Shown here one piece after another: positions 1-64,000 of a DNA stretch of 64,000 nt (position 1 is its first letter; each line of letters begins with the position of its first letter). The DNA is from Mycobacterium sp. (lineage in GTDB: Bacteria > Actinomycetota > Actinomycetes > Mycobacteriales > Mycobacteriaceae): contig JAGQTW010000214.1 of the NCBI GenBank assembly GCA_020438785.1, forward strand, positions 2,668 to 66,667. Direction: 5' to 3'. A program made the translations under genes and the position numbers. Under the pieces are notes generated by a model. It was not told the origin of the DNA. It made no database searches and saw only the letters and a list, made by a program, of their open reading frames with translations.

Positions 1-1129
1 TGTTTCGTGAGGCGCGGGTCTTCTCCTGGTCGGCAAGGTAGGTGAATGGCAGTCCGCCCTCGTAGTAGATGTCACCCGGCCGGCCGGGCGGCAGCTCCGT
101 ACCGGAGTCGTCGAGGATGTGCGGAACCCCGGTCAACGTCCTGCCCACCGACCCCGGTCGCTTCAGCCACTCCTCGGCGGTGATGAACGACGTGCCCGCG
201 CCTTCGGACGACGAGTAGAACTCGTCGATGATCGGCCCCCACCACTCGATCATCGCCTTCTTGATATCGACCGGGCACGGGGCCGCGGCGTGCACGACCC
301 GGCGCAGGCTGGACAGGTCATAGGATTCACGCACCGCCGCAGGGAGTTTCAGCATCCGCACGAACATGGCGGGAACGAACTGGGCGTGCGTCACGCCATG
401 GCGCTCGATGGCGGCCAGCGCCTGTTCGGGATCGAACTTCTCCATCACCACCGTCGTGGCGCCCAGCGCCTGGACCGACATCGACCAGTAGCTCGGCGCC
501 GTGTGGTAGAGCGGGGCCGGGCTGAGATACACGACGTCACCGGTGATGCCCAGCGCCGACAGCAGCGGGGCCAGCAGGGTGGGCGCCTCGGACGGTGAGA
601 GGTGGGTGAGCGGACGCACGATCCCCTTCGGCCGTCCGGTCGTTCCCGAGGAGTACTGCAGCAGGTCGCCCTCCCGCTCGTCGGGGATCGGCGAAGCCGG
701 TCGGTCGGTGACGACGTCGGGATAGCGCTGCCAACCCTCGAGATCCCCGTCGGCGATGAGCCTGATCCGGGGCAGTCCGGCGGCCAGGTGCGATGCGAGG
801 CCGGCACAGACATCGCGCATGGCATCCGAACCGATCACGGCCTTCGCGCCGCTGTTGTCGATGATGTACGCCGCCTCCGGAGCGGTCAGGTGGGTGTTGA
901 CCAGCACGTAGTACAGACCGGCGCGGCGGGCCGCCCACATCACCGCGTGGATGTGTTCGTTGTTCTCCATGATGGCGGCGATCACGTCGCCCTCGCCCAG
1001 TCCCGCCCACCGGAGGTAATGCGCCAGCCGATTGGCCCGCGCCTCCAACTCGGCGAAACCCACCGTCGTGCCCGAAGGGTGCAGGATGACGGCCGGTCGC
1101 TCGGAACCGAGGTGTTCGCGGATCTGCAT
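1..1129 (-). CDS. fadD4: Acyl-CoA synthetase, FadD4-like (3' end runs off the window)
   Basis: Not in the ORF track because it is truncated. Hand translation from ATG at 1129: MQIREHLGSERPAVILHPSG...ELEARANRLAH..., with AMP-binding loop QYSSGTTGRPKG and a GGAGG RBS upstream. N-terminus closely resembles mycobacterial FadD4. Confidence 0.85.
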   Translation of the reverse strand, partial: MQIREHLGSERPAVILHPSGTTVGFAELEARANRLAHYLRWAGLGEGDVIAAIMENNEHIHAVMWAARRAGLYYVLVNTHLTAPEAAYIIDNSGAKAVIGSDAMRDVCAGLASHLAAGLPRIRLIADGDLEGWQRYPDVVTDRPASPIPDEREGDLLQYSSGTTGRPKGIVRPLTHLSPSEAPTLLAPLLSALGITGDVVYLSPAPLYHTAPSYWSMSVQALGATTVVMEKFDPEQALAAIERHGVTHAQFVPAMFVRMLKLPAAVRESYDLSSLRRVVHAAAPCPVDIKKAMIEWWGPIIDEFYSSSEGAGTSFITAEEWLKRPGSVGRTLTGVPHILDDSGTELPPGRPGDIYYEGGLPFTYLADQEKTRASRN

Positions 1130-1140
1130 GTGCCTCCAGA

Positions 1141-2736
1141 CTATTGCTCGGACCGAAGTGTCTTCCGCAGTTCCGCCTTGATGACCTTGCCGAGGGCGGT
1201 CCGGGGCAGCGCGTCGACGACAACCAGCCGTTCCGGCGCCTTCTGCCGAGCCAGGCCGGCCCGGGCGAAGTGCTCGCGTAACTCCGAAAGAGTCAGTGCG
1301 GCACCGGCTTTGAGGACGACGACGGCTGTCACCACTTCGCCGTAGCGCGGATCGGGAGCCGCGACGGCGGCGGCCTCCACAACGGAGGGATGGGTCAGCA
1401 GGACATCCTCGACCTGACCCGAGGAGATGGTCTCCCCCGCGCGAATGATGACGTCCTTGATCCGGTCGGTGATCACCAGCCGTCCCGCGCCGTCCAGATA
1501 GCCGAGATCCCCCGTGCGTAGCCAGCCGTCCGGGGTGAATGCGTCGGTGTCCAAGGCCGGATCGTGATAGCCGACGAACTGGTCGGGCCCCCGGGTCACC
1601 ACCTCACCCGGAACGCCGACCGACTGGTCGGCGCCGTCGTCGCCGAGCACCCGCACCTCCGATCCGGGCATCGGTGGTCCGTCGGTGCCCAGCCGCACCG
1701 ACGTCGGGTCGTCACGGTGGGCGCCGGTGACGGTCGGGTGCTCGGTGAGCCCGTAACACCGATAGGCATTGATGCCGGCCGCCGAGGCACGCCGGCCGAT
1801 CTCGTCGGTGACCGTCGCGGCGCCGGTGAGGAATTCACGCAGCGTGCCCAGTTTCGCTGCTGCGCCCGGTAATTCCAGCAGGCCGTTCAGATGAAACGGC
1901 GTACCCACCGTCGTGGTCACCTCGAACCGCTGGATCAGTTCGGCGGCCAGGGCCGGATCCCAGGTATCGACGAATACCGTTCGGGTACCGGAGATCATCG
2001 GCCTCAGCAGGGCGCTCAACCCGCCGACATGACCCGGCGGGAAACTGACCAGCTCGACCGAATCGGGTTCGCCCGCCAGCAGACCGAGCAGCGTGGCCTG
2101 TTCGGCGAGGATCGAGTTGTGGCTGTGCTGAACACCTTTGGGCGCCGACGTTGTACCCGAGGTATAGAGCAGCACGCACACGTCATCGGCACCGGGCTCT
2201 GCGCCGGCATACGCCTGCGAGGAGTCCGCCAACTGTTCCCACCCGATGTAGTCATCGTCCGGTTCGGCATCGAGGACGACGACATTCCGCAGCGTCGGGA
2301 TGTCCCGGTAGCTAACGACCCGGTCCAGATAGCGCGTGGACCGGAAGGTGTGCGGCATGATCAGCGTCGCCGCTCGGGACTCGGCGAGGATGAATACCAC
2401 CTCAGTGGACCCGTAGATGTGCACGATCGGAACCAGAACAGCTCCGCACAACAGGACCGCCTGGTAGGCGACCGCGCATTCGACACGGTTGGTCAGTTGG
2501 ACGGCCACCGCGTCGCCGGGACGCACACCGAGCCGGCGCAGCCCGCCGGCCACCGCGCGGGCCCGCGCCCCGATCTCGCCCACGGTGACCGACCTTTCGG
2601 CGCCGCCCGCGACGAACACCAGGGGGACGTCGCCGTGCCGTGCCCACCCGTCGTGGAAGGCGTCGACGCATGTCCGGGCCGAATACCAGCCATCGCGGTA
2701 CCACTTCTCCCGATGGTCCCGGCGGCCGTTTGACAT
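1141..2736 (-). CDS. AMP-binding acyl-CoA ligase (cyclohexanecarboxylate-CoA ligase-like)
   Basis: Motifs YTSGTTSAPKG, YGLTE, WLRTGDLG and LPRTALGKV. Start set at MSNGRRD (ATG 2736). Confidence 0.88.
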   Translation of the reverse strand: MSNGRRDHREKWYRDGWYSARTCVDAFHDGWARHGDVPLVFVAGGAERSVTVGEIGARARAVAGGLRRLGVRPGDAVAVQLTNRVECAVAYQAVLLCGAVLVPIVHIYGSTEVVFILAESRAATLIMPHTFRSTRYLDRVVSYRDIPTLRNVVVLDAEPDDDYIGWEQLADSSQAYAGAEPGADDVCVLLYTSGTTSAPKGVQHSHNSILAEQATLLGLLAGEPDSVELVSFPPGHVGGLSALLRPMISGTRTVFVDTWDPALAAELIQRFEVTTTVGTPFHLNGLLELPGAAAKLGTLREFLTGAATVTDEIGRRASAAGINAYRCYGLTEHPTVTGAHRDDPTSVRLGTDGPPMPGSEVRVLGDDGADQSVGVPGEVVTRGPDQFVGYHDPALDTDAFTPDGWLRTGDLGYLDGAGRLVITDRIKDVIIRAGETISSGQVEDVLLTHPSVVEAAAVAAPDPRYGEVVTAVVVLKAGAALTLSELREHFARAGLARQKAPERLVVVDALPRTALGKVIKAELRKTLRSEQ

Positions 2737-2788
2737 GGCACGGACTCTATCCGGTAGCGTCGATGACATCACCCACCTAGTTACCCAT

Positions 2789-3670
2789 GTGCCGTCCTGG
2801 TTCGACGATGCGGTCGGGCACCGACCCGAGCATCTCGAGATCGAAGTCGAGGGCTGCCCGATTCACGCGCGGTGCTGGGGCCAACCGGGGCGGCCGGGTC
2901 TGGTGTTGGTGCACGGCGGCGGCGCGCACTCCGGCTGGTGGGATCACATCGCCCCCATGTTCGCCGAGACCCACCGGGTGGTGGCACCGGATCTGTCCGG
3001 ACACGGTGACAGCGGCACCCGAAGGGCGTACACCCTGCAGACCTGGGCCCGGGAGGCGTCGGCGGCCGGGGCCGCGGCGGAGGCCTCGGGTCCTGTCACG
3101 GTGATCGGGCACAGCATGGGCGGGTTCGTCACGGCCACCGCGGCCCTGCTGGAGCCCGACCTGGGCGGCATCATGATCATCGACTCGCCGTTGCGCGACC
3201 GCCCACCCGAGGAGAGCCGGCTGAGCGGGAGCAACCGCAGACCGACCGGGTATCGGACGCGCGAGGAGATCGAGTCCCGCTTCACCTCGGTGCCGCCGCA
3301 GGACATCATCCTGCCCTACGTGGGCAGCCACATCGCGGCCGAATCGGTGCACGAGACCGACAGCGGCTGGTTCTGGAAGTTCGACCCACTGGTGTTCGAG
3401 GCCGGTCTGTTCGCCTCGAAGCCGCCGCCGGCCGAGACCCTGCGACGAGCACTGACCGAGGCGCGCTGCGAAAGGGGTTACTTCCGTTGCGAGTTCGGCA
3501 TCGTTCCGCGACGGATGGCCACCGAGATCCGCGGGATGCTGCGCGGCGCAGGCTCCTACGTGGAGCTCCCCGACGCGGGGCACCATCCGATGCTGGACCA
3601 GCCACTGGTTCTCACCGCCGTGATCCGGGCGCTGCTCGCCGCCTGGTCGGTCGGCGCCTCAGCGCGGTAG
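2789..3670 (+). CDS. Alpha/beta hydrolase
   Basis: LVHGGG oxyanion motif, nucleophile elbow GHSMGG, C-terminal AGHH. Start GTG 2789 is inferred. Confidence 0.82.
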   Translation: MPSWFDDAVGHRPEHLEIEVEGCPIHARCWGQPGRPGLVLVHGGGAHSGWWDHIAPMFAETHRVVAPDLSGHGDSGTRRAYTLQTWAREASAAGAAAEASGPVTVIGHSMGGFVTATAALLEPDLGGIMIIDSPLRDRPPEESRLSGSNRRPTGYRTREEIESRFTSVPPQDIILPYVGSHIAAESVHETDSGWFWKFDPLVFEAGLFASKPPPAETLRRALTEARCERGYFRCEFGIVPRRMATEIRGMLRGAGSYVELPDAGHHPMLDQPLVLTAVIRALLAAWSVGASAR

Positions 3671-5743
3671 CCCCAACCCGCGGGCGATGAGCCCGCGCTG
3701 AACATCGTTGGTGCCGCCACCCACGACGTACATGATCGATTGGCGCAGCCCGTATTCGAAGGCGCCACCGCCCGGCACCGAAGCCAGTGCGGCGGCGTCC
3801 TTGCTCAGGGCGGCCGCCGGACCGAAGATGCTCAGTGTCGCCTCGCCGAACTCCTCCGCCAGATCGCCGCCCATCACACCGGCCATCGCCGCGTCGAACA
3901 TCGCGCTGAGTTCGGAGGCGCTGCCGACGGCGGCACTGACCAGGGCGCGGTTGGCCTGCACCCGGATCGCGAGGTCGTTGACGAGCGCCCGCTTGGCCGA
4001 CCCACGCGGCCCCACCAGCGTGCCGCCGTCGGCACGCACGAAAGCGATGAGGTCGTCGAGTTGCCGGTTCAGCGAGGCGGCGATGTTGCCCATCGTGATC
4101 CGCTCGCCGGCCAGTGCGTCGACGATGATCTTCCAGCCGCCGTTGACCTCACCCACCCGGGCCGAGTCGGGGACGCGGACGTTGTCGTAGAACACGGTGC
4201 AGGAGATCTCGCCGGACAGCGCCCGGTGCTGCTGGATGGTGATGCCCGGAGTGTTCATCGGCACCAGGAAGACTGAGATCCCGGCGTGCCGGGGAACGGC
4301 GTCGGGATCGGTCTTGACCGCCAGCCACACCCAGTCGGCTTCCTGACCGGTTGTGGTCCAGAGCTTCTGGCCGTTGATCACCCACCCGTCGCCGTCCCGA
4401 ACCGCACGGGTCCGCAGTGAGGCGAGGTCGGAGCCGGCCTCGGGTTCGGAATAGCCCAGACAGAAGTTCATCTCGCCGGCGGCGATGATGGGGAGGAACT
4501 TCCGCTTCTGCTCTTCGGTGCCGTGCCGAAGGATCGACCCGCCGAGCAACATGACCGAGCCGAGGGCCTTGGTGGCGCCGACCCGGTTGTAGGTGACCTC
4601 CTCGTTGAGCACCACTTCTTCGGGCAGCGTTGCGTTGCGACCGCCGTATTCGGGGGGCCAGGAGAATCCGAACCAGCCGCGCTCGGCCATCGCCGCGACC
4701 GTGGGCCGGTCCGCGACCGGCGTCGGCGCCCCGTCACGGGCTCCGTGTTCGGCGATGAAGTCCAGCAGCTCACGCCGAAACGCTTCACCTGCCTCACCCA
4801 GGTTCGCCGCGGGCAGCCGGGCACCGGTCTCCACCAGATGGTCACCCACCGAACCCCGTTGGAGTTCCAGGGTCTCCAGCAGGGTCACATCGGCGTGGAC
4901 CCGACGGAACAGCCACGGGGCGGCGTGCTCCTCGAAGTAGCCGATCGCGGCCAGCGTGTGGTGGGCGCCGAGCTGGACCTTGGGCGCGATCGCCGCGATA
5001 TAACCGATCGCCAGTTCCGCCGCGAACACGGCATCGGCGGCTTCGTTCTGCAACGCCGTGACCGCGTCTCCGAGCAGCAGGTTCGCCGAGCGGATCTCGA
5101 TCTGGCACTGGGCGGTACGCTGCTGTACAGCGCCGAAACTGCCGATCACCTTGCCGAACTGCTTGCGGTTCTTGGCGTATTCGACGGCCATCTCGTGGGC
5201 GTACTCGGCGGCGGCCAGCGCGCGGGCGGCCTTGCCGAGCCGGGTGAGGACCAGCGCCCGGTCGGCCTGGGCGACATCGATATCGCACTCGGCCACGCTG
5301 TCCCCCAGGGTAACCCGGCTCCACGCCGGAACGGCGAGCCCCGCCAGCGGTACGGCCTCGACGATCGGCCGAAGACTAGCCCGGCCACCGTCCTTGGGCA
5401 CCACCAGCACATGGGTGGCCGCACCTCCGCTGTCGACCAGCGAGTCGGGCGCGCCGGATATCACGACTCGCGCCGCGCCGCTGTCCACTCCCGCCGACGG
5501 CAACAGCTCCGTCGCGGCGTACCCGTCGAGCAGTGGCAGCGGGCATGCGGCGCGACCCAGCCTGCGGGTGGCGGCCACCGCCAGGTCGAGGGCGCCGGCG
5601 GAGCTCAGTTCGAACCAGCCCTGCTCCACCGCGGCCGACCACAGGTCGGCGACATCTGCGCTTTGCGCGGAAGTCGATCCGCCCCAGTATTTTTCGATCA
5701 CACCGGCGACGGACTCGTCGAAGGCGGCCAGTTCTTCGTTCAT
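3659..5743 (-). CDS. Two-domain (fused) acyl-CoA dehydrogenase, FadE34/FadE22-like
   Basis: N-terminal degenerate ACAD domain (RKQFGKVIGSFGAVQ) plus C-terminal ACAD domain (GYSEPEAGSDLASL, GQKLWTT, GGGTNDVQR). ATGA overlap with the upstream gene. Confidence 0.88.
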   Translation of the reverse strand: MNEELAAFDESVAGVIEKYWGGSTSAQSADVADLWSAAVEQGWFELSSAGALDLAVAATRRLGRAACPLPLLDGYAATELLPSAGVDSGAARVVISGAPDSLVDSGGAATHVLVVPKDGGRASLRPIVEAVPLAGLAVPAWSRVTLGDSVAECDIDVAQADRALVLTRLGKAARALAAAEYAHEMAVEYAKNRKQFGKVIGSFGAVQQRTAQCQIEIRSANLLLGDAVTALQNEAADAVFAAELAIGYIAAIAPKVQLGAHHTLAAIGYFEEHAAPWLFRRVHADVTLLETLELQRGSVGDHLVETGARLPAANLGEAGEAFRRELLDFIAEHGARDGAPTPVADRPTVAAMAERGWFGFSWPPEYGGRNATLPEEVVLNEEVTYNRVGATKALGSVMLLGGSILRHGTEEQKRKFLPIIAAGEMNFCLGYSEPEAGSDLASLRTRAVRDGDGWVINGQKLWTTTGQEADWVWLAVKTDPDAVPRHAGISVFLVPMNTPGITIQQHRALSGEISCTVFYDNVRVPDSARVGEVNGGWKIIVDALAGERITMGNIAASLNRQLDDLIAFVRADGGTLVGPRGSAKRALVNDLAIRVQANRALVSAAVGSASELSAMFDAAMAGVMGGDLAEEFGEATLSIFGPAAALSKDAAALASVPGGGAFEYGLRQSIMYVVGGGTNDVQRGLIARGLGLPR

Positions 5744-8124
5744 TGGTTCTTCCATTCCGGGGTTCGTTTCATGGCGAAGGCCGTCATGCCCTCGATCATG
5801 TCGGCGCTGGTCAGCAGCTCGTCGATGGCTTCGGACGGGGCGTCGACCGCGGCGACGGTGTCCGGGACGCCCTGGGTCTCGTCCATCAGCTTCAGCGACA
5901 GCCGCACCGATGTCGGGGAGCCGGACAGGATCTCCGCAGCGAGGTCGCGGGCCGCCTGCAGCGCCTGGCCCGGCGGCGCCACCCGGCTGACCACGCCGAG
6001 GCGCTGCGCCTCGGCGGCGTCGATGCGACGGCCGGTCAGGATGAGTTCGGTGGCGAGCTTCGGCGGAATCATCCGCGGCAGCCGCACGATTCCCCCGGCG
6101 CCTGCGATCAGACCCACCCTGACCTCGCTGAGTGCGAACTGCGCGGACTCGTCGGCGACCACCAGGTGGCAGGCCAATGCGATCTCGAATCCGCCGCCCA
6201 TGGCGAAGCCGTTGACCGCCGCGATCACCGGCTTGGTCATCCCGCGTCGACTGGTGATACCGGCAAAGCCGCTCAGCGGGACGTACATCGGCTTGCCGCT
6301 GGCGCTGTAGACGAGATCGTTGCCGGTGCAGAAGGCCTTGTCGCCCGCGCCGGTGATGATCGCCACCCACAGGTCGGGATCGGCGAAGTAGGCGTTGAAG
6401 ACCTCGTCGAGTTCCTCGTGCGACGGCGGGTGCAGGCAGTTGCGCACCTCCGGCCGGTTGATGGTGATCTCCAGCAGATGGCCGTCCCGGTGCACGGAGA
6501 CGAACTCGTAGTCGTCGCGCAGCCCCGGTGGCCGGGCCGGAAAGAGTTGGGCGGCCTTCTCCTCGTTGCCGGTGACGCGGTTTCCCGCGCCCAGTGCGGT
6601 GACGTAGACCCGTTGGCCGATCGGCTCGTGGCTGCCGTCCAGCAACTCGAGTAGTTCGGTGTCCTCGGGGGCGACCAGGGCGAGAAACCGGCTGTCGTCG
6701 TGCTCGAGGCGCCCGATGACGATGCCGGTCTTCGCCTTACGGCCGTAGGAGACGGTGTAGGTCTCGATGGTCGCCCAGCCGCAGGGGTGCGGGTCGTGGC
6801 CGGGTGCGGGGACCTCGTCGAGTTGGCGCTGCACTCGGGCGCTGGCGTCCTGGCGCAGCGCGGTCGGCGTGGTGCCGTAGATGCCGACCGAGGTCTTGGA
6901 CAGGACACCACCGTTGGCCGAGACCAGCGCATAGCTGCCGGGATGGGCACGCGCCCGGTCGACCGCCTCGGCGATGGCATGCATGGAGTAGTTGTTGCCG
7001 GGCCCGCCGAAGTACGGCAGCCCACCGGTCAGCGTGAGGCCCCGCGGGTCGGCCGGCGAGAGGCCCAGGGTGTCGATCACGTTGGACACCGCGATGGGAA
7101 AGCACGAGTAGAAGTCGAAGAAGGCGATGTCGTCGAGGGTGAGTCCGGCGACCTCGAGGGCGTGGCTGACGGCGGCGGGCGCGCTGGGCGCCTCGCCCAG
7201 TCGTGGCCGCTTCATCAGGCTGCGTTCGGCGAGGTCGGCCTGGCCCTGCAGGAAGACCCACTTCGATTCGTCGACGCCGAGCCTGCCCGCGGTGGCGATC
7301 GAGGTCAGCAGGATGGCCGCGCCCTGGTTGACCTGGTCGCGAGCCACCAGACGACGCGGATACGGATCGGCGATCAGGCGGTTGTTGTCGTCGACGGTGA
7401 TCAGTTCCTCGGCCGAGTGCTCTCGGGGAGCCGCCGAGAACGGGTTGGCCGCGGCGACTTTGGTGAACGGGGCGAACAGAGCCCCCATGGTTCCCATGTG
7501 CTGTCGCCGGCCCTCGCCGCGCATGGCCCGGCGGGCGTTCTCGACGAGGCCGTACTGCAGCGGCGCGGACAGCAGCGCGTGCGCCGCCTGCTCACGGGTC
7601 ATCAACCCCTTCAGGCCGAATCCGCGGTCCTCGTAGACGCCGCCGGGGTCGGCAGGGTCATCGGAGAAGTCCGGCTTGTTCTCCGACTGGGCCAGCTGAC
7701 GGATCGTCGAGATCGCCTCGGCGCCGGTCAGCAAGACGGCGTCGGCACCGCCGGTCGCGATCTCCCGGGTGAACTCGGTGACCAGATGCTGCGGCGCCTG
7801 GCCGCCGACCACTTCCAGGACCGCCCGCTTCGGCGCCGCCCCCAACCGGTTGGCCACCGACAGCGGGAACCTGGTCGACTTGCCCAGCGGTGCGGGCGCG
7901 CCCGGTGTGGAGTCCTCGAACTGGCGGGTGGACACCAGGGTGTCGATGGCGGCGATCACCGCGGACTCGTCGGCACCGGTGTCCCGGATCGCCGCCCGGC
8001 ACGCCTCGACGGCCAGATCGATCGGCGAGAGGCCGCGAAAGTCGTTGTTCTCCAGTCGTTCCGTGCATTGCCCGACGCCGATGACGACGGGGGTTAGGGG
8101 GTCGAGCTCGTCGATGGTGGTCAA
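5740..8124 (-). CDS. Thiolase-like protein fused to a C-terminal enoyl-CoA hydratase (crotonase)
   Basis: N-terminal PVVIGVGQ...FYSCFP...GGLPYFGGPGNNYSMH (thiolase-like family). C-terminal ITINRPEVRN, AFCTGNDL, GGGFEIAL, FALSEVRVG (crotonase). Confidence 0.85.
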   Translation of the reverse strand: MTTIDELDPLTPVVIGVGQCTERLENNDFRGLSPIDLAVEACRAAIRDTGADESAVIAAIDTLVSTRQFEDSTPGAPAPLGKSTRFPLSVANRLGAAPKRAVLEVVGGQAPQHLVTEFTREIATGGADAVLLTGAEAISTIRQLAQSENKPDFSDDPADPGGVYEDRGFGLKGLMTREQAAHALLSAPLQYGLVENARRAMRGEGRRQHMGTMGALFAPFTKVAAANPFSAAPREHSAEELITVDDNNRLIADPYPRRLVARDQVNQGAAILLTSIATAGRLGVDESKWVFLQGQADLAERSLMKRPRLGEAPSAPAAVSHALEVAGLTLDDIAFFDFYSCFPIAVSNVIDTLGLSPADPRGLTLTGGLPYFGGPGNNYSMHAIAEAVDRARAHPGSYALVSANGGVLSKTSVGIYGTTPTALRQDASARVQRQLDEVPAPGHDPHPCGWATIETYTVSYGRKAKTGIVIGRLEHDDSRFLALVAPEDTELLELLDGSHEPIGQRVYVTALGAGNRVTGNEEKAAQLFPARPPGLRDDYEFVSVHRDGHLLEITINRPEVRNCLHPPSHEELDEVFNAYFADPDLWVAIITGAGDKAFCTGNDLVYSASGKPMYVPLSGFAGITSRRGMTKPVIAAVNGFAMGGGFEIALACHLVVADESAQFALSEVRVGLIAGAGGIVRLPRMIPPKLATELILTGRRIDAAEAQRLGVVSRVAPPGQALQAARDLAAEILSGSPTSVRLSLKLMDETQGVPDTVAAVDAPSEAIDELLTSADMIEGMTAFAMKRTPEWKNQ

Positions 8125-8125
8125 C

Positions 8126-9247
8126 TCAGTCCTCGATCGATTCGGTCACTCGTTGCACGGCGTCCAGGTAGTCCTCGATCATTTCTCGAACGACCTCGCG
8201 GGCGGGCTTCACCCGGTGCATCAGGCCGACCCCCTGGCCGACCCAGTAGGTGGCGAGGCTCTGCGCCCCCTTGTGACCGTTCTCGGCCAGGATGTCGATG
8301 CGCCGCAGAATGTTCTCCGCGAGGATCGACTGCAGCGGCATGGGTAACGCGCCCGGCCCGTCGCCGTTCCAGGCGTCGGTCCACGGCGAGCGCAGCTGCC
8401 GCGACGGCTTGCCGGTGCGGCCCTTCGAGCGCACGGTGTCGCGCGAGGTGGCGGCGAGCATCTTCTGCACGGTGTGCGGCGCGGTCTCCGCCTCCTCTGT
8501 GGTCAGCCACACCGAGCCGGTCCAGGCACCGGCGGCGCCCAGTGCGATGGCGGCCGCCACCTGTCGCCCGGTCACGATGCCACCGGCCGCCAGCACCGGC
8601 ACGTTCGGCCCGACCGCCTCGACCACCTCCGGCACCAGCACCAGCGTGGTGACCTCGCCGCAGTGACCGCCGGCCTCGGTGCCCTGGACGACCAGGATGT
8701 CGACACCGGCCTGCACCTGTTTGACCGCATGCTCTCTGGCGCCGACCAGCGCCGCGACCGGAACGCCCTCGACCTTGGCCCGCTCGATCATGAACTGCGG
8801 GGGCACCCCGAGCGCATTGGCGATCAGCTTGATCGGGTGGCGGAACGAGACGTCCATCAGTTCTTCACCGATCGAGTCGCCGAGCTGGCCGAACATCCGG
8901 AACGGGTCCCCGCCGATGTCGTCGACGGCGATGTCGTACTTGGCGAGGAGGTCGAAGACGTAGTCGCGGTACTGGTCGGGGACCATGGCGACGATCTGAT
9001 CCTCGGTAAGGTCCATGCCCTTGCCCTCGAACTTCTCCGGGCAGACGATGTCGACGCCGTAGGGCCTGCCCTTGACCTGATCGTCGATCCAGGCCAGTTC
9101 GTGCTCGAGCTCCTCGGGGCTGTGTGACGAGGCGCCCAGCACTCCGAATCCGCCCGCGTTCGTCACTGCGGCCACGACGTCACGACAGTGGCTGAAGGCC
9201 AACAGCGGAAAGTCGATTTCGAGCATCTCGCAGATGGCGGTTTTCAT
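8126..9247 (-). CDS. Nitronate monooxygenase family FMN oxidoreductase (FabK/NPD-like)
   Basis: AFSHCRDVVAAV, QGTEAGGH, VLAAGGI and GAWTGS motifs; RBS GGAGGG. Confidence 0.88.
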   Translation of the reverse strand: MKTAICEMLEIDFPLLAFSHCRDVVAAVTNAGGFGVLGASSHSPEELEHELAWIDDQVKGRPYGVDIVCPEKFEGKGMDLTEDQIVAMVPDQYRDYVFDLLAKYDIAVDDIGGDPFRMFGQLGDSIGEELMDVSFRHPIKLIANALGVPPQFMIERAKVEGVPVAALVGAREHAVKQVQAGVDILVVQGTEAGGHCGEVTTLVLVPEVVEAVGPNVPVLAAGGIVTGRQVAAAIALGAAGAWTGSVWLTTEEAETAPHTVQKMLAATSRDTVRSKGRTGKPSRQLRSPWTDAWNGDGPGALPMPLQSILAENILRRIDILAENGHKGAQSLATYWVGQGVGLMHRVKPAREVVREMIEDYLDAVQRVTESIED

Positions 9248-9260
9248 GGCCCTCCCACAT

Positions 9261-9283
9261 TAGCGGACGATTGTCGTCCGTTA
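9261..9283. promoter_or_regulatory. Palindrome TAGCGGACGA-TTG-TCGTCCGTTA, candidate repressor operator
   Basis: Perfect 7-bp arms CGGACGA/TCGTCCG, extending to 10 bp with one mismatch. Lies just downstream (minus strand) of a TAGGAT -10-like hexamer and 14 bp before the NMO start. Confidence 0.5.
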
Positions 9284-9330
9284 TTAGGCATCCTAACCGG
9301 TTGCGCGGACAAACCCAAGTGCGGGACCGC

Positions 9331-10356
9331 CTACCGCCGCGGTCCGGTGTAGCTGCGGTCCAGTCCGTTGAGCGGGAACGTTTCGATCCATCCGGCCGAG
9401 AAAGTCGGTATCCGATCGTCGCCCACCCGGCGCACCGACCCGGCCTGCCCGTGATACGCATCGCCCCGGGCGGCGGCCAGGGACCGCATCTGGCCGCGGT
9501 CGGCCGCGGTGAATCGCCATTCGGTGCCCGCCGCGTGATACCGGGCGCTCGACACGTACCTGTCGGCGTCGAGCTGCACCTCGGCGGTGAGCTCGGTGGT
9601 CGCCATGATCGGCCCCCCCTCGTCTGCCGCGACCGCGAATCCCCAGTGCTCCTTGCCCAGACACAGGGCACCGAATTCGTGGCCGCCGTCGGCGTAGAAG
9701 TTGCCGAACGTCACCCAGGCGAGTTCGACGACGTTGAAGATCGGCCCGTTGTTGTAGACCTGGCCGACCGGGCCGTAGAAGTTGTCCATGGACACGAAAC
9801 CGTGGACCTCCCGACCGCCGACGTGGCCGGTGACCCGGAACGGTTGCGAGGCATACAGATTGCCGCCACGCTCGTCGATGTTGGGGGTGTACCACTGATA
9901 ACCAAGACCGAGGCGCGAGCCGCGCAGGTCGAGCAGATCGCCCTCGCTCCAGGAGAACTCGTCATCGGCGACGAACAGTTCGAACGGCTCGCTGTGGGGT
10001 GTGGCCGGCGCGGCGACCCGGAACGAGGATTGGTCGTCGGCCAGCGTCCAGCGCGCCCCCGCGCCGCGCTGCGAACGACCGAACACTTCCGGTGCGATCT
10101 CCAGGTTGTCGGTGCCCACGTTCGACGACAGCTGCAGCCCGCTCGACAGTTCGGTGTTGACCTTGCGCATCGGCGCCAGGAAATTGCCGTCATGGTCCTT
10201 CAGGCAACTCCACCAGTAGGTGGCCATCGGGCGCAGACCGAAGAACTCGCGTTCACACCAGGCGTCCGCGGCGGCGAATTCGCATGTGCTGACCAGGCTT
10301 CGGAAGTCGAAGTTGCCGCGCCGCCGCGATGGCCAGCGCCAGGATCCGCCGGTCAC
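9331..10356 (-). CDS. Uncharacterised AttH/CrtC-like beta-barrel protein (family X, copy 1)
   Basis: 341 aa, GTGA-coupled to the upstream gene. LYASQPFRVTGHVGGREVHGFVSMD motif is shared with four paralogues in the window. Confidence 0.7.
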   Translation of the reverse strand: MTGGSWRWPSRRRGNFDFRSLVSTCEFAAADAWCEREFFGLRPMATYWWSCLKDHDGNFLAPMRKVNTELSSGLQLSSNVGTDNLEIAPEVFGRSQRGAGARWTLADDQSSFRVAAPATPHSEPFELFVADDEFSWSEGDLLDLRGSRLGLGYQWYTPNIDERGGNLYASQPFRVTGHVGGREVHGFVSMDNFYGPVGQVYNNGPIFNVVELAWVTFGNFYADGGHEFGALCLGKEHWGFAVAADEGGPIMATTELTAEVQLDADRYVSSARYHAAGTEWRFTAADRGQMRSLAAARGDAYHGQAGSVRRVGDDRIPTFSAGWIETFPLNGLDRSYTGPRR

Positions 10357-11357
10357 CGCCCTGCCTTCTCGCGGAGGGCACCGGTCTCGACCAGCCTGCC
10401 GTTGTAGGTTTCCATCAGGGCCTCGGTGGCCTTGGGCCTGCGGGTCTCGTCGATGTGGTGCACCCAGCCCTGGCGCCAGCGGTGGCCCTCGATCAGATCG
10501 TGGCGAATGGGGCAGCGGCCGCCCTCGGCGGCCTCCCACACCCAGGTCTCACCGGCGCCGGTGTAGGTGATGCGCTGCGGGAAGGCCGACTCGGAGTCGA
10601 ACGGGCCGTCGAGCTCGGCCTCCACGACGACGTCGTGGGCGATCACCGGCGGCCCGTCACTGCGGTCGATGATCATCACGTTGAAACCCTCGGTTCCGTG
10701 GATCAGATGCCCGCTGTGGATCTCCCCGTCCTCGAACTCGGTCGCGAACGCCACCCAGGCGGTCTCCAGCCTGGTGATGACCGGCCCCTGCATGAACTGC
10801 CTGCCGTCCTTGGTGTGCATGCTGTCGTGGAATACCAGGCCGCTCACCGGAACACCCTTGATGGAGCCCTTCGCCCGGAACAGGCGGGAGGTGTACAGCA
10901 TCGGGTCGTCGGCGTCGACCGCATAGAACTGCAGACCCGAACCGACCCGTTCGCCCGTGATGTGCAGGTCGGCTCCGTCGCGCCACTCCATCGTCGTCTC
11001 GGTGACGGCCATCAGTGCCTCGCCGTCGGGTTTGACCACCTCGTAGCGGCCGCCGGAGTGGCGGTGCTCGATCGGGCCGCCGTAGGAGTTGGTCTCGTCG
11101 GTGGCGTAGCTGAAGTCACCGCCGATCTTGGACTCGCACAGGTGCAGATAGCGGGCGCGGTCGGAGTAGCACCCACGGATGGGCCACCAGTAGTCGCCGG
11201 CTTCGGATCGCACCGAGCCGTAGAAGTACTCCATGTTCATGCTCAGCCCGAGCACGTCGTCCCAGTGGGCTTCCGGCACCGGCTCGATCAGATTCCCGAC
11301 GATCGGGAACCCGTAGTGTCCACTCGTGCGCATCTGATGTGCCACAACAGTTCTCAT
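10353..11357 (-). CDS. Uncharacterised AttH/CrtC-like beta-barrel protein (family X, copy 2)
   Basis: 334 aa, ATGA overlap with the SDR-PEP fusion stop. Motifs LYTSRLFRAKGSIKGVPVSGLVFHD and ETAWVAFATEFEDG. Confidence 0.7.
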   Translation of the reverse strand: MRTVVAHQMRTSGHYGFPIVGNLIEPVPEAHWDDVLGLSMNMEYFYGSVRSEAGDYWWPIRGCYSDRARYLHLCESKIGGDFSYATDETNSYGGPIEHRHSGGRYEVVKPDGEALMAVTETTMEWRDGADLHITGERVGSGLQFYAVDADDPMLYTSRLFRAKGSIKGVPVSGLVFHDSMHTKDGRQFMQGPVITRLETAWVAFATEFEDGEIHSGHLIHGTEGFNVMIIDRSDGPPVIAHDVVVEAELDGPFDSESAFPQRITYTGAGETWVWEAAEGGRCPIRHDLIEGHRWRQGWVHHIDETRRPKATEALMETYNGRLVETGALREKAGR

Positions 11358-13993
11358 TTCTTCTCGTTGATTTCCAGAAGCGTGATGGCGCCGGTGGCGC
11401 CGTCCACTTCGACCAGTGCTCCGTCCGGGAGCCGCCGGGTGGCGTTGCGTGCGTCCACGACGCAGGTGACGTCGAATTCGCGAGCGACGATGGCGGCGTG
11501 CGACATCGGCCCACCGAGGTTGGTGACGACCGCTCCCGCGTAGGCGAACGCGGGGGTGTATCCGACGTCGGTGACCTCGGCGACCAGCACCTCGCCGGGT
11601 TCCAGGTCGTCGATGGTGTGCTGGTCGATGATCCGGACGCGGCCGGTGACACGGCCGCCGCTGACGCCGAGGCCGGTAAGTGTCTGCCCCGGCTCCAGTG
11701 GCGAGACATCCGGCACCGGCGCCCAACGACCGCTGAAGGCCTGGGGAACCCGGACATCGGCCAGCCGCGCCATCTCGGCACGCCTGCGGCTCACCAGGTC
11801 GCGGGCGTCCGGCGGCAGCGCCTCCAGTTCGTCGATGCAGAAGAAGAAGATGTCGTCGACCTGGTCGAGAACACCGCGGCGCACCAGCCGTCCACCGTGC
11901 TCGCGCAACAGCCGGCGCAGGATCCAGGTGGCCCGAACCACCTTGTCCCGCCGGACTTCCCGCTCGCGCAGTTGTCGTCCGACCAGCCCGGCCAGCCGGC
12001 CGGACGGTCGCTCTGCCGGGCCGCTGTCGAGACTCCCGTGCGCCATTGACTTAGCCACCATGCGGACGAATTGCTCAGGGTCGTCGGCGTAGGTGGTCGA
12101 CCGCAACTCGCACTCCCCCGGTCCGCGGTGGCCGACCTGGTCGAGTTCCGCGCGGATGGCCGCGTACAGGCGGGGTGCCCGTTCGCGGATCGCGGGCAGC
12201 AGATCACCAGGACCGGCGAGGACTGCCCTGGCAGCCGGATCGGACTGCGCCATCGCGGCCAAGCGCCGGACGCTGGCGAGAGCTCGTCCGCTGGCGAGTT
12301 CGGCTCCTGCCGTAGGCATCTCACCGCCGCCCAGACGCTCGGCAGCTGTGGCGGTAGCGGTGCACATCAACGCCGCCCAGGCAGCCAGGTTCCAGCCGTG
12401 CACGATGAGGTCGCGAGCGAGCAGGATCAGGCTCTCCAAGCGGTTGTCGTCGAGGTCGGCGAGATCGGACGGCAGCATTGCCTCGAGTTGGTCGACGTCG
12501 TCGACGAACGCCTTCGAGTCGAGTCCCGTACCCGCCAACAGTCCAGCCCCGGTCGCGCCCACCGCCAGGACGTCCCAGATCCGCCGGGATGTCGTGGCCC
12601 TCTCCCGGGGCGGTCGGCGCTCGCCGAACACCGGGGTGTCGCCGAGTTCACGGCCGAAGAACTGTTCGATCATGCTGTCGGGGTTGGTCCCAAGCATGGA
12701 CTCCGCCATGTAGTAGACCGACGTGACACCGCCGTAGACGCGGTGGCCGAACACTCCGATGGAGCGGGTGGCGATCTCGTGCCCGATCACGCCGGGCAGC
12801 CGTAGCCGCTCGGCGATCGACACTCCGCCCGCCCGTAGTCCCCGGATCGTCGACGAGGCCGATGCCGGGCTGAAGGGCCCGGGCAACGCCTCGGAGAGGT
12901 TGCTGGCCACGAACGTCGGGAAGCGGTCGTCGATGGGTGTGTCGAACTCGCCCACCAGCCCTTCCGGACCGGCCGGGTGCACGGCGGCGCCGTCCGGTGG
13001 GGGTGCGTCGGCGCGGGGGATGTTCTGCACGACCGGCATTCGCCACGGCAGAGTGAGGACGGTCTTGCTCAGTGCGATCTTTCCGCGCACGGCGCGCTCG
13101 AAGTCGGTGAGGCACTCCTCGGCATCGAACGCCGGGCGGTAGCCCCACTCGTCCCGGAGCCGGGTGGTGTCCATGATCGGGAAGTTGAGCAGCAGCTCGA
13201 ATTCCGCCGGTGACGCCTCGACCAGTTCCCGCCGGTAGAGCGCGCCCAGGACGGTGTCGAGCAACTTCTTGCGGGCAGGAAACACGCCGCGGTGCAGCTT
13301 GGCGGTGATGTCGCGCACCGTCGGCTCGCCGTCGGCCGCCAGGTTGACCGGCCCGATCTCGCTACCCAGCACGGCCCGGACGAACAGCCGGTGCACATCG
13401 TCGGTGTGCACGATCTGCATCGGCCGGTCGGCGGACCCACCGACGTCTGGGAAGGCCGGCGCGCCCAGCAGACGCATGACGGTGTTGTCGACGTCGCGGC
13501 CGACGACGATGCCCGGCCGGATCGCCACCCACTCCTTGCCCGGGCGGGCCAGCAGGCCCTCGACGTGTGCCTTGTGGAAGGCATAGAAGTGGTCCGGCGC
13601 GGGCTTTAGCTCGTCGTCCTCCCGGAGTCTGACCGAGCCCCCCGGGCGGGCGCCGTACGCCAGGACCGAGGACGCGAAGACGATCCGGCGGCTGCCCGTA
13701 CGATCCATCGCGGCCAGTACGTTCTCGGTGCCACCGATGTTGATCTCGCGGGTCAGCTTCTCGTCCGGATTCGAGTTGACCACCCAGGCGCAGTGGGCCA
13801 CGGCCTCGGCGCCGTCGACAGCCCGCTGTACCTTGCCGGCGTCGCGGATGTCGGCCTCGACGAATGCGCTGTCGGCCAACCAGTTCGACGGCCGGTGCCG
13901 CGCCAGACCGACGACCTCGTGGCCCTGCGCCCGCAACCGTGCCGCGATGCCCCGACCGAAGACGCCGCTGGCGCCGGTGACGGCGATCCGCAT
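11354..13993 (-). CDS. SDR (NAD-dependent epimerase/reductase) + RPH-like domain + PEP-utiliser phospho-His domain fusion (Rv2047c-like), copy 1
   Basis: TGASGVFG, FASS, YAFHK (SDR); SNLSEALPGP and GHRGPGECEL (central); GGPMSHAAIVAREF (swivel His domain). Start ATG 13993 overlaps the upstream stop by 1 nt. Confidence 0.85.
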   Translation of the reverse strand: MRIAVTGASGVFGRGIAARLRAQGHEVVGLARHRPSNWLADSAFVEADIRDAGKVQRAVDGAEAVAHCAWVVNSNPDEKLTREINIGGTENVLAAMDRTGSRRIVFASSVLAYGARPGGSVRLREDDELKPAPDHFYAFHKAHVEGLLARPGKEWVAIRPGIVVGRDVDNTVMRLLGAPAFPDVGGSADRPMQIVHTDDVHRLFVRAVLGSEIGPVNLAADGEPTVRDITAKLHRGVFPARKKLLDTVLGALYRRELVEASPAEFELLLNFPIMDTTRLRDEWGYRPAFDAEECLTDFERAVRGKIALSKTVLTLPWRMPVVQNIPRADAPPPDGAAVHPAGPEGLVGEFDTPIDDRFPTFVASNLSEALPGPFSPASASSTIRGLRAGGVSIAERLRLPGVIGHEIATRSIGVFGHRVYGGVTSVYYMAESMLGTNPDSMIEQFFGRELGDTPVFGERRPPRERATTSRRIWDVLAVGATGAGLLAGTGLDSKAFVDDVDQLEAMLPSDLADLDDNRLESLILLARDLIVHGWNLAAWAALMCTATATAAERLGGGEMPTAGAELASGRALASVRRLAAMAQSDPAARAVLAGPGDLLPAIRERAPRLYAAIRAELDQVGHRGPGECELRSTTYADDPEQFVRMVAKSMAHGSLDSGPAERPSGRLAGLVGRQLREREVRRDKVVRATWILRRLLREHGGRLVRRGVLDQVDDIFFFCIDELEALPPDARDLVSRRRAEMARLADVRVPQAFSGRWAPVPDVSPLEPGQTLTGLGVSGGRVTGRVRIIDQHTIDDLEPGEVLVAEVTDVGYTPAFAYAGAVVTNLGGPMSHAAIVAREFDVTCVVDARNATRRLPDGALVEVDGATGAITLLEINEKK

Positions 13994-15117
13994 CAGGGCT
14001 GTTGCCAGGGGACGACGGGGGCGACGCCCTCCATCGACGTGGTGCCGTCGTGGCTGCGGCGCAACAGCAGGAAGTCCGCCCCCTTGTACGCCCGATGATC
14101 CGAGGGGCCCAGCGTGATGATGGTCCCCGGCCCGCCGGTGCAGGACGGGATGCGGCGCAGGGTGTCCATCGCGTCGCGCAGTGCGGTCGGCGTCACATAC
14201 CGCATCCGGCCCAGCGCCAGGGCGAACGTGTTGCCGATGTCGTAGCCGGTCGACAAACCGGAGGTGGCGTAGCTGTACCCGAAACGCTTGTGGAAGCGCT
14301 CGAGCACCGCCGCGAAGACCTCGTTGCGTTCGTCGTACTGGTCGACGCCGACCCAGCCGTCGATCCGGCGGGCCCGCTCCTCGCTGTAGGTGGCGCTGAC
14401 GAACGCGGTCGTCTGGATCCGCGGCGGGTCCCAGCCGATTGCCTCCAGCGCCGGCCGCACCCACTGGTTCACACCGCCGAGGCCCAGGTACACCAGCGCG
14501 TCGGGTTTGGAGTCCCGGCACACCTCCAGCGCGCCCGTCAGCTCCTCGACACTGGTCGCCGGGTAGACCGGCGGCTCGGCGGTGATCACCAGGCCGTGCG
14601 GCTGCAACTCGTAACGGAAGAACTCCGCGTACTCCTCGCCGATCTGGGTGCGCTCCCGAAGAACTGCGATGCGCTTGTGGCCGTTGGCTTCCAGCCAGGC
14701 CGCCATCACCGCCGGCTCATCCGCCAGCCCGCCGTTGGCGAACGCGTAGGCGTAGTCGCCCCGAAAGCGCACCGAACCACAGATCGTCGCCGTCGGAACC
14801 TGCAGCCGCTCGATCTCGGGAAGCAGCGCCAGGCAGTTGTCCGATGTGAACGGACCCGCGATCCCCAGCACTCCCTCGTCCTCGACGAGCTCGCGGTAGA
14901 CCTTCTTCAGCTCGTGCGCCGACGCCCACGGCTGGGCGTAGACCTCGCGAACCACGATCTCGACATCACGCTCGAGCAGACCCCGCGCCTTGGCGTCCTC
15001 GCACGCCAACTTGACCGCATCCGGCCAGCAGTCGCTCAGGCCCGGATGCTCGGGAAGGTCGATGAGCATGCCCAGCTTGTACGGCTCGATCGGGCGACCG
15101 TGGTACACCGTGGCCAT
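13993..15117 (-). CDS. LivK/AmiC-type (periplasmic binding protein type 1) solute-binding protein lacking a signal peptide
   Basis: Pattern KLGMLI...VLGIAGPFTS...KRIAVL...GEEY...KPDALVYLG...GYD. RBS GGAGGT 6 nt before ATG 15117. No hydrophobic N-terminal segment or lipobox. Confidence 0.72.
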   Translation of the reverse strand: MATVYHGRPIEPYKLGMLIDLPEHPGLSDCWPDAVKLACEDAKARGLLERDVEIVVREVYAQPWASAHELKKVYRELVEDEGVLGIAGPFTSDNCLALLPEIERLQVPTATICGSVRFRGDYAYAFANGGLADEPAVMAAWLEANGHKRIAVLRERTQIGEEYAEFFRYELQPHGLVITAEPPVYPATSVEELTGALEVCRDSKPDALVYLGLGGVNQWVRPALEAIGWDPPRIQTTAFVSATYSEERARRIDGWVGVDQYDERNEVFAAVLERFHKRFGYSYATSGLSTGYDIGNTFALALGRMRYVTPTALRDAMDTLRRIPSCTGGPGTIITLGPSDHRAYKGADFLLLRRSHDGTTSMEGVAPVVPWQQP

Positions 15118-15172
15118 CGTCAAACCTCCGCTGCCACAGTGAATCCGAGTCGGTCAATCACGGCGTTCTCCT

Positions 15173-15763
15173 TCATCTCGGCGCTATTCCCAGCGCGATG
15201 ACGACTTCGTTGACGATCGATGCGATCTGTTCGGGCTCGCCGGCCAGCAGTTCCGGCCGGCACAGGATGTCGTTGGCGACGCCGATTCCCACCACCCAGG
15301 CGAACAAGAGTTCGGCGACCAGCGCCGCATCGGGACGATCGATCGAGTCGGCGATCGTGCCGACGATCTGATCGAAACCCTCCCGGTGCAGCCGGCCGAG
15401 CTGGTCGTTCTCCCGGGCACTGCGGATCAGCGACACCACGGGCGCCGCCTCGCCGCCGCTGCCGCCGAGAATGGTCTGGACGAGGTTGGCTATCGCGGTG
15501 GCCTGGCCGTCTTCGAAGAGGGCGTCGATGTACGCCTTCTGCGGGACGGCCTTGGCGTACAGCCGATCCTTGGATCCGAAATACCGGAAGACCAGGGACT
15601 GGTTGACACCGGCGGCATCGGCGATGTCGCGGACCGACGTTGGCGCGTAGCCGTCTTCGGTGAAGAGATGGCGCGCAGCATTGATGATCGCCAGCTTCTT
15701 GGCCTCCGGATCGCGACGCCAGCGCGGACCGTCGGCGGACTCGGCAACGGCGTTCCCGGCCAC
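15173..15763 (-). CDS. TetR/AcrR family transcriptional regulator
   Basis: IINAARHLFTEDGYAPTSVRDIADAAGVNQSLVFRYFGSKDRL helix-turn-helix. Confidence 0.92.
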   Translation of the reverse strand: MAGNAVAESADGPRWRRDPEAKKLAIINAARHLFTEDGYAPTSVRDIADAAGVNQSLVFRYFGSKDRLYAKAVPQKAYIDALFEDGQATAIANLVQTILGGSGGEAAPVVSLIRSARENDQLGRLHREGFDQIVGTIADSIDRPDAALVAELLFAWVVGIGVANDILCRPELLAGEPEQIASIVNEVVIALGIAPR

Positions 15764-15820
15764 GATCGACCTCCTGGCACTCTCGACGCAGCCCCGGGCC
15801 GCGGTGATCCGTTGCGCCTG

Positions 15821-15850
15821 ATGCTAAGTCCGCCGATTCGCGATAGTCAA
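15821..15850 (-). promoter_or_regulatory. Putative SigA promoter for the TetR-SBP-fusion operon
   Basis: Minus strand reads TTGACT-N18-TAGCAT, 57 bp upstream of the TetR start. Confidence 0.5.
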
Positions 15851-15868
15851 TCCTCGGATTAAATAACT

Positions 15869-16063
15869 TCAGTCCTCGATCGTCAGCGCGCCCTCGGGGC
15901 ACGATTCGACGCCGAGCCGAACCTGGTCTTCCAGACCGGCGGGCACCACCTTGCCGGTGCCGATGGAGCTGTATCCGCTCTCGTCGAGGGTGAAGAACTC
16001 ACCCCCGACGGCCTCGCACATGCCGTGCCCCTGACACTTCTTCGAGTCGACACCGACCTTCAC
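15869..16063 (-). CDS. 3Fe-4S type ferredoxin (P450 partner)
   Basis: CQGHGMC...CPEGA motif, 64 aa; RBS GGAGGGA. Confidence 0.92.
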   Translation of the reverse strand: MKVGVDSKKCQGHGMCEAVGGEFFTLDESGYSSIGTGKVVPAGLEDQVRLGVESCPEGALTIED

Positions 16064-16096
16064 AGCGGTTGTCCCTCCTGCTCTCGGCGGCCCACG

Positions 16097-17275
16097 TCAG
16101 CGGCCCCTGGTCAACAACAATGCGCCGCCAAGATAGCCGCCGCCCGCGGCGACGACGGCCACTTCCGGGTTCCCGGGCACCTGCCGTTCGCCGGCCTCCC
16201 CCCGCAACTGCAGGCACGCCTCGTGCAGATGGCCGAAGCCGTGCAGGCGGCCCGCGGACAGTTGGCCGCCGCCGGTGTTGAGCGGCAGCGGCCCCTGACG
16301 GCCGATGTTCGTCCCTCCGGCCACGAAGGGACCGGCCTCGCCCCGACCACACAGGCCGAGGGCCTCCAGCCAGATCAGTGTCAGGATCGAGAAGCCGTCG
16401 TACAGCTGGGCAACGTCGACGTCTGTCGGCCTGAGATCGGTTGATCGCCAGAGGCTTTCGCCGGCATCATGGGCGGCCATCGACGTCAGGTCCTGGTATT
16501 GGTCCCAGTAGGGCCGGCCGTGGATGGCCGAGCCGACGGCATCGATCTCGACCGGCGCGCCACGCAGGCCGGACGCGGCGTCGGCGGCGGAGATGATGTA
16601 AGCCGTTGAACCGTCGACCGGGATGTCGCAGTCGAACAGGCACAGCGGCTCGCTGATCATCCGAGCGTCCAGGTAGTCCTGGAGAGTCATCGGATCACGC
16701 AGCACCGCTTTGGGATTCAGGCCGGCGTTCGCCCGCTGGGTCATCGCCAACCCGGCGACCTGCTCGCGGGTGGTGCCGTATTCGTGGAAGTGGCGCGTCG
16801 CCAGCAGTGCGGCCCAGTTCGCCGCGGATACCGCGCCGAACGGCACGAACCACTGATGGGAGCCGTCCACGCGACTCCCCGAACTGCCAATCACCGACGC
16901 CCGGCGGTTGGCCGTCTGCGCCGTGCTCTCCCACAGCGTGCGGAAGCACAACACATGCCGGGCCAGGCCGGCTCGAATGGCCGCCACCGCGTTGATCACC
17001 GCACCCAGTTGTCCCGCGGTTTCACTTCCGCCGCTGAACCATTCGAGTTCCAGGCCGAGCGCGTCCTTGACGTCCCAGACGCCGCTGCCGGAGAACCCGG
17101 GAGCCGGTCCGTGGGTACCGGGCCAGGTGGACAGCCCGTCGATGTCGGAAGTCGTGAGCCCGGCGTCGGCGGCGGCGGCCAGGGTGGCCTGCACCGTCAG
17201 CGACAACGGGGACCGCCCGAGCCGGCGGCCGACGTCGGACTGCCCGATACCACTAATGAGCACCCCGGTGCTCAC
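16097..17275 (-). CDS. Thiolase-fold (SCP2/Ltp2-like) protein, copy 1
   Basis: ISGIGQS, LFDCDIPVDG, QLYDGFS, PLNTGGGQLSAGRLHG. GTGA-coupled to the DUF35 gene. Confidence 0.85.
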   Translation of the reverse strand: MSTGVLISGIGQSDVGRRLGRSPLSLTVQATLAAAADAGLTTSDIDGLSTWPGTHGPAPGFSGSGVWDVKDALGLELEWFSGGSETAGQLGAVINAVAAIRAGLARHVLCFRTLWESTAQTANRRASVIGSSGSRVDGSHQWFVPFGAVSAANWAALLATRHFHEYGTTREQVAGLAMTQRANAGLNPKAVLRDPMTLQDYLDARMISEPLCLFDCDIPVDGSTAYIISAADAASGLRGAPVEIDAVGSAIHGRPYWDQYQDLTSMAAHDAGESLWRSTDLRPTDVDVAQLYDGFSILTLIWLEALGLCGRGEAGPFVAGGTNIGRQGPLPLNTGGGQLSAGRLHGFGHLHEACLQLRGEAGERQVPGNPEVAVVAAGGGYLGGALLLTRGR

Positions 17276-17688
17276 GGCGGCGCCCCATCCGGCCGGAACA
17301 ATGGCAACCACACGTCGCCAGCGGGTTCGAACACCACGTGCACCCGCATCCCGATGCGGACAGCCTCCGGCTCGACGCCGACGAGCCGCGTCGACACCCG
17401 CAGTTCCGGGTCGTCGTCGAGGCCGATCACGGCGATGACGTACGGCGGGGCCAGGGCCGGCAACCACTGCTGGCGGTTGACGGTGTAGGTCAGTACCACA
17501 CCGCGCCCCGATGACGGTTCCGGTCCGACGTTCGTGGACAGGCAGAACCGGCACACCGGTACCGGCGGGTGCAGCCAGCGCGCACAGTCGCCGCACCGGG
17601 TGATCAGCAACCGCCCGTCGCCACCTCCGGTCCAGAACGGTGTGTTGTCGGCGTCCAGCGCAGGCAGCGGGGCCGAGGGTTCACCCAT
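17272..17688 (-). CDS. DUF35 Zn-ribbon/OB-fold protein (ChsH2 C-terminal-like), copy 1
   Basis: PFW...RCGDC...HPPVPVCRFC...GVVLTYTV...IGMRVHVVF. Confidence 0.9.
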   Translation of the reverse strand: MGEPSAPLPALDADNTPFWTGGGDGRLLITRCGDCARWLHPPVPVCRFCLSTNVGPEPSSGRGVVLTYTVNRQQWLPALAPPYVIAVIGLDDDPELRVSTRLVGVEPEAVRIGMRVHVVFEPAGDVWLPLFRPDGAPP

Positions 17689-18292
17689 CGGTGCGGGCGG
17701 GCAGGCCGATCGCGCGCGAAATCAGCTGCACCACTGATCGTTTCAAGTCCTCGCGCACAGTGTGGCCCGAACCGTTGGGCCAGTCGAGCGCGTTGCCCCG
17801 GATGATGTAGAGGATCGCCCGCGCATCGGCCACCGGGTCGGCGCACCGCAGTTCACCATTGGCGTGCCCGTCCGCCAACGCCGTGACCAGGGGAGCCGAC
17901 AACGCGGCGATGCACCGCTCCAGGGCCTCCGGGTGGTCGGTCATCACCGTCCGCCAGTTCAGCTTGTCGACCAGGAAGCCACCGCCGGAACGGAACTCAC
18001 CGGCCCGGTCGAGTTCGGCCAGGACGTAGTTCCACACCCGTTCCGTCGCCGTCCGCGCCTGCCGGGACTCGGCTTCCAACTGGGCGGCCAGGGCGTGGAC
18101 CTCCCGCTCGAGCAGCGCGACCACCAACTCGTCCTTGCCGCTGAAATGCCGGTAGAAACTGTGCGTCGACAACCGGGCCTGCCGACAGACGTTGCGAACC
18201 TTGAAATCGCACCGGGCGCTGTCGTTGAGCACCTGCTGGGAGGCCTCGATCAGGGCCTGCCGTTCGTCGGTCCGTTCGTCGGTCTCAGTCAT
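17681..18292 (-). CDS. TetR/AcrR family transcriptional regulator
   Basis: LIEASQQVL...FKVRNVCRQARLSTHSFYRHFSGKDELV HTH. Start MTETDER overlaps the HAD stop. Confidence 0.85.
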   Translation of the reverse strand: MTETDERTDERQALIEASQQVLNDSARCDFKVRNVCRQARLSTHSFYRHFSGKDELVVALLEREVHALAAQLEAESRQARTATERVWNYVLAELDRAGEFRSGGGFLVDKLNWRTVMTDHPEALERCIAALSAPLVTALADGHANGELRCADPVADARAILYIIRGNALDWPNGSGHTVREDLKRSVVQLISRAIGLPARTDG

Positions 18293-18902
18293 AGATCCGG
18301 TCCAGTTCGGCGATGGTGTCAGCGGCGGAGGTGTGCAGGATCGTGCGCATCCCCAACGAGCGGGCGGGACCGAGATTGGATTCGACGTCGTCGATGAAGA
18401 CACAGGCCTCGGGCGAGCGTCCCGCCCGCTCGGCGGCCAGCTGGTACACCCGCGGATCCGGCTTGCGCAGCTTCACCACCGAGGACACCAGCGTGTCGGT
18501 GAACTTGGGCAGGACGTCCCAGGGATAGGTGTCCACCGATCCCCAGGAATTGCTCACCAGGACGGTCGGGACACCACGGTCGATGAGCTGTTCCACCGCG
18601 GCGAGCATGGCCTGGTCGACGTCCCAGGTGATGGTCTCCACCCGCGCCATCCAGTCCTGCCCACACACCGGGCCGCTGGCGTGCCGGGTGAGCAGAGGGG
18701 TGATCAGATCGCAGAAGTCATCATGGCCGATGCTGCCCAGTTCGAGTCGTGCGAAGGGGCTTTCCGGGTCGCTGCCGAAGCACTCCGAGATGAAGGGCCG
18801 CGGGTCCACCCCCAGGTCGGTGCAGGCGTCGGAGAAATGTTCGAACACCGAGGCCGTCAGGACCCCGCCGTAGTCGATGAGTAGCGCCGGCGAGCCGCCC
18901 AC
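18285..18902 (-). CDS. HAD-superfamily phosphatase (sEH N-terminal-like), copy 1
   Basis: Motif I IDYGGVL, motif II VSNS, RKPDPRVY, FIDD..SNL. Start GTG 18902 follows a GGAGAGGAG RBS. Confidence 0.88.
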   Translation of the reverse strand: MGGSPALLIDYGGVLTASVFEHFSDACTDLGVDPRPFISECFGSDPESPFARLELGSIGHDDFCDLITPLLTRHASGPVCGQDWMARVETITWDVDQAMLAAVEQLIDRGVPTVLVSNSWGSVDTYPWDVLPKFTDTLVSSVVKLRKPDPRVYQLAAERAGRSPEACVFIDDVESNLGPARSLGMRTILHTSAADTIAELDRIYD

Positions 18903-18958
18903 TTGGGATCCTCCTCTCCGCGAAACGTCCCCCAAGCCGCCCGATCGGATCATAATAG

Positions 18959-18969
18959 TAACCTGGTTA
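18959..18969. promoter_or_regulatory. Palindromic operator TAACCTGGTTA
   Basis: AT-rich divergent intergenic region between HAD and ACAD operons. Same motif at 48905, 62047 (1 mismatch) and 63663. Confidence 0.6.
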
Positions 18970-19083
18970 GCTAATTAAGTTTTCGGTCCGCCTGGAGGCG
19001 GTCGACGGCTGTTACCGATCACTTTGTTTGGCGCTAGTTTATCTATATGATCTGATTGGTCAATCCCCAGTTGAGGAGGCGAC

Positions 19084-20235
19084 GTGGACCTGTCTTTCGA
19101 CGACGAAGACGTCGCCTTTCGTCGGCACGTGCGCAGCTGGCTGCGGGACAATCTGCCCACCAACCCCCGGCCCACCGACGACGCCGGTGCCCGAGCCTGG
19201 GACATGGGCTGGCAGCGCACGCAGTTCGCGGGCGGGTTCGGTGGGATCGCGTGGCCCGAGGAGTACGGCGGGCAGGGCATGTCGCTGGTGCGGCAGCTGA
19301 TCTGGTTCGAGGAGTATGCGCGCGCCAACGGTCCGGGTATCGGGTGCGCGTTCGTCGGTGTCAACCACGGCGGGCCCACGCTGATCGCCCGGGGAACCGA
19401 GGAGCAGAAGAAGCGCCATCTCCCCCGGATTCTGGCCGGCGAGGAAGTGTGGTGCCAGGGCTTCTCCGAACCGGGCGCCGGGTCCGACCTGGCTGCCATT
19501 GCCACCAGGGGCACCATCGTGGGCGACGAGCTCGTGGTGAGCGGCCAGAAGATCTGGACGAGTTTCGCCCACATGGCCGACTTCCAGGAGCTGCTCGTCC
19601 GCACCGATCCGGGCTCCACCCGCCACCACGGCCTGACCTGGGTGATCTGCGATATGCACACCCCGGGCATCACCGTGCGCCCGATCGTGTCGATGGACGG
19701 CCTGGCCGAGTTCTGCGAGGTCTTCTACGACGATGTGCGGATCCCGCTCGGCAACGTGGTTGGTTCCGTCGGCGACGGCTGGTCGGTCGCGATGTCCACC
19801 CTGGGCTTCGAGCGGGGCACCGGCTTCATGAAGTGGCAGACAGAGTTGTCCGTTGCATTGGAGACGGTGATCGACGACGCCGCGGCGCGCGGCCTGCTCA
19901 ACGATTCGGCGGTCGCAGCGCAGTTCGGCGAATTGCGCGCCGAGGTGCTCGCGATGCTGGCGATGACCTACGCGACGGTGTCCGGCGCGGCCCGCACCGA
20001 CGTGCCGGGTCCGGAGGGCTCGATGATCAAGGTGTTCTATGCCGACCTGGCGCAGCGGATCAACCGGGTGGCCATGGACCTGATCGGCCCCGAGAGCCTG
20101 GACCGCGCAGGCCGATACGCGGCGGACATTTCCGAGTACCTGTACTCGTATGCGTCCACAGTCGGCGGCGGCACCTCGGAAGTGCAGCGCGACATCATCG
20201 GCGAACGCGTCCTCGGCCTCCCGAGAAACCGGTAG
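19084..20235 (+). CDS. Acyl-CoA dehydrogenase (FadE17/FadE26/FadE29-type catalytic subunit)
   Basis: WCQGFSEPGAGSDLA, GQKIWTS, TLGFERG, GGGTSEVQR. Confidence 0.92.
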   Translation: MDLSFDDEDVAFRRHVRSWLRDNLPTNPRPTDDAGARAWDMGWQRTQFAGGFGGIAWPEEYGGQGMSLVRQLIWFEEYARANGPGIGCAFVGVNHGGPTLIARGTEEQKKRHLPRILAGEEVWCQGFSEPGAGSDLAAIATRGTIVGDELVVSGQKIWTSFAHMADFQELLVRTDPGSTRHHGLTWVICDMHTPGITVRPIVSMDGLAEFCEVFYDDVRIPLGNVVGSVGDGWSVAMSTLGFERGTGFMKWQTELSVALETVIDDAAARGLLNDSAVAAQFGELRAEVLAMLAMTYATVSGAARTDVPGPEGSMIKVFYADLAQRINRVAMDLIGPESLDRAGRYAADISEYLYSYASTVGGGTSEVQRDIIGERVLGLPRNR

Positions 20236-20244
20236 GCGAGCGCC

Positions 20245-21234
20245 ATGGACTTCCTTCCCGACTCCGACCAGCAGGCCCTGGCCGAGGCGACCCGCGACTT
20301 CGTGTCCGCGCGGTTCCCCCTGCGGGGTGGCCCGACCGAGGTCGACGAGGCCGAATGGAAGGAACTCGCCGCGATGGGCTGGCTCGGGCTGGCCGCCGGT
20401 GAGGAGATCGGTGGTGCGGGCGCGACGTTGGTCGACGAGGCCTTCCTGTTCCGCGAGATCGGCCGCGGCCTGGTGCCGGGCCCGATCCTGAGCACCCTTG
20501 CCGGCGCGCGACTGGCGTGGTGGGCGGGCCGGCCCGATCTGGCCGCCGACCTAGTCGCGGGTAACCAGCGCGTCGCCCGGGTGATTGCGGCCGATGACCG
20601 GCTGCTGGTCCTGGGACCGGGAGAGGCGCGGCTCGCCCTGGTGATCGGTGACGACGGTGCGGCGCTGCACCCCCTACCCGCGGATCCGGAGTTGCGTCCG
20701 GGCATCGAGGACGGCACCGTGGTCGCCCGCGTCGACGGTGCCGAACTCGGCGACGCCGTGGCCCGCATCGACGACGTCGGCTCGCTGTCCCGGCTGCGCA
20801 GGCTGATGCTCATCCTGACCTCGGCTCAACTCGCCGGGATCGCCCAGGCCACCACCGCTCACGCCGTCGAGCACGCTAAGACCAGGGTTCAGTTCGGCAA
20901 GCCGATCGGGGCGTTCCAGGCGATCAAGCACAAGTGTGCGGACATGGCGACCAACGCATTGGCTGCGGACAACCTGATGTTCTTCGCCGCGTTGAACGAG
21001 AGTCCGGCGGGATCCGACTTCCACGCGCTGGCGGCCGCGGCGTTCTGCCGGCGCGCCGCCTTCGCCAACGCGCGTGCCAACGTTCAGATCCACGGCGCAA
21101 TGGGTTTCACTGTGGAGACGAGCGCGCACCGTTTCGTCAAGAGAACGCACGTGCTGTGCGCCGGGGAGGACCTCGGACAGGCAGCACGACGCCTGGGCGG
21201 CCTGCGCCGCCCGAACGATAGGGAGACACTGTGA
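20245..21234 (+). CDS. Acyl-CoA dehydrogenase partner subunit (FadE18/FadE27/FadE28-type)
   Basis: Short 329-aa ACAD with RVQFGKPIGAFQAIKH and QIHGAMGFTVE, lacking the SEPxxGSD motif. Adjacent to the catalytic subunit. Confidence 0.88.
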   Translation: MDFLPDSDQQALAEATRDFVSARFPLRGGPTEVDEAEWKELAAMGWLGLAAGEEIGGAGATLVDEAFLFREIGRGLVPGPILSTLAGARLAWWAGRPDLAADLVAGNQRVARVIAADDRLLVLGPGEARLALVIGDDGAALHPLPADPELRPGIEDGTVVARVDGAELGDAVARIDDVGSLSRLRRLMLILTSAQLAGIAQATTAHAVEHAKTRVQFGKPIGAFQAIKHKCADMATNALAADNLMFFAALNESPAGSDFHALAAAAFCRRAAFANARANVQIHGAMGFTVETSAHRFVKRTHVLCAGEDLGQAARRLGGLRRPNDRETL

Positions 21235-22004
21235 CCGCAACCGAGTTGAAGACCGAGAACATCGCCGGTGTCGGTGTCGTCACGCTGAACCGCCCGCACC
21301 GGCACAACGCGATCACCGACTCGCTGTTCGAGCAGATGCGCGATGCGGTCTACCAGACCCTCGACGATCCGGCGGTGCGCTGTGTGTTGCTTCGCGGCGA
21401 GGGCCCGTCGTTCTGCTCCGGCCGCGACACCGCCGAGTTGGGTCAACGGGTCGACGGCAAGGACGACTTCACCTTCGTGCGCGAGCACCAACGGCTGCGG
21501 CTGGACATGCTCGAATCGCCCAAGCCGATCGTCGCCGCGGTCCAGGGCGCCGCAATCGGCGGCGGCTTCGAGATCGCGCTGAGCGCCGACATCCGCATCA
21601 TCGCCGACAACGCCGTATTCGCACTGCCCGAGGTGGGCCTGGGGCTGGTTCCCGACACCGGCGGAACCCAGATCCTGCCCGCCCTGATCGGTCCGGCCCG
21701 CGCCAAGTACCTCGTACTCAGCGGTGCCCGCATCGACGCGGCGACGGCGTATGCCTGGGGGCTGGCCGAAGAGGTCGTCCCCGCGGCCCACCTCACCGAA
21801 CGGGCGATGCAGCTCTGCCAGCGGCTGGCGGCACAGCCGGTGCTCGCGATGTCGATGGGCAAGCTCCTGGTGAACCAGGCCTCGGCGGGCGCCATCCGCA
21901 ACGGGTTCGGCCAGGAGTTGCTGGCCCAGACCGCGCTGTTCAGCTCCGAGGAGTACCACCAGATCAAGAACCGGGCCTCCCAGGCCCGGCGCGAGGGCAG
22001 CTGA
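21231..22004 (+). CDS. Enoyl-CoA hydratase/isomerase
   Basis: VTLNRPHRHNA, SFCSGRD, GGGFEIAL, LPEVGLG. Confidence 0.92.
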   Translation: MTATELKTENIAGVGVVTLNRPHRHNAITDSLFEQMRDAVYQTLDDPAVRCVLLRGEGPSFCSGRDTAELGQRVDGKDDFTFVREHQRLRLDMLESPKPIVAAVQGAAIGGGFEIALSADIRIIADNAVFALPEVGLGLVPDTGGTQILPALIGPARAKYLVLSGARIDAATAYAWGLAEEVVPAAHLTERAMQLCQRLAAQPVLAMSMGKLLVNQASAGAIRNGFGQELLAQTALFSSEEYHQIKNRASQARREGS

Positions 22005-22005
22005 C

Positions 22006-22854
22006 ATGCCACTGCCGCCGCCGCCGCCGCTGGGCTCCCACATGCTCCCCGCGGACACCTATGCCGGTCAGGTGGTCGTCGTCACCGGCGGTGGTACCGG
22101 CCTGGGCAAGGCGATGGCGGTGGAGTTCGCCCGGCTGGGTGCGGCGGTGGTGATCGCCAGCCGTAAACCGGAGCACCGGGACAGCGGCGTGCGCGCGATC
22201 GAGGCGCTGGGTGCCAAGGCGCTGGGCGTCGCGCTCGACGTCCGCGACCCGGACGCGATCACGGCGATGTTCGACGCGGCCGAAGAAGCGCTGGGTCCGG
22301 CGGATGTGCTGATCAACAATGCGGCCGGCAATTTCCCGGCCCAGGCGGTCAAGATGTCGCCCAACGCCTGGCGCAGCGTGGTGGACATCGTGCTCAACGG
22401 GACATTCCTGTGCAGCACCGAGTTCGCCCGGCGGGCACTGGCCCGGTCGGCACCGGGAGCGATCCTCAACATCGGGGCCACCTACTCCTGGACCGGTGGG
22501 CCGGGAACCGCCCACTCGGCGGCGGCCAAGGCCGGGGTCACCAACCTGACCCAGTCATTGGCCGTGGAATGGGCACCCCACGGCATCCGGGTGAACTGCC
22601 TGGCACCCGGCAAGTTCCCGCACGACGACCTGCCCGAGGTGTTGCGCAAGACGTCCACCCCGGAACAGGACGCGGGGCGCATCCCCGGCGGACGGGTGGG
22701 CGAGCCGCGCGAACTCGGTTGGGCCGCAACGTACCTGTGCTCGCCGTTCGCCAGCTATCTCACCGGCCACACCCTGGTCCTCGACGGCGCGAACTGGCTG
22801 CGCCGCAGCCTCACCATGCCAGAATTCACCTCCATCGAAGAGCAACTGCCCTGA
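22006..22854 (+). CDS. SDR oxidoreductase, 2,4-dienoyl-CoA reductase-like
   Basis: TGGGTGLG, LINNAAGNF, and HSAAAKAGV in place of YxxxK, as in DECR/TER-type SDRs. Confidence 0.85.
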   Translation: MPLPPPPPLGSHMLPADTYAGQVVVVTGGGTGLGKAMAVEFARLGAAVVIASRKPEHRDSGVRAIEALGAKALGVALDVRDPDAITAMFDAAEEALGPADVLINNAAGNFPAQAVKMSPNAWRSVVDIVLNGTFLCSTEFARRALARSAPGAILNIGATYSWTGGPGTAHSAAAKAGVTNLTQSLAVEWAPHGIRVNCLAPGKFPHDDLPEVLRKTSTPEQDAGRIPGGRVGEPRELGWAATYLCSPFASYLTGHTLVLDGANWLRRSLTMPEFTSIEEQLP

Positions 22855-24494
22855 TGACCTCCAGCACCCTGATGACCGCTGACTTTCCGGTGTGGTCCCC
22901 GACGCGGACCGACACGGTGACCGCGGTGCTGGCGCGAGCCGCCGAGGAGTCTCCCGACAAGGTCTATCTGGACTTCGCCGGTGACACCTACACCTACGCC
23001 CAGGTGTGGAAGCTGTCGCTTCAGCGCGCCGCTGCCTTGGCCACCCTCGGGATCGTCCCGAACGACACCGTGGTGTGCATGCTCGACAACAACCTCGACG
23101 CGATCATCACCTGGTTTGCCGCCAATTTCCTCGGCGCCATCTGGGTTCCGGTGAACACCGCCCTCAAGGGAGAGTATCTTCGGCACCAGGTCGCCGACGC
23201 TGGCGCCGAAGTCGTGATCGCCGAGTCCGACTATGCGCAGCGCATATGCGAGATCGCCGCGCAACTACCGGCACTCAGCCACCTGGTGGTCCGCGGAGTG
23301 GCCCCGAGAACGGCCGCCGGAGCAGCCCTGTCGGTCGTCTCGTTGCCCGAGATTGCAGCGGGGTCCGCCCTGTCGCAACCGGTGCAGGTCGAGCCGTCGG
23401 ACCTGTCGATGCTGATCTACACCTCGGGCACCACCGGCCCGTCCAAGGGCTGCATGATCAGTCACAACTACATCTGCAACGTCGCCGCCAACACCGCAGC
23501 CATGCGGGACCCGGCGTTCACGCTGTGGACGCCGCTGCCGTTGTTCCACCTCAATGCGGCGGGCACGTCGGTGCTGGCCACTGCGGTCAATCGGACCACG
23601 TTGTCGATCGCCCCCAGGTTCTCGCTGTCCGGATTCTGGTCGGAGATCAAACGGTCCGGCGCGCAGCAGGTTTCGATCCTGGGGACGATGATCACGCTGA
23701 TCGCCGCCATGCCGGACACCCCGGAAATGGCAGCGTGCTTCGGGCAGATCAAGCATGCCGGCGGCGCACCGTGGACCCCAGAGCTCATCGACACCTGGAG
23801 GCGGCGGTTTGGAGTGCAGAAGGCGGGCAACTCGGTGTTCGGCCTCACCGAGGCCTCGTTCATCACCAGCAATCCGGGTGGTTTGACCGCCCCACTGGGC
23901 GCATCGGGGCGGCGCAATGAGGACTTCGATGTTCGCATCGTCGACGACAACGACAACGAACTGCCCGACGGTCAGGCCGGGGAGATCATCGTCCGTCCGC
24001 GCAAGCCACACGTGATGTTCGAGGGGTACTGGCGGCGACCGGAGGCGACCATGGCGGTGCTGCGCAACCTGTGGTTCCACACCGGCGACATCGGACGGTT
24101 CGACGACGACGGCTGGTTCTGGTTCGTCGACCGCAAAAAGGACTACCTGCGCCGGCGCGGGGAGAACATCTCCAGCTACGAATTGGAGTCCACCTTCCGC
24201 AGGCATCCCGGGATCGCGGACGTCGCAGTCCACGCGGTGCCGTCCGCGCTCACCGAGGATGACATCAAGGTGACCGCCGTCCTGGCCGAAGACGCGGGGC
24301 TGACCGAGGAGGACTTGTGCCGCTGGTCGCTGGACCGGTTGCCCTACTTCGCGGTGCCGCGCTACATCGAATTCCGGTCCACGCTGCCGCGCAACGCGAC
24401 CGGCAAGGTGCTCAAGGTCCAACTCCGCGACGAAGGCGTCACCCCGGCCACCTGGGACATCGAGACGTCCGACATTCAGGTCGTCAAGCGATGA
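22854..24494 (+). CDS. Acyl-CoA ligase (CaiC-like)
   Basis: YTSGTTGPSKG, FGLTE, WFHTGD, RRRGENISS, LPRNATGKV. TGATG overlap with the SDR. Confidence 0.9.
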   Translation: MTSSTLMTADFPVWSPTRTDTVTAVLARAAEESPDKVYLDFAGDTYTYAQVWKLSLQRAAALATLGIVPNDTVVCMLDNNLDAIITWFAANFLGAIWVPVNTALKGEYLRHQVADAGAEVVIAESDYAQRICEIAAQLPALSHLVVRGVAPRTAAGAALSVVSLPEIAAGSALSQPVQVEPSDLSMLIYTSGTTGPSKGCMISHNYICNVAANTAAMRDPAFTLWTPLPLFHLNAAGTSVLATAVNRTTLSIAPRFSLSGFWSEIKRSGAQQVSILGTMITLIAAMPDTPEMAACFGQIKHAGGAPWTPELIDTWRRRFGVQKAGNSVFGLTEASFITSNPGGLTAPLGASGRRNEDFDVRIVDDNDNELPDGQAGEIIVRPRKPHVMFEGYWRRPEATMAVLRNLWFHTGDIGRFDDDGWFWFVDRKKDYLRRRGENISSYELESTFRRHPGIADVAVHAVPSALTEDDIKVTAVLAEDAGLTEEDLCRWSLDRLPYFAVPRYIEFRSTLPRNATGKVLKVQLRDEGVTPATWDIETSDIQVVKR

Positions 24495-24528
24495 GGTCGC
24501 GTCCGCTCACTCTTGAGGAGCCACGAAC

Positions 24529-26157
24529 ATGACACAGGTACAACCAACGAGGGCCGATACTGGCGCTCAACGAGTTGTCATCCTCGACGGTACCGCCGGG
24601 CTTTCGCGGGAGTTACTGGGCAACAAGGGCTTCGGCATCGACGGGATGCGCCGCAACGGTCTTCCCGTACCGCCGGCGTTCTGCATCACCACCGCCGTGT
24701 GTACCGACTGGTTCACCAACCCCGACCACACCCTTGATGCCGTCGTACGCGATTCGATACGAGAGAGGATCGCCTGGCTCGAGCACGAGACCGGACGGAC
24801 CTTCGGACGCGGCCCGAAGCCGCTCCTGGTGAGTGTCCGCAGCGGGGCGGCGCAATCGATGCCGGGCATGCTCGACACCATCCTGAACCTCGGCATCAAT
24901 GACGAGGTCGAGCAAGCCTTGGCCGAGTTGCACACACCCGAGTTCGCCCGCGACACCCGGGAGCGCTTCCGGCACATGTACACCCGCATCGTCGGCAGCG
25001 CGCTCCCCGAGACGAGCGTTCCCGACGATCCCTACCATCAGTTGCGGGGCGCCATCAACGCGGTGTTCGCATCGTGGAGCAGCGACCGCGCGGTCGCCTA
25101 TCGCAACCACCATCGGCTGGACCCCGCCGCCGGAACAGCGGTCGTCATCCAGGCCATGGTGTTCGGCAACATGGCGCACAAGTCCGGCACCGGTGTGCTG
25201 TTCTCCCGCAACCCGATGACGGGTGCGAATCAACCGTTCGGTGAATGGCTTCCCGGCGGCCAGGGCGAGGACGTCGTGTCCGGCACCTTCGACGTCGAAC
25301 CCATCACCGCGCTGCACAACGAGCAGCCGAAGGTCTACGCCGACCTGATGGCGGCCGCGGTCAAGCTCGAGCATCTCGCCACCGACGTCCAGGACATCGA
25401 GTTCACGGTCGAAGAGGGCAAGCTCTGGCTGCTGCAGACGCGCAACGCCAAACGCTCCGCGCAAGCGGCGGTAAGGCTGGCCCTGCAGTTCCGGCACGAG
25501 GGCCTCATCGACGACGAGGAGACGCTGCGCCGGGTACAGCCTGCCCACATCGAGTCGCTGTTGATGCCCGCCCTCCAGCCGGAAACCCGTTTGGCCGCGC
25601 CGCTTTTGGCCAACGGGCTGCCCGCCTGCCCGGGTGTCGTCTCCGGCCGCGCCTACTGTGACGTCGATGAGGCCATCGACGCTGCGGACGAGGGTCTAGA
25701 CGTCATCCTGGTGCGCAACCACACCAGTCCGGACGACGTGTCCGGCATGCTCGCCGCCCGTGGCATCGTCACCGAGGTCGGCGGTGCCACCAGTCACGCC
25801 GCGGTGGTCAGCCGGGAGTTGGGACGTCCTTCGGTGGTGGGCTGCGGGGCCGGGGTGGCCGAGGCGCTGGCCGGCAAGCTGATCACCGTCGACGGCACCG
25901 AAGGTGAAGTACGCGAAGGCATCCTGGAGCTGCAGGCATGGTCGGAGCGGGACAACCCCGACCTTCGCGAGCTCGACGATATCGCACGCCGGATCGCCCC
26001 ACTGCGGGCACATCTCGACGGCGAGCATCCGGTTCTGGCCGGGGTGAGCCCCGATGCGGTGCGCGGGGCGCTGGCCGCCGGGCACACCGACGTGGTGTCG
26101 GATCGTCCGTTGTTGGTCATGCTCACCGCACTCGCCGTCGTCGGCGACGAGAGTTAG
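24529..26157 (+). CDS. ppdK: Short pyruvate phosphate dikinase (ATP-grasp + phospho-His domains, no pyruvate-binding barrel)
   Basis: LLGNKG, PVPPAFCITT, VSVRSGAAQSMPGMLDT, QAMVFGN, QGEDVVSG, QDIEFT..LLQTR, and GGATSHAAVVSR. Ends at 542 aa, similar to the short mycobacterial Rv1127c type. Confidence 0.85.
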   Translation: MTQVQPTRADTGAQRVVILDGTAGLSRELLGNKGFGIDGMRRNGLPVPPAFCITTAVCTDWFTNPDHTLDAVVRDSIRERIAWLEHETGRTFGRGPKPLLVSVRSGAAQSMPGMLDTILNLGINDEVEQALAELHTPEFARDTRERFRHMYTRIVGSALPETSVPDDPYHQLRGAINAVFASWSSDRAVAYRNHHRLDPAAGTAVVIQAMVFGNMAHKSGTGVLFSRNPMTGANQPFGEWLPGGQGEDVVSGTFDVEPITALHNEQPKVYADLMAAAVKLEHLATDVQDIEFTVEEGKLWLLQTRNAKRSAQAAVRLALQFRHEGLIDDEETLRRVQPAHIESLLMPALQPETRLAAPLLANGLPACPGVVSGRAYCDVDEAIDAADEGLDVILVRNHTSPDDVSGMLAARGIVTEVGGATSHAAVVSRELGRPSVVGCGAGVAEALAGKLITVDGTEGEVREGILELQAWSERDNPDLRELDDIARRIAPLRAHLDGEHPVLAGVSPDAVRGALAAGHTDVVSDRPLLVMLTALAVVGDES

Positions 26158-26167
26158 GAGATCCGGC

Positions 26168-27013
26168 ATGGGCCGCGTAGCAGGCAAGGTCGCTTTCGTC
26201 ACGGGAGCCGCCCGCGGCCAGGGCCGAAGCCACGCCGTGCATCTGGCCGAGGAGGGTGCCGACATCATCGCCGTCGACATCTGCCAGAACATCACCAGCA
26301 ACGAATATCCGCTGGCCGGTCCGGAAGATCTCGACGAGACCGCCAGACTGGTGGAGAAGTACAACCGGCGGATCGTTCCGATTCAGGCCGATGTCCGTGA
26401 ACGCAGGGAACTCGCCGCAGCGCTCGATGAGGGCATCGCCCAACTGGGCGGCCTGGACATCGTCGTGGCCAACGCCGGTATCTGCCCACTCGGTGAGCAC
26501 ACCACTCCCGACGCGTTCGTCGACGCCGTCGACGTGGATCTCATCGGAGTGCTCAACGCCGTGCACGTCTCGTTGCCCCATCTCAGCGAGGGCGCATCGA
26601 TCATCATCACCGGTTCGGTGGCCGGGCTGCTCTCCAGTTCGTCATCGGGATCCGGCCCACAAGGCCTCGGCGGAGCCGGCTACAGCATGGCCAAGCGGAT
26701 GCTCGTCGAATACAGCACCACGTTGGCGCGCCGGCTCGCTCCGCGGATGATCCGGGTCAACACGATCCACCCGACGAACTGCAACACCGACATGCTGCAG
26801 AGCCTGCCGATGTACCGCGCCTTCCGGCCGGATCTGTCCGACCCGACGCCGGAGGAGGCGATCGACGGCTTCTCGGGCATGCAGGCCATGCCGATCCCCT
26901 GGGTCGAGCCGTCCGACATCTCCCATGCGGTGGTCTACTTCGCCTCGGACGAATCCCGTTACGTCACCGGCATGCAGTTCCGTGTCGACGGCGGAGCAAC
27001 GCTCATGCGCTAG
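26168..27013 (+). CDS. Mycofactocin-coupled SDR (carveol dehydrogenase-like)
   Basis: TGAARGQGRSHAVHLAEEGADIIAVDIC, YSMAK, IRVNTIHPTNCNTDM. Confidence 0.9.
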   Translation: MGRVAGKVAFVTGAARGQGRSHAVHLAEEGADIIAVDICQNITSNEYPLAGPEDLDETARLVEKYNRRIVPIQADVRERRELAAALDEGIAQLGGLDIVVANAGICPLGEHTTPDAFVDAVDVDLIGVLNAVHVSLPHLSEGASIIITGSVAGLLSSSSSGSGPQGLGGAGYSMAKRMLVEYSTTLARRLAPRMIRVNTIHPTNCNTDMLQSLPMYRAFRPDLSDPTPEEAIDGFSGMQAMPIPWVEPSDISHAVVYFASDESRYVTGMQFRVDGGATLMR

Positions 27014-27046
27014 GGGTGCACCGGCGGATCCGATTGGGGAACAGCA

Positions 27047-28111
27047 ATGAACGAACGAACGCCGACCGCAGAGGTGGCGGCAGGACCGCGCCGGGTGCCC
27101 CCCGGCTGGCGGGTGAGGTTCGCCCACCACCGGATAACCCTGGACGACGGCCACCGCATCGGCGTGTCGGTCGGCGGCCGCGGCGTCCCCCTGGTGTTCT
27201 TCCACGGCATCGGGATGAACCGCCGCGCCTACCTGCGACTGCTGAATCGGCTGCCGCAGTTGGGCTTCCTGGTCGTCGCGATCGACGCACCCGGCCACGG
27301 CGACAGCCTGGCCCCGCCTCGGGGTCAGGACACCTTCGGCCGCCGCGTCGCCATCACCGAGCGCGTGCTCGACGCCCTCGGCATCGAGCGTGGGGTACTC
27401 GTCGGCCACAGCATGGGTGGCCGCACCGCCGCCGAACTGGCCGCACGCCGGCCCGAGCGAACGCTGGCGGTGGTGTTGATCGACCCGGCGCTCGGCGATG
27501 AGTTCGACGAGGACCGCAGTCGGGTGCGCTCACCGCTGAAGCTCGGTGCCGGCCTCGCCGCCGGTGTCGCGGACCTCGCCCGGGACCGGGTGGGGCTGAA
27601 AACCTTCGACTACGTCTACCACGTACAGAACGTGGGTTCGGTCATGATGCGTACGCTGCTGCGTCCCGGCGACTTCATGGCGGCCGCAAAGGCCATCGCC
27701 TCAGCGGATCTCAGCGCCATCGCCTTGCGGCGGATCGCCCACAACAGGACGCCGGTGGCCATCGTGCACGGCGAGAAGGACATGCTGGTGTCGCTGCAAT
27801 CCGCGGCGGGCGCGGCACATCTCAGCGGTGCGGCACTCGTCACCCTGCCGCGTGCTTTCCACTCGTGGGTGCTTACCACGCCCTGGACGTTCTCGGCGAT
27901 CATGGCGCAGCTGCTGGCCGAACGCAGGCTCGGACCCGACTTGTACAAGGCGCTGGCTCGTTGCGCCGCAACAACACCCACGCCCGAGAAGCCCGGGACA
28001 CTGTATCGGCGGGGCGCTCCGGCGCTGTCGATGGCACCGCCGTTGAGCGTCATCGGCGCCGCCGAGCCGCGGCAGCAGCATCGCTTCCACGAGTTCCGAA
28101 TCTGGGAGTAG
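27047..28111 (+). CDS. Alpha/beta hydrolase (paralogue of 46072..47184)
   Basis: PLVFFHGIGMN, IDAPGHG, GHSMGG, VHGEKD, AFHSW. Confidence 0.85.
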   Translation: MNERTPTAEVAAGPRRVPPGWRVRFAHHRITLDDGHRIGVSVGGRGVPLVFFHGIGMNRRAYLRLLNRLPQLGFLVVAIDAPGHGDSLAPPRGQDTFGRRVAITERVLDALGIERGVLVGHSMGGRTAAELAARRPERTLAVVLIDPALGDEFDEDRSRVRSPLKLGAGLAAGVADLARDRVGLKTFDYVYHVQNVGSVMMRTLLRPGDFMAAAKAIASADLSAIALRRIAHNRTPVAIVHGEKDMLVSLQSAAGAAHLSGAALVTLPRAFHSWVLTTPWTFSAIMAQLLAERRLGPDLYKALARCAATTPTPEKPGTLYRRGAPALSMAPPLSVIGAAEPRQQHRFHEFRIWE

Positions 28112-28118
28112 CGCAGAC

Positions 28119-29549
28119 CTACCTCGTCTTGGCCGGCTTGGTCGACATCAGCACCGCCATCTCCTTGTACATCTCCTCGGGGATGGTCCAGATATCGGGG
28201 GTGTTCTCCCGGTGCCCGGTCACGGTGACGAACATCTGGCCCGAATACGTGAAGACCGCGACGATCATGCTCATCCCCGGCACCTGCATCATCTGGATGT
28301 GCATCCGTTCGAGCTTCGCGCCGGCGAGGTAGAGCGGCAGCGGTGGGCCCTGCACGTTGGTCACCAGTGTGTTGAATGCGGCGGGGGTCTTGTCCCCCAG
28401 TCCGGCCAGCAGGCCGTTGACCACGAGTTCGGTGAAACCGGGCGCGAAAACCTGAAAGATGTTCTCCACCACGTTGGTGTGCGAGCTCTTCACCGATTCC
28501 TTGGCCTCGGTGGTGGCCGCGTTGATGATCGACAAGCGCTCCAGCGGGTCCTCGGCATCGACCGGCAACTGCAGGGCGATGATGGCGAAATGGTTCTCGA
28601 ACTGGCCGGTGTCGCTGACGGTTCGGGTGTTGACCGGGTTCCCACAGGTGATCGGTCCGGCCGGCAGCGCGTCATGGTCGATCAACCACCGCCGGATACC
28701 GGCCGCGGAGATCGCCAGCGCGACGTCGTTCACCGTGCAGCCGTGCAGCTCCCGCACCTTCTTGACGTCGGACATCGGAATGTTGGCCCACGCCATCGCC
28801 TTGTGCGGTATCCCGTGGTGAACGATCTCGTTGAACGGCAGCCGCGGTCCGGAGAACAGCCGGGCGCCGGACCCGGTGTCCGGTTTGTCTTCGCTCCGGG
28901 TCGCCGACTTGATCGAGCGCTGGAGGATGACACCGCCCAATCCGGCGAGAGCTCGCACGGTACGCACCGGGCGCATCACCACGGTGGGCAGCGCCCGCAC
29001 GAACATCTCGCCCTGCGAGGGCACCGGCTCGGGTTTCCAGTCGTCCTCCTTGGCGCCGATCGCCTCGCCGCCGGGTTCGGCGGAGAACATCTGGAAGATC
29101 ATCTCCACCCCGCCCATGCCGTCGACGGCCGCGTGGTGCATGCGCAGGATGATCGCCTTCCGGCCGTCGGCCAGCCCTTCGAGGAACCACAGGTCCCAGA
29201 GCGGGCGACGCCAATCGATGGGCAGGCTGCCGATCTCGTCGGCAACGGCGGCCAGTTCCCTGTCACCACCGGGGGCGGGGATTCCCAGGGTGTGCAGGTG
29301 GTCGTCGATGTTGAACTCCGGGTCCTCCACCCAGACCGGTGCGGCCAACCCGAACGGCACCTCGACGAGACGCCGGCGCAACGGCGGCATCACCGGGAGC
29401 AATCGGATGAGGTGATCCCGCACGTGCGCAAGCGTCCACGGCTCAGGAGATGTCGAGGGATCGAACACCAGCAGCCCACCGCCGTGTAGCGGATACCGCT
29501 CGTTGTCCAGGGTCAGGAACAGGGTGTCGAGGTCGGATAGCCGTTTCAT
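28119..29549 (-). CDS. Wax ester synthase/diacylglycerol acyltransferase (WS/DGAT)
   Basis: Catalytic HHAAVDG, RRPLWD, TVNDVAL, TNVQGP. Confidence 0.92.
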   Translation of the reverse strand: MKRLSDLDTLFLTLDNERYPLHGGGLLVFDPSTSPEPWTLAHVRDHLIRLLPVMPPLRRRLVEVPFGLAAPVWVEDPEFNIDDHLHTLGIPAPGGDRELAAVADEIGSLPIDWRRPLWDLWFLEGLADGRKAIILRMHHAAVDGMGGVEMIFQMFSAEPGGEAIGAKEDDWKPEPVPSQGEMFVRALPTVVMRPVRTVRALAGLGGVILQRSIKSATRSEDKPDTGSGARLFSGPRLPFNEIVHHGIPHKAMAWANIPMSDVKKVRELHGCTVNDVALAISAAGIRRWLIDHDALPAGPITCGNPVNTRTVSDTGQFENHFAIIALQLPVDAEDPLERLSIINAATTEAKESVKSSHTNVVENIFQVFAPGFTELVVNGLLAGLGDKTPAAFNTLVTNVQGPPLPLYLAGAKLERMHIQMMQVPGMSMIVAVFTYSGQMFVTVTGHRENTPDIWTIPEEMYKEMAVLMSTKPAKTR

Positions 29550-29642
29550 GGTGACGCTCTCAGGTCGTTCAGCATTCTTCGGTGGTGCGCTGTAGCACGA
29601 TCTTGCCCGCCGAGCCGATGACGGCGACGCCTATTGGAAGCA

Positions 29643-32600
29643 TCAGGATGGAACCGGGTTTTCAGCGGCGGACACCGGGAGAAGCCCCAGCTTCCGGAAA
29701 TCGGCGAGGTACTTCTCGAGTAGTTCGCGCGACAACCGGGGGATGTCCGACTCCGGTCCGGCGCGGCCGGATTGCACCGCCGCAGTGAACCGCCCGGCCG
29801 GGACGGCGGAGCCGGCGAGCGGGGGCGCCGGCTCCGCGAAGGCGTCCATCAGCGCGAGCACGCAGTGCTGTCGGACAGCGTCGGGCAACTGCCGCATCGC
29901 TGCGACGAATCGACGGCGCCAGTCGTCGTAATCGTCGATTCGGTCGATCGCGCAGCCGGATCGGGCCATCCAGTCCACGAAGGAGTCCATGGACACCCCG
30001 TCGTGGTGCGGGTTGACCACGTTGTAGGTGTGGAAGCCGGCGGTGTCCGCACCGAGCGCGGCGATGGCGGCGGCGGCGAAGTCGACGGGCAAGCCGTCGT
30101 AGTGGGCGCCGGACGCATCGCCGCGGTAGAAGGTCCGGGGTGCGATGCCGGTGAGAGCGACACTGAGCAGCAACCGGCTGAACACGTCGGGCACGTTGAG
30201 TTGTCCGGCGCCCGTGCGGTGCGCAAGCAACATGGTGCAGCGGAAGACCGAAACCGGTAGCCCACACAGGTCGTGGGCCTCTCGCAGGAGCACCTCGCCC
30301 GACCACTTGCTCACCGCGTACCCACCGGCGTAGCTCCCGTCCAAACGGCGCGACGGAGTAGCGCTCCGGACATCGGAGTCCTCGCCGATCGGCGGGTGCT
30401 CCGGCGGCAGCGCAACGCCGACGGTCGACACGAAATCGATCGCCTTGAGGCGCTCGGTCAGCGCCAGACGGATGACCTCGGCGGTGCCCGCTACGTTGGC
30501 GGCAAACAATTGTGGGTACGGCAGGACGTGATTGACGTGCGCGGCCGGATGGACGATCAGGTCGACTCGCGACACCAGTTGGTCCCAGGTGGCAGCGTCG
30601 AGGCCAAGGCCCGGTGTACCGAGATCACCGGCGATCACCTCCAGATGAGCTTTCGCCAGTTCTTCGAATCGTCTGTGCAGCAGAGGATCCGAGGCGTATG
30701 AGTCGGAGATGCGCCGGTGAGCTTCAGCAGCATCACGACCGCGCGCCATCGCAATAACGGTGCCGCCGCGCGAAGCCACCCGCTCCAGCCACTCCAGACA
30801 AAGGAAGCGGCCCAGGAAGCCGTTGGCGCCGGTGACGAGGATGGTGTCGAAGGGCGGGGTGGAACACGGGAGATCAGCTGCCACAGCTAGGATTTCAGCG
30901 GGGATGAATCGATCCAGCATCAGTTCGCCGGCGCGAACCGTGCGGGGATCGGGGTGCACCGCCGCCGGCGTGGGCAGGGTGCCGGAGCCACCGGTGATCG
31001 TCGAGGAGACGAAGTCCGCGATGCCCTCGAGATTCCCGGTCGGGTTGAGCACCACGTTGGCCGGCACCTCGATGCCGAACACGCTGTTGAGCACGTCGGC
31101 GAAGCTGACCGCCGCCATCGAGTCGCCGCCCAGATCGATGAACCGCGCACCTGGGTCGACGTCGGCGGCAGGTATCCCGAGTGTGGCCACCACCGCGTGG
31201 ACGACCGTCTCGATGATCGGACGATCGCCGACGCGCGCGCGCAGGTCGTCGAGTTCGGCCACTCGGCTCTCGGCGATCTCGGCGTACAGACCCTCGAGCC
31301 GATCTCGATAGTGTTCTGCCAGAGCGGGTCTGGCGATCTTGCCCGCCCCGGTCAGCAGGCCGCTCCCCTGGGTCCACGGCCGGCGTTCGATGATCACGTC
31401 CCGCGGAATCTCGTACGGCCGCAGTCCGCTCTCGGCGGCGATCTGCTGGATGGACGCTCGAATGGCCGACTTGACCGCGGCGTCGTCGCCGAGGTCGTCG
31501 GTTGCTTCGGCGGCGGGTACCACGACGGCGAGCAGGAATGACTGCGTGCTGTTTCCGTAGAGGTAGATCTGCTGGATGAGGGGGCTGCTGGCGAGCGCCG
31601 CCTCGACGGCGGCGACGGTGACGAACTCACCCTGGGAGAGTTTGAGGACGTTATTGCGACGGTCGAGATAGGCCAGTCGTCCCGGCTCGACCTCGGCCAT
31701 GATGTCACCGGTGTGGTAGTAGCCCTCGGCGTCGAACACCGCTGCGGTGACGTCGGGGCGCTTGTAGTAACCGGGGATCAGCGTCGCCGACTTGATCGCG
31801 AACTCGCCACGCGGGTACGGGCGGTCGGTCCGGTAGTACCCCAGTTCCGGAACGTCAACCAGCTTGTACTCCGTGATCGGCGGACTGAGGATGTGCCCGT
31901 CCATGGTCATCGGTCCGGCTTCGGTGGCGCCGTACGTGTCGACCAGGTGGAGGTCGAGCACGGACTCGATGACGGCGACAATGTCCGGCGACAGCGGGGC
32001 GCTGCCGTACGTCGCGGTCAGGACTCGGCCGCCGAGCATGTTGTCGGCCAGATCCCGCCTGATCCGCGCGGCCGCCTCGGCCAGTTCGCCGGGATCGGAG
32101 GAGTGCCGCCGAGCCCGGGCCAGACCTTCCTGGTATCGCTGGTTCACGAGTTCGCACACGCGGGGCACGAGTTGCATCTGCGTCGGCCGCACCGCGGCGT
32201 AGTCCCTGAGCAGCTGCGTCATGTCTGATCCGGTGGAGAAGTAGTTGGTACCACCGCTGCCCAGGACGTTTGTCAGTACGGTCCGCCCGCCGACGTGGCT
32301 GAGGGGCAGGAAGTGCACGGTGATGGTGGGAAAGATGGACTGACGCCGCCACATCCCGGAGACCAGCCGCTCGGGATACATGGCGCCTTTCGGCGCTCCC
32401 GTACTGCCCGAGGTGTAGATCAGATTGACCAGGCGGTCGTCGTCGCCGTCGAGTGACGGCGGTGGTACCGGCAGCGTGCGGCCACGCTCGCGAAGCGGGG
32501 TGATGCCGTCGACACGGCGTCCGTCGCGATGTCCGTGGGCCTGCACATGGTCGTGAGGCTCTTCGTCGAAGACCAGGTAGTCCGGCGCTATCCCGGCCAA

Positions 32601-33170
32601 AGTTGCTGCTGCCAAAGCGGTTTCGAGCCCTTCCGGTGCGACGGCGACGACCCGGGGCTGTGTTTCGGCGAAGATCTGCCCGATCTGGGCTGCGGGCGCG
32701 CCGTACGGCAGTGGCACCGACACCAGGCCCTGCCGGATGCAGGCCAGGTCCACGATGACGTAGTCGATACTTCCCGGCCCCAGGATGCACACGAAATCAC
32801 CCGCGACAAGGGGCTTTTCCGCGCCGTGCCATGCTGCGGCCACCTCCTGGGCTGCGGTCCACAGTTCGCGGTAGCTGATGGTCTCGAAGTCATCGGGCAA
32901 GTTGGGGGGCCGGGTACCGGCGGACGGACCTCCGGCACGCTCCCGCCTGCGCTGTCCGAGTGCCGGGCGGTCGGCATACGAACTCATCAAGGTCTCGACG
33001 ATCTCGACGAGGCGGATGCCGGGCCGGTGCAGTTGGGCGGTGACCTCGGCGGACGGAGCCGCGGCCGCGAACTGGGGGTCTTCGGCATGAAGGCGGGCAA
33101 GTCTCTCGGGGAGTCGTTGCTCCCAACCGGGTGCGGCTCCCGTGGTCCGCACCTGTTCCGTTGCCGTCAT
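29643..33170 (-). CDS. car: Carboxylic acid reductase (A-PCP-R)
   Basis: YADRPALGQR, YTSGSTGAPKG, KLSQGEFV (A domain); LGGDS (PCP serine); TGANGFLG, HPAAHVNH, YAVSKW (R domain). 1175 aa from ATG 33170. Confidence 0.92.
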   Translation of the reverse strand: MTATEQVRTTGAAPGWEQRLPERLARLHAEDPQFAAAAPSAEVTAQLHRPGIRLVEIVETLMSSYADRPALGQRRRERAGGPSAGTRPPNLPDDFETISYRELWTAAQEVAAAWHGAEKPLVAGDFVCILGPGSIDYVIVDLACIRQGLVSVPLPYGAPAAQIGQIFAETQPRVVAVAPEGLETALAAATLAGIAPDYLVFDEEPHDHVQAHGHRDGRRVDGITPLRERGRTLPVPPPSLDGDDDRLVNLIYTSGSTGAPKGAMYPERLVSGMWRRQSIFPTITVHFLPLSHVGGRTVLTNVLGSGGTNYFSTGSDMTQLLRDYAAVRPTQMQLVPRVCELVNQRYQEGLARARRHSSDPGELAEAAARIRRDLADNMLGGRVLTATYGSAPLSPDIVAVIESVLDLHLVDTYGATEAGPMTMDGHILSPPITEYKLVDVPELGYYRTDRPYPRGEFAIKSATLIPGYYKRPDVTAAVFDAEGYYHTGDIMAEVEPGRLAYLDRRNNVLKLSQGEFVTVAAVEAALASSPLIQQIYLYGNSTQSFLLAVVVPAAEATDDLGDDAAVKSAIRASIQQIAAESGLRPYEIPRDVIIERRPWTQGSGLLTGAGKIARPALAEHYRDRLEGLYAEIAESRVAELDDLRARVGDRPIIETVVHAVVATLGIPAADVDPGARFIDLGGDSMAAVSFADVLNSVFGIEVPANVVLNPTGNLEGIADFVSSTITGGSGTLPTPAAVHPDPRTVRAGELMLDRFIPAEILAVAADLPCSTPPFDTILVTGANGFLGRFLCLEWLERVASRGGTVIAMARGRDAAEAHRRISDSYASDPLLHRRFEELAKAHLEVIAGDLGTPGLGLDAATWDQLVSRVDLIVHPAAHVNHVLPYPQLFAANVAGTAEVIRLALTERLKAIDFVSTVGVALPPEHPPIGEDSDVRSATPSRRLDGSYAGGYAVSKWSGEVLLREAHDLCGLPVSVFRCTMLLAHRTGAGQLNVPDVFSRLLLSVALTGIAPRTFYRGDASGAHYDGLPVDFAAAAIAALGADTAGFHTYNVVNPHHDGVSMDSFVDWMARSGCAIDRIDDYDDWRRRFVAAMRQLPDAVRQHCVLALMDAFAEPAPPLAGSAVPAGRFTAAVQSGRAGPESDIPRLSRELLEKYLADFRKLGLLPVSAAENPVPS

Positions 33171-33221
33171 CCGTCTACTCCACCTGTGCAGTGAGCCGCC
33201 ACGCCGCCCTGCTGGCATTTA

Positions 33222-33233
33222 ATCAAATTTGAT
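33222..33233. promoter_or_regulatory. Perfect 12-bp palindrome ATCAAATTTGAT upstream of car
   Basis: AT-rich palindrome in the TetR-car intergenic gap, about 50 bp upstream of the car start. Confidence 0.45.
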
Positions 33234-33304
33234 GGCTATGGCACAGGGCTTTTGGCGACAAGCAGGCGGATGGATCCTGGCCATCACCACCGGGTGTGAC
33301 CTGT

Positions 33305-33949
33305 TCAGCGATCGTCGGCAGTGGTGGAACCCAGCCCGCTGACCAGCGCGCGCAGCGCGAACTGCAGTCGCTCCCGCGAGGGGATCCGGCTGCCCTCGGC
33401 GAGCGCGGCCGCCAGGTCCGCATAGCGCTTCTCGTCGGGGACCGCACTCGGACTGAACTCGGCCCAGCCGCAGATCAACGCGGTCAGGGCGAAGTAGCCG
33501 GATGCCGCTTCGGTCACCGTGAGCCCACCGCGGCGCAGTTGGGCGACCATGAAACTGCTCACGTCCAGACTGGCCGGAATGCCGCGGCTCTGCAGCATCA
33601 GGTGGCCGACCACCCCTGGGAACTCCTCGGCCAGGTCGGCGACCGCGAGCAGCACCCGCACCAGGGTCTCCTCCCAGTTCTCGCCGGACAGCTCCTGAAG
33701 GCGCCCCTGGAAATGGCGCTCAAGGGCGTAACCGGCCACCATCGACTCCAGCGCCGAGCGGCCGTCGGGGACGTGGTAGTAGAGGGCCGGGCTGGTGATG
33801 CCAAGCTGCTCGGCAACCGCCTTGACGGTCAGGCGATCGAGCCCGCTTTCGCGGGCCACGGCTACGGCGGCATGCAGAATGTCCGCCTCGGTGAGGACCT
33901 CGGCCTGAACGCCGCCACGCTGCCCACCGAACTTGCCCGCGCCGCTCAC
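33305..33949 (-). CDS. TetR family regulator (TetR/AcrR C-terminal type)
   Basis: ILHAAVAVARESGLDRLTVKAVAEQLGITSPALYYHV HTH. Start GTG 33949 is inferred. Confidence 0.85.
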   Translation of the reverse strand: MSGAGKFGGQRGGVQAEVLTEADILHAAVAVARESGLDRLTVKAVAEQLGITSPALYYHVPDGRSALESMVAGYALERHFQGRLQELSGENWEETLVRVLLAVADLAEEFPGVVGHLMLQSRGIPASLDVSSFMVAQLRRGGLTVTEAASGYFALTALICGWAEFSPSAVPDEKRYADLAAALAEGSRIPSRERLQFALRALVSGLGSTTADDR

Positions 33950-33972
33950 CCGCTCATTGTGCCGTAGACGGC

Positions 33973-35070
33973 TCAGCCGCCGGCCTGCTGGGCGTGCAGG
34001 TGGGGAGAGATCGTCCAGTTGTCGTCCTGGTGGCGACCACCGATATTGCGGCAGCCGACGACCGCCAGCTCGAACGGTGTTCGGATTCCGGGCTCGGCGG
34101 CGATCAGCGCCGGCAGGATGTTGATGCCGTACATCGCGGTGCCGAACAGCGCGGGCCGGGACTGCTTGCCGGCGGGATCGCGCAGGCTCAGATGGAGGTC
34201 GTAGTCCGGGATTCCGCGGATCTCGACGCCGTAGCCCTCCTGATGCCGCCAGTGTTCGGCCACGTCGCGGCGCAGCCGGTTGACGTGTTCCAGCCGGAAG
34301 CGTTCGGCCCCCTCGACGGTTCCGATCAGCCCGAACCGGATGGCTGCCACCGCACCGGCCTCGACCCGCTTTGCCGGGACGTCGAATGCGTCGGTGCAGC
34401 GGTGGGTTTCGATGAACTCGGTCACCTCGATGTCCGGGCACCCGAGTGCGTCGGCAAGGCCTCGGATGGACGACCCCCAGGTGTGGTCGATGACACCGGG
34501 CCGGTGAAAGCGGCAGCCGTCGGTGTCCATCACCCCCAGCCCGAGATCGTTGAGCCGCCAGAGCGGCAGCGGGTCGTAGTCGCGGACCTCGTAGAGGGTG
34601 AGCAGGTCGACGCGCTCGCTGACGGCGGTGAGCACGAACGGCAGCAGTTGGGTGGTGAACCCGGGGTCGATGCCGCCGTAGATGATGGAGGCGCCCCCGG
34701 CCAGTGCCGCCTCCTCGATCGGGCCGCGGATCTCCGGCGGGCAGGACCGTGGGTGCAGGAGTTCGGGAATGCCGAGGTAGGCGACGTCGACACCGGCGCG
34801 AAGGTACGGCAGCACCGGCTCGAAGCTGCGACTCTTGCCGCAGTAGACCAGCGCGTCGGGCTTTTCGGCCAGAATCTCGTCGAGCGAGGTGCTCAGGGCG
34901 GTGCCGCACGGCTCCCAGCCGATCAATGCACCGGCGTCGAGGCCGGCCTTCTCCTCGGAAAAGGTCTGAACACCAACCAGACTCATGTCGTCTCGGCTCA
35001 GCACGCCGCGGATCGCGTAGTGGCCGACGTCGCCGACGCCGCAGATGGCGACCTTGAGTTGATCAGGCAT
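33973..35070 (-). CDS. NAD(P)H-dependent amine dehydrogenase / DapB-like oxidoreductase (2,4-diaminopentanoate DH family)
   Basis: KVAICGVGDVG Rossmann motif, GGIDPGF, EVRDY, TAMYGIN. Confidence 0.78.
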   Translation of the reverse strand: MPDQLKVAICGVGDVGHYAIRGVLSRDDMSLVGVQTFSEEKAGLDAGALIGWEPCGTALSTSLDEILAEKPDALVYCGKSRSFEPVLPYLRAGVDVAYLGIPELLHPRSCPPEIRGPIEEAALAGGASIIYGGIDPGFTTQLLPFVLTAVSERVDLLTLYEVRDYDPLPLWRLNDLGLGVMDTDGCRFHRPGVIDHTWGSSIRGLADALGCPDIEVTEFIETHRCTDAFDVPAKRVEAGAVAAIRFGLIGTVEGAERFRLEHVNRLRRDVAEHWRHQEGYGVEIRGIPDYDLHLSLRDPAGKQSRPALFGTAMYGINILPALIAAEPGIRTPFELAVVGCRNIGGRHQDDNWTISPHLHAQQAGG

Positions 35071-35083
35071 GGCTGTTCCTTCG

Positions 35084-36160
35084 CTAGAGACGGATGGCTC
35101 CGCGGCCGCTGATGAGCGGTAGGTCGATGGGGCTGTGGACACCGGGCGGCGCCGTGGTGAGCACCGGGATCGCGTTGACGGCGCGCATCGCGGTACCCAG
35201 GACGCCCTGATCCGTCGCATCAAGACCTGCTCCACCGAGGGCGACGTCGACATCGATGTCCGGGTTGCCGGAGATGCGAATCCGGGTGGTTCGCCGCAGC
35301 GGATCCACGGGTTGCGGAAACTGCGGTCCGGCCTCGTCGAGCAACCGGTACACGTGCTCGATGACGAACATCGGTCGTCCGTCGACCTCACCAACCACTT
35401 TGAAGTGCAGGGCCGCAGCGTCATTCGGGCCATAGCTGCCCGCGGGCACGGTGAACGCGTATCCCGCGGCCGCGAGGTTTCGCTCCTCGTAGACCCGGTC
35501 GAGGGTGACCCCGAGCCCCTCGGCGAGCATCGCCATCGGACCCATCCAGTTCAATGCGATCTGGCCGGGAACGTAGCGCTCGGCGTCGGTGGTGATGTCA
35601 CTACCCAGGCCGGAACGCCAGCGCGGCACCCGGTAGCCGCCGACGTTCATCGCCTCCTGGACGTGGATGCCGGTGATCTCGCGCGACAGGCTGGTCAGGT
35701 GCAGCACCAGGGCATCCGCCATGAAACCCGGCTCGATTCCGGTGCACAGGAACGCCGATCCCCCTGCCGCACAGGCAGTCTCGAGCCGGTGCCGGACGTC
35801 CGGTCCATCGCCGGACGGGTGCACCAGAACCGGCAGCGTCGTGGCGACGACGTTGATCCCGGCCGCCAGCAGCCGGCACAGGTCGTCGATCACCTCATCG
35901 TGGCGGCCGCGGTCGCTGGCCATGTAGCAGACGCATTGCGGCGCCGAATCGATGACCGCGTCGGGGTCACCGGTGACGGCGACCCCGGTCGGCGCCTCGA
36001 GACCCACCAGATCCGCCGCGTCGCGGCCGATGAACGTAGGGTTGTGGGCCCACACCCCGACGAGCTCGAGGTTCGGCGAGGCGAGAATCGCCCTCGGGGC
36101 CACCATTCCGGTGTTGCCGGTACCCCACTGGACGACCCTGAGTGGTGGGTCCGTGGTCAC
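35084..36160 (-). CDS. NAD(P)H-dependent amine dehydrogenase / DapB-like oxidoreductase, second copy
   Basis: RVVQWGTGNTG, LLAAGINVV, TGIEPGF, TAMRAVNAIP. GTGA-coupled to the amidohydrolase. Confidence 0.8.
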   Translation of the reverse strand: MTTDPPLRVVQWGTGNTGMVAPRAILASPNLELVGVWAHNPTFIGRDAADLVGLEAPTGVAVTGDPDAVIDSAPQCVCYMASDRGRHDEVIDDLCRLLAAGINVVATTLPVLVHPSGDGPDVRHRLETACAAGGSAFLCTGIEPGFMADALVLHLTSLSREITGIHVQEAMNVGGYRVPRWRSGLGSDITTDAERYVPGQIALNWMGPMAMLAEGLGVTLDRVYEERNLAAAGYAFTVPAGSYGPNDAAALHFKVVGEVDGRPMFVIEHVYRLLDEAGPQFPQPVDPLRRTTRIRISGNPDIDVDVALGGAGLDATDQGVLGTAMRAVNAIPVLTTAPPGVHSPIDLPLISGRGAIRL

Positions 36161-37335
36161 GCCCAGGGCCGCCAGCCCAGCAGCTCGCAAGCATTGAGCT
36201 CGGCGATCTTGTGCGCCTCGTCGTCGGGCACCTCGGACAGCATCTCGACCATGGTCTTGCGCGAGTGCGGGAAGTGCGAGTCCGAGTGCGGGTAGTCGCT
36301 CTCGAACACCAGCCGGTCCACACCGATCCGGTCCCGGAAGTCGATACCGGCCTGGTCGTAGATGAAGCAGGCCCACACGTGCTTGCGTGCCAGATCCGAC
36401 GGGCGGGTCTCGGTGTCCACCTTGGCGTAGTAGCGGTGCCGCTCCCATACGGTGTCCATCCGCTCCAGCATGTAGGGCATCCAGCCCGCGCCGCCCTCGG
36501 CCAGCGCCACCTTGAGCCCGGGGAAGGTGTGGAAGGTGCGGGAGAAGCACAGATCGGACAGCGCCCCCATCGAGTTGCACCCCATCTGGGCCACCACCAC
36601 CGGCGTCGGCGCGTCCGGGCTCACGTACGGGGTGGCCGTCGAGGTGCCGAAGTGCAGCATCAGCGGCATCGAGTTCTCCTGGGCGATGGACAGCACCGGA
36701 TCCCAGTGGTCGGTGTGGAACGACGGCAGTCCCAGCGGTGACGGGTTCTCCGGGAAGGAGATGCACCGGGCGCCGAGTCCGATCGCCCGCTGCAGTTCGG
36801 CGACCGCGGCGTCGATGTCCCACAACGGCAGGACGCACAGCGGCACGAATCGGTCCGGCGCGGTACCGCACCACTCCTCGAGCATCCAGTCGTTCCAGGC
36901 GCGAATGCAGTCCAGCGCCATCGCCCGGTCCTCGCCCTCCAGGAACCGGGTGCCGGCGAAGCGCGCGAAGCTCGGGAAGTTGGTCTGCGCCCACACCCCG
37001 TCCTCGTCCATGTCCTTGAGGCGCTCGACCGGGTCGTAACAACCCGGACGCATATCGTCGTAGCGGGCCGGCTCCACATCCCAGGTCTTGGGGTCCTTGC
37101 CCGCAACCGCGTTCAGGCCGATCTGCGGGTAGTTCTTGCCGGCGTAGACCCAGCTCTGCACGCGACCGTGGGCCTGTGCACCCAATTGCACTGCCGCCGA
37201 ATCGACTTCGATCTCGGCAACGTGTGGGATCTGCGAGCGGTCGTACTTGGCGGGCATCCGCTTGGTCCAGACGTCGGCGGGCTCGATCGCGTGGTCGTCG
37301 ACCGAAACCAGTTTCATGTAGTCCTGAAGTGGCAT
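36157..37335 (-). CDS. Amidohydrolase_2 family metallo-enzyme, copy 1
   Basis: SVDDHAIEP, AWNDWMLEEW, MLHFG, LAEGGAGW, FESDYPHSDS. Confidence 0.9.
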   Translation of the reverse strand: MPLQDYMKLVSVDDHAIEPADVWTKRMPAKYDRSQIPHVAEIEVDSAAVQLGAQAHGRVQSWVYAGKNYPQIGLNAVAGKDPKTWDVEPARYDDMRPGCYDPVERLKDMDEDGVWAQTNFPSFARFAGTRFLEGEDRAMALDCIRAWNDWMLEEWCGTAPDRFVPLCVLPLWDIDAAVAELQRAIGLGARCISFPENPSPLGLPSFHTDHWDPVLSIAQENSMPLMLHFGTSTATPYVSPDAPTPVVVAQMGCNSMGALSDLCFSRTFHTFPGLKVALAEGGAGWMPYMLERMDTVWERHRYYAKVDTETRPSDLARKHVWACFIYDQAGIDFRDRIGVDRLVFESDYPHSDSHFPHSRKTMVEMLSEVPDDEAHKIAELNACELLGWRPWA

Positions 37336-37398
37336 TTTCTACTCCTCAGCTAGTCGAGCGTTGGTGACGGTTGTTGGGCGAGGCTTCATGGCCAGTAC

Positions 37399-38679
37399 TC
37401 ATCGACCTCCGAACACGACCGGCACCTTGTTGGGCGAGCGCAGGCCGATGCCCTGCACCCACGCGTCCCTACCCCGGTCGGGGTCCAGACGAAGATTGGG
37501 GAGGCGGTCGAACAGCGCCGTCATCGCCGCCGTCATCTCGAGTCGCGCCAGATGCGCGCCCAGACAGGTGTGCGGACCCCAGGCGAACGCGATGTGGGCC
37601 TTCTTGTCCCGGAAGATGTCGAAGTCGTCGGCATCGTCGCCCCAGCGGGTGTGGTCGCGGTTGGCCGCGCCGATGGAGACCTCGACGATGCTGTCGCGCT
37701 TGATATCCACCCCGCCGAGTTCCAGGTCGTCGAGGGCCAGCCTGCTGATCGACATCAGCGGCGGCTCCCAGCGCACGCCCTCTTCGATCGTCTGCGGCAG
37801 CAGGGTGCGGTCATCGACGAGTGCATCGAGCTGGTCGGGGTTCTTGAGGAGGCCAAGGAGGGTGTTTGCGGTCGAGCGTGCCGTGGTCTCCCCACCGGCG
37901 GGCAGGAGGAGCCGTAGGAACGAGACGATGTCGATGGTGCTGAGCCGGGCGCCGTCGAGCTCGGCGTTGGCCAACAGGGTGATCAGGTCCTCCCCAGACC
38001 CGCCACGTCGTTCCTCGATCAACGGCGACAGATAGTCCTCGAGCTTCTTGGAGGCGATCTTCGCGGCGTCGAGATCGTAGAACGCGCCGACCGTCTCGCC
38101 GGCCCATTTGTTGAACAGCTCGATCTCGTCGAACGGTAACGCCATCATCTCGGTGATGATGTACACCGGGAACAGCACGGTGAAGTCGCGGTAAAGATCG
38201 GCGGAGCCGGCCTTCTCGAACCGGTCGATCAGGCCGTGCACCGCCGGCTCGATCGCGGTCTGCTGCCAGCGGCTCAACGACTTTCGGGTGAAGGCCTGCG
38301 CGATCAGCGCGCGATAGTGCCGATGCTCGTCGCCGTCCATGCCGATGATCGAGTGCCCCCAGACCTGGCCGATGGTCAGGTCCCAGATCTTCGACGACAG
38401 CCGTTCGTCGACGAGCGCCTGCTGGGCATGGTCGAATCCCAGCACGCAGGTGAACGAGACGTCGGCGAACTCCTTCTGGGTGCGGTAGTCCTGCTTGCCG
38501 GTCAGCGACGCTTGGGTCGTCGGGTGCACTGTCGCCTTGCGGCGGGCTTCGGCCAGTGGCGAGTACAGATCGACGATGAAGGTCGAGCGTGGCGTCTCGG
38601 CGGTGGCCGATGCGACGTAGGCGGCGTCGTCAGCGGCGCGCACGAAGTCACGCAGGCCTTCGGCTGTGCTGGTGGGCAT
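37399..38679 (-). CDS. Cytochrome P450
   Basis: I-helix LLPAGGETT, EEGVR (ExxR), heme motif FAWGPHTCLG. Confidence 0.95.
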   Translation of the reverse strand: MPTSTAEGLRDFVRAADDAAYVASATAETPRSTFIVDLYSPLAEARRKATVHPTTQASLTGKQDYRTQKEFADVSFTCVLGFDHAQQALVDERLSSKIWDLTIGQVWGHSIIGMDGDEHRHYRALIAQAFTRKSLSRWQQTAIEPAVHGLIDRFEKAGSADLYRDFTVLFPVYIITEMMALPFDEIELFNKWAGETVGAFYDLDAAKIASKKLEDYLSPLIEERRGGSGEDLITLLANAELDGARLSTIDIVSFLRLLLPAGGETTARSTANTLLGLLKNPDQLDALVDDRTLLPQTIEEGVRWEPPLMSISRLALDDLELGGVDIKRDSIVEVSIGAANRDHTRWGDDADDFDIFRDKKAHIAFAWGPHTCLGAHLARLEMTAAMTALFDRLPNLRLDPDRGRDAWVQGIGLRSPNKVPVVFGGR

Positions 38680-38703
38680 GTCGTTCCTCGTGGTCTCCCC
38701 GGC

Positions 38704-40191
38704 TCAGCCGGCGTGGAATTGAATCGCCTTGGTCTCGGTGAAGTCGTCGAGCACGTCGGCGCCGAGTTCCCGGCCGACCCCGGAGCGCTTGTAACCACCG
38801 AACGGCGCCCACGGGCTCATCCCGCCGGTGCCGCCGTTGATGCTGATGTTGCCGGTCTGAATCCGTTGCGCCATGGCGAACGCGGTACCGGTGTCGGCGG
38901 TCCACAACGAGCCCGACAACCCGAAGCACGAATCGTTGGCGATGCGGACCGCCTCGTCGTCGTCGTCGAACGGGATCACCGCTCCGACCGGGCCGAACAC
39001 CTCCTGCTGCGCCACCGTCATGTCGGATCGCACGTCGGCCAGCAGCGTGGGCTCGAAGAAGAAGCCACGGTCCAGACCCGCGGGCCGGTCGCCACCGCAG
39101 ACCAGGCGGGCGCCCTCCTCCAGCGCACCGGTGACGAACTTCGCGCTGCGCTCCCGGGCGCTCTCCCGGATGAGTGGGCCGACAACGGTTTTGGGGTCGG
39201 TGGGATCACCGATCGGCAGCCGGCGCAGGACGTCCGCAACGCCGTCGAGGTACTGGTCGTAGATACTGCGGTGCACCAGATGACGGGTCCACAGCGCGCA
39301 ACCCTGGCCGCTGAACAGGGTCAGCTCCTGGGCGCCGCGGACACTCACGGCGGCCAGATCCGCGTCGGCGCGCACAATCATCGCCGACTTGCCGCCGAGC
39401 TCGAGAACCACGTGTTTGAGGGTGGCCGACGCCTGCGCCATGACCTTGGCGCCGACGGCGTCCGAGCCGGTGAAGGTGATCATGTCGACCCGCGGGTCGG
39501 TGGTCAGCAGCGCACCGACGTCCACCCCGCCGGTCACCACATTGAGCACCCCGGGTGGCAGCTCGGCTTCGGCAGCGGCGGCGCCGAGCAGCAGCGCCTC
39601 CAGCGGGGTGAAGTCGGACGGCTTGAGGACGACGGTGCACCCGGCGGCCAGGGCGGGACCCACCTTCAGCAGGTTCACGAAGAAGGGCGCGTTGAACGGG
39701 GTGATCGCGGTGACCACACCGCGGGGAGATCGCTGCACCACACCGGCACCCAAGACGGTTGCGCCGTGCCGGTTCTTGAACGTGGTGACGGGCAGCGGCC
39801 GGATGGCCTCGAAGCCGGCGGCCCGTTCGATGAAGAAGTCCAGCAGTCCCATCGGTGCGTCGAACTGACTGGGCCGGGCGACCGAGACCGGGATGCCGGC
39901 CTCGGCGACCACCAGCCCGACGATGTCGTCGGACCACTTGGCGAGCACATCGCGCAAGCGGGCGAGTCGCGACGAGCGCTCCGCCGGCCGCATGCGGGGC
40001 CAGGGGCCGTCGTCGAACGCCCGGCGCGCGGCAGCGACGGCGGCGGCGGCTTCGCGGACCGTGCCGAACGGTGCCTCGACAACCGTCTGCTCGGTGGCCG
40101 GGTTCAGCACCGCCGCAGCGTCTTCCGTCGGCAGCCAGTCGCCGTCGACGAAGACGCCGGCGTAGCTGGACCGATTCGGAGTGGTCGTCAT
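38704..40191 (-). CDS. Aldehyde dehydrogenase
   Basis: ITPFNAP, FTGS, LELGGKS, SGQGC, QEVFGPV, PFGGYKRSG. Confidence 0.95.
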   Translation of the reverse strand: MTTTPNRSSYAGVFVDGDWLPTEDAAAVLNPATEQTVVEAPFGTVREAAAAVAAARRAFDDGPWPRMRPAERSSRLARLRDVLAKWSDDIVGLVVAEAGIPVSVARPSQFDAPMGLLDFFIERAAGFEAIRPLPVTTFKNRHGATVLGAGVVQRSPRGVVTAITPFNAPFFVNLLKVGPALAAGCTVVLKPSDFTPLEALLLGAAAAEAELPPGVLNVVTGGVDVGALLTTDPRVDMITFTGSDAVGAKVMAQASATLKHVVLELGGKSAMIVRADADLAAVSVRGAQELTLFSGQGCALWTRHLVHRSIYDQYLDGVADVLRRLPIGDPTDPKTVVGPLIRESARERSAKFVTGALEEGARLVCGGDRPAGLDRGFFFEPTLLADVRSDMTVAQQEVFGPVGAVIPFDDDDEAVRIANDSCFGLSGSLWTADTGTAFAMAQRIQTGNISINGGTGGMSPWAPFGGYKRSGVGRELGADVLDDFTETKAIQFHAG

Positions 40192-42791
40192 TCGACTCGG
40201 GTCACCTTCCCGGTGGCCCCGTCCACCTCGACCACGTCACCGGTGCGCAGCACCGCACTGCCGCGCAGTGTCCCCACCACGCAGGGCACCCCGAACTCGC
40301 GGGCGACGACTGCGGCGTGCGACATCTCGCCGCCGGTGTCGACAACAACGGCGGCGGCGAAGGAGAAATACGGTGTCCATCCGGTGTCGGTGAACGCGGA
40401 AACCAGGACTTCACCGGGTTCCAGGTCGTCCATCGAGTCCGCCGTCAGTACCCGGACCCGGCCCTTGGCGACTCCGGCGGAGACCGGGGTGCCCTGCAAC
40501 GACTGACCGGGTTCGAGTGCGCCGGCGGCGTCACGTGTCGTCGAGTAGGTGCCGGCGAAGTTCAGCGGTGGCCGCTCGACTCGGAGTCGCTCCCGTTCGG
40601 CGCGACGCCGGGCCACCAGTTCCGCCGCGTTCGCCGGCGGGTTCTTCAGCTCGGACCGAATCAGGTAGAACACGTCCTCGGGTTGGTCGATGACGCCCCG
40701 ATCGGCCAGCCGCCGGCCGATCTCACGGGCGATCAGCCGGTATTGGTGGGTGCGCCGGATGGTGGCGTCCCTGGCCTGCTCTCGCAGTCGCTGGAATCGG
40801 TTGGCCACCTCGGCCGCGAGCGCGACCCGGCGGCTTACCGGCGGTGCGGGTTCTTCGGGCCGCCGCTGGGTTTCGGTGAGCTTGGCAACGACGTCGACGA
40901 ACTTCACCGGGTCGTCGGCGAACATGGGATTGGCCAGTTCGGTCTCGGCGGGCCCCCGGTGACCGTACTCCTCGAGCACGCCGTCCAACTCCCGGACGAA
41001 CGCGGGATGCGAGTCGCGCAGCTTCTCCAGCGCGACCTCGGGCGCGTTGGTGCGCAGGGTGTCGAGGATGGCCGGGTCGGTTCGGGCCAGACCGGCAAGC
41101 CGGTAGGCGCCGCCGGCGATCGCGGCGCTCGGGAGTTCGTCGGCGCCGCCGCGGATCCGGGTGGCGACCCCCTTGCCGCCCTGTTTCTGGACCATCTCCA
41201 TGATGGGCACGATGAAGGCGGAGGCGTTCGAGGCCAGTGACCAGGCCTGCGCGACCTCGTCGCGGGTGCGGTTGAGTTGTGCGATCAGTTCGACGTCGCT
41301 GAGCGACCGGTAGTACGACGGGTCGTGCTGTTCGGCGCGGGCATGGGCGTCGACGCTGCGGATCTCCGGGGCGAATCCGATCAGCTTGCCGGCGAGCCGG
41401 GGCAGCATGCGCGCCATTCCCATCGGACCGACTTTCTCCACCTCGGCTATCTCGATGCCGTCGCGGTCACCGAAAAGCATTTCATCCCAGGCCGATACGC
41501 CTGCACCCGGCATGGCGGTGCCGAGCGCGTAGACCACGGAGAGATTGGCGTAGATGCCGTGGCCGAAGGAACCCACCGCGTCATAGGTCATCGCGTCGCG
41601 CAACTTGCCCCTGAAATTGAAGACATCGGCTGCATTCGCCGCACCGCTGAGCAGCGCGTCCAGGGCGAGTTCCAGTGAGAGCGGTGTCAACGGTCCGGGA
41701 AAGGCCTCGGAGGTGTTGGCCGCGGTGAAGACGGTCCAGCCATCGCGCACGGTGGTGTCGAACTCGCCGGCCGCTTCGGATGCGGGATGCCGCGAGCCGT
41801 CCTCGGTGGCCCGTTCCGGAACAGTGGCCCACGGCCACCGCCAAGGGATTTCGACGCGGCGGCTGCCGAGGATGATGTGTGCGCGGTTGGTGCGCGCGAA
41901 GTCCTCGACACAGCCACGGTTGGTCCAGGCCGGCCGGAACCCGAACTCCTCGGTGAGCTTGGTGATGTCGACGATCGGGAAGTTCAGGAACGCCTCGACC
42001 GCGCCGGGATCGAGGGAGAACAGGTTGTGGTCCCACAGGAAGTTCAGCACCGCTTCGGCGCGTTGTGGATTGACCTCGACATACCGCTTGCCGAGGATCT
42101 GGGCGATCTCGCGCATCACGATCGAACCCTCGGCGGCCAGGTTCACCGGGCCCCGCCAGTCCGGACGTTCGGCCCCGTCGGCGAAGAACCGAGACAGGTC
42201 GTCGGGATGGATGAACTGAAAGCGGTTGGCACCACCCTTCATCCCCATGATCGCCGGGGTGGCGAAACCCTCCTGGGTCACACCGGTCGTGGTTCGGCCC
42301 ATGATGTTGCTGGCCCGCACCATCAGTGCGTTGACACCCGAGGCGGTGATGATCGCTTCGGCCTCGGCCTTGTGCACCGAATACAGGTGCTTGGGGCTCG
42401 GCCGCAACGGATCGGACTCCTTGAGAAGCGCCGGGTTGTCGGCGTGTGCGCCGTATGCCATCACCGACGAAGCGGTCACCAGCCGGGCGACACCGGACCG
42501 CTTCATCGCCTCCAGGACGGCCTCGGTCCCGCCGACGTCGATGGCGCGGGTGGCGGCGGCGTCGTGCATCGGGTGGGTGGTCCACGCGAGATGGACAACC
42601 GAGTCGACGCCGGCCATTGCCGCGGTCAGCGCGTCGGCGTCGCGGATGTCGGCGCAGATATGCCGATAGTTGGGCGAGGGAAAGGTGTGCGGACGGCGTG
42701 AGAGCCCCACCACCTGATGGCCCCGGGCCAGGATCTCCGGGATTATGCCCGCCCCGAAGTCACCGGACGCGCCCGTCACCAACACATGCAT
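40188..42791 (-). CDS. SDR + RPH-like + PEP-utiliser phospho-His fusion (Rv2047c-like), copy 2
   Basis: TGASGDFG, TASS, YSVHK; ANTSEAFPGP, GHRGPAETEL; GGEMSHAAVVAREF. Confidence 0.85.
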   Translation of the reverse strand: MHVLVTGASGDFGAGIIPEILARGHQVVGLSRRPHTFPSPNYRHICADIRDADALTAAMAGVDSVVHLAWTTHPMHDAAATRAIDVGGTEAVLEAMKRSGVARLVTASSVMAYGAHADNPALLKESDPLRPSPKHLYSVHKAEAEAIITASGVNALMVRASNIMGRTTTGVTQEGFATPAIMGMKGGANRFQFIHPDDLSRFFADGAERPDWRGPVNLAAEGSIVMREIAQILGKRYVEVNPQRAEAVLNFLWDHNLFSLDPGAVEAFLNFPIVDITKLTEEFGFRPAWTNRGCVEDFARTNRAHIILGSRRVEIPWRWPWATVPERATEDGSRHPASEAAGEFDTTVRDGWTVFTAANTSEAFPGPLTPLSLELALDALLSGAANAADVFNFRGKLRDAMTYDAVGSFGHGIYANLSVVYALGTAMPGAGVSAWDEMLFGDRDGIEIAEVEKVGPMGMARMLPRLAGKLIGFAPEIRSVDAHARAEQHDPSYYRSLSDVELIAQLNRTRDEVAQAWSLASNASAFIVPIMEMVQKQGGKGVATRIRGGADELPSAAIAGGAYRLAGLARTDPAILDTLRTNAPEVALEKLRDSHPAFVRELDGVLEEYGHRGPAETELANPMFADDPVKFVDVVAKLTETQRRPEEPAPPVSRRVALAAEVANRFQRLREQARDATIRRTHQYRLIAREIGRRLADRGVIDQPEDVFYLIRSELKNPPANAAELVARRRAERERLRVERPPLNFAGTYSTTRDAAGALEPGQSLQGTPVSAGVAKGRVRVLTADSMDDLEPGEVLVSAFTDTGWTPYFSFAAAVVVDTGGEMSHAAVVAREFGVPCVVGTLRGSAVLRTGDVVEVDGATGKVTRVE

Positions 42792-42823
42792 GCAGCTTCG
42801 CCTGTCTTAGATACCTGCCGTCG

Positions 42824-42852
42824 AATCTAAGTCGCACCCTATCCGGTGTCAA
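42824..42852 (-). promoter_or_regulatory. SigA-type promoter of the fusion-2 operon
   Basis: Minus strand reads TTGACA-N17-TAGATT, 32 bp upstream of ATG 42791. Confidence 0.7.
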
Positions 42853-43074
42853 CGTGTCGGGATAAAGATTATCTAGACTCTTGCCCCCGGCCGTCGCGGC
42901 CATGCCGAATGAACCGGAATGCCGGCCCGAAACCCTCCGGAGCAGCGAAACGGCGTTCCGGACGATGCCGGAAAGGAGCTAGATAATCCGTATTAGGATC
43001 GGCTCCCGAGGCTGCCGGGAGTCTGTTATGAGGCGGCACATCGGATCGGCGAGACCAATGAGGGTGGAGCTCCC

Positions 43075-44883
43075 ATGCAGATGACCAGTGCCGAGATGAT
43101 CGAGCGGATCGGCCGGCGGACGATCGTCGACGTGCTCGCCGACACCGTCGCCGAACGCGGGGATGCTCCGGCGCTGAACTCCAAAGCCCCGGACGGCAGC
43201 TGGAAGCGGTTGTCGTGGGCGGAATACCTGCGGACCGCGGCATCGGTGGCGAGCGCCCTGCGAAAGCTCGGCGTCAAGAGGGGCGATCGGGTCGCCCTGC
43301 TGATGCGCAACCGGATGGAATGCAATATCGCCGACACCGCCTGCATGCTGCTGGGGGTCACCACCACGTCGATCTATCTGACCTCGTCCAACAGCCAGCT
43401 CGAGTGGATCCTCGGTCACAGCGAATCCGTTGCGATCATCGTCGACGGTGAGCAGCTCGAGCGGACCCTGCAGATCAAGCCGCAGGTTCCGACACTGAAG
43501 ACGGTCATCTGCGTCGACGAGGTACCGGCGACGGATGCCCCGGTGACCGCATGGGCGGGTCTTCTGGGCGCGCAGCCGCTCGATCTGGACGAGGCGAAGC
43601 GGGTGGTGCAGCAGGACGACATCGCGACGATCATCTACACCTCGGGAACCACCGGGCGGCCCAAGGCCGCTCAGCACAGTCATCGCAGCATCGTGTCCGG
43701 GCTGGAGTCGATCCACCTGGCCTTCGGCGAGGGTTTCACCCACAAACGGGTGATCAGCTATCTGCCGATGGCCCATGTCGCGGAACGGTTCTTCTCCCAC
43801 TACGTGGGCCTGCGGCTGGGATCGGAGGTCTACTTCTGCCCGGAGGTGACCGCGATCGGCGCATACCTGCTCGAGGTCAAGCCGAACATCTTCTTCGGCC
43901 CGCCGCGGATCTGGGAGAAGCTCTGGGGAGCGGCTCAGGGCATTGCGCGCAGCACTCCCGATCCTGCGGGCGCCGACATGCGCCGCGCCCTCGACGTCGG
44001 ACTGCAGGCGGTCCGCGCCCGGACCGAGACCGGTGAGATTCCGGGCGACCTCGCGATCGACCTCGCCGACACCGAGCCGGCGCGCAAGCAGATCACCTCG
44101 GCGCTCGCCCTGGACACCATCGAGATCGCACTGACGGCTGCGGCGTCGATGTCGGCGGACACCCTCGACGGAATGGCCTCCCTCGGCGTCCAGCTCGCCG
44201 ACTTCTACGGCATGACGGAGTTCGTCGGCGGAGTCGGCTCGCCGTACGACCCTCGCCGGGGATGTCTGGGCCGCCCGTTTCCGGGCGTCGACATGCGCAT
44301 CGCGGAGGACGGTGAGGTCCAACTGCGCGGGCCGCAGGCCTTCGTCGGCTATCTGAAGGATCCCGAGCAGACCGCCGCCTCCTTCACCGACGACGGCTGG
44401 GTGAAGTCCGGCGATCTCGGCCTGATCGAGGAGGACGGCTACCTGCGGCTTATCGGGCGCAAGAAGGATCTGATCATCACCGCGGGCGGCAAGAACATCT
44501 CGCCCGGACCGATCGAGGCGGCGATCGCGAGCAGCCCGCTGGTATCGACCGTGGTGGTGGTCGGCGAGGCACGGAAATTCCCTGCGGCCCTTGTCCTGCC
44601 GGACCCGATGGAGGTCGTCGAGTGGGGCAGGCAACTCGACAAGGACGTCTCCGACGTAACCGCACTGATGTCGGATCCGGATCTGGAGCAGGAGATCCTG
44701 CAGCACGTCGAGCGCGTCAACAAGGATCTCGCCCGCGTCGAGCAGGTCAAGAAGATCAAGATCCTGCCCGAGGTGTGGGGACCGGACTCCGACGTGATGA
44801 CCCCGACGATGAAGGTCAAGCGCAATGTGGTGACCGAGAAGTACGCCGCCCACATCGACGGCCTCTACGTCGACGAGGGATAG
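43075..44883 (+). CDS. Long-chain fatty acid-CoA ligase (FadD11/FadD15-like)
   Basis: YTSGTTGRPK, SYLPMAHVAER, YGMTE, GRKKDLIITAGGKNISP, TPTMKVKR. Confidence 0.9.
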   Translation: MQMTSAEMIERIGRRTIVDVLADTVAERGDAPALNSKAPDGSWKRLSWAEYLRTAASVASALRKLGVKRGDRVALLMRNRMECNIADTACMLLGVTTTSIYLTSSNSQLEWILGHSESVAIIVDGEQLERTLQIKPQVPTLKTVICVDEVPATDAPVTAWAGLLGAQPLDLDEAKRVVQQDDIATIIYTSGTTGRPKAAQHSHRSIVSGLESIHLAFGEGFTHKRVISYLPMAHVAERFFSHYVGLRLGSEVYFCPEVTAIGAYLLEVKPNIFFGPPRIWEKLWGAAQGIARSTPDPAGADMRRALDVGLQAVRARTETGEIPGDLAIDLADTEPARKQITSALALDTIEIALTAAASMSADTLDGMASLGVQLADFYGMTEFVGGVGSPYDPRRGCLGRPFPGVDMRIAEDGEVQLRGPQAFVGYLKDPEQTAASFTDDGWVKSGDLGLIEEDGYLRLIGRKKDLIITAGGKNISPGPIEAAIASSPLVSTVVVVGEARKFPAALVLPDPMEVVEWGRQLDKDVSDVTALMSDPDLEQEILQHVERVNKDLARVEQVKKIKILPEVWGPDSDVMTPTMKVKRNVVTEKYAAHIDGLYVDEG

Positions 44884-44906
44884 CCCACCTCCCGCGAGAA
44901 AGAGTG

Positions 44907-45926
44907 TCAGACCGCCGGCGCCGGCTTGCGCTCGTCGCCGTTCTCCGGCACCGTCTCCCCCCAGGCCATCCACGACGTGATGGCGCGCTCCTCGCCTACC
45001 CGACGAAACTGGCCCTCGGAGTTGGGCGTTCGTCGTTGACCGGGTAGGCCGAGGTCCACCATCCGGCCACGTTCTTCGGCGACCCACTCCCACTCTTCGC
45101 CGTCGATCCAGTAGCTGATGTGCAGCGGCCAGCCGATCTCGTCGCGCTTGGTGACCAGCGAGCGGACATCAGTTGAGCGGGCCAGCACCCCACCTTCGTT
45201 GTTGAAGATCGCGAATCCCCAGTGGCCGTTGCCCGATGAGATGTGACCCATCTCCACCGCGCCGTCCTCGTAGCGGTTTCCCCAGGTGTACCAGGTCAAT
45301 TCGTAGTTGCCGGAGACCGGTTCGTGGCCCCAGGAGTAGCCCGGCGAGGTGAAGGCGTTGTCCAGTCCCATGAAGCCGGTGACCTCGCGGCCGCGGACCG
45401 TGCCGCTGATCTCCCACAGCCGGGAGATGTAGAGCACCCCACCCTCGGACCAGGGGGTGAAGAACTTCAGTCCCGGCCCGATGATGCGTCCGGTCAGGTC
45501 GGCGTGCGGACCCTCCGACCAGTGCAACTCGGTGGGCGTGACGGTCAACCCGAAGACCCGGTCACCGTGCGGGTAGGCCTTGCCGCCGAAGAATCGTGCC
45601 TTCTCCGAATCGATCTCCTGACGGACCCGGCCGATGAACGCGCTCGCCGCAATCTCCGGATCGACACGGAAGTCGGTGCCGGTCACCGGCGAATGGAGCA
45701 GGCTCAGTCCGACCGAGTCGCCGCCCTCACCGATCCGGCGGACCATCGAGGTCATGTTGCCCTCGTCATCCCGGACCGTGGCGAACAGGTAGGTGCCGTC
45801 GAGGCCGAGGCCCATCGGAGTTCCATGGTGCGACAACGTCTCCGGTGACGGATGGAACGTTCCAACCAGGGAGCGGCCCTCGAAGTCGGTGATACCGCGC
45901 TGCACAATCGCGTCGGATGAGCTCAT
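44907..45926 (-). CDS. Uncharacterised AttH/CrtC-like beta-barrel protein (family X, copy 3)
   Basis: 339 aa. LYISRLWEISGTVRGREVTGFMGLD and ELTWYTWGNRYEDG motifs are shared with the other copies. Confidence 0.7.
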   Translation of the reverse strand: MSSSDAIVQRGITDFEGRSLVGTFHPSPETLSHHGTPMGLGLDGTYLFATVRDDEGNMTSMVRRIGEGGDSVGLSLLHSPVTGTDFRVDPEIAASAFIGRVRQEIDSEKARFFGGKAYPHGDRVFGLTVTPTELHWSEGPHADLTGRIIGPGLKFFTPWSEGGVLYISRLWEISGTVRGREVTGFMGLDNAFTSPGYSWGHEPVSGNYELTWYTWGNRYEDGAVEMGHISSGNGHWGFAIFNNEGGVLARSTDVRSLVTKRDEIGWPLHISYWIDGEEWEWVAEERGRMVDLGLPGQRRTPNSEGQFRRVGEERAITSWMAWGETVPENGDERKPAPAV

Positions 45927-46071
45927 GCCTGCCTCTTCGCACCAGAGTCGGTTTATGTGGATTGTATAGAGAAACTAGGTTGAACGTAATTCATCGCGGG
46001 CGTACTGGCAACCACGATCTGGGACGCCGTTGACCCCGCGCGGCTGGGCCTTTGCGCCGCCGCCGAACGGG

Positions 46072-47184
46072 TCAGCGACCGTGCACCACTGAAAGCTGCT
46101 CGGAATGCCGCGCCAGGGCGTCGGCGTCCCAGACCGCGAACCGGTGATACAACTCGCGCTGCGCCGGCTCGGCTTCGCCGAGGAATCGCAGCGGCGGAGC
46201 AAGATCGAGCGCCGGGGCCGCGGGCGCGTAGAACCCCGCCGCCGGCCTCGATACCGAGCCGGGGTTCCGCGCGTGGTCGGCAACGGCTCGGCTCACATTG
46301 CGCCCCAATTGATCAGCGGTCAGCAGTTGCCGAAGGATCTCGGCCAGCGTCCACGGCGTCGACAACACCCAGGAGTGATGAGCCTTGGGCAGGGTTACCA
46401 GCGTTCCATTGCTGTGGATCGCGGTGTCGACCGCCGCCGCCAGCGGCACCACCATGTCGCGCTCACCGTGCAGGATCGCCACCGGTGTCTTGTTCGCCGC
46501 CAGCTGGTCGAGTGTGCCGACACTCTTCGGGGAGTCCACGATCGCTCTGGCGGCGATGAGGAAGATGCCGGGGTGCGTCAGCGAGTTCAGCGCCAGACGG
46601 GTGACCATCGAGGTGTGCCTGATGTGCTCGAGGTGGTGCAGGCCGACCCGGTCGATGACAAAGTCCGCCAAACCCGCGGCCATTCCGACCGCCGCCTGCA
46701 CCGGCGAGTTCAGGCGCAACGCGGAAGTGTCGAACGGGTCGCCCACGGCGGCACCGATCAGCACCGCGGCAAGGGCCCGGTCGGGTTCACGGGCCGCCAG
46801 GCCGGCGGCCGTCCGCCCGCCCATGCTGTGCCCCACCATCACCGCACGACGCACCCCCAGTTCGTCGAGAACGCGGCCGGCGATGTCGATGTGATGATCG
46901 AAACTGTGCTCACCGAGCCGGGGTGGCGCGGTCTGCCCGTGACCGGGCGCGTCCAGGGCGATCACCATGAAGCCGAGTTGGGGCAGCCTGTTGAGCACCC
47001 GCAGATAGGCGTGGCGGTTCATGCCGATGCCGTGGAAGAACACCAGCGGCACACCGCTCCCCCCGATGGAGACACCCACGGACCGACCGTCGATCGGGAT
47101 GCGGTGGTGGGCGAACCGGACCCGCTGGCCGGTCAGCGCCGGTATGGATGCCTCGGAAGCGGGTGAATAGGCTCTTGCGGCCAT
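46072..47184 (-). CDS. Alpha/beta hydrolase (paralogue of 27047..28111)
   Basis: VRFAHHRI, PLVFFHGIGMN, GHSMGG, LHGERD, AHHSW. Start ATG 47184 follows a GGAG RBS. Confidence 0.85.
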   Translation of the reverse strand: MAARAYSPASEASIPALTGQRVRFAHHRIPIDGRSVGVSIGGSGVPLVFFHGIGMNRHAYLRVLNRLPQLGFMVIALDAPGHGQTAPPRLGEHSFDHHIDIAGRVLDELGVRRAVMVGHSMGGRTAAGLAAREPDRALAAVLIGAAVGDPFDTSALRLNSPVQAAVGMAAGLADFVIDRVGLHHLEHIRHTSMVTRLALNSLTHPGIFLIAARAIVDSPKSVGTLDQLAANKTPVAILHGERDMVVPLAAAVDTAIHSNGTLVTLPKAHHSWVLSTPWTLAEILRQLLTADQLGRNVSRAVADHARNPGSVSRPAAGFYAPAAPALDLAPPLRFLGEAEPAQRELYHRFAVWDADALARHSEQLSVVHGR

Positions 47185-47355
47185 GGTGTTCTCCTGCGCC
47201 TCGGCGATCAGCCGCCGCCGGCTGACAGGACGGTAACAGAATCGGCTCTCTCCACCGCCGGTGTTCAGCGGGCTCGGTGACCCGAAAATCGGATTTCGGC
47301 CCGGCACGGCCGCAGCGGCAGTGAACTAAGTTGCAGTTGAGACGGAGGTGCGGCA

Positions 47356-48855
47356 GTGAGCAACGCCGACATGCTGATCAGCGACATTCTCACCGCTGGG
47401 CGTAGCCGGCACCCGGACAAGCCGGCCATCGTCGGCGACGCGCTAGTCCGCACTTACGACGAACTGGACGATCGGGTGGGGCGCCTGGCCGGGGCGCTCG
47501 CTGCGGCAGGTGTCGAGCCGCACGACCGGGTTGCGCTGCTCGCCGCCAACCATCCGGGCGTCATCGAAATCCATCTCGCGACAGCGATGATCGGCGCCGT
47601 CGTGGTGCCGTTGAATCCACGGGTAACGGCTGGAGACATCGCCTTTCAGGCCGACGACGCCGGTGTCGGCTTCGCATTCGCGCAACCGGAGCTGGAGTCA
47701 CTCGCCCGCGCCGGTGGCCTCTTCGACCGCGTGGCATGGCTTCTGGGCGGGCAGGCGGACGACCTGATCGCTTCCGCCGGCCGCTATCGGGGAGTCCGCC
47801 CCGCCGTTGGGGAGGTGACGGTCCAGCTCTACACATCGGGCACCACCGGGCGGCCGAAGGGCTGTCTGCTCACCCACCGGGCATGGCTGTCGAGCGTCAG
47901 CGGCATCGCGCACGCGATCGCGTTGTCCGACAACGACGTCGTATGGCCCCAGCTGCCACTCTTCCACGTCGCCGGATTGCATTTCCTGTTCGCCACCCTG
48001 GCCACCGGCGGCACGTACGTGTTGGACGGACCGCGTGACCCGGCCGGGTTCTGGGAGATCGTGCGCGCCAGGTCGGTGAGCATTGTGACGCTGTTTCCGA
48101 CCCCGCGGCCGCTGATCGAACACCCCGACGCGACCGGTTCTCTGGGCAGCGTGCGGCTGGCGTTCGCTCAGCACGTGGATGAGGCACTGGTGCAAGAGCT
48201 TCCACATGTGACGCCGGCAACCAGTTACGGTGCCACCGAGCTGGGAGGTATGGCGGTGCTGGCGCTGGGGGATGACTGTCTTCGCCCGGGAGCCGTGCTC
48301 GGGCGGCCACTGCTCGGCATGACGGCGGCTGTGCTGGACGACGCGGATGAGCCGGTGCCGACCGGGGCGGTCGGTGAGATCTGCATACGCGGCGCGGCGA
48401 CGGCGACCGGCTACTGGAACCTGCCCGAAGCATCGGCGGAATTGATGCGCAGCGGCTGGCTGCACACCGGGGACCTTGGTCGTCAGGACCCGGACGGGCT
48501 GCTGTTCTTCATCGACCGCAAGAAGGACATGGTGAAGTCGGGCGGCGAGAATGTCTACTCCACCGAGGTGGAATCGGTTCTCACCGAACACCCTTCGGTC
48601 TCTGAATGCGCGGTGATCGGAGTTCCTGACGACCGGTGGGGCGAGGCGGTCAAGGCCGTCGTCGTCGCCTCCGATGCCACCACCGCAGCGGAACTCGACA
48701 GCTGGTGCCTGGAACGGTTGGCCGCGTTCAAACGGCCCCGCTGGTACGAGTTCGTCGCCGCCCTCCCACGCAATGCGACGGCGAAGGTCATCAAGCCCGA
48801 ACTGCGCGCGGCACATGATGCCGCGACCGCGATCCGGCTATCGGAGCGCGACTGA
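47356..48855 (+). CDS. Acyl-CoA synthetase
   Basis: YTSGTTGRPKG, YGATE, WLHTGD, KSGGENVY, LPRNATAKV. Confidence 0.9.
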   Translation: MSNADMLISDILTAGRSRHPDKPAIVGDALVRTYDELDDRVGRLAGALAAAGVEPHDRVALLAANHPGVIEIHLATAMIGAVVVPLNPRVTAGDIAFQADDAGVGFAFAQPELESLARAGGLFDRVAWLLGGQADDLIASAGRYRGVRPAVGEVTVQLYTSGTTGRPKGCLLTHRAWLSSVSGIAHAIALSDNDVVWPQLPLFHVAGLHFLFATLATGGTYVLDGPRDPAGFWEIVRARSVSIVTLFPTPRPLIEHPDATGSLGSVRLAFAQHVDEALVQELPHVTPATSYGATELGGMAVLALGDDCLRPGAVLGRPLLGMTAAVLDDADEPVPTGAVGEICIRGAATATGYWNLPEASAELMRSGWLHTGDLGRQDPDGLLFFIDRKKDMVKSGGENVYSTEVESVLTEHPSVSECAVIGVPDDRWGEAVKAVVVASDATTAAELDSWCLERLAAFKRPRWYEFVAALPRNATAKVIKPELRAAHDAATAIRLSERD

Positions 48856-48902
48856 CCCTTGACGCACTCTGCAGCGGGAGCCCCGCCGACATTTGCTTAC
48901 TT

Positions 48903-48917
48903 TATAACCAGGTTATA
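48903..48917. promoter_or_regulatory. Palindromic operator TATAACCAGGTTATA
   Basis: Perfect 7-bp arms around a central A. Overlaps a TATACT -10-like hexamer (48914-48919) upstream of the WS/DGAT. Confidence 0.65.
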
Positions 48918-48956
48918 CTATTTGGTCGATCCGGCCGGGATCACAAGGAAATCGCC

Positions 48957-50420
48957 ATGAAGACCCTCGCCACCCTGGACACGCTTTTCGTCTCCTTGGA
49001 CACCGCCCGCTGGCCACTGCACGGGGGCGGCGTCTTCGTGCTCGACCCGTCGACAGCGCCGGCGGAACTCACCTTCGATGTCTTCACATCGCACGTGCGC
49101 CGTGAGCTTCCGGTGCTGACCCCCCTGCGCCGCAGGCTGGTGCGAACCCCCTTCGGCCTCGCCGAACCGGTCTGGGTGGAGGACCCGGACTTCAACCTCG
49201 ACCGGCACGTGCACCGTATTGCGGTACCGGCTCCGGGCGGTTCCACCGAGTTGCGCCACCTTGTGGCCAAACTGGGTGACACCCCCCTGGACGGATCCCG
49301 GCCATTGTGGGACATGTGGTTCATCGAGGGTCTGCAGCACGGCAGGGTTGCGGTGTTCTTCAAGATGCACCACGCCTACACCGACGGTATGGGTGGGCTG
49401 AAGATGTTGTCCCATCTGATGACCGACTCTCCCGAGTCACCACCGGAAGCGCCGCGGGATCGATGGAAGCCCGATCGGGTGCCGACGGGGGCCGAGATGC
49501 TGGTGCGCGCGGTGCCGAAGATCATCACCCAACCACTGCGGGCCACCCGGGCCATCACCGGACTCGCGCGAGCCGTCATTCCGGGCCGCCTCGCGGCGCT
49601 GTTGCGGCCGACCGTGGAGGACGGGCCGAGTGAACGGGCCACCGGCGCGCCGTTCGACTGTCCGAGGGTCTCGATCAGCGAGGTGTCCCCCGGCCAGATC
49701 CGGCGTTCGATGGGCTGGATCCAGGCGCCGATGAGCGACATCCAGCAGGTGCGGGAGGCATTCGACGTCACGTTCAACGACGTATGCCTGGCGATGGTCG
49801 CCGGTAGCCTGCGCTCGTATCTCTCCGAGCGCGGGGAGCTGCCAACCGGTCCACTCACCGCGGTCAATCCGGTCAACATGCGCGACGAGTCCGACTCCAC
49901 CGAGGTGGAGAACAAGTTCTCACTGCTGGTTCCGCTATTGCCCACGCAGATCGCCGATCCCGTGGAGCGGCTGCGGACGATCACGTCTGGAATGGGCCGG
50001 GCGAAGACCAGCCTGAAGCGATCCGGCACCAATCCGGTGGAGAACATCTTCGACATCGTCACACCGGGAGCCGTCGAACTGGCGGTCGGAGTGCTGAGCA
50101 GTAACATGGCTCCGGACATACCCCCGGTGTTCAATATGTGCCTGACGAACATCGCCAGCACGAGGCAGCCCCAATTCATCTGCGGCGCACGGGTCGAGGA
50201 GTTCTACATCATGATGATGCAGGCGCTCGGCATCGGCCCGGTGTGTGCAGTGGTCACCTACGCCGGAATAGCGAACTTCTCCTTCACCACCAACGGTGAT
50301 CTCGTCCCCGATGCGCAGGAACTCGCCGACGGATTGCAGAACGAACTGCGGATCCTGCTGAGGGCAGCCACCGACCTTCCGGCCGGCGGCTCATCGACCG
50401 GCAAGAAGTGCGTCGACTGA
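48957..50420 (+). CDS. WS/DGAT acyltransferase, second copy
   Basis: HHAYTDG, SRPLWD, TFNDVCL. N-terminus parallels 28119..29549 (LDTLF...PLHGGG..DPST). Confidence 0.9.
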   Translation: MKTLATLDTLFVSLDTARWPLHGGGVFVLDPSTAPAELTFDVFTSHVRRELPVLTPLRRRLVRTPFGLAEPVWVEDPDFNLDRHVHRIAVPAPGGSTELRHLVAKLGDTPLDGSRPLWDMWFIEGLQHGRVAVFFKMHHAYTDGMGGLKMLSHLMTDSPESPPEAPRDRWKPDRVPTGAEMLVRAVPKIITQPLRATRAITGLARAVIPGRLAALLRPTVEDGPSERATGAPFDCPRVSISEVSPGQIRRSMGWIQAPMSDIQQVREAFDVTFNDVCLAMVAGSLRSYLSERGELPTGPLTAVNPVNMRDESDSTEVENKFSLLVPLLPTQIADPVERLRTITSGMGRAKTSLKRSGTNPVENIFDIVTPGAVELAVGVLSSNMAPDIPPVFNMCLTNIASTRQPQFICGARVEEFYIMMMQALGIGPVCAVVTYAGIANFSFTTNGDLVPDAQELADGLQNELRILLRAATDLPAGGSSTGKKCVD

Positions 50421-51410
50421 TCCGACGCCCTCGTCGCGGAAGCGTTCCATGAACGACTCGCCCCACGAGAAGGCGACCCTGACATCCCGGGTCTCCCTGT
50501 GGCGCAGAATCTTTCCGGCCTGTGCCCGGTAGCCACCCCAACGCGCCGCGGAGAACTGCGACATCTGACCGCCGGGCTCCAGTTCGAACACCCAGGTGCG
50601 GCCGTCATTTGCCTGGAAGCCGATGCGCTGCGCCCAGTCCTCGGGATCAGGGTCCACACCGCCGGTGGTGCCGACGTCCATGGCCACCGGACCGTCGGCG
50701 TCGGCCACCGCGACGAAGTTGAACATCTGCCGTCCGATGGCAACCTGACCCCACTCCACGCTCCCGTCGGCGAACTCGGTCGCGAACGCCGACCACGACA
50801 ACTGGGTGCCGTTGAAGATCTTCCATTCCTTCCAGTCCCGGCCGTGCGGCCAGTAGCCGTGGTCCAGGAAGACGAAGCCCTCGACGGAATCTCCCAGCAC
50901 GGTGCCGCGCATCCTGTAGAGCTCGCTGGTGTAGAAGAACGGCTCGTCCCCGTCGAGCGACGCGATCTGGATGCCCGGGCCCACCAACCTACCGTCGAGT
51001 TGCAGGATGCTGCCCTCCCGCCATGACATCGCACCGGGGGTCAGCCGATAGTCCAGCCCCTCCTCCGGTGCGCCGCCCGCCTTGCCCAGCAGTGAGCCGT
51101 GCAGATGATGCTCACTTTCGGAATACTCGCGTTTGACTTCACCGCGGACCGTCTGTAATGACTCAGGGGCCAAGGCGACCTTGCCGGACCGGTTGGTCAT
51201 CATCCACAAGCCGGCGGTCATGGGACCGCAGAACTTGCGTTCCACGATGTGTAGGGCGCCCGACTCGTCCCGCCAGCCACCGTAGAGGTACATCGACTGC
51301 TCGGTCAGACCGAGTGGCTTGGACGTCGGCCGGTGCATCGCCAAATCCGGCTGATAGCAACCAACCGACGTCGCAAAGTTCAGGTCACCGATCTTCGGCG
51401 CTGATCCCAT
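50391..51410 (-). CDS. Uncharacterised AttH/CrtC-like beta-barrel protein (family X, copy 4)
   Basis: 339 aa from ATG 51410. FYTSELYRMRGTVLGDSVEGFVFLDHGYW and QLSWSAFATEFADG. Confidence 0.7.
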   Translation of the reverse strand: MGSAPKIGDLNFATSVGCYQPDLAMHRPTSKPLGLTEQSMYLYGGWRDESGALHIVERKFCGPMTAGLWMMTNRSGKVALAPESLQTVRGEVKREYSESEHHLHGSLLGKAGGAPEEGLDYRLTPGAMSWREGSILQLDGRLVGPGIQIASLDGDEPFFYTSELYRMRGTVLGDSVEGFVFLDHGYWPHGRDWKEWKIFNGTQLSWSAFATEFADGSVEWGQVAIGRQMFNFVAVADADGPVAMDVGTTGGVDPDPEDWAQRIGFQANDGRTWVFELEPGGQMSQFSAARWGGYRAQAGKILRHRETRDVRVAFSWGESFMERFRDEGVGSVDALLAGR

Positions 51411-51426
51411 ATCGCTGTCCCCTAAT

Positions 51427-52875
51427 TCATTGTTGCCAGGCAACGTATTTCACCGTCGTGTACTCGCAAACACCCTCGTGACCGACCTCCCGTCCGATGC
51501 CGGACTGCTTGTAGCCGCCGAACGGCGCCTCGCTACCCGACGCGGTGGCATTCACCCGGACCTGCCCCGCACGAATATGCGCGGCGAGCCGCAAGCCGAG
51601 CTCGGTGTCGGCCGTCCACACCGCGGCCAGCAGCCCGTACGGCGAATCGTTGACGATTCGCACGCCCTCGTCCGGGTCACCGCTGTAGCGGATCACGCAC
51701 ACGACCGGCCCGAAGATCTCCTCACGCGCCACCGGCATGTCATTGGTGACCTCGGTGAGAATCGTCGGTTCGAAATAGAATCCGCCGGCCGGCACGTTCG
51801 CCGGGTACCCCCCGCCGCAGGCGATTCGGGCGCCAGCTGCCACCGCACCGCGCACGGCCGCTCCGATACGGTCGAGTGCAGCCGCGGAGATGACCGGTCC
51901 CATCGTGGCGGACGGGTCGTCGGCGGGCCCCACCTGAACCCGTTGCGCGGCGCCGACTAGACCGGCGACGACCTTGTCGTGCAAGGCATCCGGGACCACA
52001 ACCCGGGTCAGCAGCCCACATCCCTGACCGGCCATCGTCACGAAGCGCATCACGGCGGTGACCAGGGAAGGCACATCGGCATCGGGCAGTGCCAACAGCG
52101 CCGACTTGCCGCCGAGTTCGAGCAGGACGTGCTTGAACGTCGTCGCCGCCGACTGGGCGATGACACGGCCCACAGCCGAAGACCCGGTGAACGTCACCAT
52201 GTCGACCCTCGGGTCGGAAACCATGACATGGCCGACGTCGGCGCCCCCGGTGATCACGTTGAGCACCCCCGGCGGGACGCCGGCCTCGACCGCGAGCTCG
52301 CCGAGCAGCAGCGCACTGCTGGGCGCCTCGGGTGCGGGCTTGAGGACCATGGTGTTGCCGACGACCAAGGCTGGTGCCAGCTTCCACAGGTTCAGGAAGT
52401 GCGGCGCGTTCCATGGGGTGATCGCGGCGACGACCCCCCACGGCTCGCGGACGACGCGCTGGGCGGTGGGCGGCGGCCCGGGCAAGTCTGGCAGCGGGTA
52501 TCCCAGCTCCGCGCTTCCCTTGGCCACCATGTCGCGGTAGTGCTCCATCGGTCGCCGAACCTGGCCGGGTTCGGCGACAAGTCGGCACGTTCCAACCTCG
52601 GTCTCGACGAAGTGGGTGAAGTCTGCCGTGTGCGCGTCGACGAGATCGGCCAGGCGCAGCAAGATCTCGGCTCGGTGGCGGGGGGCCAGCCCTGACCACT
52701 GTCCGTCGTCGAAGGCCCGGCGGGCGGCGGTGATCGCCGCGTCGACCTCGGTGAGCCCACCCAGCGGAACGCTACGGACTAACGCTCCGGTCGACGGGTT
52801 GATGACATCGAGGGTGGAGCCGGTCTCGTCGATGAACCTGCCGTCGACGAGCAGATGGGCTCCGGCGTCTCTCAT
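51427..52875 (-). CDS. Aldehyde dehydrogenase, second copy
   Basis: ITPWNAP, FTGS, LELGGKS, AGQGC, EEIFGPV, PFGGYKQSG. Confidence 0.95.
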   Translation of the reverse strand: MRDAGAHLLVDGRFIDETGSTLDVINPSTGALVRSVPLGGLTEVDAAITAARRAFDDGQWSGLAPRHRAEILLRLADLVDAHTADFTHFVETEVGTCRLVAEPGQVRRPMEHYRDMVAKGSAELGYPLPDLPGPPPTAQRVVREPWGVVAAITPWNAPHFLNLWKLAPALVVGNTMVLKPAPEAPSSALLLGELAVEAGVPPGVLNVITGGADVGHVMVSDPRVDMVTFTGSSAVGRVIAQSAATTFKHVLLELGGKSALLALPDADVPSLVTAVMRFVTMAGQGCGLLTRVVVPDALHDKVVAGLVGAAQRVQVGPADDPSATMGPVISAAALDRIGAAVRGAVAAGARIACGGGYPANVPAGGFYFEPTILTEVTNDMPVAREEIFGPVVCVIRYSGDPDEGVRIVNDSPYGLLAAVWTADTELGLRLAAHIRAGQVRVNATASGSEAPFGGYKQSGIGREVGHEGVCEYTTVKYVAWQQ

Positions 52876-54041
52876 CGTCTGGGGGCGCGTGAGAACTCGA
52901 CGGACATGGATTTCACACCGCGCATCATCATCGGCCCGTGCGGTTCGTAGACGTAGTCGTCTGCGAGGCGGAGATCCTCCAGTCGGTCCAGGACGACGTC
53001 CAGCACCACGGTGGCTTCCAGGCGTGCCAGCGACGACCCGATGCAGAAGTGCTCACCGAACCCGAAGGTGTAGTGGGAGCGGTTCTTTGCTGCGGGCCGA
53101 TCCATGTCCCACTCGTTGGGGCGGTCCACTAGGGCGGGGTCCCGGTTGGCCTGTGCGACGGCGTTGCACACCAGCGTGCCCTTCGGGATCGTATGTCCTG
53201 CGATGTCGACGTCGCGCGCCGTCCGCCGGGGAACCCAGTACAGCGGCGGGTCCATCCGCAGCGTCTCCTCAATCACGTTCGGGATCAGCGAGCGATCGGC
53301 CGCCAGACGGTCCCAGCGGTCGGGTTCGGAGAGCAGATAGTGAAACATCGACCCGATCAGGTTTGCGGTGGTGTCAGTGCCGGCGAGGATCAGCTGACGG
53401 ATCAACGACACCAGTTCGGCTGTGCTGAGCCGGTCTTCGCCGTCGTGCACCTCGATCAGTTCACTGAGCAGGTCCTCTCCCGGACTCTCGCGGCGTTCGT
53501 CGATGATGCCGAGCACGTACTCACGCAGCGACGGGTCGGAGTTTCCGTACGTTTCCGACTCCGGAATCGAGGCGGCTATCGCGGCGTCCGCCCACTTGAC
53601 GAACTGGCTGCGATCCCCCGCCGGGATTCCGGCGAGCTCGGCGATCACCATGGCGGGCAGGATGAACGCGAACTCCTTGCACAGATCGGCAGTACCGCGT
53701 TCGACGAAACCGTCGATCAACTCGTGCGCGATGGCGTAGGTCGGCTCCTCCAGGTTCTTGATCGCACGGGGGGTGAATGCCTTGACCACCAACTTGCGCA
53801 TCCGGCTGTGCTGTTCGCCGTCGATGTGCACGAGACTCGGCGTCACGCCATCCTCGAGCGGGCGCAGTTTGTTGCGGAAGTCCTCGGCATCCTTGAACAC
53901 CGCTGCGACGTTCTCCGCTCCGGTGACGACGACGGCGCCACCCTTGGCGTGGAAGACCGGGCACTTCTCGGCTTCGCGCTGCAGTGGTGTGTAGGGGTCG
54001 ACGACCGTGGTGAACGGGTCGAACTGTGCGTCCTCTGGCAT
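52872..54041 (-). CDS. Cytochrome P450, second copy
   Basis: LILAGTDTT, EETLR, FGFGEHFCIG. Start MPEDAQF (ATG 54041). Confidence 0.93.
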   Translation of the reverse strand: MPEDAQFDPFTTVVDPYTPLQREAEKCPVFHAKGGAVVVTGAENVAAVFKDAEDFRNKLRPLEDGVTPSLVHIDGEQHSRMRKLVVKAFTPRAIKNLEEPTYAIAHELIDGFVERGTADLCKEFAFILPAMVIAELAGIPAGDRSQFVKWADAAIAASIPESETYGNSDPSLREYVLGIIDERRESPGEDLLSELIEVHDGEDRLSTAELVSLIRQLILAGTDTTANLIGSMFHYLLSEPDRWDRLAADRSLIPNVIEETLRMDPPLYWVPRRTARDVDIAGHTIPKGTLVCNAVAQANRDPALVDRPNEWDMDRPAAKNRSHYTFGFGEHFCIGSSLARLEATVVLDVVLDRLEDLRLADDYVYEPHGPMMMRGVKSMSVEFSRAPRR

Positions 54042-54052
54042 CCTTCTTGCTC

Positions 54053-54982
54053 TCACTTGCTCTCGTCGACAACGGATATGGGGGCGCCCACCCGCTCGCG
54101 CAGATCGGCTTGGGTCGCCGGGCTGAGCCCGCGCCGGGTGATCAGGTCGACCGCACGGTCGACCAGCTCGGCGTTGGTCGCGGTCGGGAACGCCCACGGG
54201 CAGTCCCCGATGCCGACCCGAATTCCCAACCCCCGGTCCAGGGCACGCTCCCAGAGAGCTTCGCAACGCTCGATCGAGTTCATCGCGTAGGGCACAACCA
54301 CGGTTTCGTGGTCGACGTCGGCCGGGATACGGGACAACAGGAAGTCGATGACATCCGGGTCGGGGTCGTTGTTGGACACCCACCGATCGGAGAAGAACAG
54401 CTTGATGTTCAGTGGCTGGCGCAGGATGCCGATCCGGGCCGCCAATGCCACCCACCGCATGTCGGCCGCGTTGAACACAGCGATGTTGGGGACCAAGCCG
54501 AGGTCGGCGAACCGGTCCAGTTCGGGCGGATAGGGCGGCCGGGAGTTGTTGGGGTCGTCGGGACCGAAACTGATGACGCCGAAGCGGTTCTCATCCTCCA
54601 GCCAGAGCACCCGCTTGACGTGTTGGACCGGGTCGAACGGTGTGAGCAGTAGGCGGGTGCCTGCCGGCGGCCGCTCGGCCAACGCCCAGATGTGCTCAAG
54701 GCTGCCGTGGTAGCTCGGGTAGGCCAGCGGATCGACCTCTTCTGCCGCGGCGCCCAGCACCGTGCGTGACACCTCGTCGTCGGCCCAGGCCTGGATTCCG
54801 TCGTCGTAGCGAGCATGGAAGTGCACGACGGTGGCACCGTGCCGGATGCACTCGACGACGTCGCGGGCCACTTCCTGGGCGCCGTAGGGCACGTTCGGGT
54901 TGTCCTCTTTGGACACGACCTCGTTGACACCCACCTCGAGGTAGACCTTCCCCTGGTCCCGAAAGCTCACCGCGCCAGTCAT
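54053..54982 (-). CDS. Beta-keto acid cleavage enzyme (BKACE/DUF849/Kce family), atypical
   Basis: NPNVPY..EVARD..EC..GA.VVHFHAR and IRVGIGD. Confidence 0.78.
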   Translation of the reverse strand: MTGAVSFRDQGKVYLEVGVNEVVSKEDNPNVPYGAQEVARDVVECIRHGATVVHFHARYDDGIQAWADDEVSRTVLGAAAEEVDPLAYPSYHGSLEHIWALAERPPAGTRLLLTPFDPVQHVKRVLWLEDENRFGVISFGPDDPNNSRPPYPPELDRFADLGLVPNIAVFNAADMRWVALAARIGILRQPLNIKLFFSDRWVSNNDPDPDVIDFLLSRIPADVDHETVVVPYAMNSIERCEALWERALDRGLGIRVGIGDCPWAFPTATNAELVDRAVDLITRRGLSPATQADLRERVGAPISVVDESK

Positions 54983-56160
54983 CGGCGTACCAGGATCGCC
55001 GCACCGGCGGTGGGCCCACCGCCCACGCCGACCGCGACCGTCTCGGGGCGGCCGGCCTGCCGATCACCGCCACGGTCGCGCAATTGCACACAGGCTTCGT
55101 AGAGCAACCCACAGCCGTGTAGGCGTCCACCGGAGAGCTGCCCACCTCCGGTGTTCAGCGGCAGCGGACCGTCCAGGGCGATGCGCTTGCCCGCTTCCAG
55201 GAACGGCCCGGCCTCACCCTTGCCGCAGAACCCCAGCGCCTCCAGCCACATCAGCGGAAGAAACGAGAACCCGTCGTAGAGTTGCACCTGGTCGATGTCC
55301 GCCGGGGTCAGATCGCTGCGCTCCCAGAGGTGAGCCGCGACGTCCCAGGCCGCCATCTCCGTCATGTCCGGCCACTGGTCCCACAATGGGCGGTGCCACA
55401 TCGCCCAGCCGATCGATTCGATGCCGATGGCCGGATGGGGTCCGTCATCGGCGGCTTCGATGTGGGAGACCAAGAAGGCAACCGACCCGTCGCACGGCAC
55501 GTCGCAGTCGTACATGCCGAACGGTGTGCTGATGATCCGCGCACCGAAGTAGTCAGCGAGCGTCATCGGCTGCCGGTATACCGCATCCGGATTGCGGGCG
55601 GCATTGGCCCGGTTGTTGACCGCGATGGTGCCGAGATGTTCCCGGGTGGTACCGAATTCGTGCATGTGGCGCTGAGCGTGTAGCGCGATCCAGTTCACCG
55701 GCGAGTGCGCATCGAAGGGCGCGAGCCACCGCCGGAAGCCGGAGACCGCGACATCCCCCGATCCGGCCAGCGCTGCCGCCCGCCCGGCCGCTCCTTGCGC
55801 GGACGCCTCGCCGACGGTTCGGTAGACCAGCACATTGCGGGCCAGCCCGGTGGCCACGGCCAGGATGGCCGAGAAGAACGCGCCCAGCTGACCGCCCTCA
55901 GGACCGCCGTACTTCCAGTTGGTCCGCAGTCCCAGGGCGGCGTGTACCTCGTCGGCGCCGGGTCCGGCAAGGCCTGGCGTGTCGAAGCCGCCGCCGGGGA
56001 AGGTTGCCAGCCCGTCGATCTCGTCGCGGGTCAGGCCGGCGTCGGCCAGCGCGGCCAGGCAGGCATCGACGGTCAGGGCCATCTCGCTGGACGGCAGTCG
56101 CCGACCGACGGCCGAGGCACCGAAGCCCCGGATGACGGCCTGCTGCTCGGGTCGGGTCAT
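54979..56160 (-). CDS. Thiolase-fold (SCP2/Ltp2-like) protein, copy 2
   Basis: YDCDVPCDG, QLYDGFS, PLNTGGGQLSGGRLHG. Confidence 0.85.
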   Translation of the reverse strand: MTRPEQQAVIRGFGASAVGRRLPSSEMALTVDACLAALADAGLTRDEIDGLATFPGGGFDTPGLAGPGADEVHAALGLRTNWKYGGPEGGQLGAFFSAILAVATGLARNVLVYRTVGEASAQGAAGRAAALAGSGDVAVSGFRRWLAPFDAHSPVNWIALHAQRHMHEFGTTREHLGTIAVNNRANAARNPDAVYRQPMTLADYFGARIISTPFGMYDCDVPCDGSVAFLVSHIEAADDGPHPAIGIESIGWAMWHRPLWDQWPDMTEMAAWDVAAHLWERSDLTPADIDQVQLYDGFSFLPLMWLEALGFCGKGEAGPFLEAGKRIALDGPLPLNTGGGQLSGGRLHGCGLLYEACVQLRDRGGDRQAGRPETVAVGVGGGPTAGAAILVRR

Positions 56161-56570
56161 GGCGTCTCACCGGCTGTCGTGAAGAACGGCGCATACAGGT
56201 CGTCACTAAGCGCCTCGAAGACGACCCGAACTCGCATCCCGATGGTGACCGCTTCCACGGGGGTGTCGACGAGTCGGCTGACGAACCGCAGGCCGGGCTG
56301 CTCGTCGAGTTCGACGACGATCACGGCGTACGGCTCCTGTAGATGCGGCAACCACGGCTGGTGGTTGACGGTGTAGGAGTACACCTTTCCCACACCGCTG
56401 ACCCTCTCGAAGTTCAGTTCCCGCGAAAGGCAGCGGTAGCAGACTGGATTGGGCGGATGCTGCCAGCTTCGACACTCGGCGCACCGCTGCATCTCGAGGT
56501 GCCCGTCGGCCCCGGACCGCCAGAACGGCAGCTCGTCCGGGGTGGGCACCGGTCGCTGTCGGAAGGTCAC
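56157..56570 (-). CDS. DUF35 Zn-ribbon/OB-fold protein, copy 2
   Basis: PFW...RCAEC...HPPNPVCYRC...VYSYTV...IGMRVRVVF. GTG 56570 overlaps the family-X stop. Confidence 0.9.
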   Translation of the reverse strand: MTFRQRPVPTPDELPFWRSGADGHLEMQRCAECRSWQHPPNPVCYRCLSRELNFERVSGVGKVYSYTVNHQPWLPHLQEPYAVIVVELDEQPGLRFVSRLVDTPVEAVTIGMRVRVVFEALSDDLYAPFFTTAGETP

Positions 56571-57571
56571 CGGCCGATGATCCGCCCCGTGGACTCCCAT
56601 GCCGCGATCGCGGGTGGGAAGAACTCGTTGTAGGAGTGGTAGACGACGGGTTTGCGGGTCTCCCCCGCTCGGCGCAGCCAACCCTCGGAGGACCGGTAGA
56701 AGTCACTGCCGGATGCCTGCTCCGGCAGTGCCCCGTCGTCCACCGATGACCACTCCCAGTCGACACCGTCGGCAACGTAGTACATGTGCTCGGGGAAGGT
56801 GTCCGGGCGGTACTTGATGTCACGGGCGGCCACGTCGGACGTGGCGTGCAGAACTTCACCGCCGTCGGTGACGACCACCGCGAAGTTGAATCCGTCTGCG
56901 CCATAGCAGATGTGGCCCATCTCCACCGAACCGTCCTCGTACTCCGTCCCGAACGGGGTCCAGGCCAGTTCGACCCCCTTGAAGAAGTCGCTGTTGCGCC
57001 AGGTGACACCCGGGGGCAGGTAGCACTGGTCGAGCCAGAGGAAACCCTCGGCCGGCTCACCGAAAGCCTTACCCGACACCCGGTGCATCAGCGAGGTGTA
57101 GAACAGCGGCGTCGGCCCGGTGGGCACGTACACCTGCATTCCGGGTCCGATCCGGCGACCGTGGAACGCGAGATCGGCGCCCTCGTGGTAGCGCAACTCG
57201 TGGTCGGTACGCACTAGCTCGAAGGGCTGGCCGGTGGCGTAACCGGCTTCGGCCGGCTTGCTGGCGATGCGGTACTCGTCGCCGGCGGTGGTCACCACCG
57301 GACCGCGGAAGAACTCCCGCCCGGCCGGCATCGTCATCTTCCGCAAAGCGCCGTCGCGGGACTCGAAGCACGTACAATGCATCGAGCCTTCCAGGCCCAG
57401 CACCCCGCGGTAGGCGAAGTGCAGCTTGCCATCGCTGTCGCGGAAGTTCAGATAGAACCACGTAATCGACAGTGGCAGACCGAAGTACGTCCGCGTCGGA
57501 TCGGCGTCCGGCCCGATCGGATCGAATGTCCCGACGACGGTGCGGTGACCGAAATCGCCTTTGGCAGACAC
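56567..57571 (-). CDS. Uncharacterised AttH/CrtC-like beta-barrel protein (family X, copy 5)
   Basis: 334 aa, GTG 57571 overlaps the fusion-3 stop (TAGTG). FYTSLMHRVSGKAFGEPAEGFLWLDQCY and ELAWTPFGTEYEDG. Confidence 0.7.
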   Translation of the reverse strand: MSAKGDFGHRTVVGTFDPIGPDADPTRTYFGLPLSITWFYLNFRDSDGKLHFAYRGVLGLEGSMHCTCFESRDGALRKMTMPAGREFFRGPVVTTAGDEYRIASKPAEAGYATGQPFELVRTDHELRYHEGADLAFHGRRIGPGMQVYVPTGPTPLFYTSLMHRVSGKAFGEPAEGFLWLDQCYLPPGVTWRNSDFFKGVELAWTPFGTEYEDGSVEMGHICYGADGFNFAVVVTDGGEVLHATSDVAARDIKYRPDTFPEHMYYVADGVDWEWSSVDDGALPEQASGSDFYRSSEGWLRRAGETRKPVVYHSYNEFFPPAIAAWESTGRIIGR

Positions 57572-60204
57572 TACGTCACTCCATTCGTCGCTTCGTCGAT
57601 GATGCGGATGGTTCCGGCCGTGCCGTCGACCTCGACGAGCTGACCGTCCGCGAGTCGCTGGGTGGCGAGCACGGCGTTCACGACTGCCGGGATGCCGAAC
57701 TCCCGAGCCACGATCGCCGCGTGCGACATCGGGCCGCCGACATTGGTCACCACCGCTGCCGCACAACCGAAGAACGGTGTCCAGCCGGTGTCGGTGACGT
57801 TGGCGACCAGCACCGCACCGGATTCGAAATCGTCATCGGCGTGCACCATGATGCGGACCCTGCCGCGAGCCACACCGCCCGACACCGCCTGCCCCGTGAT
57901 CACGCCGCCGTCAGCGCCGTCGACCGACTGCTCCGGAGTCCACGGCTGGGTGAAGTGCACCGGATAGTCCAGTGCGGCCAGGCGATCCCGCTCGGCGCGA
58001 CGACGGGTCACCCGATCCTTGGCGTCCGGCGGCGGATAGTAGACCTCGTCGACCGACAGATAGTGCACGTCGTCCGCGGACTCCAGAACACCGCGCTCGG
58101 CCAGCCGCCGGCCCCACTCGCGCAGTGCCATCCTCAACTCGTGGGTGATCCGCATGCTGGCATCGCGGCCGCGTTCCCTGCGTTCCATCGCCGTGATGGC
58201 GACATCGACCAGCTTTCGCCCGACCCTGCTGCGCAACGGTGGTGCGGCCGCGACCGGCGGAGGTTGCGTACTGCCCAGCACCGCGCGCAGCAACAGTTCC
58301 GGGGCGTCGGCGAACATGGGGTTGCTGAGCTCCGTCTCGCCGGGTCCCCGATGGCCGCACTCGGCGATCAGTCGGTCGAACCTGGCCGCGAAGGCGGGCG
58401 CCTCGGTGCGCAGTTTGGCGAAGATGGCGTCCTTCGGGGTCTCGGTGATCAGGGTGCGCAGATGGTCGTCGGCCGCCACCATCGATCCCAGTTCCTGTAC
58501 GCCGGCCAGCATGGCAGCACTGCGCAGGTTCCGGGTGCCGGCCCGGACGTTCATCGCCGCCTCGTGGCCGTAACGTCGGCCGACCATGGTGATGGCCGGT
58601 CCCACCAGGAACGTGTTCATGTTGTTGACGTCCCAGGAGCGCACCACCAGGTCGCTCAGCAATTCCACACGGGCATGCAGTCTTTCGTCGCTCAGCGTCG
58701 TCAGATCCGGCCGACTGGCCGCGAGGCGTTCGGCCCGACGCTCCATGGCGGCCACTTCGGCGCTCAGACCAAGGATCTGCGGGCCGGCTCGCCCCGCAGC
58801 CTTCACCGCGGTCACCAGTTCCGCTGCGGTCATCTTCGGTGCGCGGTAACCGTCCGGCAGGGGGGTGCCGTTCATCTGCTGCTCGAAGCTCTCGGCGGTC
58901 TGGCCGGGAATCGCATTGGCCAGCCGCTTCATGATGGTCATGTTGTTGTAGAGCCGATGACCGATGACCGCCACCTGCTTTGCACTCACCAGATAGGCGA
59001 GGTCCGGGTCGAGGGAGAACAACTGATTGACCATGTTGGCGCCGCTGAACATGATCCTGGTGGCCAGACCGATGGAGAACGGCGTCATCGGTCCGGGAAA
59101 GGCTTCGGACAGGTTGGCGGCCGTCCACTCCGGAATCGCGGGATCTGCTGTGGCGTTGTCGAATTCACCGGTGTACTCCGTCGGCACGACCTGTACCGCG
59201 GTGCCGTCCTCGGCCGAGGTGTCGGGCGGGTGGACCACGGGGATCGCCAGGCTGGTGGGCCTGCGCAGCGATCGGGTTCCGACGGTGATGAAGCTCGATG
59301 AGGTGTCCGTCATGTCGCCAACCGCGTCGGCCGAACTGTAGGCGCAGGTGAAGCCGAACTCCTCACGCAACCGACGGGTGTCGCCCAGTGGGTAGTGCAG
59401 GAAGAGTTCGATCAGGTCGGGCACCGACTCGAGATTGTCCGCATTGCCAGCGAGCCCGGCCAGCACGCGCGCGAAGCGTTCGCCGCAGTTCACCACCGGC
59501 CGGCCGACGATATGGCCCATCTCGGTGAAGGTCAGCGCGTCGTCGGCATTGAGGTTGACCGTGCCGGTCGGCCCGCCGAGGGCCGCCTGCGCGCAGAACC
59601 GGCCGACGTCGTCGACGTGCACCAGTTGCATCCGGGCGTTCCGCCCGGGTGTGACGACCACCGGCTGACGGAAGATGTTGGCCGGCGCACTCCACGCGCT
59701 GCGCCCCACGATCACCGTGGGGCGCACGTTGACCGCCTCGACGCCGGAGTCGAGAATCATCTTCTCCGCGCGCATCTTGTTGCGCTCGTAGTGAAACGAT
59801 GCGGCAGGGCGCGGTGTCTCGTCTTCGGTGTAGGGCTGCGGGTGGTCGGCGTGACCGCCGTAGACGGTGATCGAGGAGGCGAAGACCATTCGGCGGCAGT
59901 CATGGTCGGCCATGGCCCGCAGCAGGTTGGTGGTCCCGCCGATGTCGATTCCCTCAGCGACCTCCGCGCTCTGCATGGCCGAGACGGTCCAGGCGAAGTG
60001 TGCGACTCCGGTGCAGCCCGCGACTGCCCGCGACACGGCCTCGGCGTCCTGGATGTCGGCAGCGACGTATTCGACTCCGGGCACCCTGATCGCGGGTTCG
60101 CGTCGGGCGAGGGCCACCACGTCGGCGCCCATCCGGCGCAGCCACTTGACCGTCGCCGAACCGGCGGCGCCGGTGCCGCCGGTGACGAGAACCCGTCCTG
60201 GCAT
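57571..60204 (-). CDS. SDR + RPH-like + PEP-utiliser phospho-His fusion (Rv2047c-like), copy 3
   Basis: TGGTGAAG, FASS, YERNK; ANLSEAFPGP, GHRGPGETEL; GGPMSHAAIVAREF. Confidence 0.85.
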   Translation of the reverse strand: MPGRVLVTGGTGAAGSATVKWLRRMGADVVALARREPAIRVPGVEYVAADIQDAEAVSRAVAGCTGVAHFAWTVSAMQSAEVAEGIDIGGTTNLLRAMADHDCRRMVFASSITVYGGHADHPQPYTEDETPRPAASFHYERNKMRAEKMILDSGVEAVNVRPTVIVGRSAWSAPANIFRQPVVVTPGRNARMQLVHVDDVGRFCAQAALGGPTGTVNLNADDALTFTEMGHIVGRPVVNCGERFARVLAGLAGNADNLESVPDLIELFLHYPLGDTRRLREEFGFTCAYSSADAVGDMTDTSSSFITVGTRSLRRPTSLAIPVVHPPDTSAEDGTAVQVVPTEYTGEFDNATADPAIPEWTAANLSEAFPGPMTPFSIGLATRIMFSGANMVNQLFSLDPDLAYLVSAKQVAVIGHRLYNNMTIMKRLANAIPGQTAESFEQQMNGTPLPDGYRAPKMTAAELVTAVKAAGRAGPQILGLSAEVAAMERRAERLAASRPDLTTLSDERLHARVELLSDLVVRSWDVNNMNTFLVGPAITMVGRRYGHEAAMNVRAGTRNLRSAAMLAGVQELGSMVAADDHLRTLITETPKDAIFAKLRTEAPAFAARFDRLIAECGHRGPGETELSNPMFADAPELLLRAVLGSTQPPPVAAAPPLRSRVGRKLVDVAITAMERRERGRDASMRITHELRMALREWGRRLAERGVLESADDVHYLSVDEVYYPPPDAKDRVTRRRAERDRLAALDYPVHFTQPWTPEQSVDGADGGVITGQAVSGGVARGRVRIMVHADDDFESGAVLVANVTDTGWTPFFGCAAAVVTNVGGPMSHAAIVAREFGIPAVVNAVLATQRLADGQLVEVDGTAGTIRIIDEATNGVT

Positions 60205-60218
60205 CTGACCCTTCTCGC

Positions 60219-60884
60219 TCACAGCAACCCGTGCAGCTCGCACACCCGCCGGCACTCACCGGGATCGGTGAACAACGCGGCGACCATCCCCGCATTCTGC
60301 GCGCCGTGGACGTTGTCCGTCACGTCATCGAAGAACAACAACTGTCCGGTCGGGAATCCGATACGTTCGGCGGCGATCTCGAAGACTCTGGGATCGGGCT
60401 TGCGCACGCCGACCTCCGACGAGTCGATCACGGCCGCAAACGATTCCACCGGCAGCACGCCGCTGTTCCACCAGCTTCGCGCCTCTCGCACGTTGTTGGT
60501 CAGCAGACCGACCTTCACACCGCGCACCACCAGCTCGGAGACGAGCCGCACCATCTCGGGACGGACCCGCTGGCCGGCGGCCAGCGCGTCGGCGAGCCGG
60601 CGGATGTCGACGCGAACACCCAAGCGGGACTGGACATCGGTGCACGCGAACTTGAGAAAGTCCCGCATCGTCGACTCGCCGGTCTCGACCGCGGCGAAGT
60701 GCGAGCCGCGCAACTGGTCGACAAAGGTGTCGGCCGGAACCCCGAGGGCCGAGGCGTACTCCCGCAGCGGTTCATACGGGTCGACTGTGAGTACACCGCC
60801 CATGTCGAAGACCACACCGGTGACGCGCCCGGCACCGACGTGCGGCGGACGGTCGGCGAGTGATTCGGCGGGCTGCTGGCTCAC
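60219..60884 (-). CDS. HAD-superfamily phosphatase, copy 2
   Basis: VFDMGGVL, LTNN, RKPDPRVF, FFDD..NV. GTGA-coupled to the amidohydrolase. Confidence 0.88.
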   Translation of the reverse strand: MSQQPAESLADRPPHVGAGRVTGVVFDMGGVLTVDPYEPLREYASALGVPADTFVDQLRGSHFAAVETGESTMRDFLKFACTDVQSRLGVRVDIRRLADALAAGQRVRPEMVRLVSELVVRGVKVGLLTNNVREARSWWNSGVLPVESFAAVIDSSEVGVRKPDPRVFEIAAERIGFPTGQLLFFDDVTDNVHGAQNAGMVAALFTDPGECRRVCELHGLL

Positions 60885-62029
60885 TTGGGGAAGTTGAAGA
60901 GTTCGCGGGCGTTGAGTTCGACGATCCGGTGTGCCTCCGCGTCCGGGACGCCTTGCAGCTGCTCCTGCGCGACCTTGCGGCTGTTGGGGAAGTACGAGTC
61001 GGAGTGCGGATAGTCGCACTCCCACAGGATGTTGTTCACCCCGACGATCTCCCGGGCCTCCAAACCGTGCGTGTCGGAGATGTAACAGGCGTAAACGTGT
61101 TTGTAGTAGATCTCCGATGGGCGCAGCTCCTGGTTGATGTCCTGATAGAAGCGGTGCCGTTCCCACACCCAGTCCATCCGCTCGAGCATGAACGGGATCC
61201 ACCCGATCCCGCTCTCCCCCAGGGCGACCTTCAGTTTGGGATGCTTGTGGAAGACGTTGGAGAACAACAGGTCCGACAGCGCGTACATCGAGTTGCAGCT
61301 GAACAGTGCCAGCCTGGCCGCAAGCGGGGTGTCGGGCGCCGGGTGCGGTGACTGGCCCGAGGTGCCGAAGTGCATCGAGAGTGGAAGATCGTGCTCCTCG
61401 CAGGCGGCGAAGACCGGGTCCCAATGCCCCACGGCGTGGAACGACGGCAACCCCAAGGGGGACGGATTCTCCGGGAACGCGATCGACTTGGCGCCCTTGG
61501 CGGCCGTGCGATGCACTTCGGCGACCGCCGCTTCGACATCCCACAGCGGCAGGATCGTCAGCGGGATGTAACGGTCCGGAGCCGATGCACACCATTCGTC
61601 GATGACGAAGTCGTTGTAGGCCTGCACGCAGGCCAGGGCGAGGTCGCGATCGGCCCCCTCGAGGAACATGGTCCCTGCGAATCGCGGGAACGTCGGAAAG
61701 TTCAGCGAGGCCCACACCCCGTCGGTATCCATGTCCGCCAACCGCTTCACCGGGTCGTAGCACCCGGCCAGCATGTCGTCGTACCGGGTCGGCTCGGTGC
61801 CGAACTCCTCGGGCTCCTTGCCGGCCACCGCGTTGAGGCCGATGGCGGGGTAGGTCCTTCCCTGGTACTGCCACACCTGGCTGAGTTCGCCGCCGGTTCG
61901 CGCCGGACCGTCCACGATGCGGGGCCCATCCTTCTGAAACTTCTGCGGCAGCCGGTCGGTCCACACGTTGGGGTGTTCGATGATGTGGTCATCGACCGAG
62001 ATCAGCTGCATGTAATCCTGCAGCGGCAT
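60881..62029 (-). CDS. Amidohydrolase_2 family metallo-enzyme, copy 2
   Basis: SVDDHIIEH, AYNDFVIDEW, SMHFG, LGESGIGW, WECDYPHSDS; RBS AGGAGG. Confidence 0.9.
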   Translation of the reverse strand: MPLQDYMQLISVDDHIIEHPNVWTDRLPQKFQKDGPRIVDGPARTGGELSQVWQYQGRTYPAIGLNAVAGKEPEEFGTEPTRYDDMLAGCYDPVKRLADMDTDGVWASLNFPTFPRFAGTMFLEGADRDLALACVQAYNDFVIDEWCASAPDRYIPLTILPLWDVEAAVAEVHRTAAKGAKSIAFPENPSPLGLPSFHAVGHWDPVFAACEEHDLPLSMHFGTSGQSPHPAPDTPLAARLALFSCNSMYALSDLLFSNVFHKHPKLKVALGESGIGWIPFMLERMDWVWERHRFYQDINQELRPSEIYYKHVYACYISDTHGLEAREIVGVNNILWECDYPHSDSYFPNSRKVAQEQLQGVPDAEAHRIVELNARELFNFPK

Positions 62030-62046
62030 CGTCGCCTCCTATTGGT

Positions 62047-62057
62047 TAACGTGGTTA
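62047..62057. promoter_or_regulatory. Operator variant TAACGTGGTTA (1 mismatch to TAACCWGGTTA)
   Basis: On the minus strand it lies between a TAGGAT -10-like hexamer and the AGGAGG RBS of the amidohydrolase operon. Confidence 0.55.
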
Positions 62058-62081
62058 CCCTATTTGGATCCTAGCGCACCC

Positions 62082-63608
62082 TCAAGGCGCTGAACAGGCC
62101 TTCCCGGGCCGCGCGACAGCAGTCGCGAACTCGTCGCGCACCTGGCCGCGAAGCACTTTCATAGCGGCGTTGCGGGGAATGGTGTCGGCGACCCGCACCG
62201 TCACCGGCGCCTTGTAGGACGGCAGTCGCGACCTGACCCAGGCGATCAGGTCGGCGGGGCTCACCTCACCGCGGGTGACGACGACGGCGACGGGTACCTG
62301 ACCCAGCCGTTCGTCGTCGGCTCCGAAGACAACCGCCTCCCGCACCAGGGGATGAGCCTCGAGGCAGTCCTCGACCTCGGACGGGAAGATCTTGAAACCA
62401 CCGCGGTTGATGACGTCGTCCGCGCGTCCGTGAACCCAGACGAACCCGTCGTCGTCGACGGTGCCCAGATCGTTCGTGCGGATCCAGTCCGTCCCCCCGC
62501 CGACCGCCTGGGCGGACCGAACCTGCAGTAGCCCATGCCGGCCCGGCTCCAGGACAAGGCCGGAATCCGGGTCGATCACCGAGATCTCAACCCCCGGGTG
62601 GGCGCGACCGACACTGCCGCGCTTGGTGTCCTTCCAGTCCTTCCAGTCGCGCAGCGACCAGCCGGTGATGCCACCGGTGAACTCGGTGGCGCCGTAACTC
62701 TGCAGAACGGGACAGCCATAGGTCTTCTCGAACGCGTCGGCCAGGCCCGCGCCCAGGGGTGCCGCGCCGGCCCAGACCGCCTTGAGGCTGGAGAGTCTCT
62801 TGGGATCGATACCGGCGTCGAGGATCATCCGCAACGCTGCCGGGGGTATCGACATGGACCGAGGTCGATATTGCTCCACGGCGCGCGACCAGGTCTCCGG
62901 TTCGAACTTGTCCTGCAACAGCAGTCGGCCACCGCCCGACAGTGCGGTGATCAACGCCCACAGGCCGCTGATGTTCGTCGGCGGCAGCGCGCAGATCTGG
63001 ACCCCGGCACCGCGCACGCTGCCCTCGCGCGCGCTGCCGTTCATGTAGTGTGCCTGCGCTCCGCGCAATGCGCTTTCGATCTCGCTGTGGCGCAGCGGGA
63101 TTCGCTTGGGCGGTCCGGTGGTTCCGCTGGTCGGTATCAGTATCGCGACCGACCGATCAACGCTCGGGCTGGCGTCCGGAGTGGCGTCGACCACCACCTC
63201 GGCGGCAGCGGCCGAGGCAAGGTCCACCCGCACACCGAGCGCGCCCGCGGCGGCGACCGCCGACGTCACGGCCGGTCGTGCCCAGTCCTCGGCATCGGCC
63301 AGCACCGCCGCCGGACGCACTGCGATGACGTCGTGCCCGACGGTCGCGTCCGGGAAGGCGGGGTTGAGCACGACGAGCGGGCGCCGGGTGGCGAGCAGGA
63401 CCGCGAGCGCGACCACCGGACCGGGCCGGTTCCGCATGAAGACCGCGACAGGCACGCCCTCGCCCAGACCGCGTGCGGTGAGCAGGTCATCGAGCCGGCG
63501 CGCAGCGACACTGCACTGGTGCTGGTTGAACCAGTCGCCGCGGTAGCTCACCACCGGCTCGTCGCCGTCGGTGAGGATTGTCGCCCTCATCAGTTCGGTC
63601 AGGTCCAT
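62082..63608 (-). CDS. AMP-binding acyl-CoA ligase
   Basis: PTSGTTGPPK, YGATE, WIRTNDLG, INRGGFKIFP, IPRNAAMKV. Confidence 0.85.
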   Translation of the reverse strand: MDLTELMRATILTDGDEPVVSYRGDWFNQHQCSVAARRLDDLLTARGLGEGVPVAVFMRNRPGPVVALAVLLATRRPLVVLNPAFPDATVGHDVIAVRPAAVLADAEDWARPAVTSAVAAAGALGVRVDLASAAAAEVVVDATPDASPSVDRSVAILIPTSGTTGPPKRIPLRHSEIESALRGAQAHYMNGSAREGSVRGAGVQICALPPTNISGLWALITALSGGGRLLLQDKFEPETWSRAVEQYRPRSMSIPPAALRMILDAGIDPKRLSSLKAVWAGAAPLGAGLADAFEKTYGCPVLQSYGATEFTGGITGWSLRDWKDWKDTKRGSVGRAHPGVEISVIDPDSGLVLEPGRHGLLQVRSAQAVGGGTDWIRTNDLGTVDDDGFVWVHGRADDVINRGGFKIFPSEVEDCLEAHPLVREAVVFGADDERLGQVPVAVVVTRGEVSPADLIAWVRSRLPSYKAPVTVRVADTIPRNAAMKVLRGQVRDEFATAVARPGKACSAP

Positions 63609-63662
63609 CCGTCACCCTTGCTGACATGCCCGGCGGTCGCCGCCGCATTCCGTCTATTTATA

Positions 63663-63673
63663 TAACCAGGTTA
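63663..63673. promoter_or_regulatory. Palindromic operator TAACCAGGTTA
   Basis: AT-rich gap upstream of the 62082..63608 ligase. Confidence 0.6.
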
Positions 63674-63693
63674 ACGGATCGAACGAGCGGTGT

Positions 63694-64000
63694 TCAGGAG
63701 ATGGCGCCCGCCACCTTGAGTTCGACCAGTTCGTCCCAGCCGTAGCCGAGGCCGAGCAGCACCTCGTCGGTGTCGGCACCCAACTCCGGTGCCGGTCGGG
63801 GCTCGGGTCGGTGGTCGTTGAACTGCACCGGAGGCATGGCCACCGCAAGCGGGCCGTCCGCGCCGAGATCAAGTGCACCGACGTAGTGGTTTGCGGCTAC
63901 CTGCGGATCGGCGGCGGTCTCCTGAGGTGACTGCACCAGGGCCCACACGCCGCGCTGGCGACCGAGGATCTCCTGCCACTGAGCTGCCGTCCGGCCGAGG
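63694..64000 (-). CDS. CoA-transferase family III (CaiB/BaiF), C-terminal part (5' end outside the window)
   Basis: WALVQSPQETAADPQVAAN...PVQF...PAPELGADTDEVL..LG is the typical CaiB/BaiF C-terminus. Confidence 0.8.
   Translation of the reverse strand, partial: LGRTAAQWQEILGRQRGVWALVQSPQETAADPQVAANHYVGALDLGADGPLAVAMPPVQFNDHRPEPRPAPELGADTDEVLLGLGYGWDELVELKVAGAIS

What the first reader, a model, noticed from the sequence alone, without database searches (positions are those of the whole stretch)
9331..60204. Candidate split dikinase-type phosphotransfer system: three ATP-grasp-less SDR/phospho-His fusions plus one barrel-less PPDK
Seen: three ~870-aa paralogues (11354-13993, 40188-42791, 57571-60204). 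Each has an intact SDR (GxxGxxG, S, YxxxK), a conserved central N-x-SEA-x-PGP / GHRGPxE-x-EL domain and an intact swivel His (GGxMSHAAxVARE), but no ATP-grasp motifs (no VRSS/VRSG, no QxM, no DIE[WF]...LQxR). In the same island, 24529-26157 has a complete ATP-grasp and His domain but stops before the pyruvate TIM barrel. Known: rifampicin phosphotransferase combines ATP-grasp, substrate and His domains in one chain, and Thauera phenylphosphate synthase splits the ATP-binding part from the His/substrate part into separate subunits. The single M. tuberculosis homologue Rv2047c lies beside pks12. Inference: the short PPDK is a shared ATP-driven phospho-donor for three substrate-specific reduce-then-phosphorylate enzymes acting on lipid alcohols inside a catabolic, not PKS, pathway. 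Family-X proteins and HAD phosphatases may act on the phospho-intermediate.
Basis: partly seen in the sequence, partly recalled or inferred. Interest (0 to 1): 0.85.

Follow-up and report, generated by a model that had tools for sequence, protein, structure and literature searches.

The report
Shared phosphate donor for split kinases
A sludge mycobacterium carries three reductase-kinase fusion enzymes that lack an ATP-binding part and one cut-down pyruvate phosphate dikinase that likely loads phosphate onto all of them; the pairing recurs across mycobacteria and would give the tuberculosis kinase VadK a concrete job, likely phosphorylating mycoketide lipid through Rv2047c.

Summary
Confirmed: three minus-strand SDR / RPH-like / phospho-His fusions with no ATP-grasp, plus one barrel-less PPDK. 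The latter belongs to the family of M. tuberculosis VadK (Rv1127c), which is published to autophosphorylate and is read there as a methylcitrate-cycle regulator.

In 299 same-genus genomes, 133 of 137 with the short PPDK hold an ATP-grasp-less acceptor, and 133 of 142 with such an acceptor hold the short PPDK. In 23 further genomes lacking it, the related enzymes carry their own ATP-grasp. Separate islands carry their own short PPDK. An Rv1126c-like protein tracks it (137 of 138); its gene lies about 38 kb upstream here. Published TnSeq tables give Rv1127c, Rv1126c, Rv2047c and pks12 one phenotype that prpC/prpD lack.

Best reading (0.72): one PPDK-type donor feeds several HpeH/RPH-like acceptors. 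This is a variant of the PpsAB/CreHI/HpeHI kinases. Transfer, substrate and SDR role are untested, and the complex prediction could not be run. This scan noted VadK + Rv1126c + second-His modules earlier on other DNA; I saw no Rv2047c/pks12 link there.

The parts
11354..13993 (-). Fusion 1: extended SDR + RPH-like substrate domain + swivel His832; sister group to the PKS-linked Rv2047c-like proteins
   Evidence: (NF004520 988 bits, cut-off 1509)
40188..42791 (-). Fusion 2 (His825), first gene of a run with ALDH, P450 and amidohydrolase
57571..60204 (-). Fusion 3 (His828), between a HAD gene and family-X gene X5
24529..26157 (+). Barrel-less PPDK, VadK family (ATP-grasp + swivel His423); proposed shared donor
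   Evidence: (NF004531 871 bits, cut-off 456; TIGR01828 471, cut-off 843)
19084..27013 (+). Conserved run ACAD-ACAD-ECH-SDR-acyl-CoA ligase-short PPDK-mycofactocin SDR
   Evidence: (same order in G287, G154, G107, G282, G149)
9331..11357 (-). Family-X genes X1 and X2 directly downstream of fusion 1 (ATGA overlap); DUF7064/CrtC-like by language-model features of paralogue X5 only
44907..45926 (-). Family-X gene X3
50391..51410 (-). Family-X gene X4 (start approximate)
56567..57571 (-). Family-X gene X5, overlapping the stop of fusion 3
18285..18953 (-). HAD phosphatase-like gene; candidate for removing the phosphate
   Evidence: TIGR02247 below cut-off
60219..60860 (-). HAD phosphatase-like gene just upstream of fusion 3 (start approximate)
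   Evidence: same place in G149, G154, G107, G131, G113
37399..40191 (-). ALDH and cytochrome P450 following fusion 2
51427..56681 (-). ChsH2-like, Ltp2-like thiolase, BKACE, P450 and ALDH following fusion 3 and X5
13993..16096 (-). Ferredoxin-like, TetR-like and ligand-binding (PF13458) genes upstream of fusion 1; the last overlaps its start codon
   Evidence: ferredoxin and TetR labels read from the translations

Best explanation
The barrel-less PPDK (24529-26157) is likely the shared ATP-driven phosphate donor for the three fusions, which have a substrate domain and a phospho-His swivel but no ATP-binding domain. Shown here: the domain anatomy, the RPH-like fold with conserved Arg678/Glu679, the co-occurrence and the linkage. 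Shown in print for the M. tuberculosis relative VadK: ATP/Mg-dependent phosphorylation of its own swivel His, which is needed in vivo. Inferred route: ATP, then His423 of the donor (dikinase chemistry, AMP released), then the swivel His of a fusion, then a hydroxyl of that fusion's own substrate. An Rv1126c-like winged-helix/four-helix-bundle protein (gene about 38 kb upstream on the adjoining contig) likely acts as bound adaptor or shuttle. In this island the phosphate is probably a temporary handle on a hydrophobic compound. The SDR would make or oxidise the hydroxyl, P450/ALDH/CoA enzymes would work on the phosphorylated form, and the HAD enzymes would remove the phosphate, as in the Hpe pathway. 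The substrate is unknown.
For: (1) Genus sample, 299 scored genomes at least 90% complete. Short PPDK (E<=1e-85 to P0001) in 137; SDR-type fusion (E<=1e-140 to A2) in 128; both in 119. Of the 18 'short only', 14 have a stand-alone substrate+His protein: 10 within 2.6 kb, 3 within 62-75 kb, 1 on another contig. Totals are 133 of 137 and 133 of 142. (2) All 32 genomes listed with the stand-alone acceptor clade (E<1e-145, frames under 780 aa) have the short PPDK. (3) Control: 23 genomes without the short PPDK matched the acceptor profile and were not already counted. Of their 25 matches, 22 carry an in-frame ATP-grasp, 2 have it in the frame just upstream, and 1 is a fragment. The His-less degenerate paralogues also occur without it (3 of 3 read). 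(4) Separate islands carry separate donor copies. Cluster B (fusion 3 type) has its own 52-57%-identical copy in G154, G107, G131, G113 and G149; PKS+fusion clusters have one 3-13 kb away in G046, G257 and G066. (5) Class sample of 300: 9 of 9 non-genus genomes with the short PPDK have such acceptors, and 4 more (genus g52) have a divergent short PPDK with an Rv1126c-like neighbour. (6) Rv1126c-like gene in 137 of 138 short-PPDK genomes and 3 of 162 others; fused to it in G046; C277 joins C11 by a 25-base overlap and by G287 synteny. (7) PMC7058343 S7 table, hemin versus high mycobactin log2FC: Rv2047c 8.53, ppdK 4.91, pks12 4.10, Rv1126c 3.77 (rows 1, 12, 17 and 19 of the sorted head); prpD 0.13, prpC -0.02. 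(8) PMC3182942 cholesterol/glycerol ratios: ppdK 0.034, Rv1126c 0.086, Rv2047c 0.099, pks12 0.152; only pks12 is significant. (9) VadK His422 autophosphorylates, and Rv1126c co-purifies until a 2 M NaCl wash (PMC13400623). (10) His423 is invariant in 50 of 50 aligned donors.
Against: No phosphotransfer has been measured for any pair. 9 of 142 acceptor-bearing genomes lack the short PPDK. All 8 read (G117's C-terminal His motif was not printed) keep the swivel His. G148 and G311 have an intact PKS and fusion, G140/G190/G193 have isolated copies, G090 and G220 have broken PKS genes, and G087 and G117 are 320-contig drafts. 4 of 137 short-PPDK genomes show no intact acceptor: G040, G303, G289 (long matches not inspected) and G188 (fusion broken). 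In the class sample 5 genomes (G353, G379, G578, G496, G560) have 585-610-aa acceptors of another clade without this donor. The VadK pull-down table lists PrpC, PrpD, Mfd, Rv1179c and PpsE, not Rv2047c (nor Rv1126c), and B12 rescues the mutant. The TnSeq phenotype is shared with unrelated envelope genes (mmpL5, murI, mmpL11) and may involve polar effects. Kin are not independent, so the counts overstate. Searches scored only 3-4 candidates per genome in the large runs. Several of the 119 fusion matches are split or cut by contig ends and were not each checked.
Confidence: 0.72

Rival explanations
1. Same partners, one His step: the fusion's swivel docks directly on the donor's ATP-grasp, as HpeH does on HpeI, and the donor's own His423 serves another purpose. 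This is a sub-variant inside the best explanation (my split: about 0.45 His-to-His, 0.27 direct).
For: This is the mechanism described for PpsAB and HpeHI. The swivel domains are homologous (32-39% identity).
Against: His423 is invariant in 50 of 50 donors. VadK H422A and H422D both fail to complement. The described grasp-only donors are PEP-synthase-like, not PPDK-like.
Confidence: 0.27
2. The short PPDK is a regulatory histidine kinase, as published for VadK (binding methylcitrate synthase). It co-occurs with the fusions through shared ancestry and shared islands, and the fusions get phosphate elsewhere.
For: PMC13400623: PrpC/PrpD pull-down, raised methylcitrate synthase activity, B12 rescue. 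G188 keeps the short PPDK with a broken fusion, and G040 and G303 have none.
Against: No methylcitrate genes were recognised among the window's genes. Donor copies sit within 3 kb of acceptors in 10 'short only' genomes. prpC/prpD do not share the mycobactin phenotype. pks12 shares the cholesterol defect. The paper's MCS/VadK model has ipTM 0.36 and no phospho-acceptor was identified. The two roles need not exclude each other.
Confidence: 0.15
3. The fusions are charged by a general carrier (PEP synthase, PTS Enzyme I or full PPDK) or by exchange from a phosphorylated metabolite, and the short PPDK serves another island enzyme.
For: The genome has a PEP synthase and an Enzyme I-like protein. 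G140, G190 and G311 have a fusion plus a full PPDK. HpeH and PpsA alone catalyse phospho-exchange.
Against: Those carriers are widespread, yet acceptors without an ATP-grasp are almost confined to short-PPDK genomes (133 of 142), and the enzymes in the other genomes carry their own grasp.
Confidence: 0.1
4. The Rv1126c-like protein is only a MarR-type transcription regulator of the donor gene, with no part in transfer. This concerns the third component only.
For: Residues 1-72 match MarR winged helices (Z 12.7, rmsd 1.2, 72 aligned). Atlas cluster names include 'putative MarR family regulator'.
Against: It is fused to the donor in G046 and co-purifies with VadK. Its helical domain has invariant His173/His180 in SYHxxWxxxH (20 of 20). 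Its insertions share the loss-of-function phenotype.
Confidence: 0.3

Closest known systems
Two-component small-molecule dikinases HpeHI, CreHI, PpsAB(C), AcvAB (PMC12167813, PMC9618137, PMC6114531)
   Same: ATP-binding part separate from an RPH-like substrate+swivel-His subunit; Met before the SH motif in the acceptor; a phosphatase in the cluster (HpeD).
   Different: The donor here is PPDK-type with its own conserved His. One donor goes with several acceptors 10-31 kb away. The acceptors carry an N-terminal SDR. An Rv1126c-like third protein tracks the donor. The substrate is not known to be a phenol.
M. tuberculosis VadK (Rv1127c) with Rv1126c (PMC13400623)
   Same: ATP-grasp + His, no pyruvate barrel. 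His context GGA(T/A)SHAAVVSRE agrees with the paper's mutagenesis primer. P0001 passes the cut-off of NF004531, the short-PPDK model; that VadK is in this model is my inference from architecture and motif.
   Different: Published as a methylcitrate-cycle regulator with no identified phospho-acceptor. Here it sits in an acyl-CoA operon among acceptor genes, and the Rv1126c-like gene is about 38 kb away.
M. tuberculosis Rv2047c beside pks12 (PMC2443190, PMC7058343; NCBIfam NF004520)
   Same: SDR + central + swivel-His architecture; fusion 1 is sister to the PKS-linked group (100 support, FastTree).
   Different: All three score below the family cut-off, there is no PKS in the window, and the SDR catalytic Tyr is kept here but missing at that column in 76 of 76 Rv2047c-like rows. 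Rv2047c itself was not aligned.
Rifampin phosphotransferase RPH (5FBT, 5HV1) and PigC/RedH/HapC
   Same: Substrate-domain and swivel fold; RPH Arg666/Glu667 align with invariant Arg678/Glu679.
   Different: An SDR stands where RPH has its ATP-grasp, so the enzyme cannot charge itself.

Membership tests
Canonical PPDK (TIGR01828) | ATP-grasp and swivel His | tested here: met
Canonical PPDK (TIGR01828) | C-terminal pyruvate/PEP barrel, about 870 aa | tested here: not met
   542 aa, no PF02896, 471 bits against cut-off 843; stop supported by independent contigs
VadK-type short PPDK (NF004531) | score over the family cut-off; barrel-less architecture | tested here: met
   871 bits against 456
VadK-type short PPDK (NF004531) | Rv1126c-like partner in the same operon | tested here: not met
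   not adjacent; two copies elsewhere, one about 38 kb upstream on adjoining contig C277
VadK-type short PPDK (NF004531) | ATP/Mg-dependent His autophosphorylation | not testable with these tools
   shown only for VadK
Two-component dikinases (HpeHI/CreHI/PpsAB) | acceptor = RPH-like substrate domain + swivel His, no ATP-grasp | tested here: met
Two-component dikinases (HpeHI/CreHI/PpsAB) | donor = about 40 kDa ATP-grasp-only subunit of PEP-synthase type | tested here: not met
   donor is 542 aa, PPDK-type, with its own His; no grasp-only gene found in the 64%-complete assembly with PPDK queries
Two-component dikinases (HpeHI/CreHI/PpsAB) | both subunits needed for substrate phosphorylation; phenolic substrate | not testable with these tools
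   no assay; substrate unknown
Rv2047c family (NF004520) | SDR + central + swivel architecture | tested here: met
Rv2047c family (NF004520) | equivalog cut-off 1509 bits; operon with pks12 | tested here: not met
   988, 450 and 453 bits; no PKS in the window
Rifampin phosphotransferase (NF041857) | N-terminal ATP-grasp in the same chain | tested here: not met
HPt-like or Enzyme-I-like helical carrier (for the Rv1126c-like protein) | four-helix bundle with a phospho-accepting His | tested here: inconclusive
   helical bundle and two invariant His seen; best bundle match is generic (5w93, Z 12.3); the domain was not folded alone

The most novel reading that the evidence does not exclude
A three-part His-to-His relay (PPDK-derived donor, Rv1126c-like shuttle, interchangeable RPH-like acceptors) works as a PTS-like hub that charges many small-molecule kinases from one ATP-grasp. 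In M. tuberculosis its only acceptor is Rv2047c, so VadK's real job is the missing phosphorylation step of mannosyl-phosphomycoketide synthesis, and its methylcitrate and virulence phenotypes are largely downstream of that.
Probability: 0.35. Interest if true: 0.9.

Novelty: new variant of a known kind. Interest (0 to 1): 0.75.

Why it matters
The phosphorylation step of mycoketide synthesis is described as unknown (PMC2443190), and the 2026 VadK paper found an essential phospho-His but no acceptor. The comparative and TnSeq evidence names a candidate acceptor, Rv2047c, and a third partner, Rv1126c, so both questions become directly testable. A harmless-looking sludge organism offers one donor and six acceptors for the chemistry. 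It would also re-annotate many actinobacterial 'ppdK' and 'PEP-utilizing' genes as one-donor, many-acceptor kinase systems. In the library searched, only PMC7058343 holds ppdK or Rv1127c together with pks12 or Rv2047 (one search listed 8 of 9 Rv2047c papers), and its passages draw no link. Subscription papers were not searched.

Tried and rejected
Complex prediction (donor 12-468 with fusion 1 residues 345-876): the queue was full and the job never ran, so there is no verdict on binding.

Assembly error as the cause of the short PPDK: rejected (91%-identical orthologue in G287). A free PPDK barrel gene: not found in the assembly.

No RNA holder was listed, so expression is untested. Family X: no Pfam or NCBIfam hit; only a language-model lead to DUF7064/CrtC_C for X5, not folded. 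Rv1126c-like protein: no Foldseek match at E<=0.001.

My first motif scan missed the His of G140/G190/G193 (GAxMSH); one search corrected this and they count as exceptions. In the tree several rows labelled 'short' are full PPDKs cut by locus ends. That tree is the quick search, and the separate position of the g52 short PPDKs sits on a long branch, so a second origin is not claimed.

The Fisher test is not used because kin are not independent. G217 was not scored and is left out of the 299. G124 (E 6e-76) fell under the short-PPDK threshold and was not inspected.

The supplements of PMC6851703 held no rows for the four genes. The VadK supplements mention Rv2047c only in the RNA-seq table; the raw pull-down data were not seen and may bear on the claim. 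The CreHI paper was not held.
Full report
OBSERVATION. The window is G000:C11:2668-66667, from a 64%-complete genome. Close homologues of its proteins are named Mycobacterium, and the DNA is held by sludge and wastewater metagenomes. The three fusions are real minus-strand genes, 36-37% identical, each with PF01370 and PF00391 and without PF01326. SDR, central and His motifs are present in 3 of 3 and ATP-grasp motifs in 0 of 3. An AF2 model of fusion 1 from 119 rows (pLDDT 87.6, pTM 0.91) matches rifampin phosphotransferase best, over about 600 columns, then extended SDRs. RPH Glu667 aligns with Glu679; Arg678 and Glu679 are invariant in 119 of 119 rows; RPH Arg666 is named as catalytic in PMC13534948 (passages). 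The 542-aa gene has ATP-grasp and His domains only, passes the cut-off of the short-PPDK model NF004531 and fails TIGR01828. Its stop is supported by contigs of 2 of 4 other runs.

THE WIDER ISLAND. The assembly holds five SDR fusions, one SDR-less acceptor, one His-less degenerate copy and a single short PPDK. Contig C277 overlaps the start of C11 by 25 bases and follows it in G287 synteny. That places an Rv1126c-like gene about 38 kb upstream of the short PPDK; synteny also ties C7 and C236 to the same region. The window joins two conserved clusters. Cluster A (fusion 1 with X2 and X1; HAD; ACAD-ACAD-ECH-SDR-ligase-short PPDK-SDR; fusion 2 with ALDH and P450) recurs in G287, G154, G107, G282 and G149. 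Cluster B (ligase, amidohydrolase, HAD, fusion 3, X5, ChsH2-like, thiolase, BKACE, P450, ALDH, X4) recurs in G149, G154, G107, G131 and G113, where it has its own more distant short PPDK (52-57% identity; a separate clade for the four copies in the tree).

CO-OCCURRENCE. Among 299 scored same-genus genomes: both 119, short PPDK only 18, fusion only 9, neither 153. On re-test 14 of the 18 carry stand-alone substrate+His proteins of about 540-620 aa, 10 of them within 2.6 kb of the short PPDK; G116, G070 and G166 have three such genes around one donor and G261 has four. They share the NxxEAxP and GxxGPxEGE motifs, and DUF7064/7065 genes often sit beside them, as family X does here. Totals are 133 of 137 and 133 of 142. 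A search with the acceptor profile found the stand-alone clade in 32 listed genomes, all with the short PPDK. It also hit 23 further genomes that lack the short PPDK; there 22 of 25 matches have an in-frame ATP-grasp, 2 have it just upstream and 1 is a fragment. Self-sufficient enzymes therefore occur without the donor, and grasp-less ones almost only with it. In a class-wide sample of 300, 9 of 9 non-genus short-PPDK genomes have acceptors, and 4 more have a divergent short PPDK. The Rv1126c-like gene is in 137 of 138 short-PPDK genomes and 3 of 162 others.

AGAINST. Nine fusion-bearing genomes lack the donor. G148 and G311 have an intact PKS, and G140, G190 and G193 keep the His, so these five are real exceptions unless assembly gaps hide it; G090 and G220 have broken PKS genes; G087 and G117 are fragmented drafts. 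Four donor-bearing genomes show no intact acceptor. Five class-level genomes have acceptors of another clade without this donor. Kin are not independent, and the large searches scored 3-4 candidates per genome.

LITERATURE. PMC13400623 (read: parts 1-6 of 12, passages, supplement search) shows that Rv1127c/VadK lacks the barrel, autophosphorylates His422 with ATP/Mg, needs that His in vivo and co-purifies with Rv1126c. It proposes regulation of the methylcitrate cycle; 'mycoketide' does not occur in it, and its pull-down table lists neither Rv2047c nor Rv1126c. PMC2443190 (passages) proposes Rv2047c for release and phosphorylation of mycoketide, with no donor. PMC7058343 (passages, supplement rows, first part of S7) gives Rv2047c, ppdK, pks12 and Rv1126c log2FC 8.53, 4.91, 4.10 and 3.77, against 0.13 and -0.02 for prpD and prpC; other envelope genes share the phenotype. 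PMC3182942 (passages, supplement rows) shows all four low on cholesterol, significant only for pks12; prpCD are low too, so this does not separate the readings. PMC12167813 (part 1 of 6, passages), PMC9618137 (passages) and PMC6114531 (passages) define the two-component dikinases: an RPH-like acceptor plus a grasp-only, PEP-synthase-like donor, forming no stable complex in HpeHI, with the phosphatase HpeD acting later. That the Cre pathway uses a P450, an ALDH and a HAD on phosphorylated intermediates is recalled; the paper was not held. PMC6851703 (one passage, supplement search) gave nothing relevant.

MECHANISM. Most likely: ATP to donor His423, to the fusion's swivel His, to a substrate hydroxyl. 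The first step is shown only for VadK; the other two are inferred from anatomy, co-occurrence and the HpeHI/RPH precedent. The donor keeps the PPDK Thr before SH (GGATSH) and the fusions have the HpeH/RPH Met. The Rv1126c-like protein folds as a MarR-type winged helix plus a helical bundle with two invariant His; adaptor, shuttle and plain regulator all remain open. The SDR is intact in the window's fusions and in 42 of 43 island-type rows, but its Tyr column is empty or changed in 76 of 76 Rv2047c-like rows. Fusion 1 is sister to the PKS-linked group. So phosphotransfer is the conserved core, and 'reduce then phosphorylate' is possible here but not general. The neighbours (P450s, ALDHs, ACAD pairs, ChsH2/Ltp2-like genes, HADs, and mce permease genes in the G287 equivalent just upstream) suggest breakdown or modification of a hydrophobic compound with phosphate as a temporary handle; this is inference.

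VERDICT. A new variant of the two-component dikinases: a PPDK-type donor with its own His, one donor for many acceptors, SDR-fused acceptors and a third partner. Earlier notes of this scan reached the VadK + Rv1126c + second-His idea on other DNA and gave me the HpeHI/CreHI lead. The link to Rv2047c/pks12 was not among the notes shown, nor drawn in the papers found. Coupling 0.72; interest 0.75.

Noticed in passing
G000:C31:2567-4984; L030, L031, L033: A degenerate paralogue class next to a thiolase-like gene: eroded SDR, with the swivel His lost or the whole swivel domain gone (NF008972-like); possibly a pseudo-enzyme.
   Followed up: partly
L106:11602-13764 (G046): Short PPDK fused to the Rv1126c-like domain, beside PKS, fusion and MmpL genes and also beside a PrpR-like regulator and isocitrate lyase.
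   Followed up: partly
alignment A4: Rv2047c-like proteins lack the SDR catalytic Tyr at the YxxxK column (0 of 76), which questions the published reductive-release proposal; Rv2047c itself was not aligned.
   Followed up: partly
L097, L098, L099, L100 (G116, G070, G166, G261): Clusters with three or four stand-alone acceptors around one donor, with DUF7064/7065, luciferase-like and FAD-oxidoreductase genes; AveC-like and mce permease genes in G116.
   Followed up: partly
L203, L205, L207, L209 (genus g52): A divergent short-PPDK clade that groups nearer full PPDKs in the quick tree yet keeps the Rv1126c-like neighbour; possibly a second truncation, on a long branch.
   Followed up: partly
L096:13079-15109 (G220): An APH/EcKL kinase fused to DUF7065/DUF7064 near the PKS locus, a second link between this fold and phosphorylation.
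   Followed up: no
window 28119-33218, 48819-50420: A carboxylic acid reductase (NF041592 over cut-off) and two wax-ester synthase genes inside the island; the first pair did not appear in the G287 stretch compared.
   Followed up: no
window 33973-36130: Two tandem 2,4-diaminopentanoate-dehydrogenase-like genes beside an amidohydrolase, hinting at a nitrogen-containing substrate.
   Followed up: no
G000:C384:7841-8440: A second Rv1126c-like gene with no short PPDK beside it; close matches occur in G133 and G265, which lack the short PPDK.
   Followed up: no
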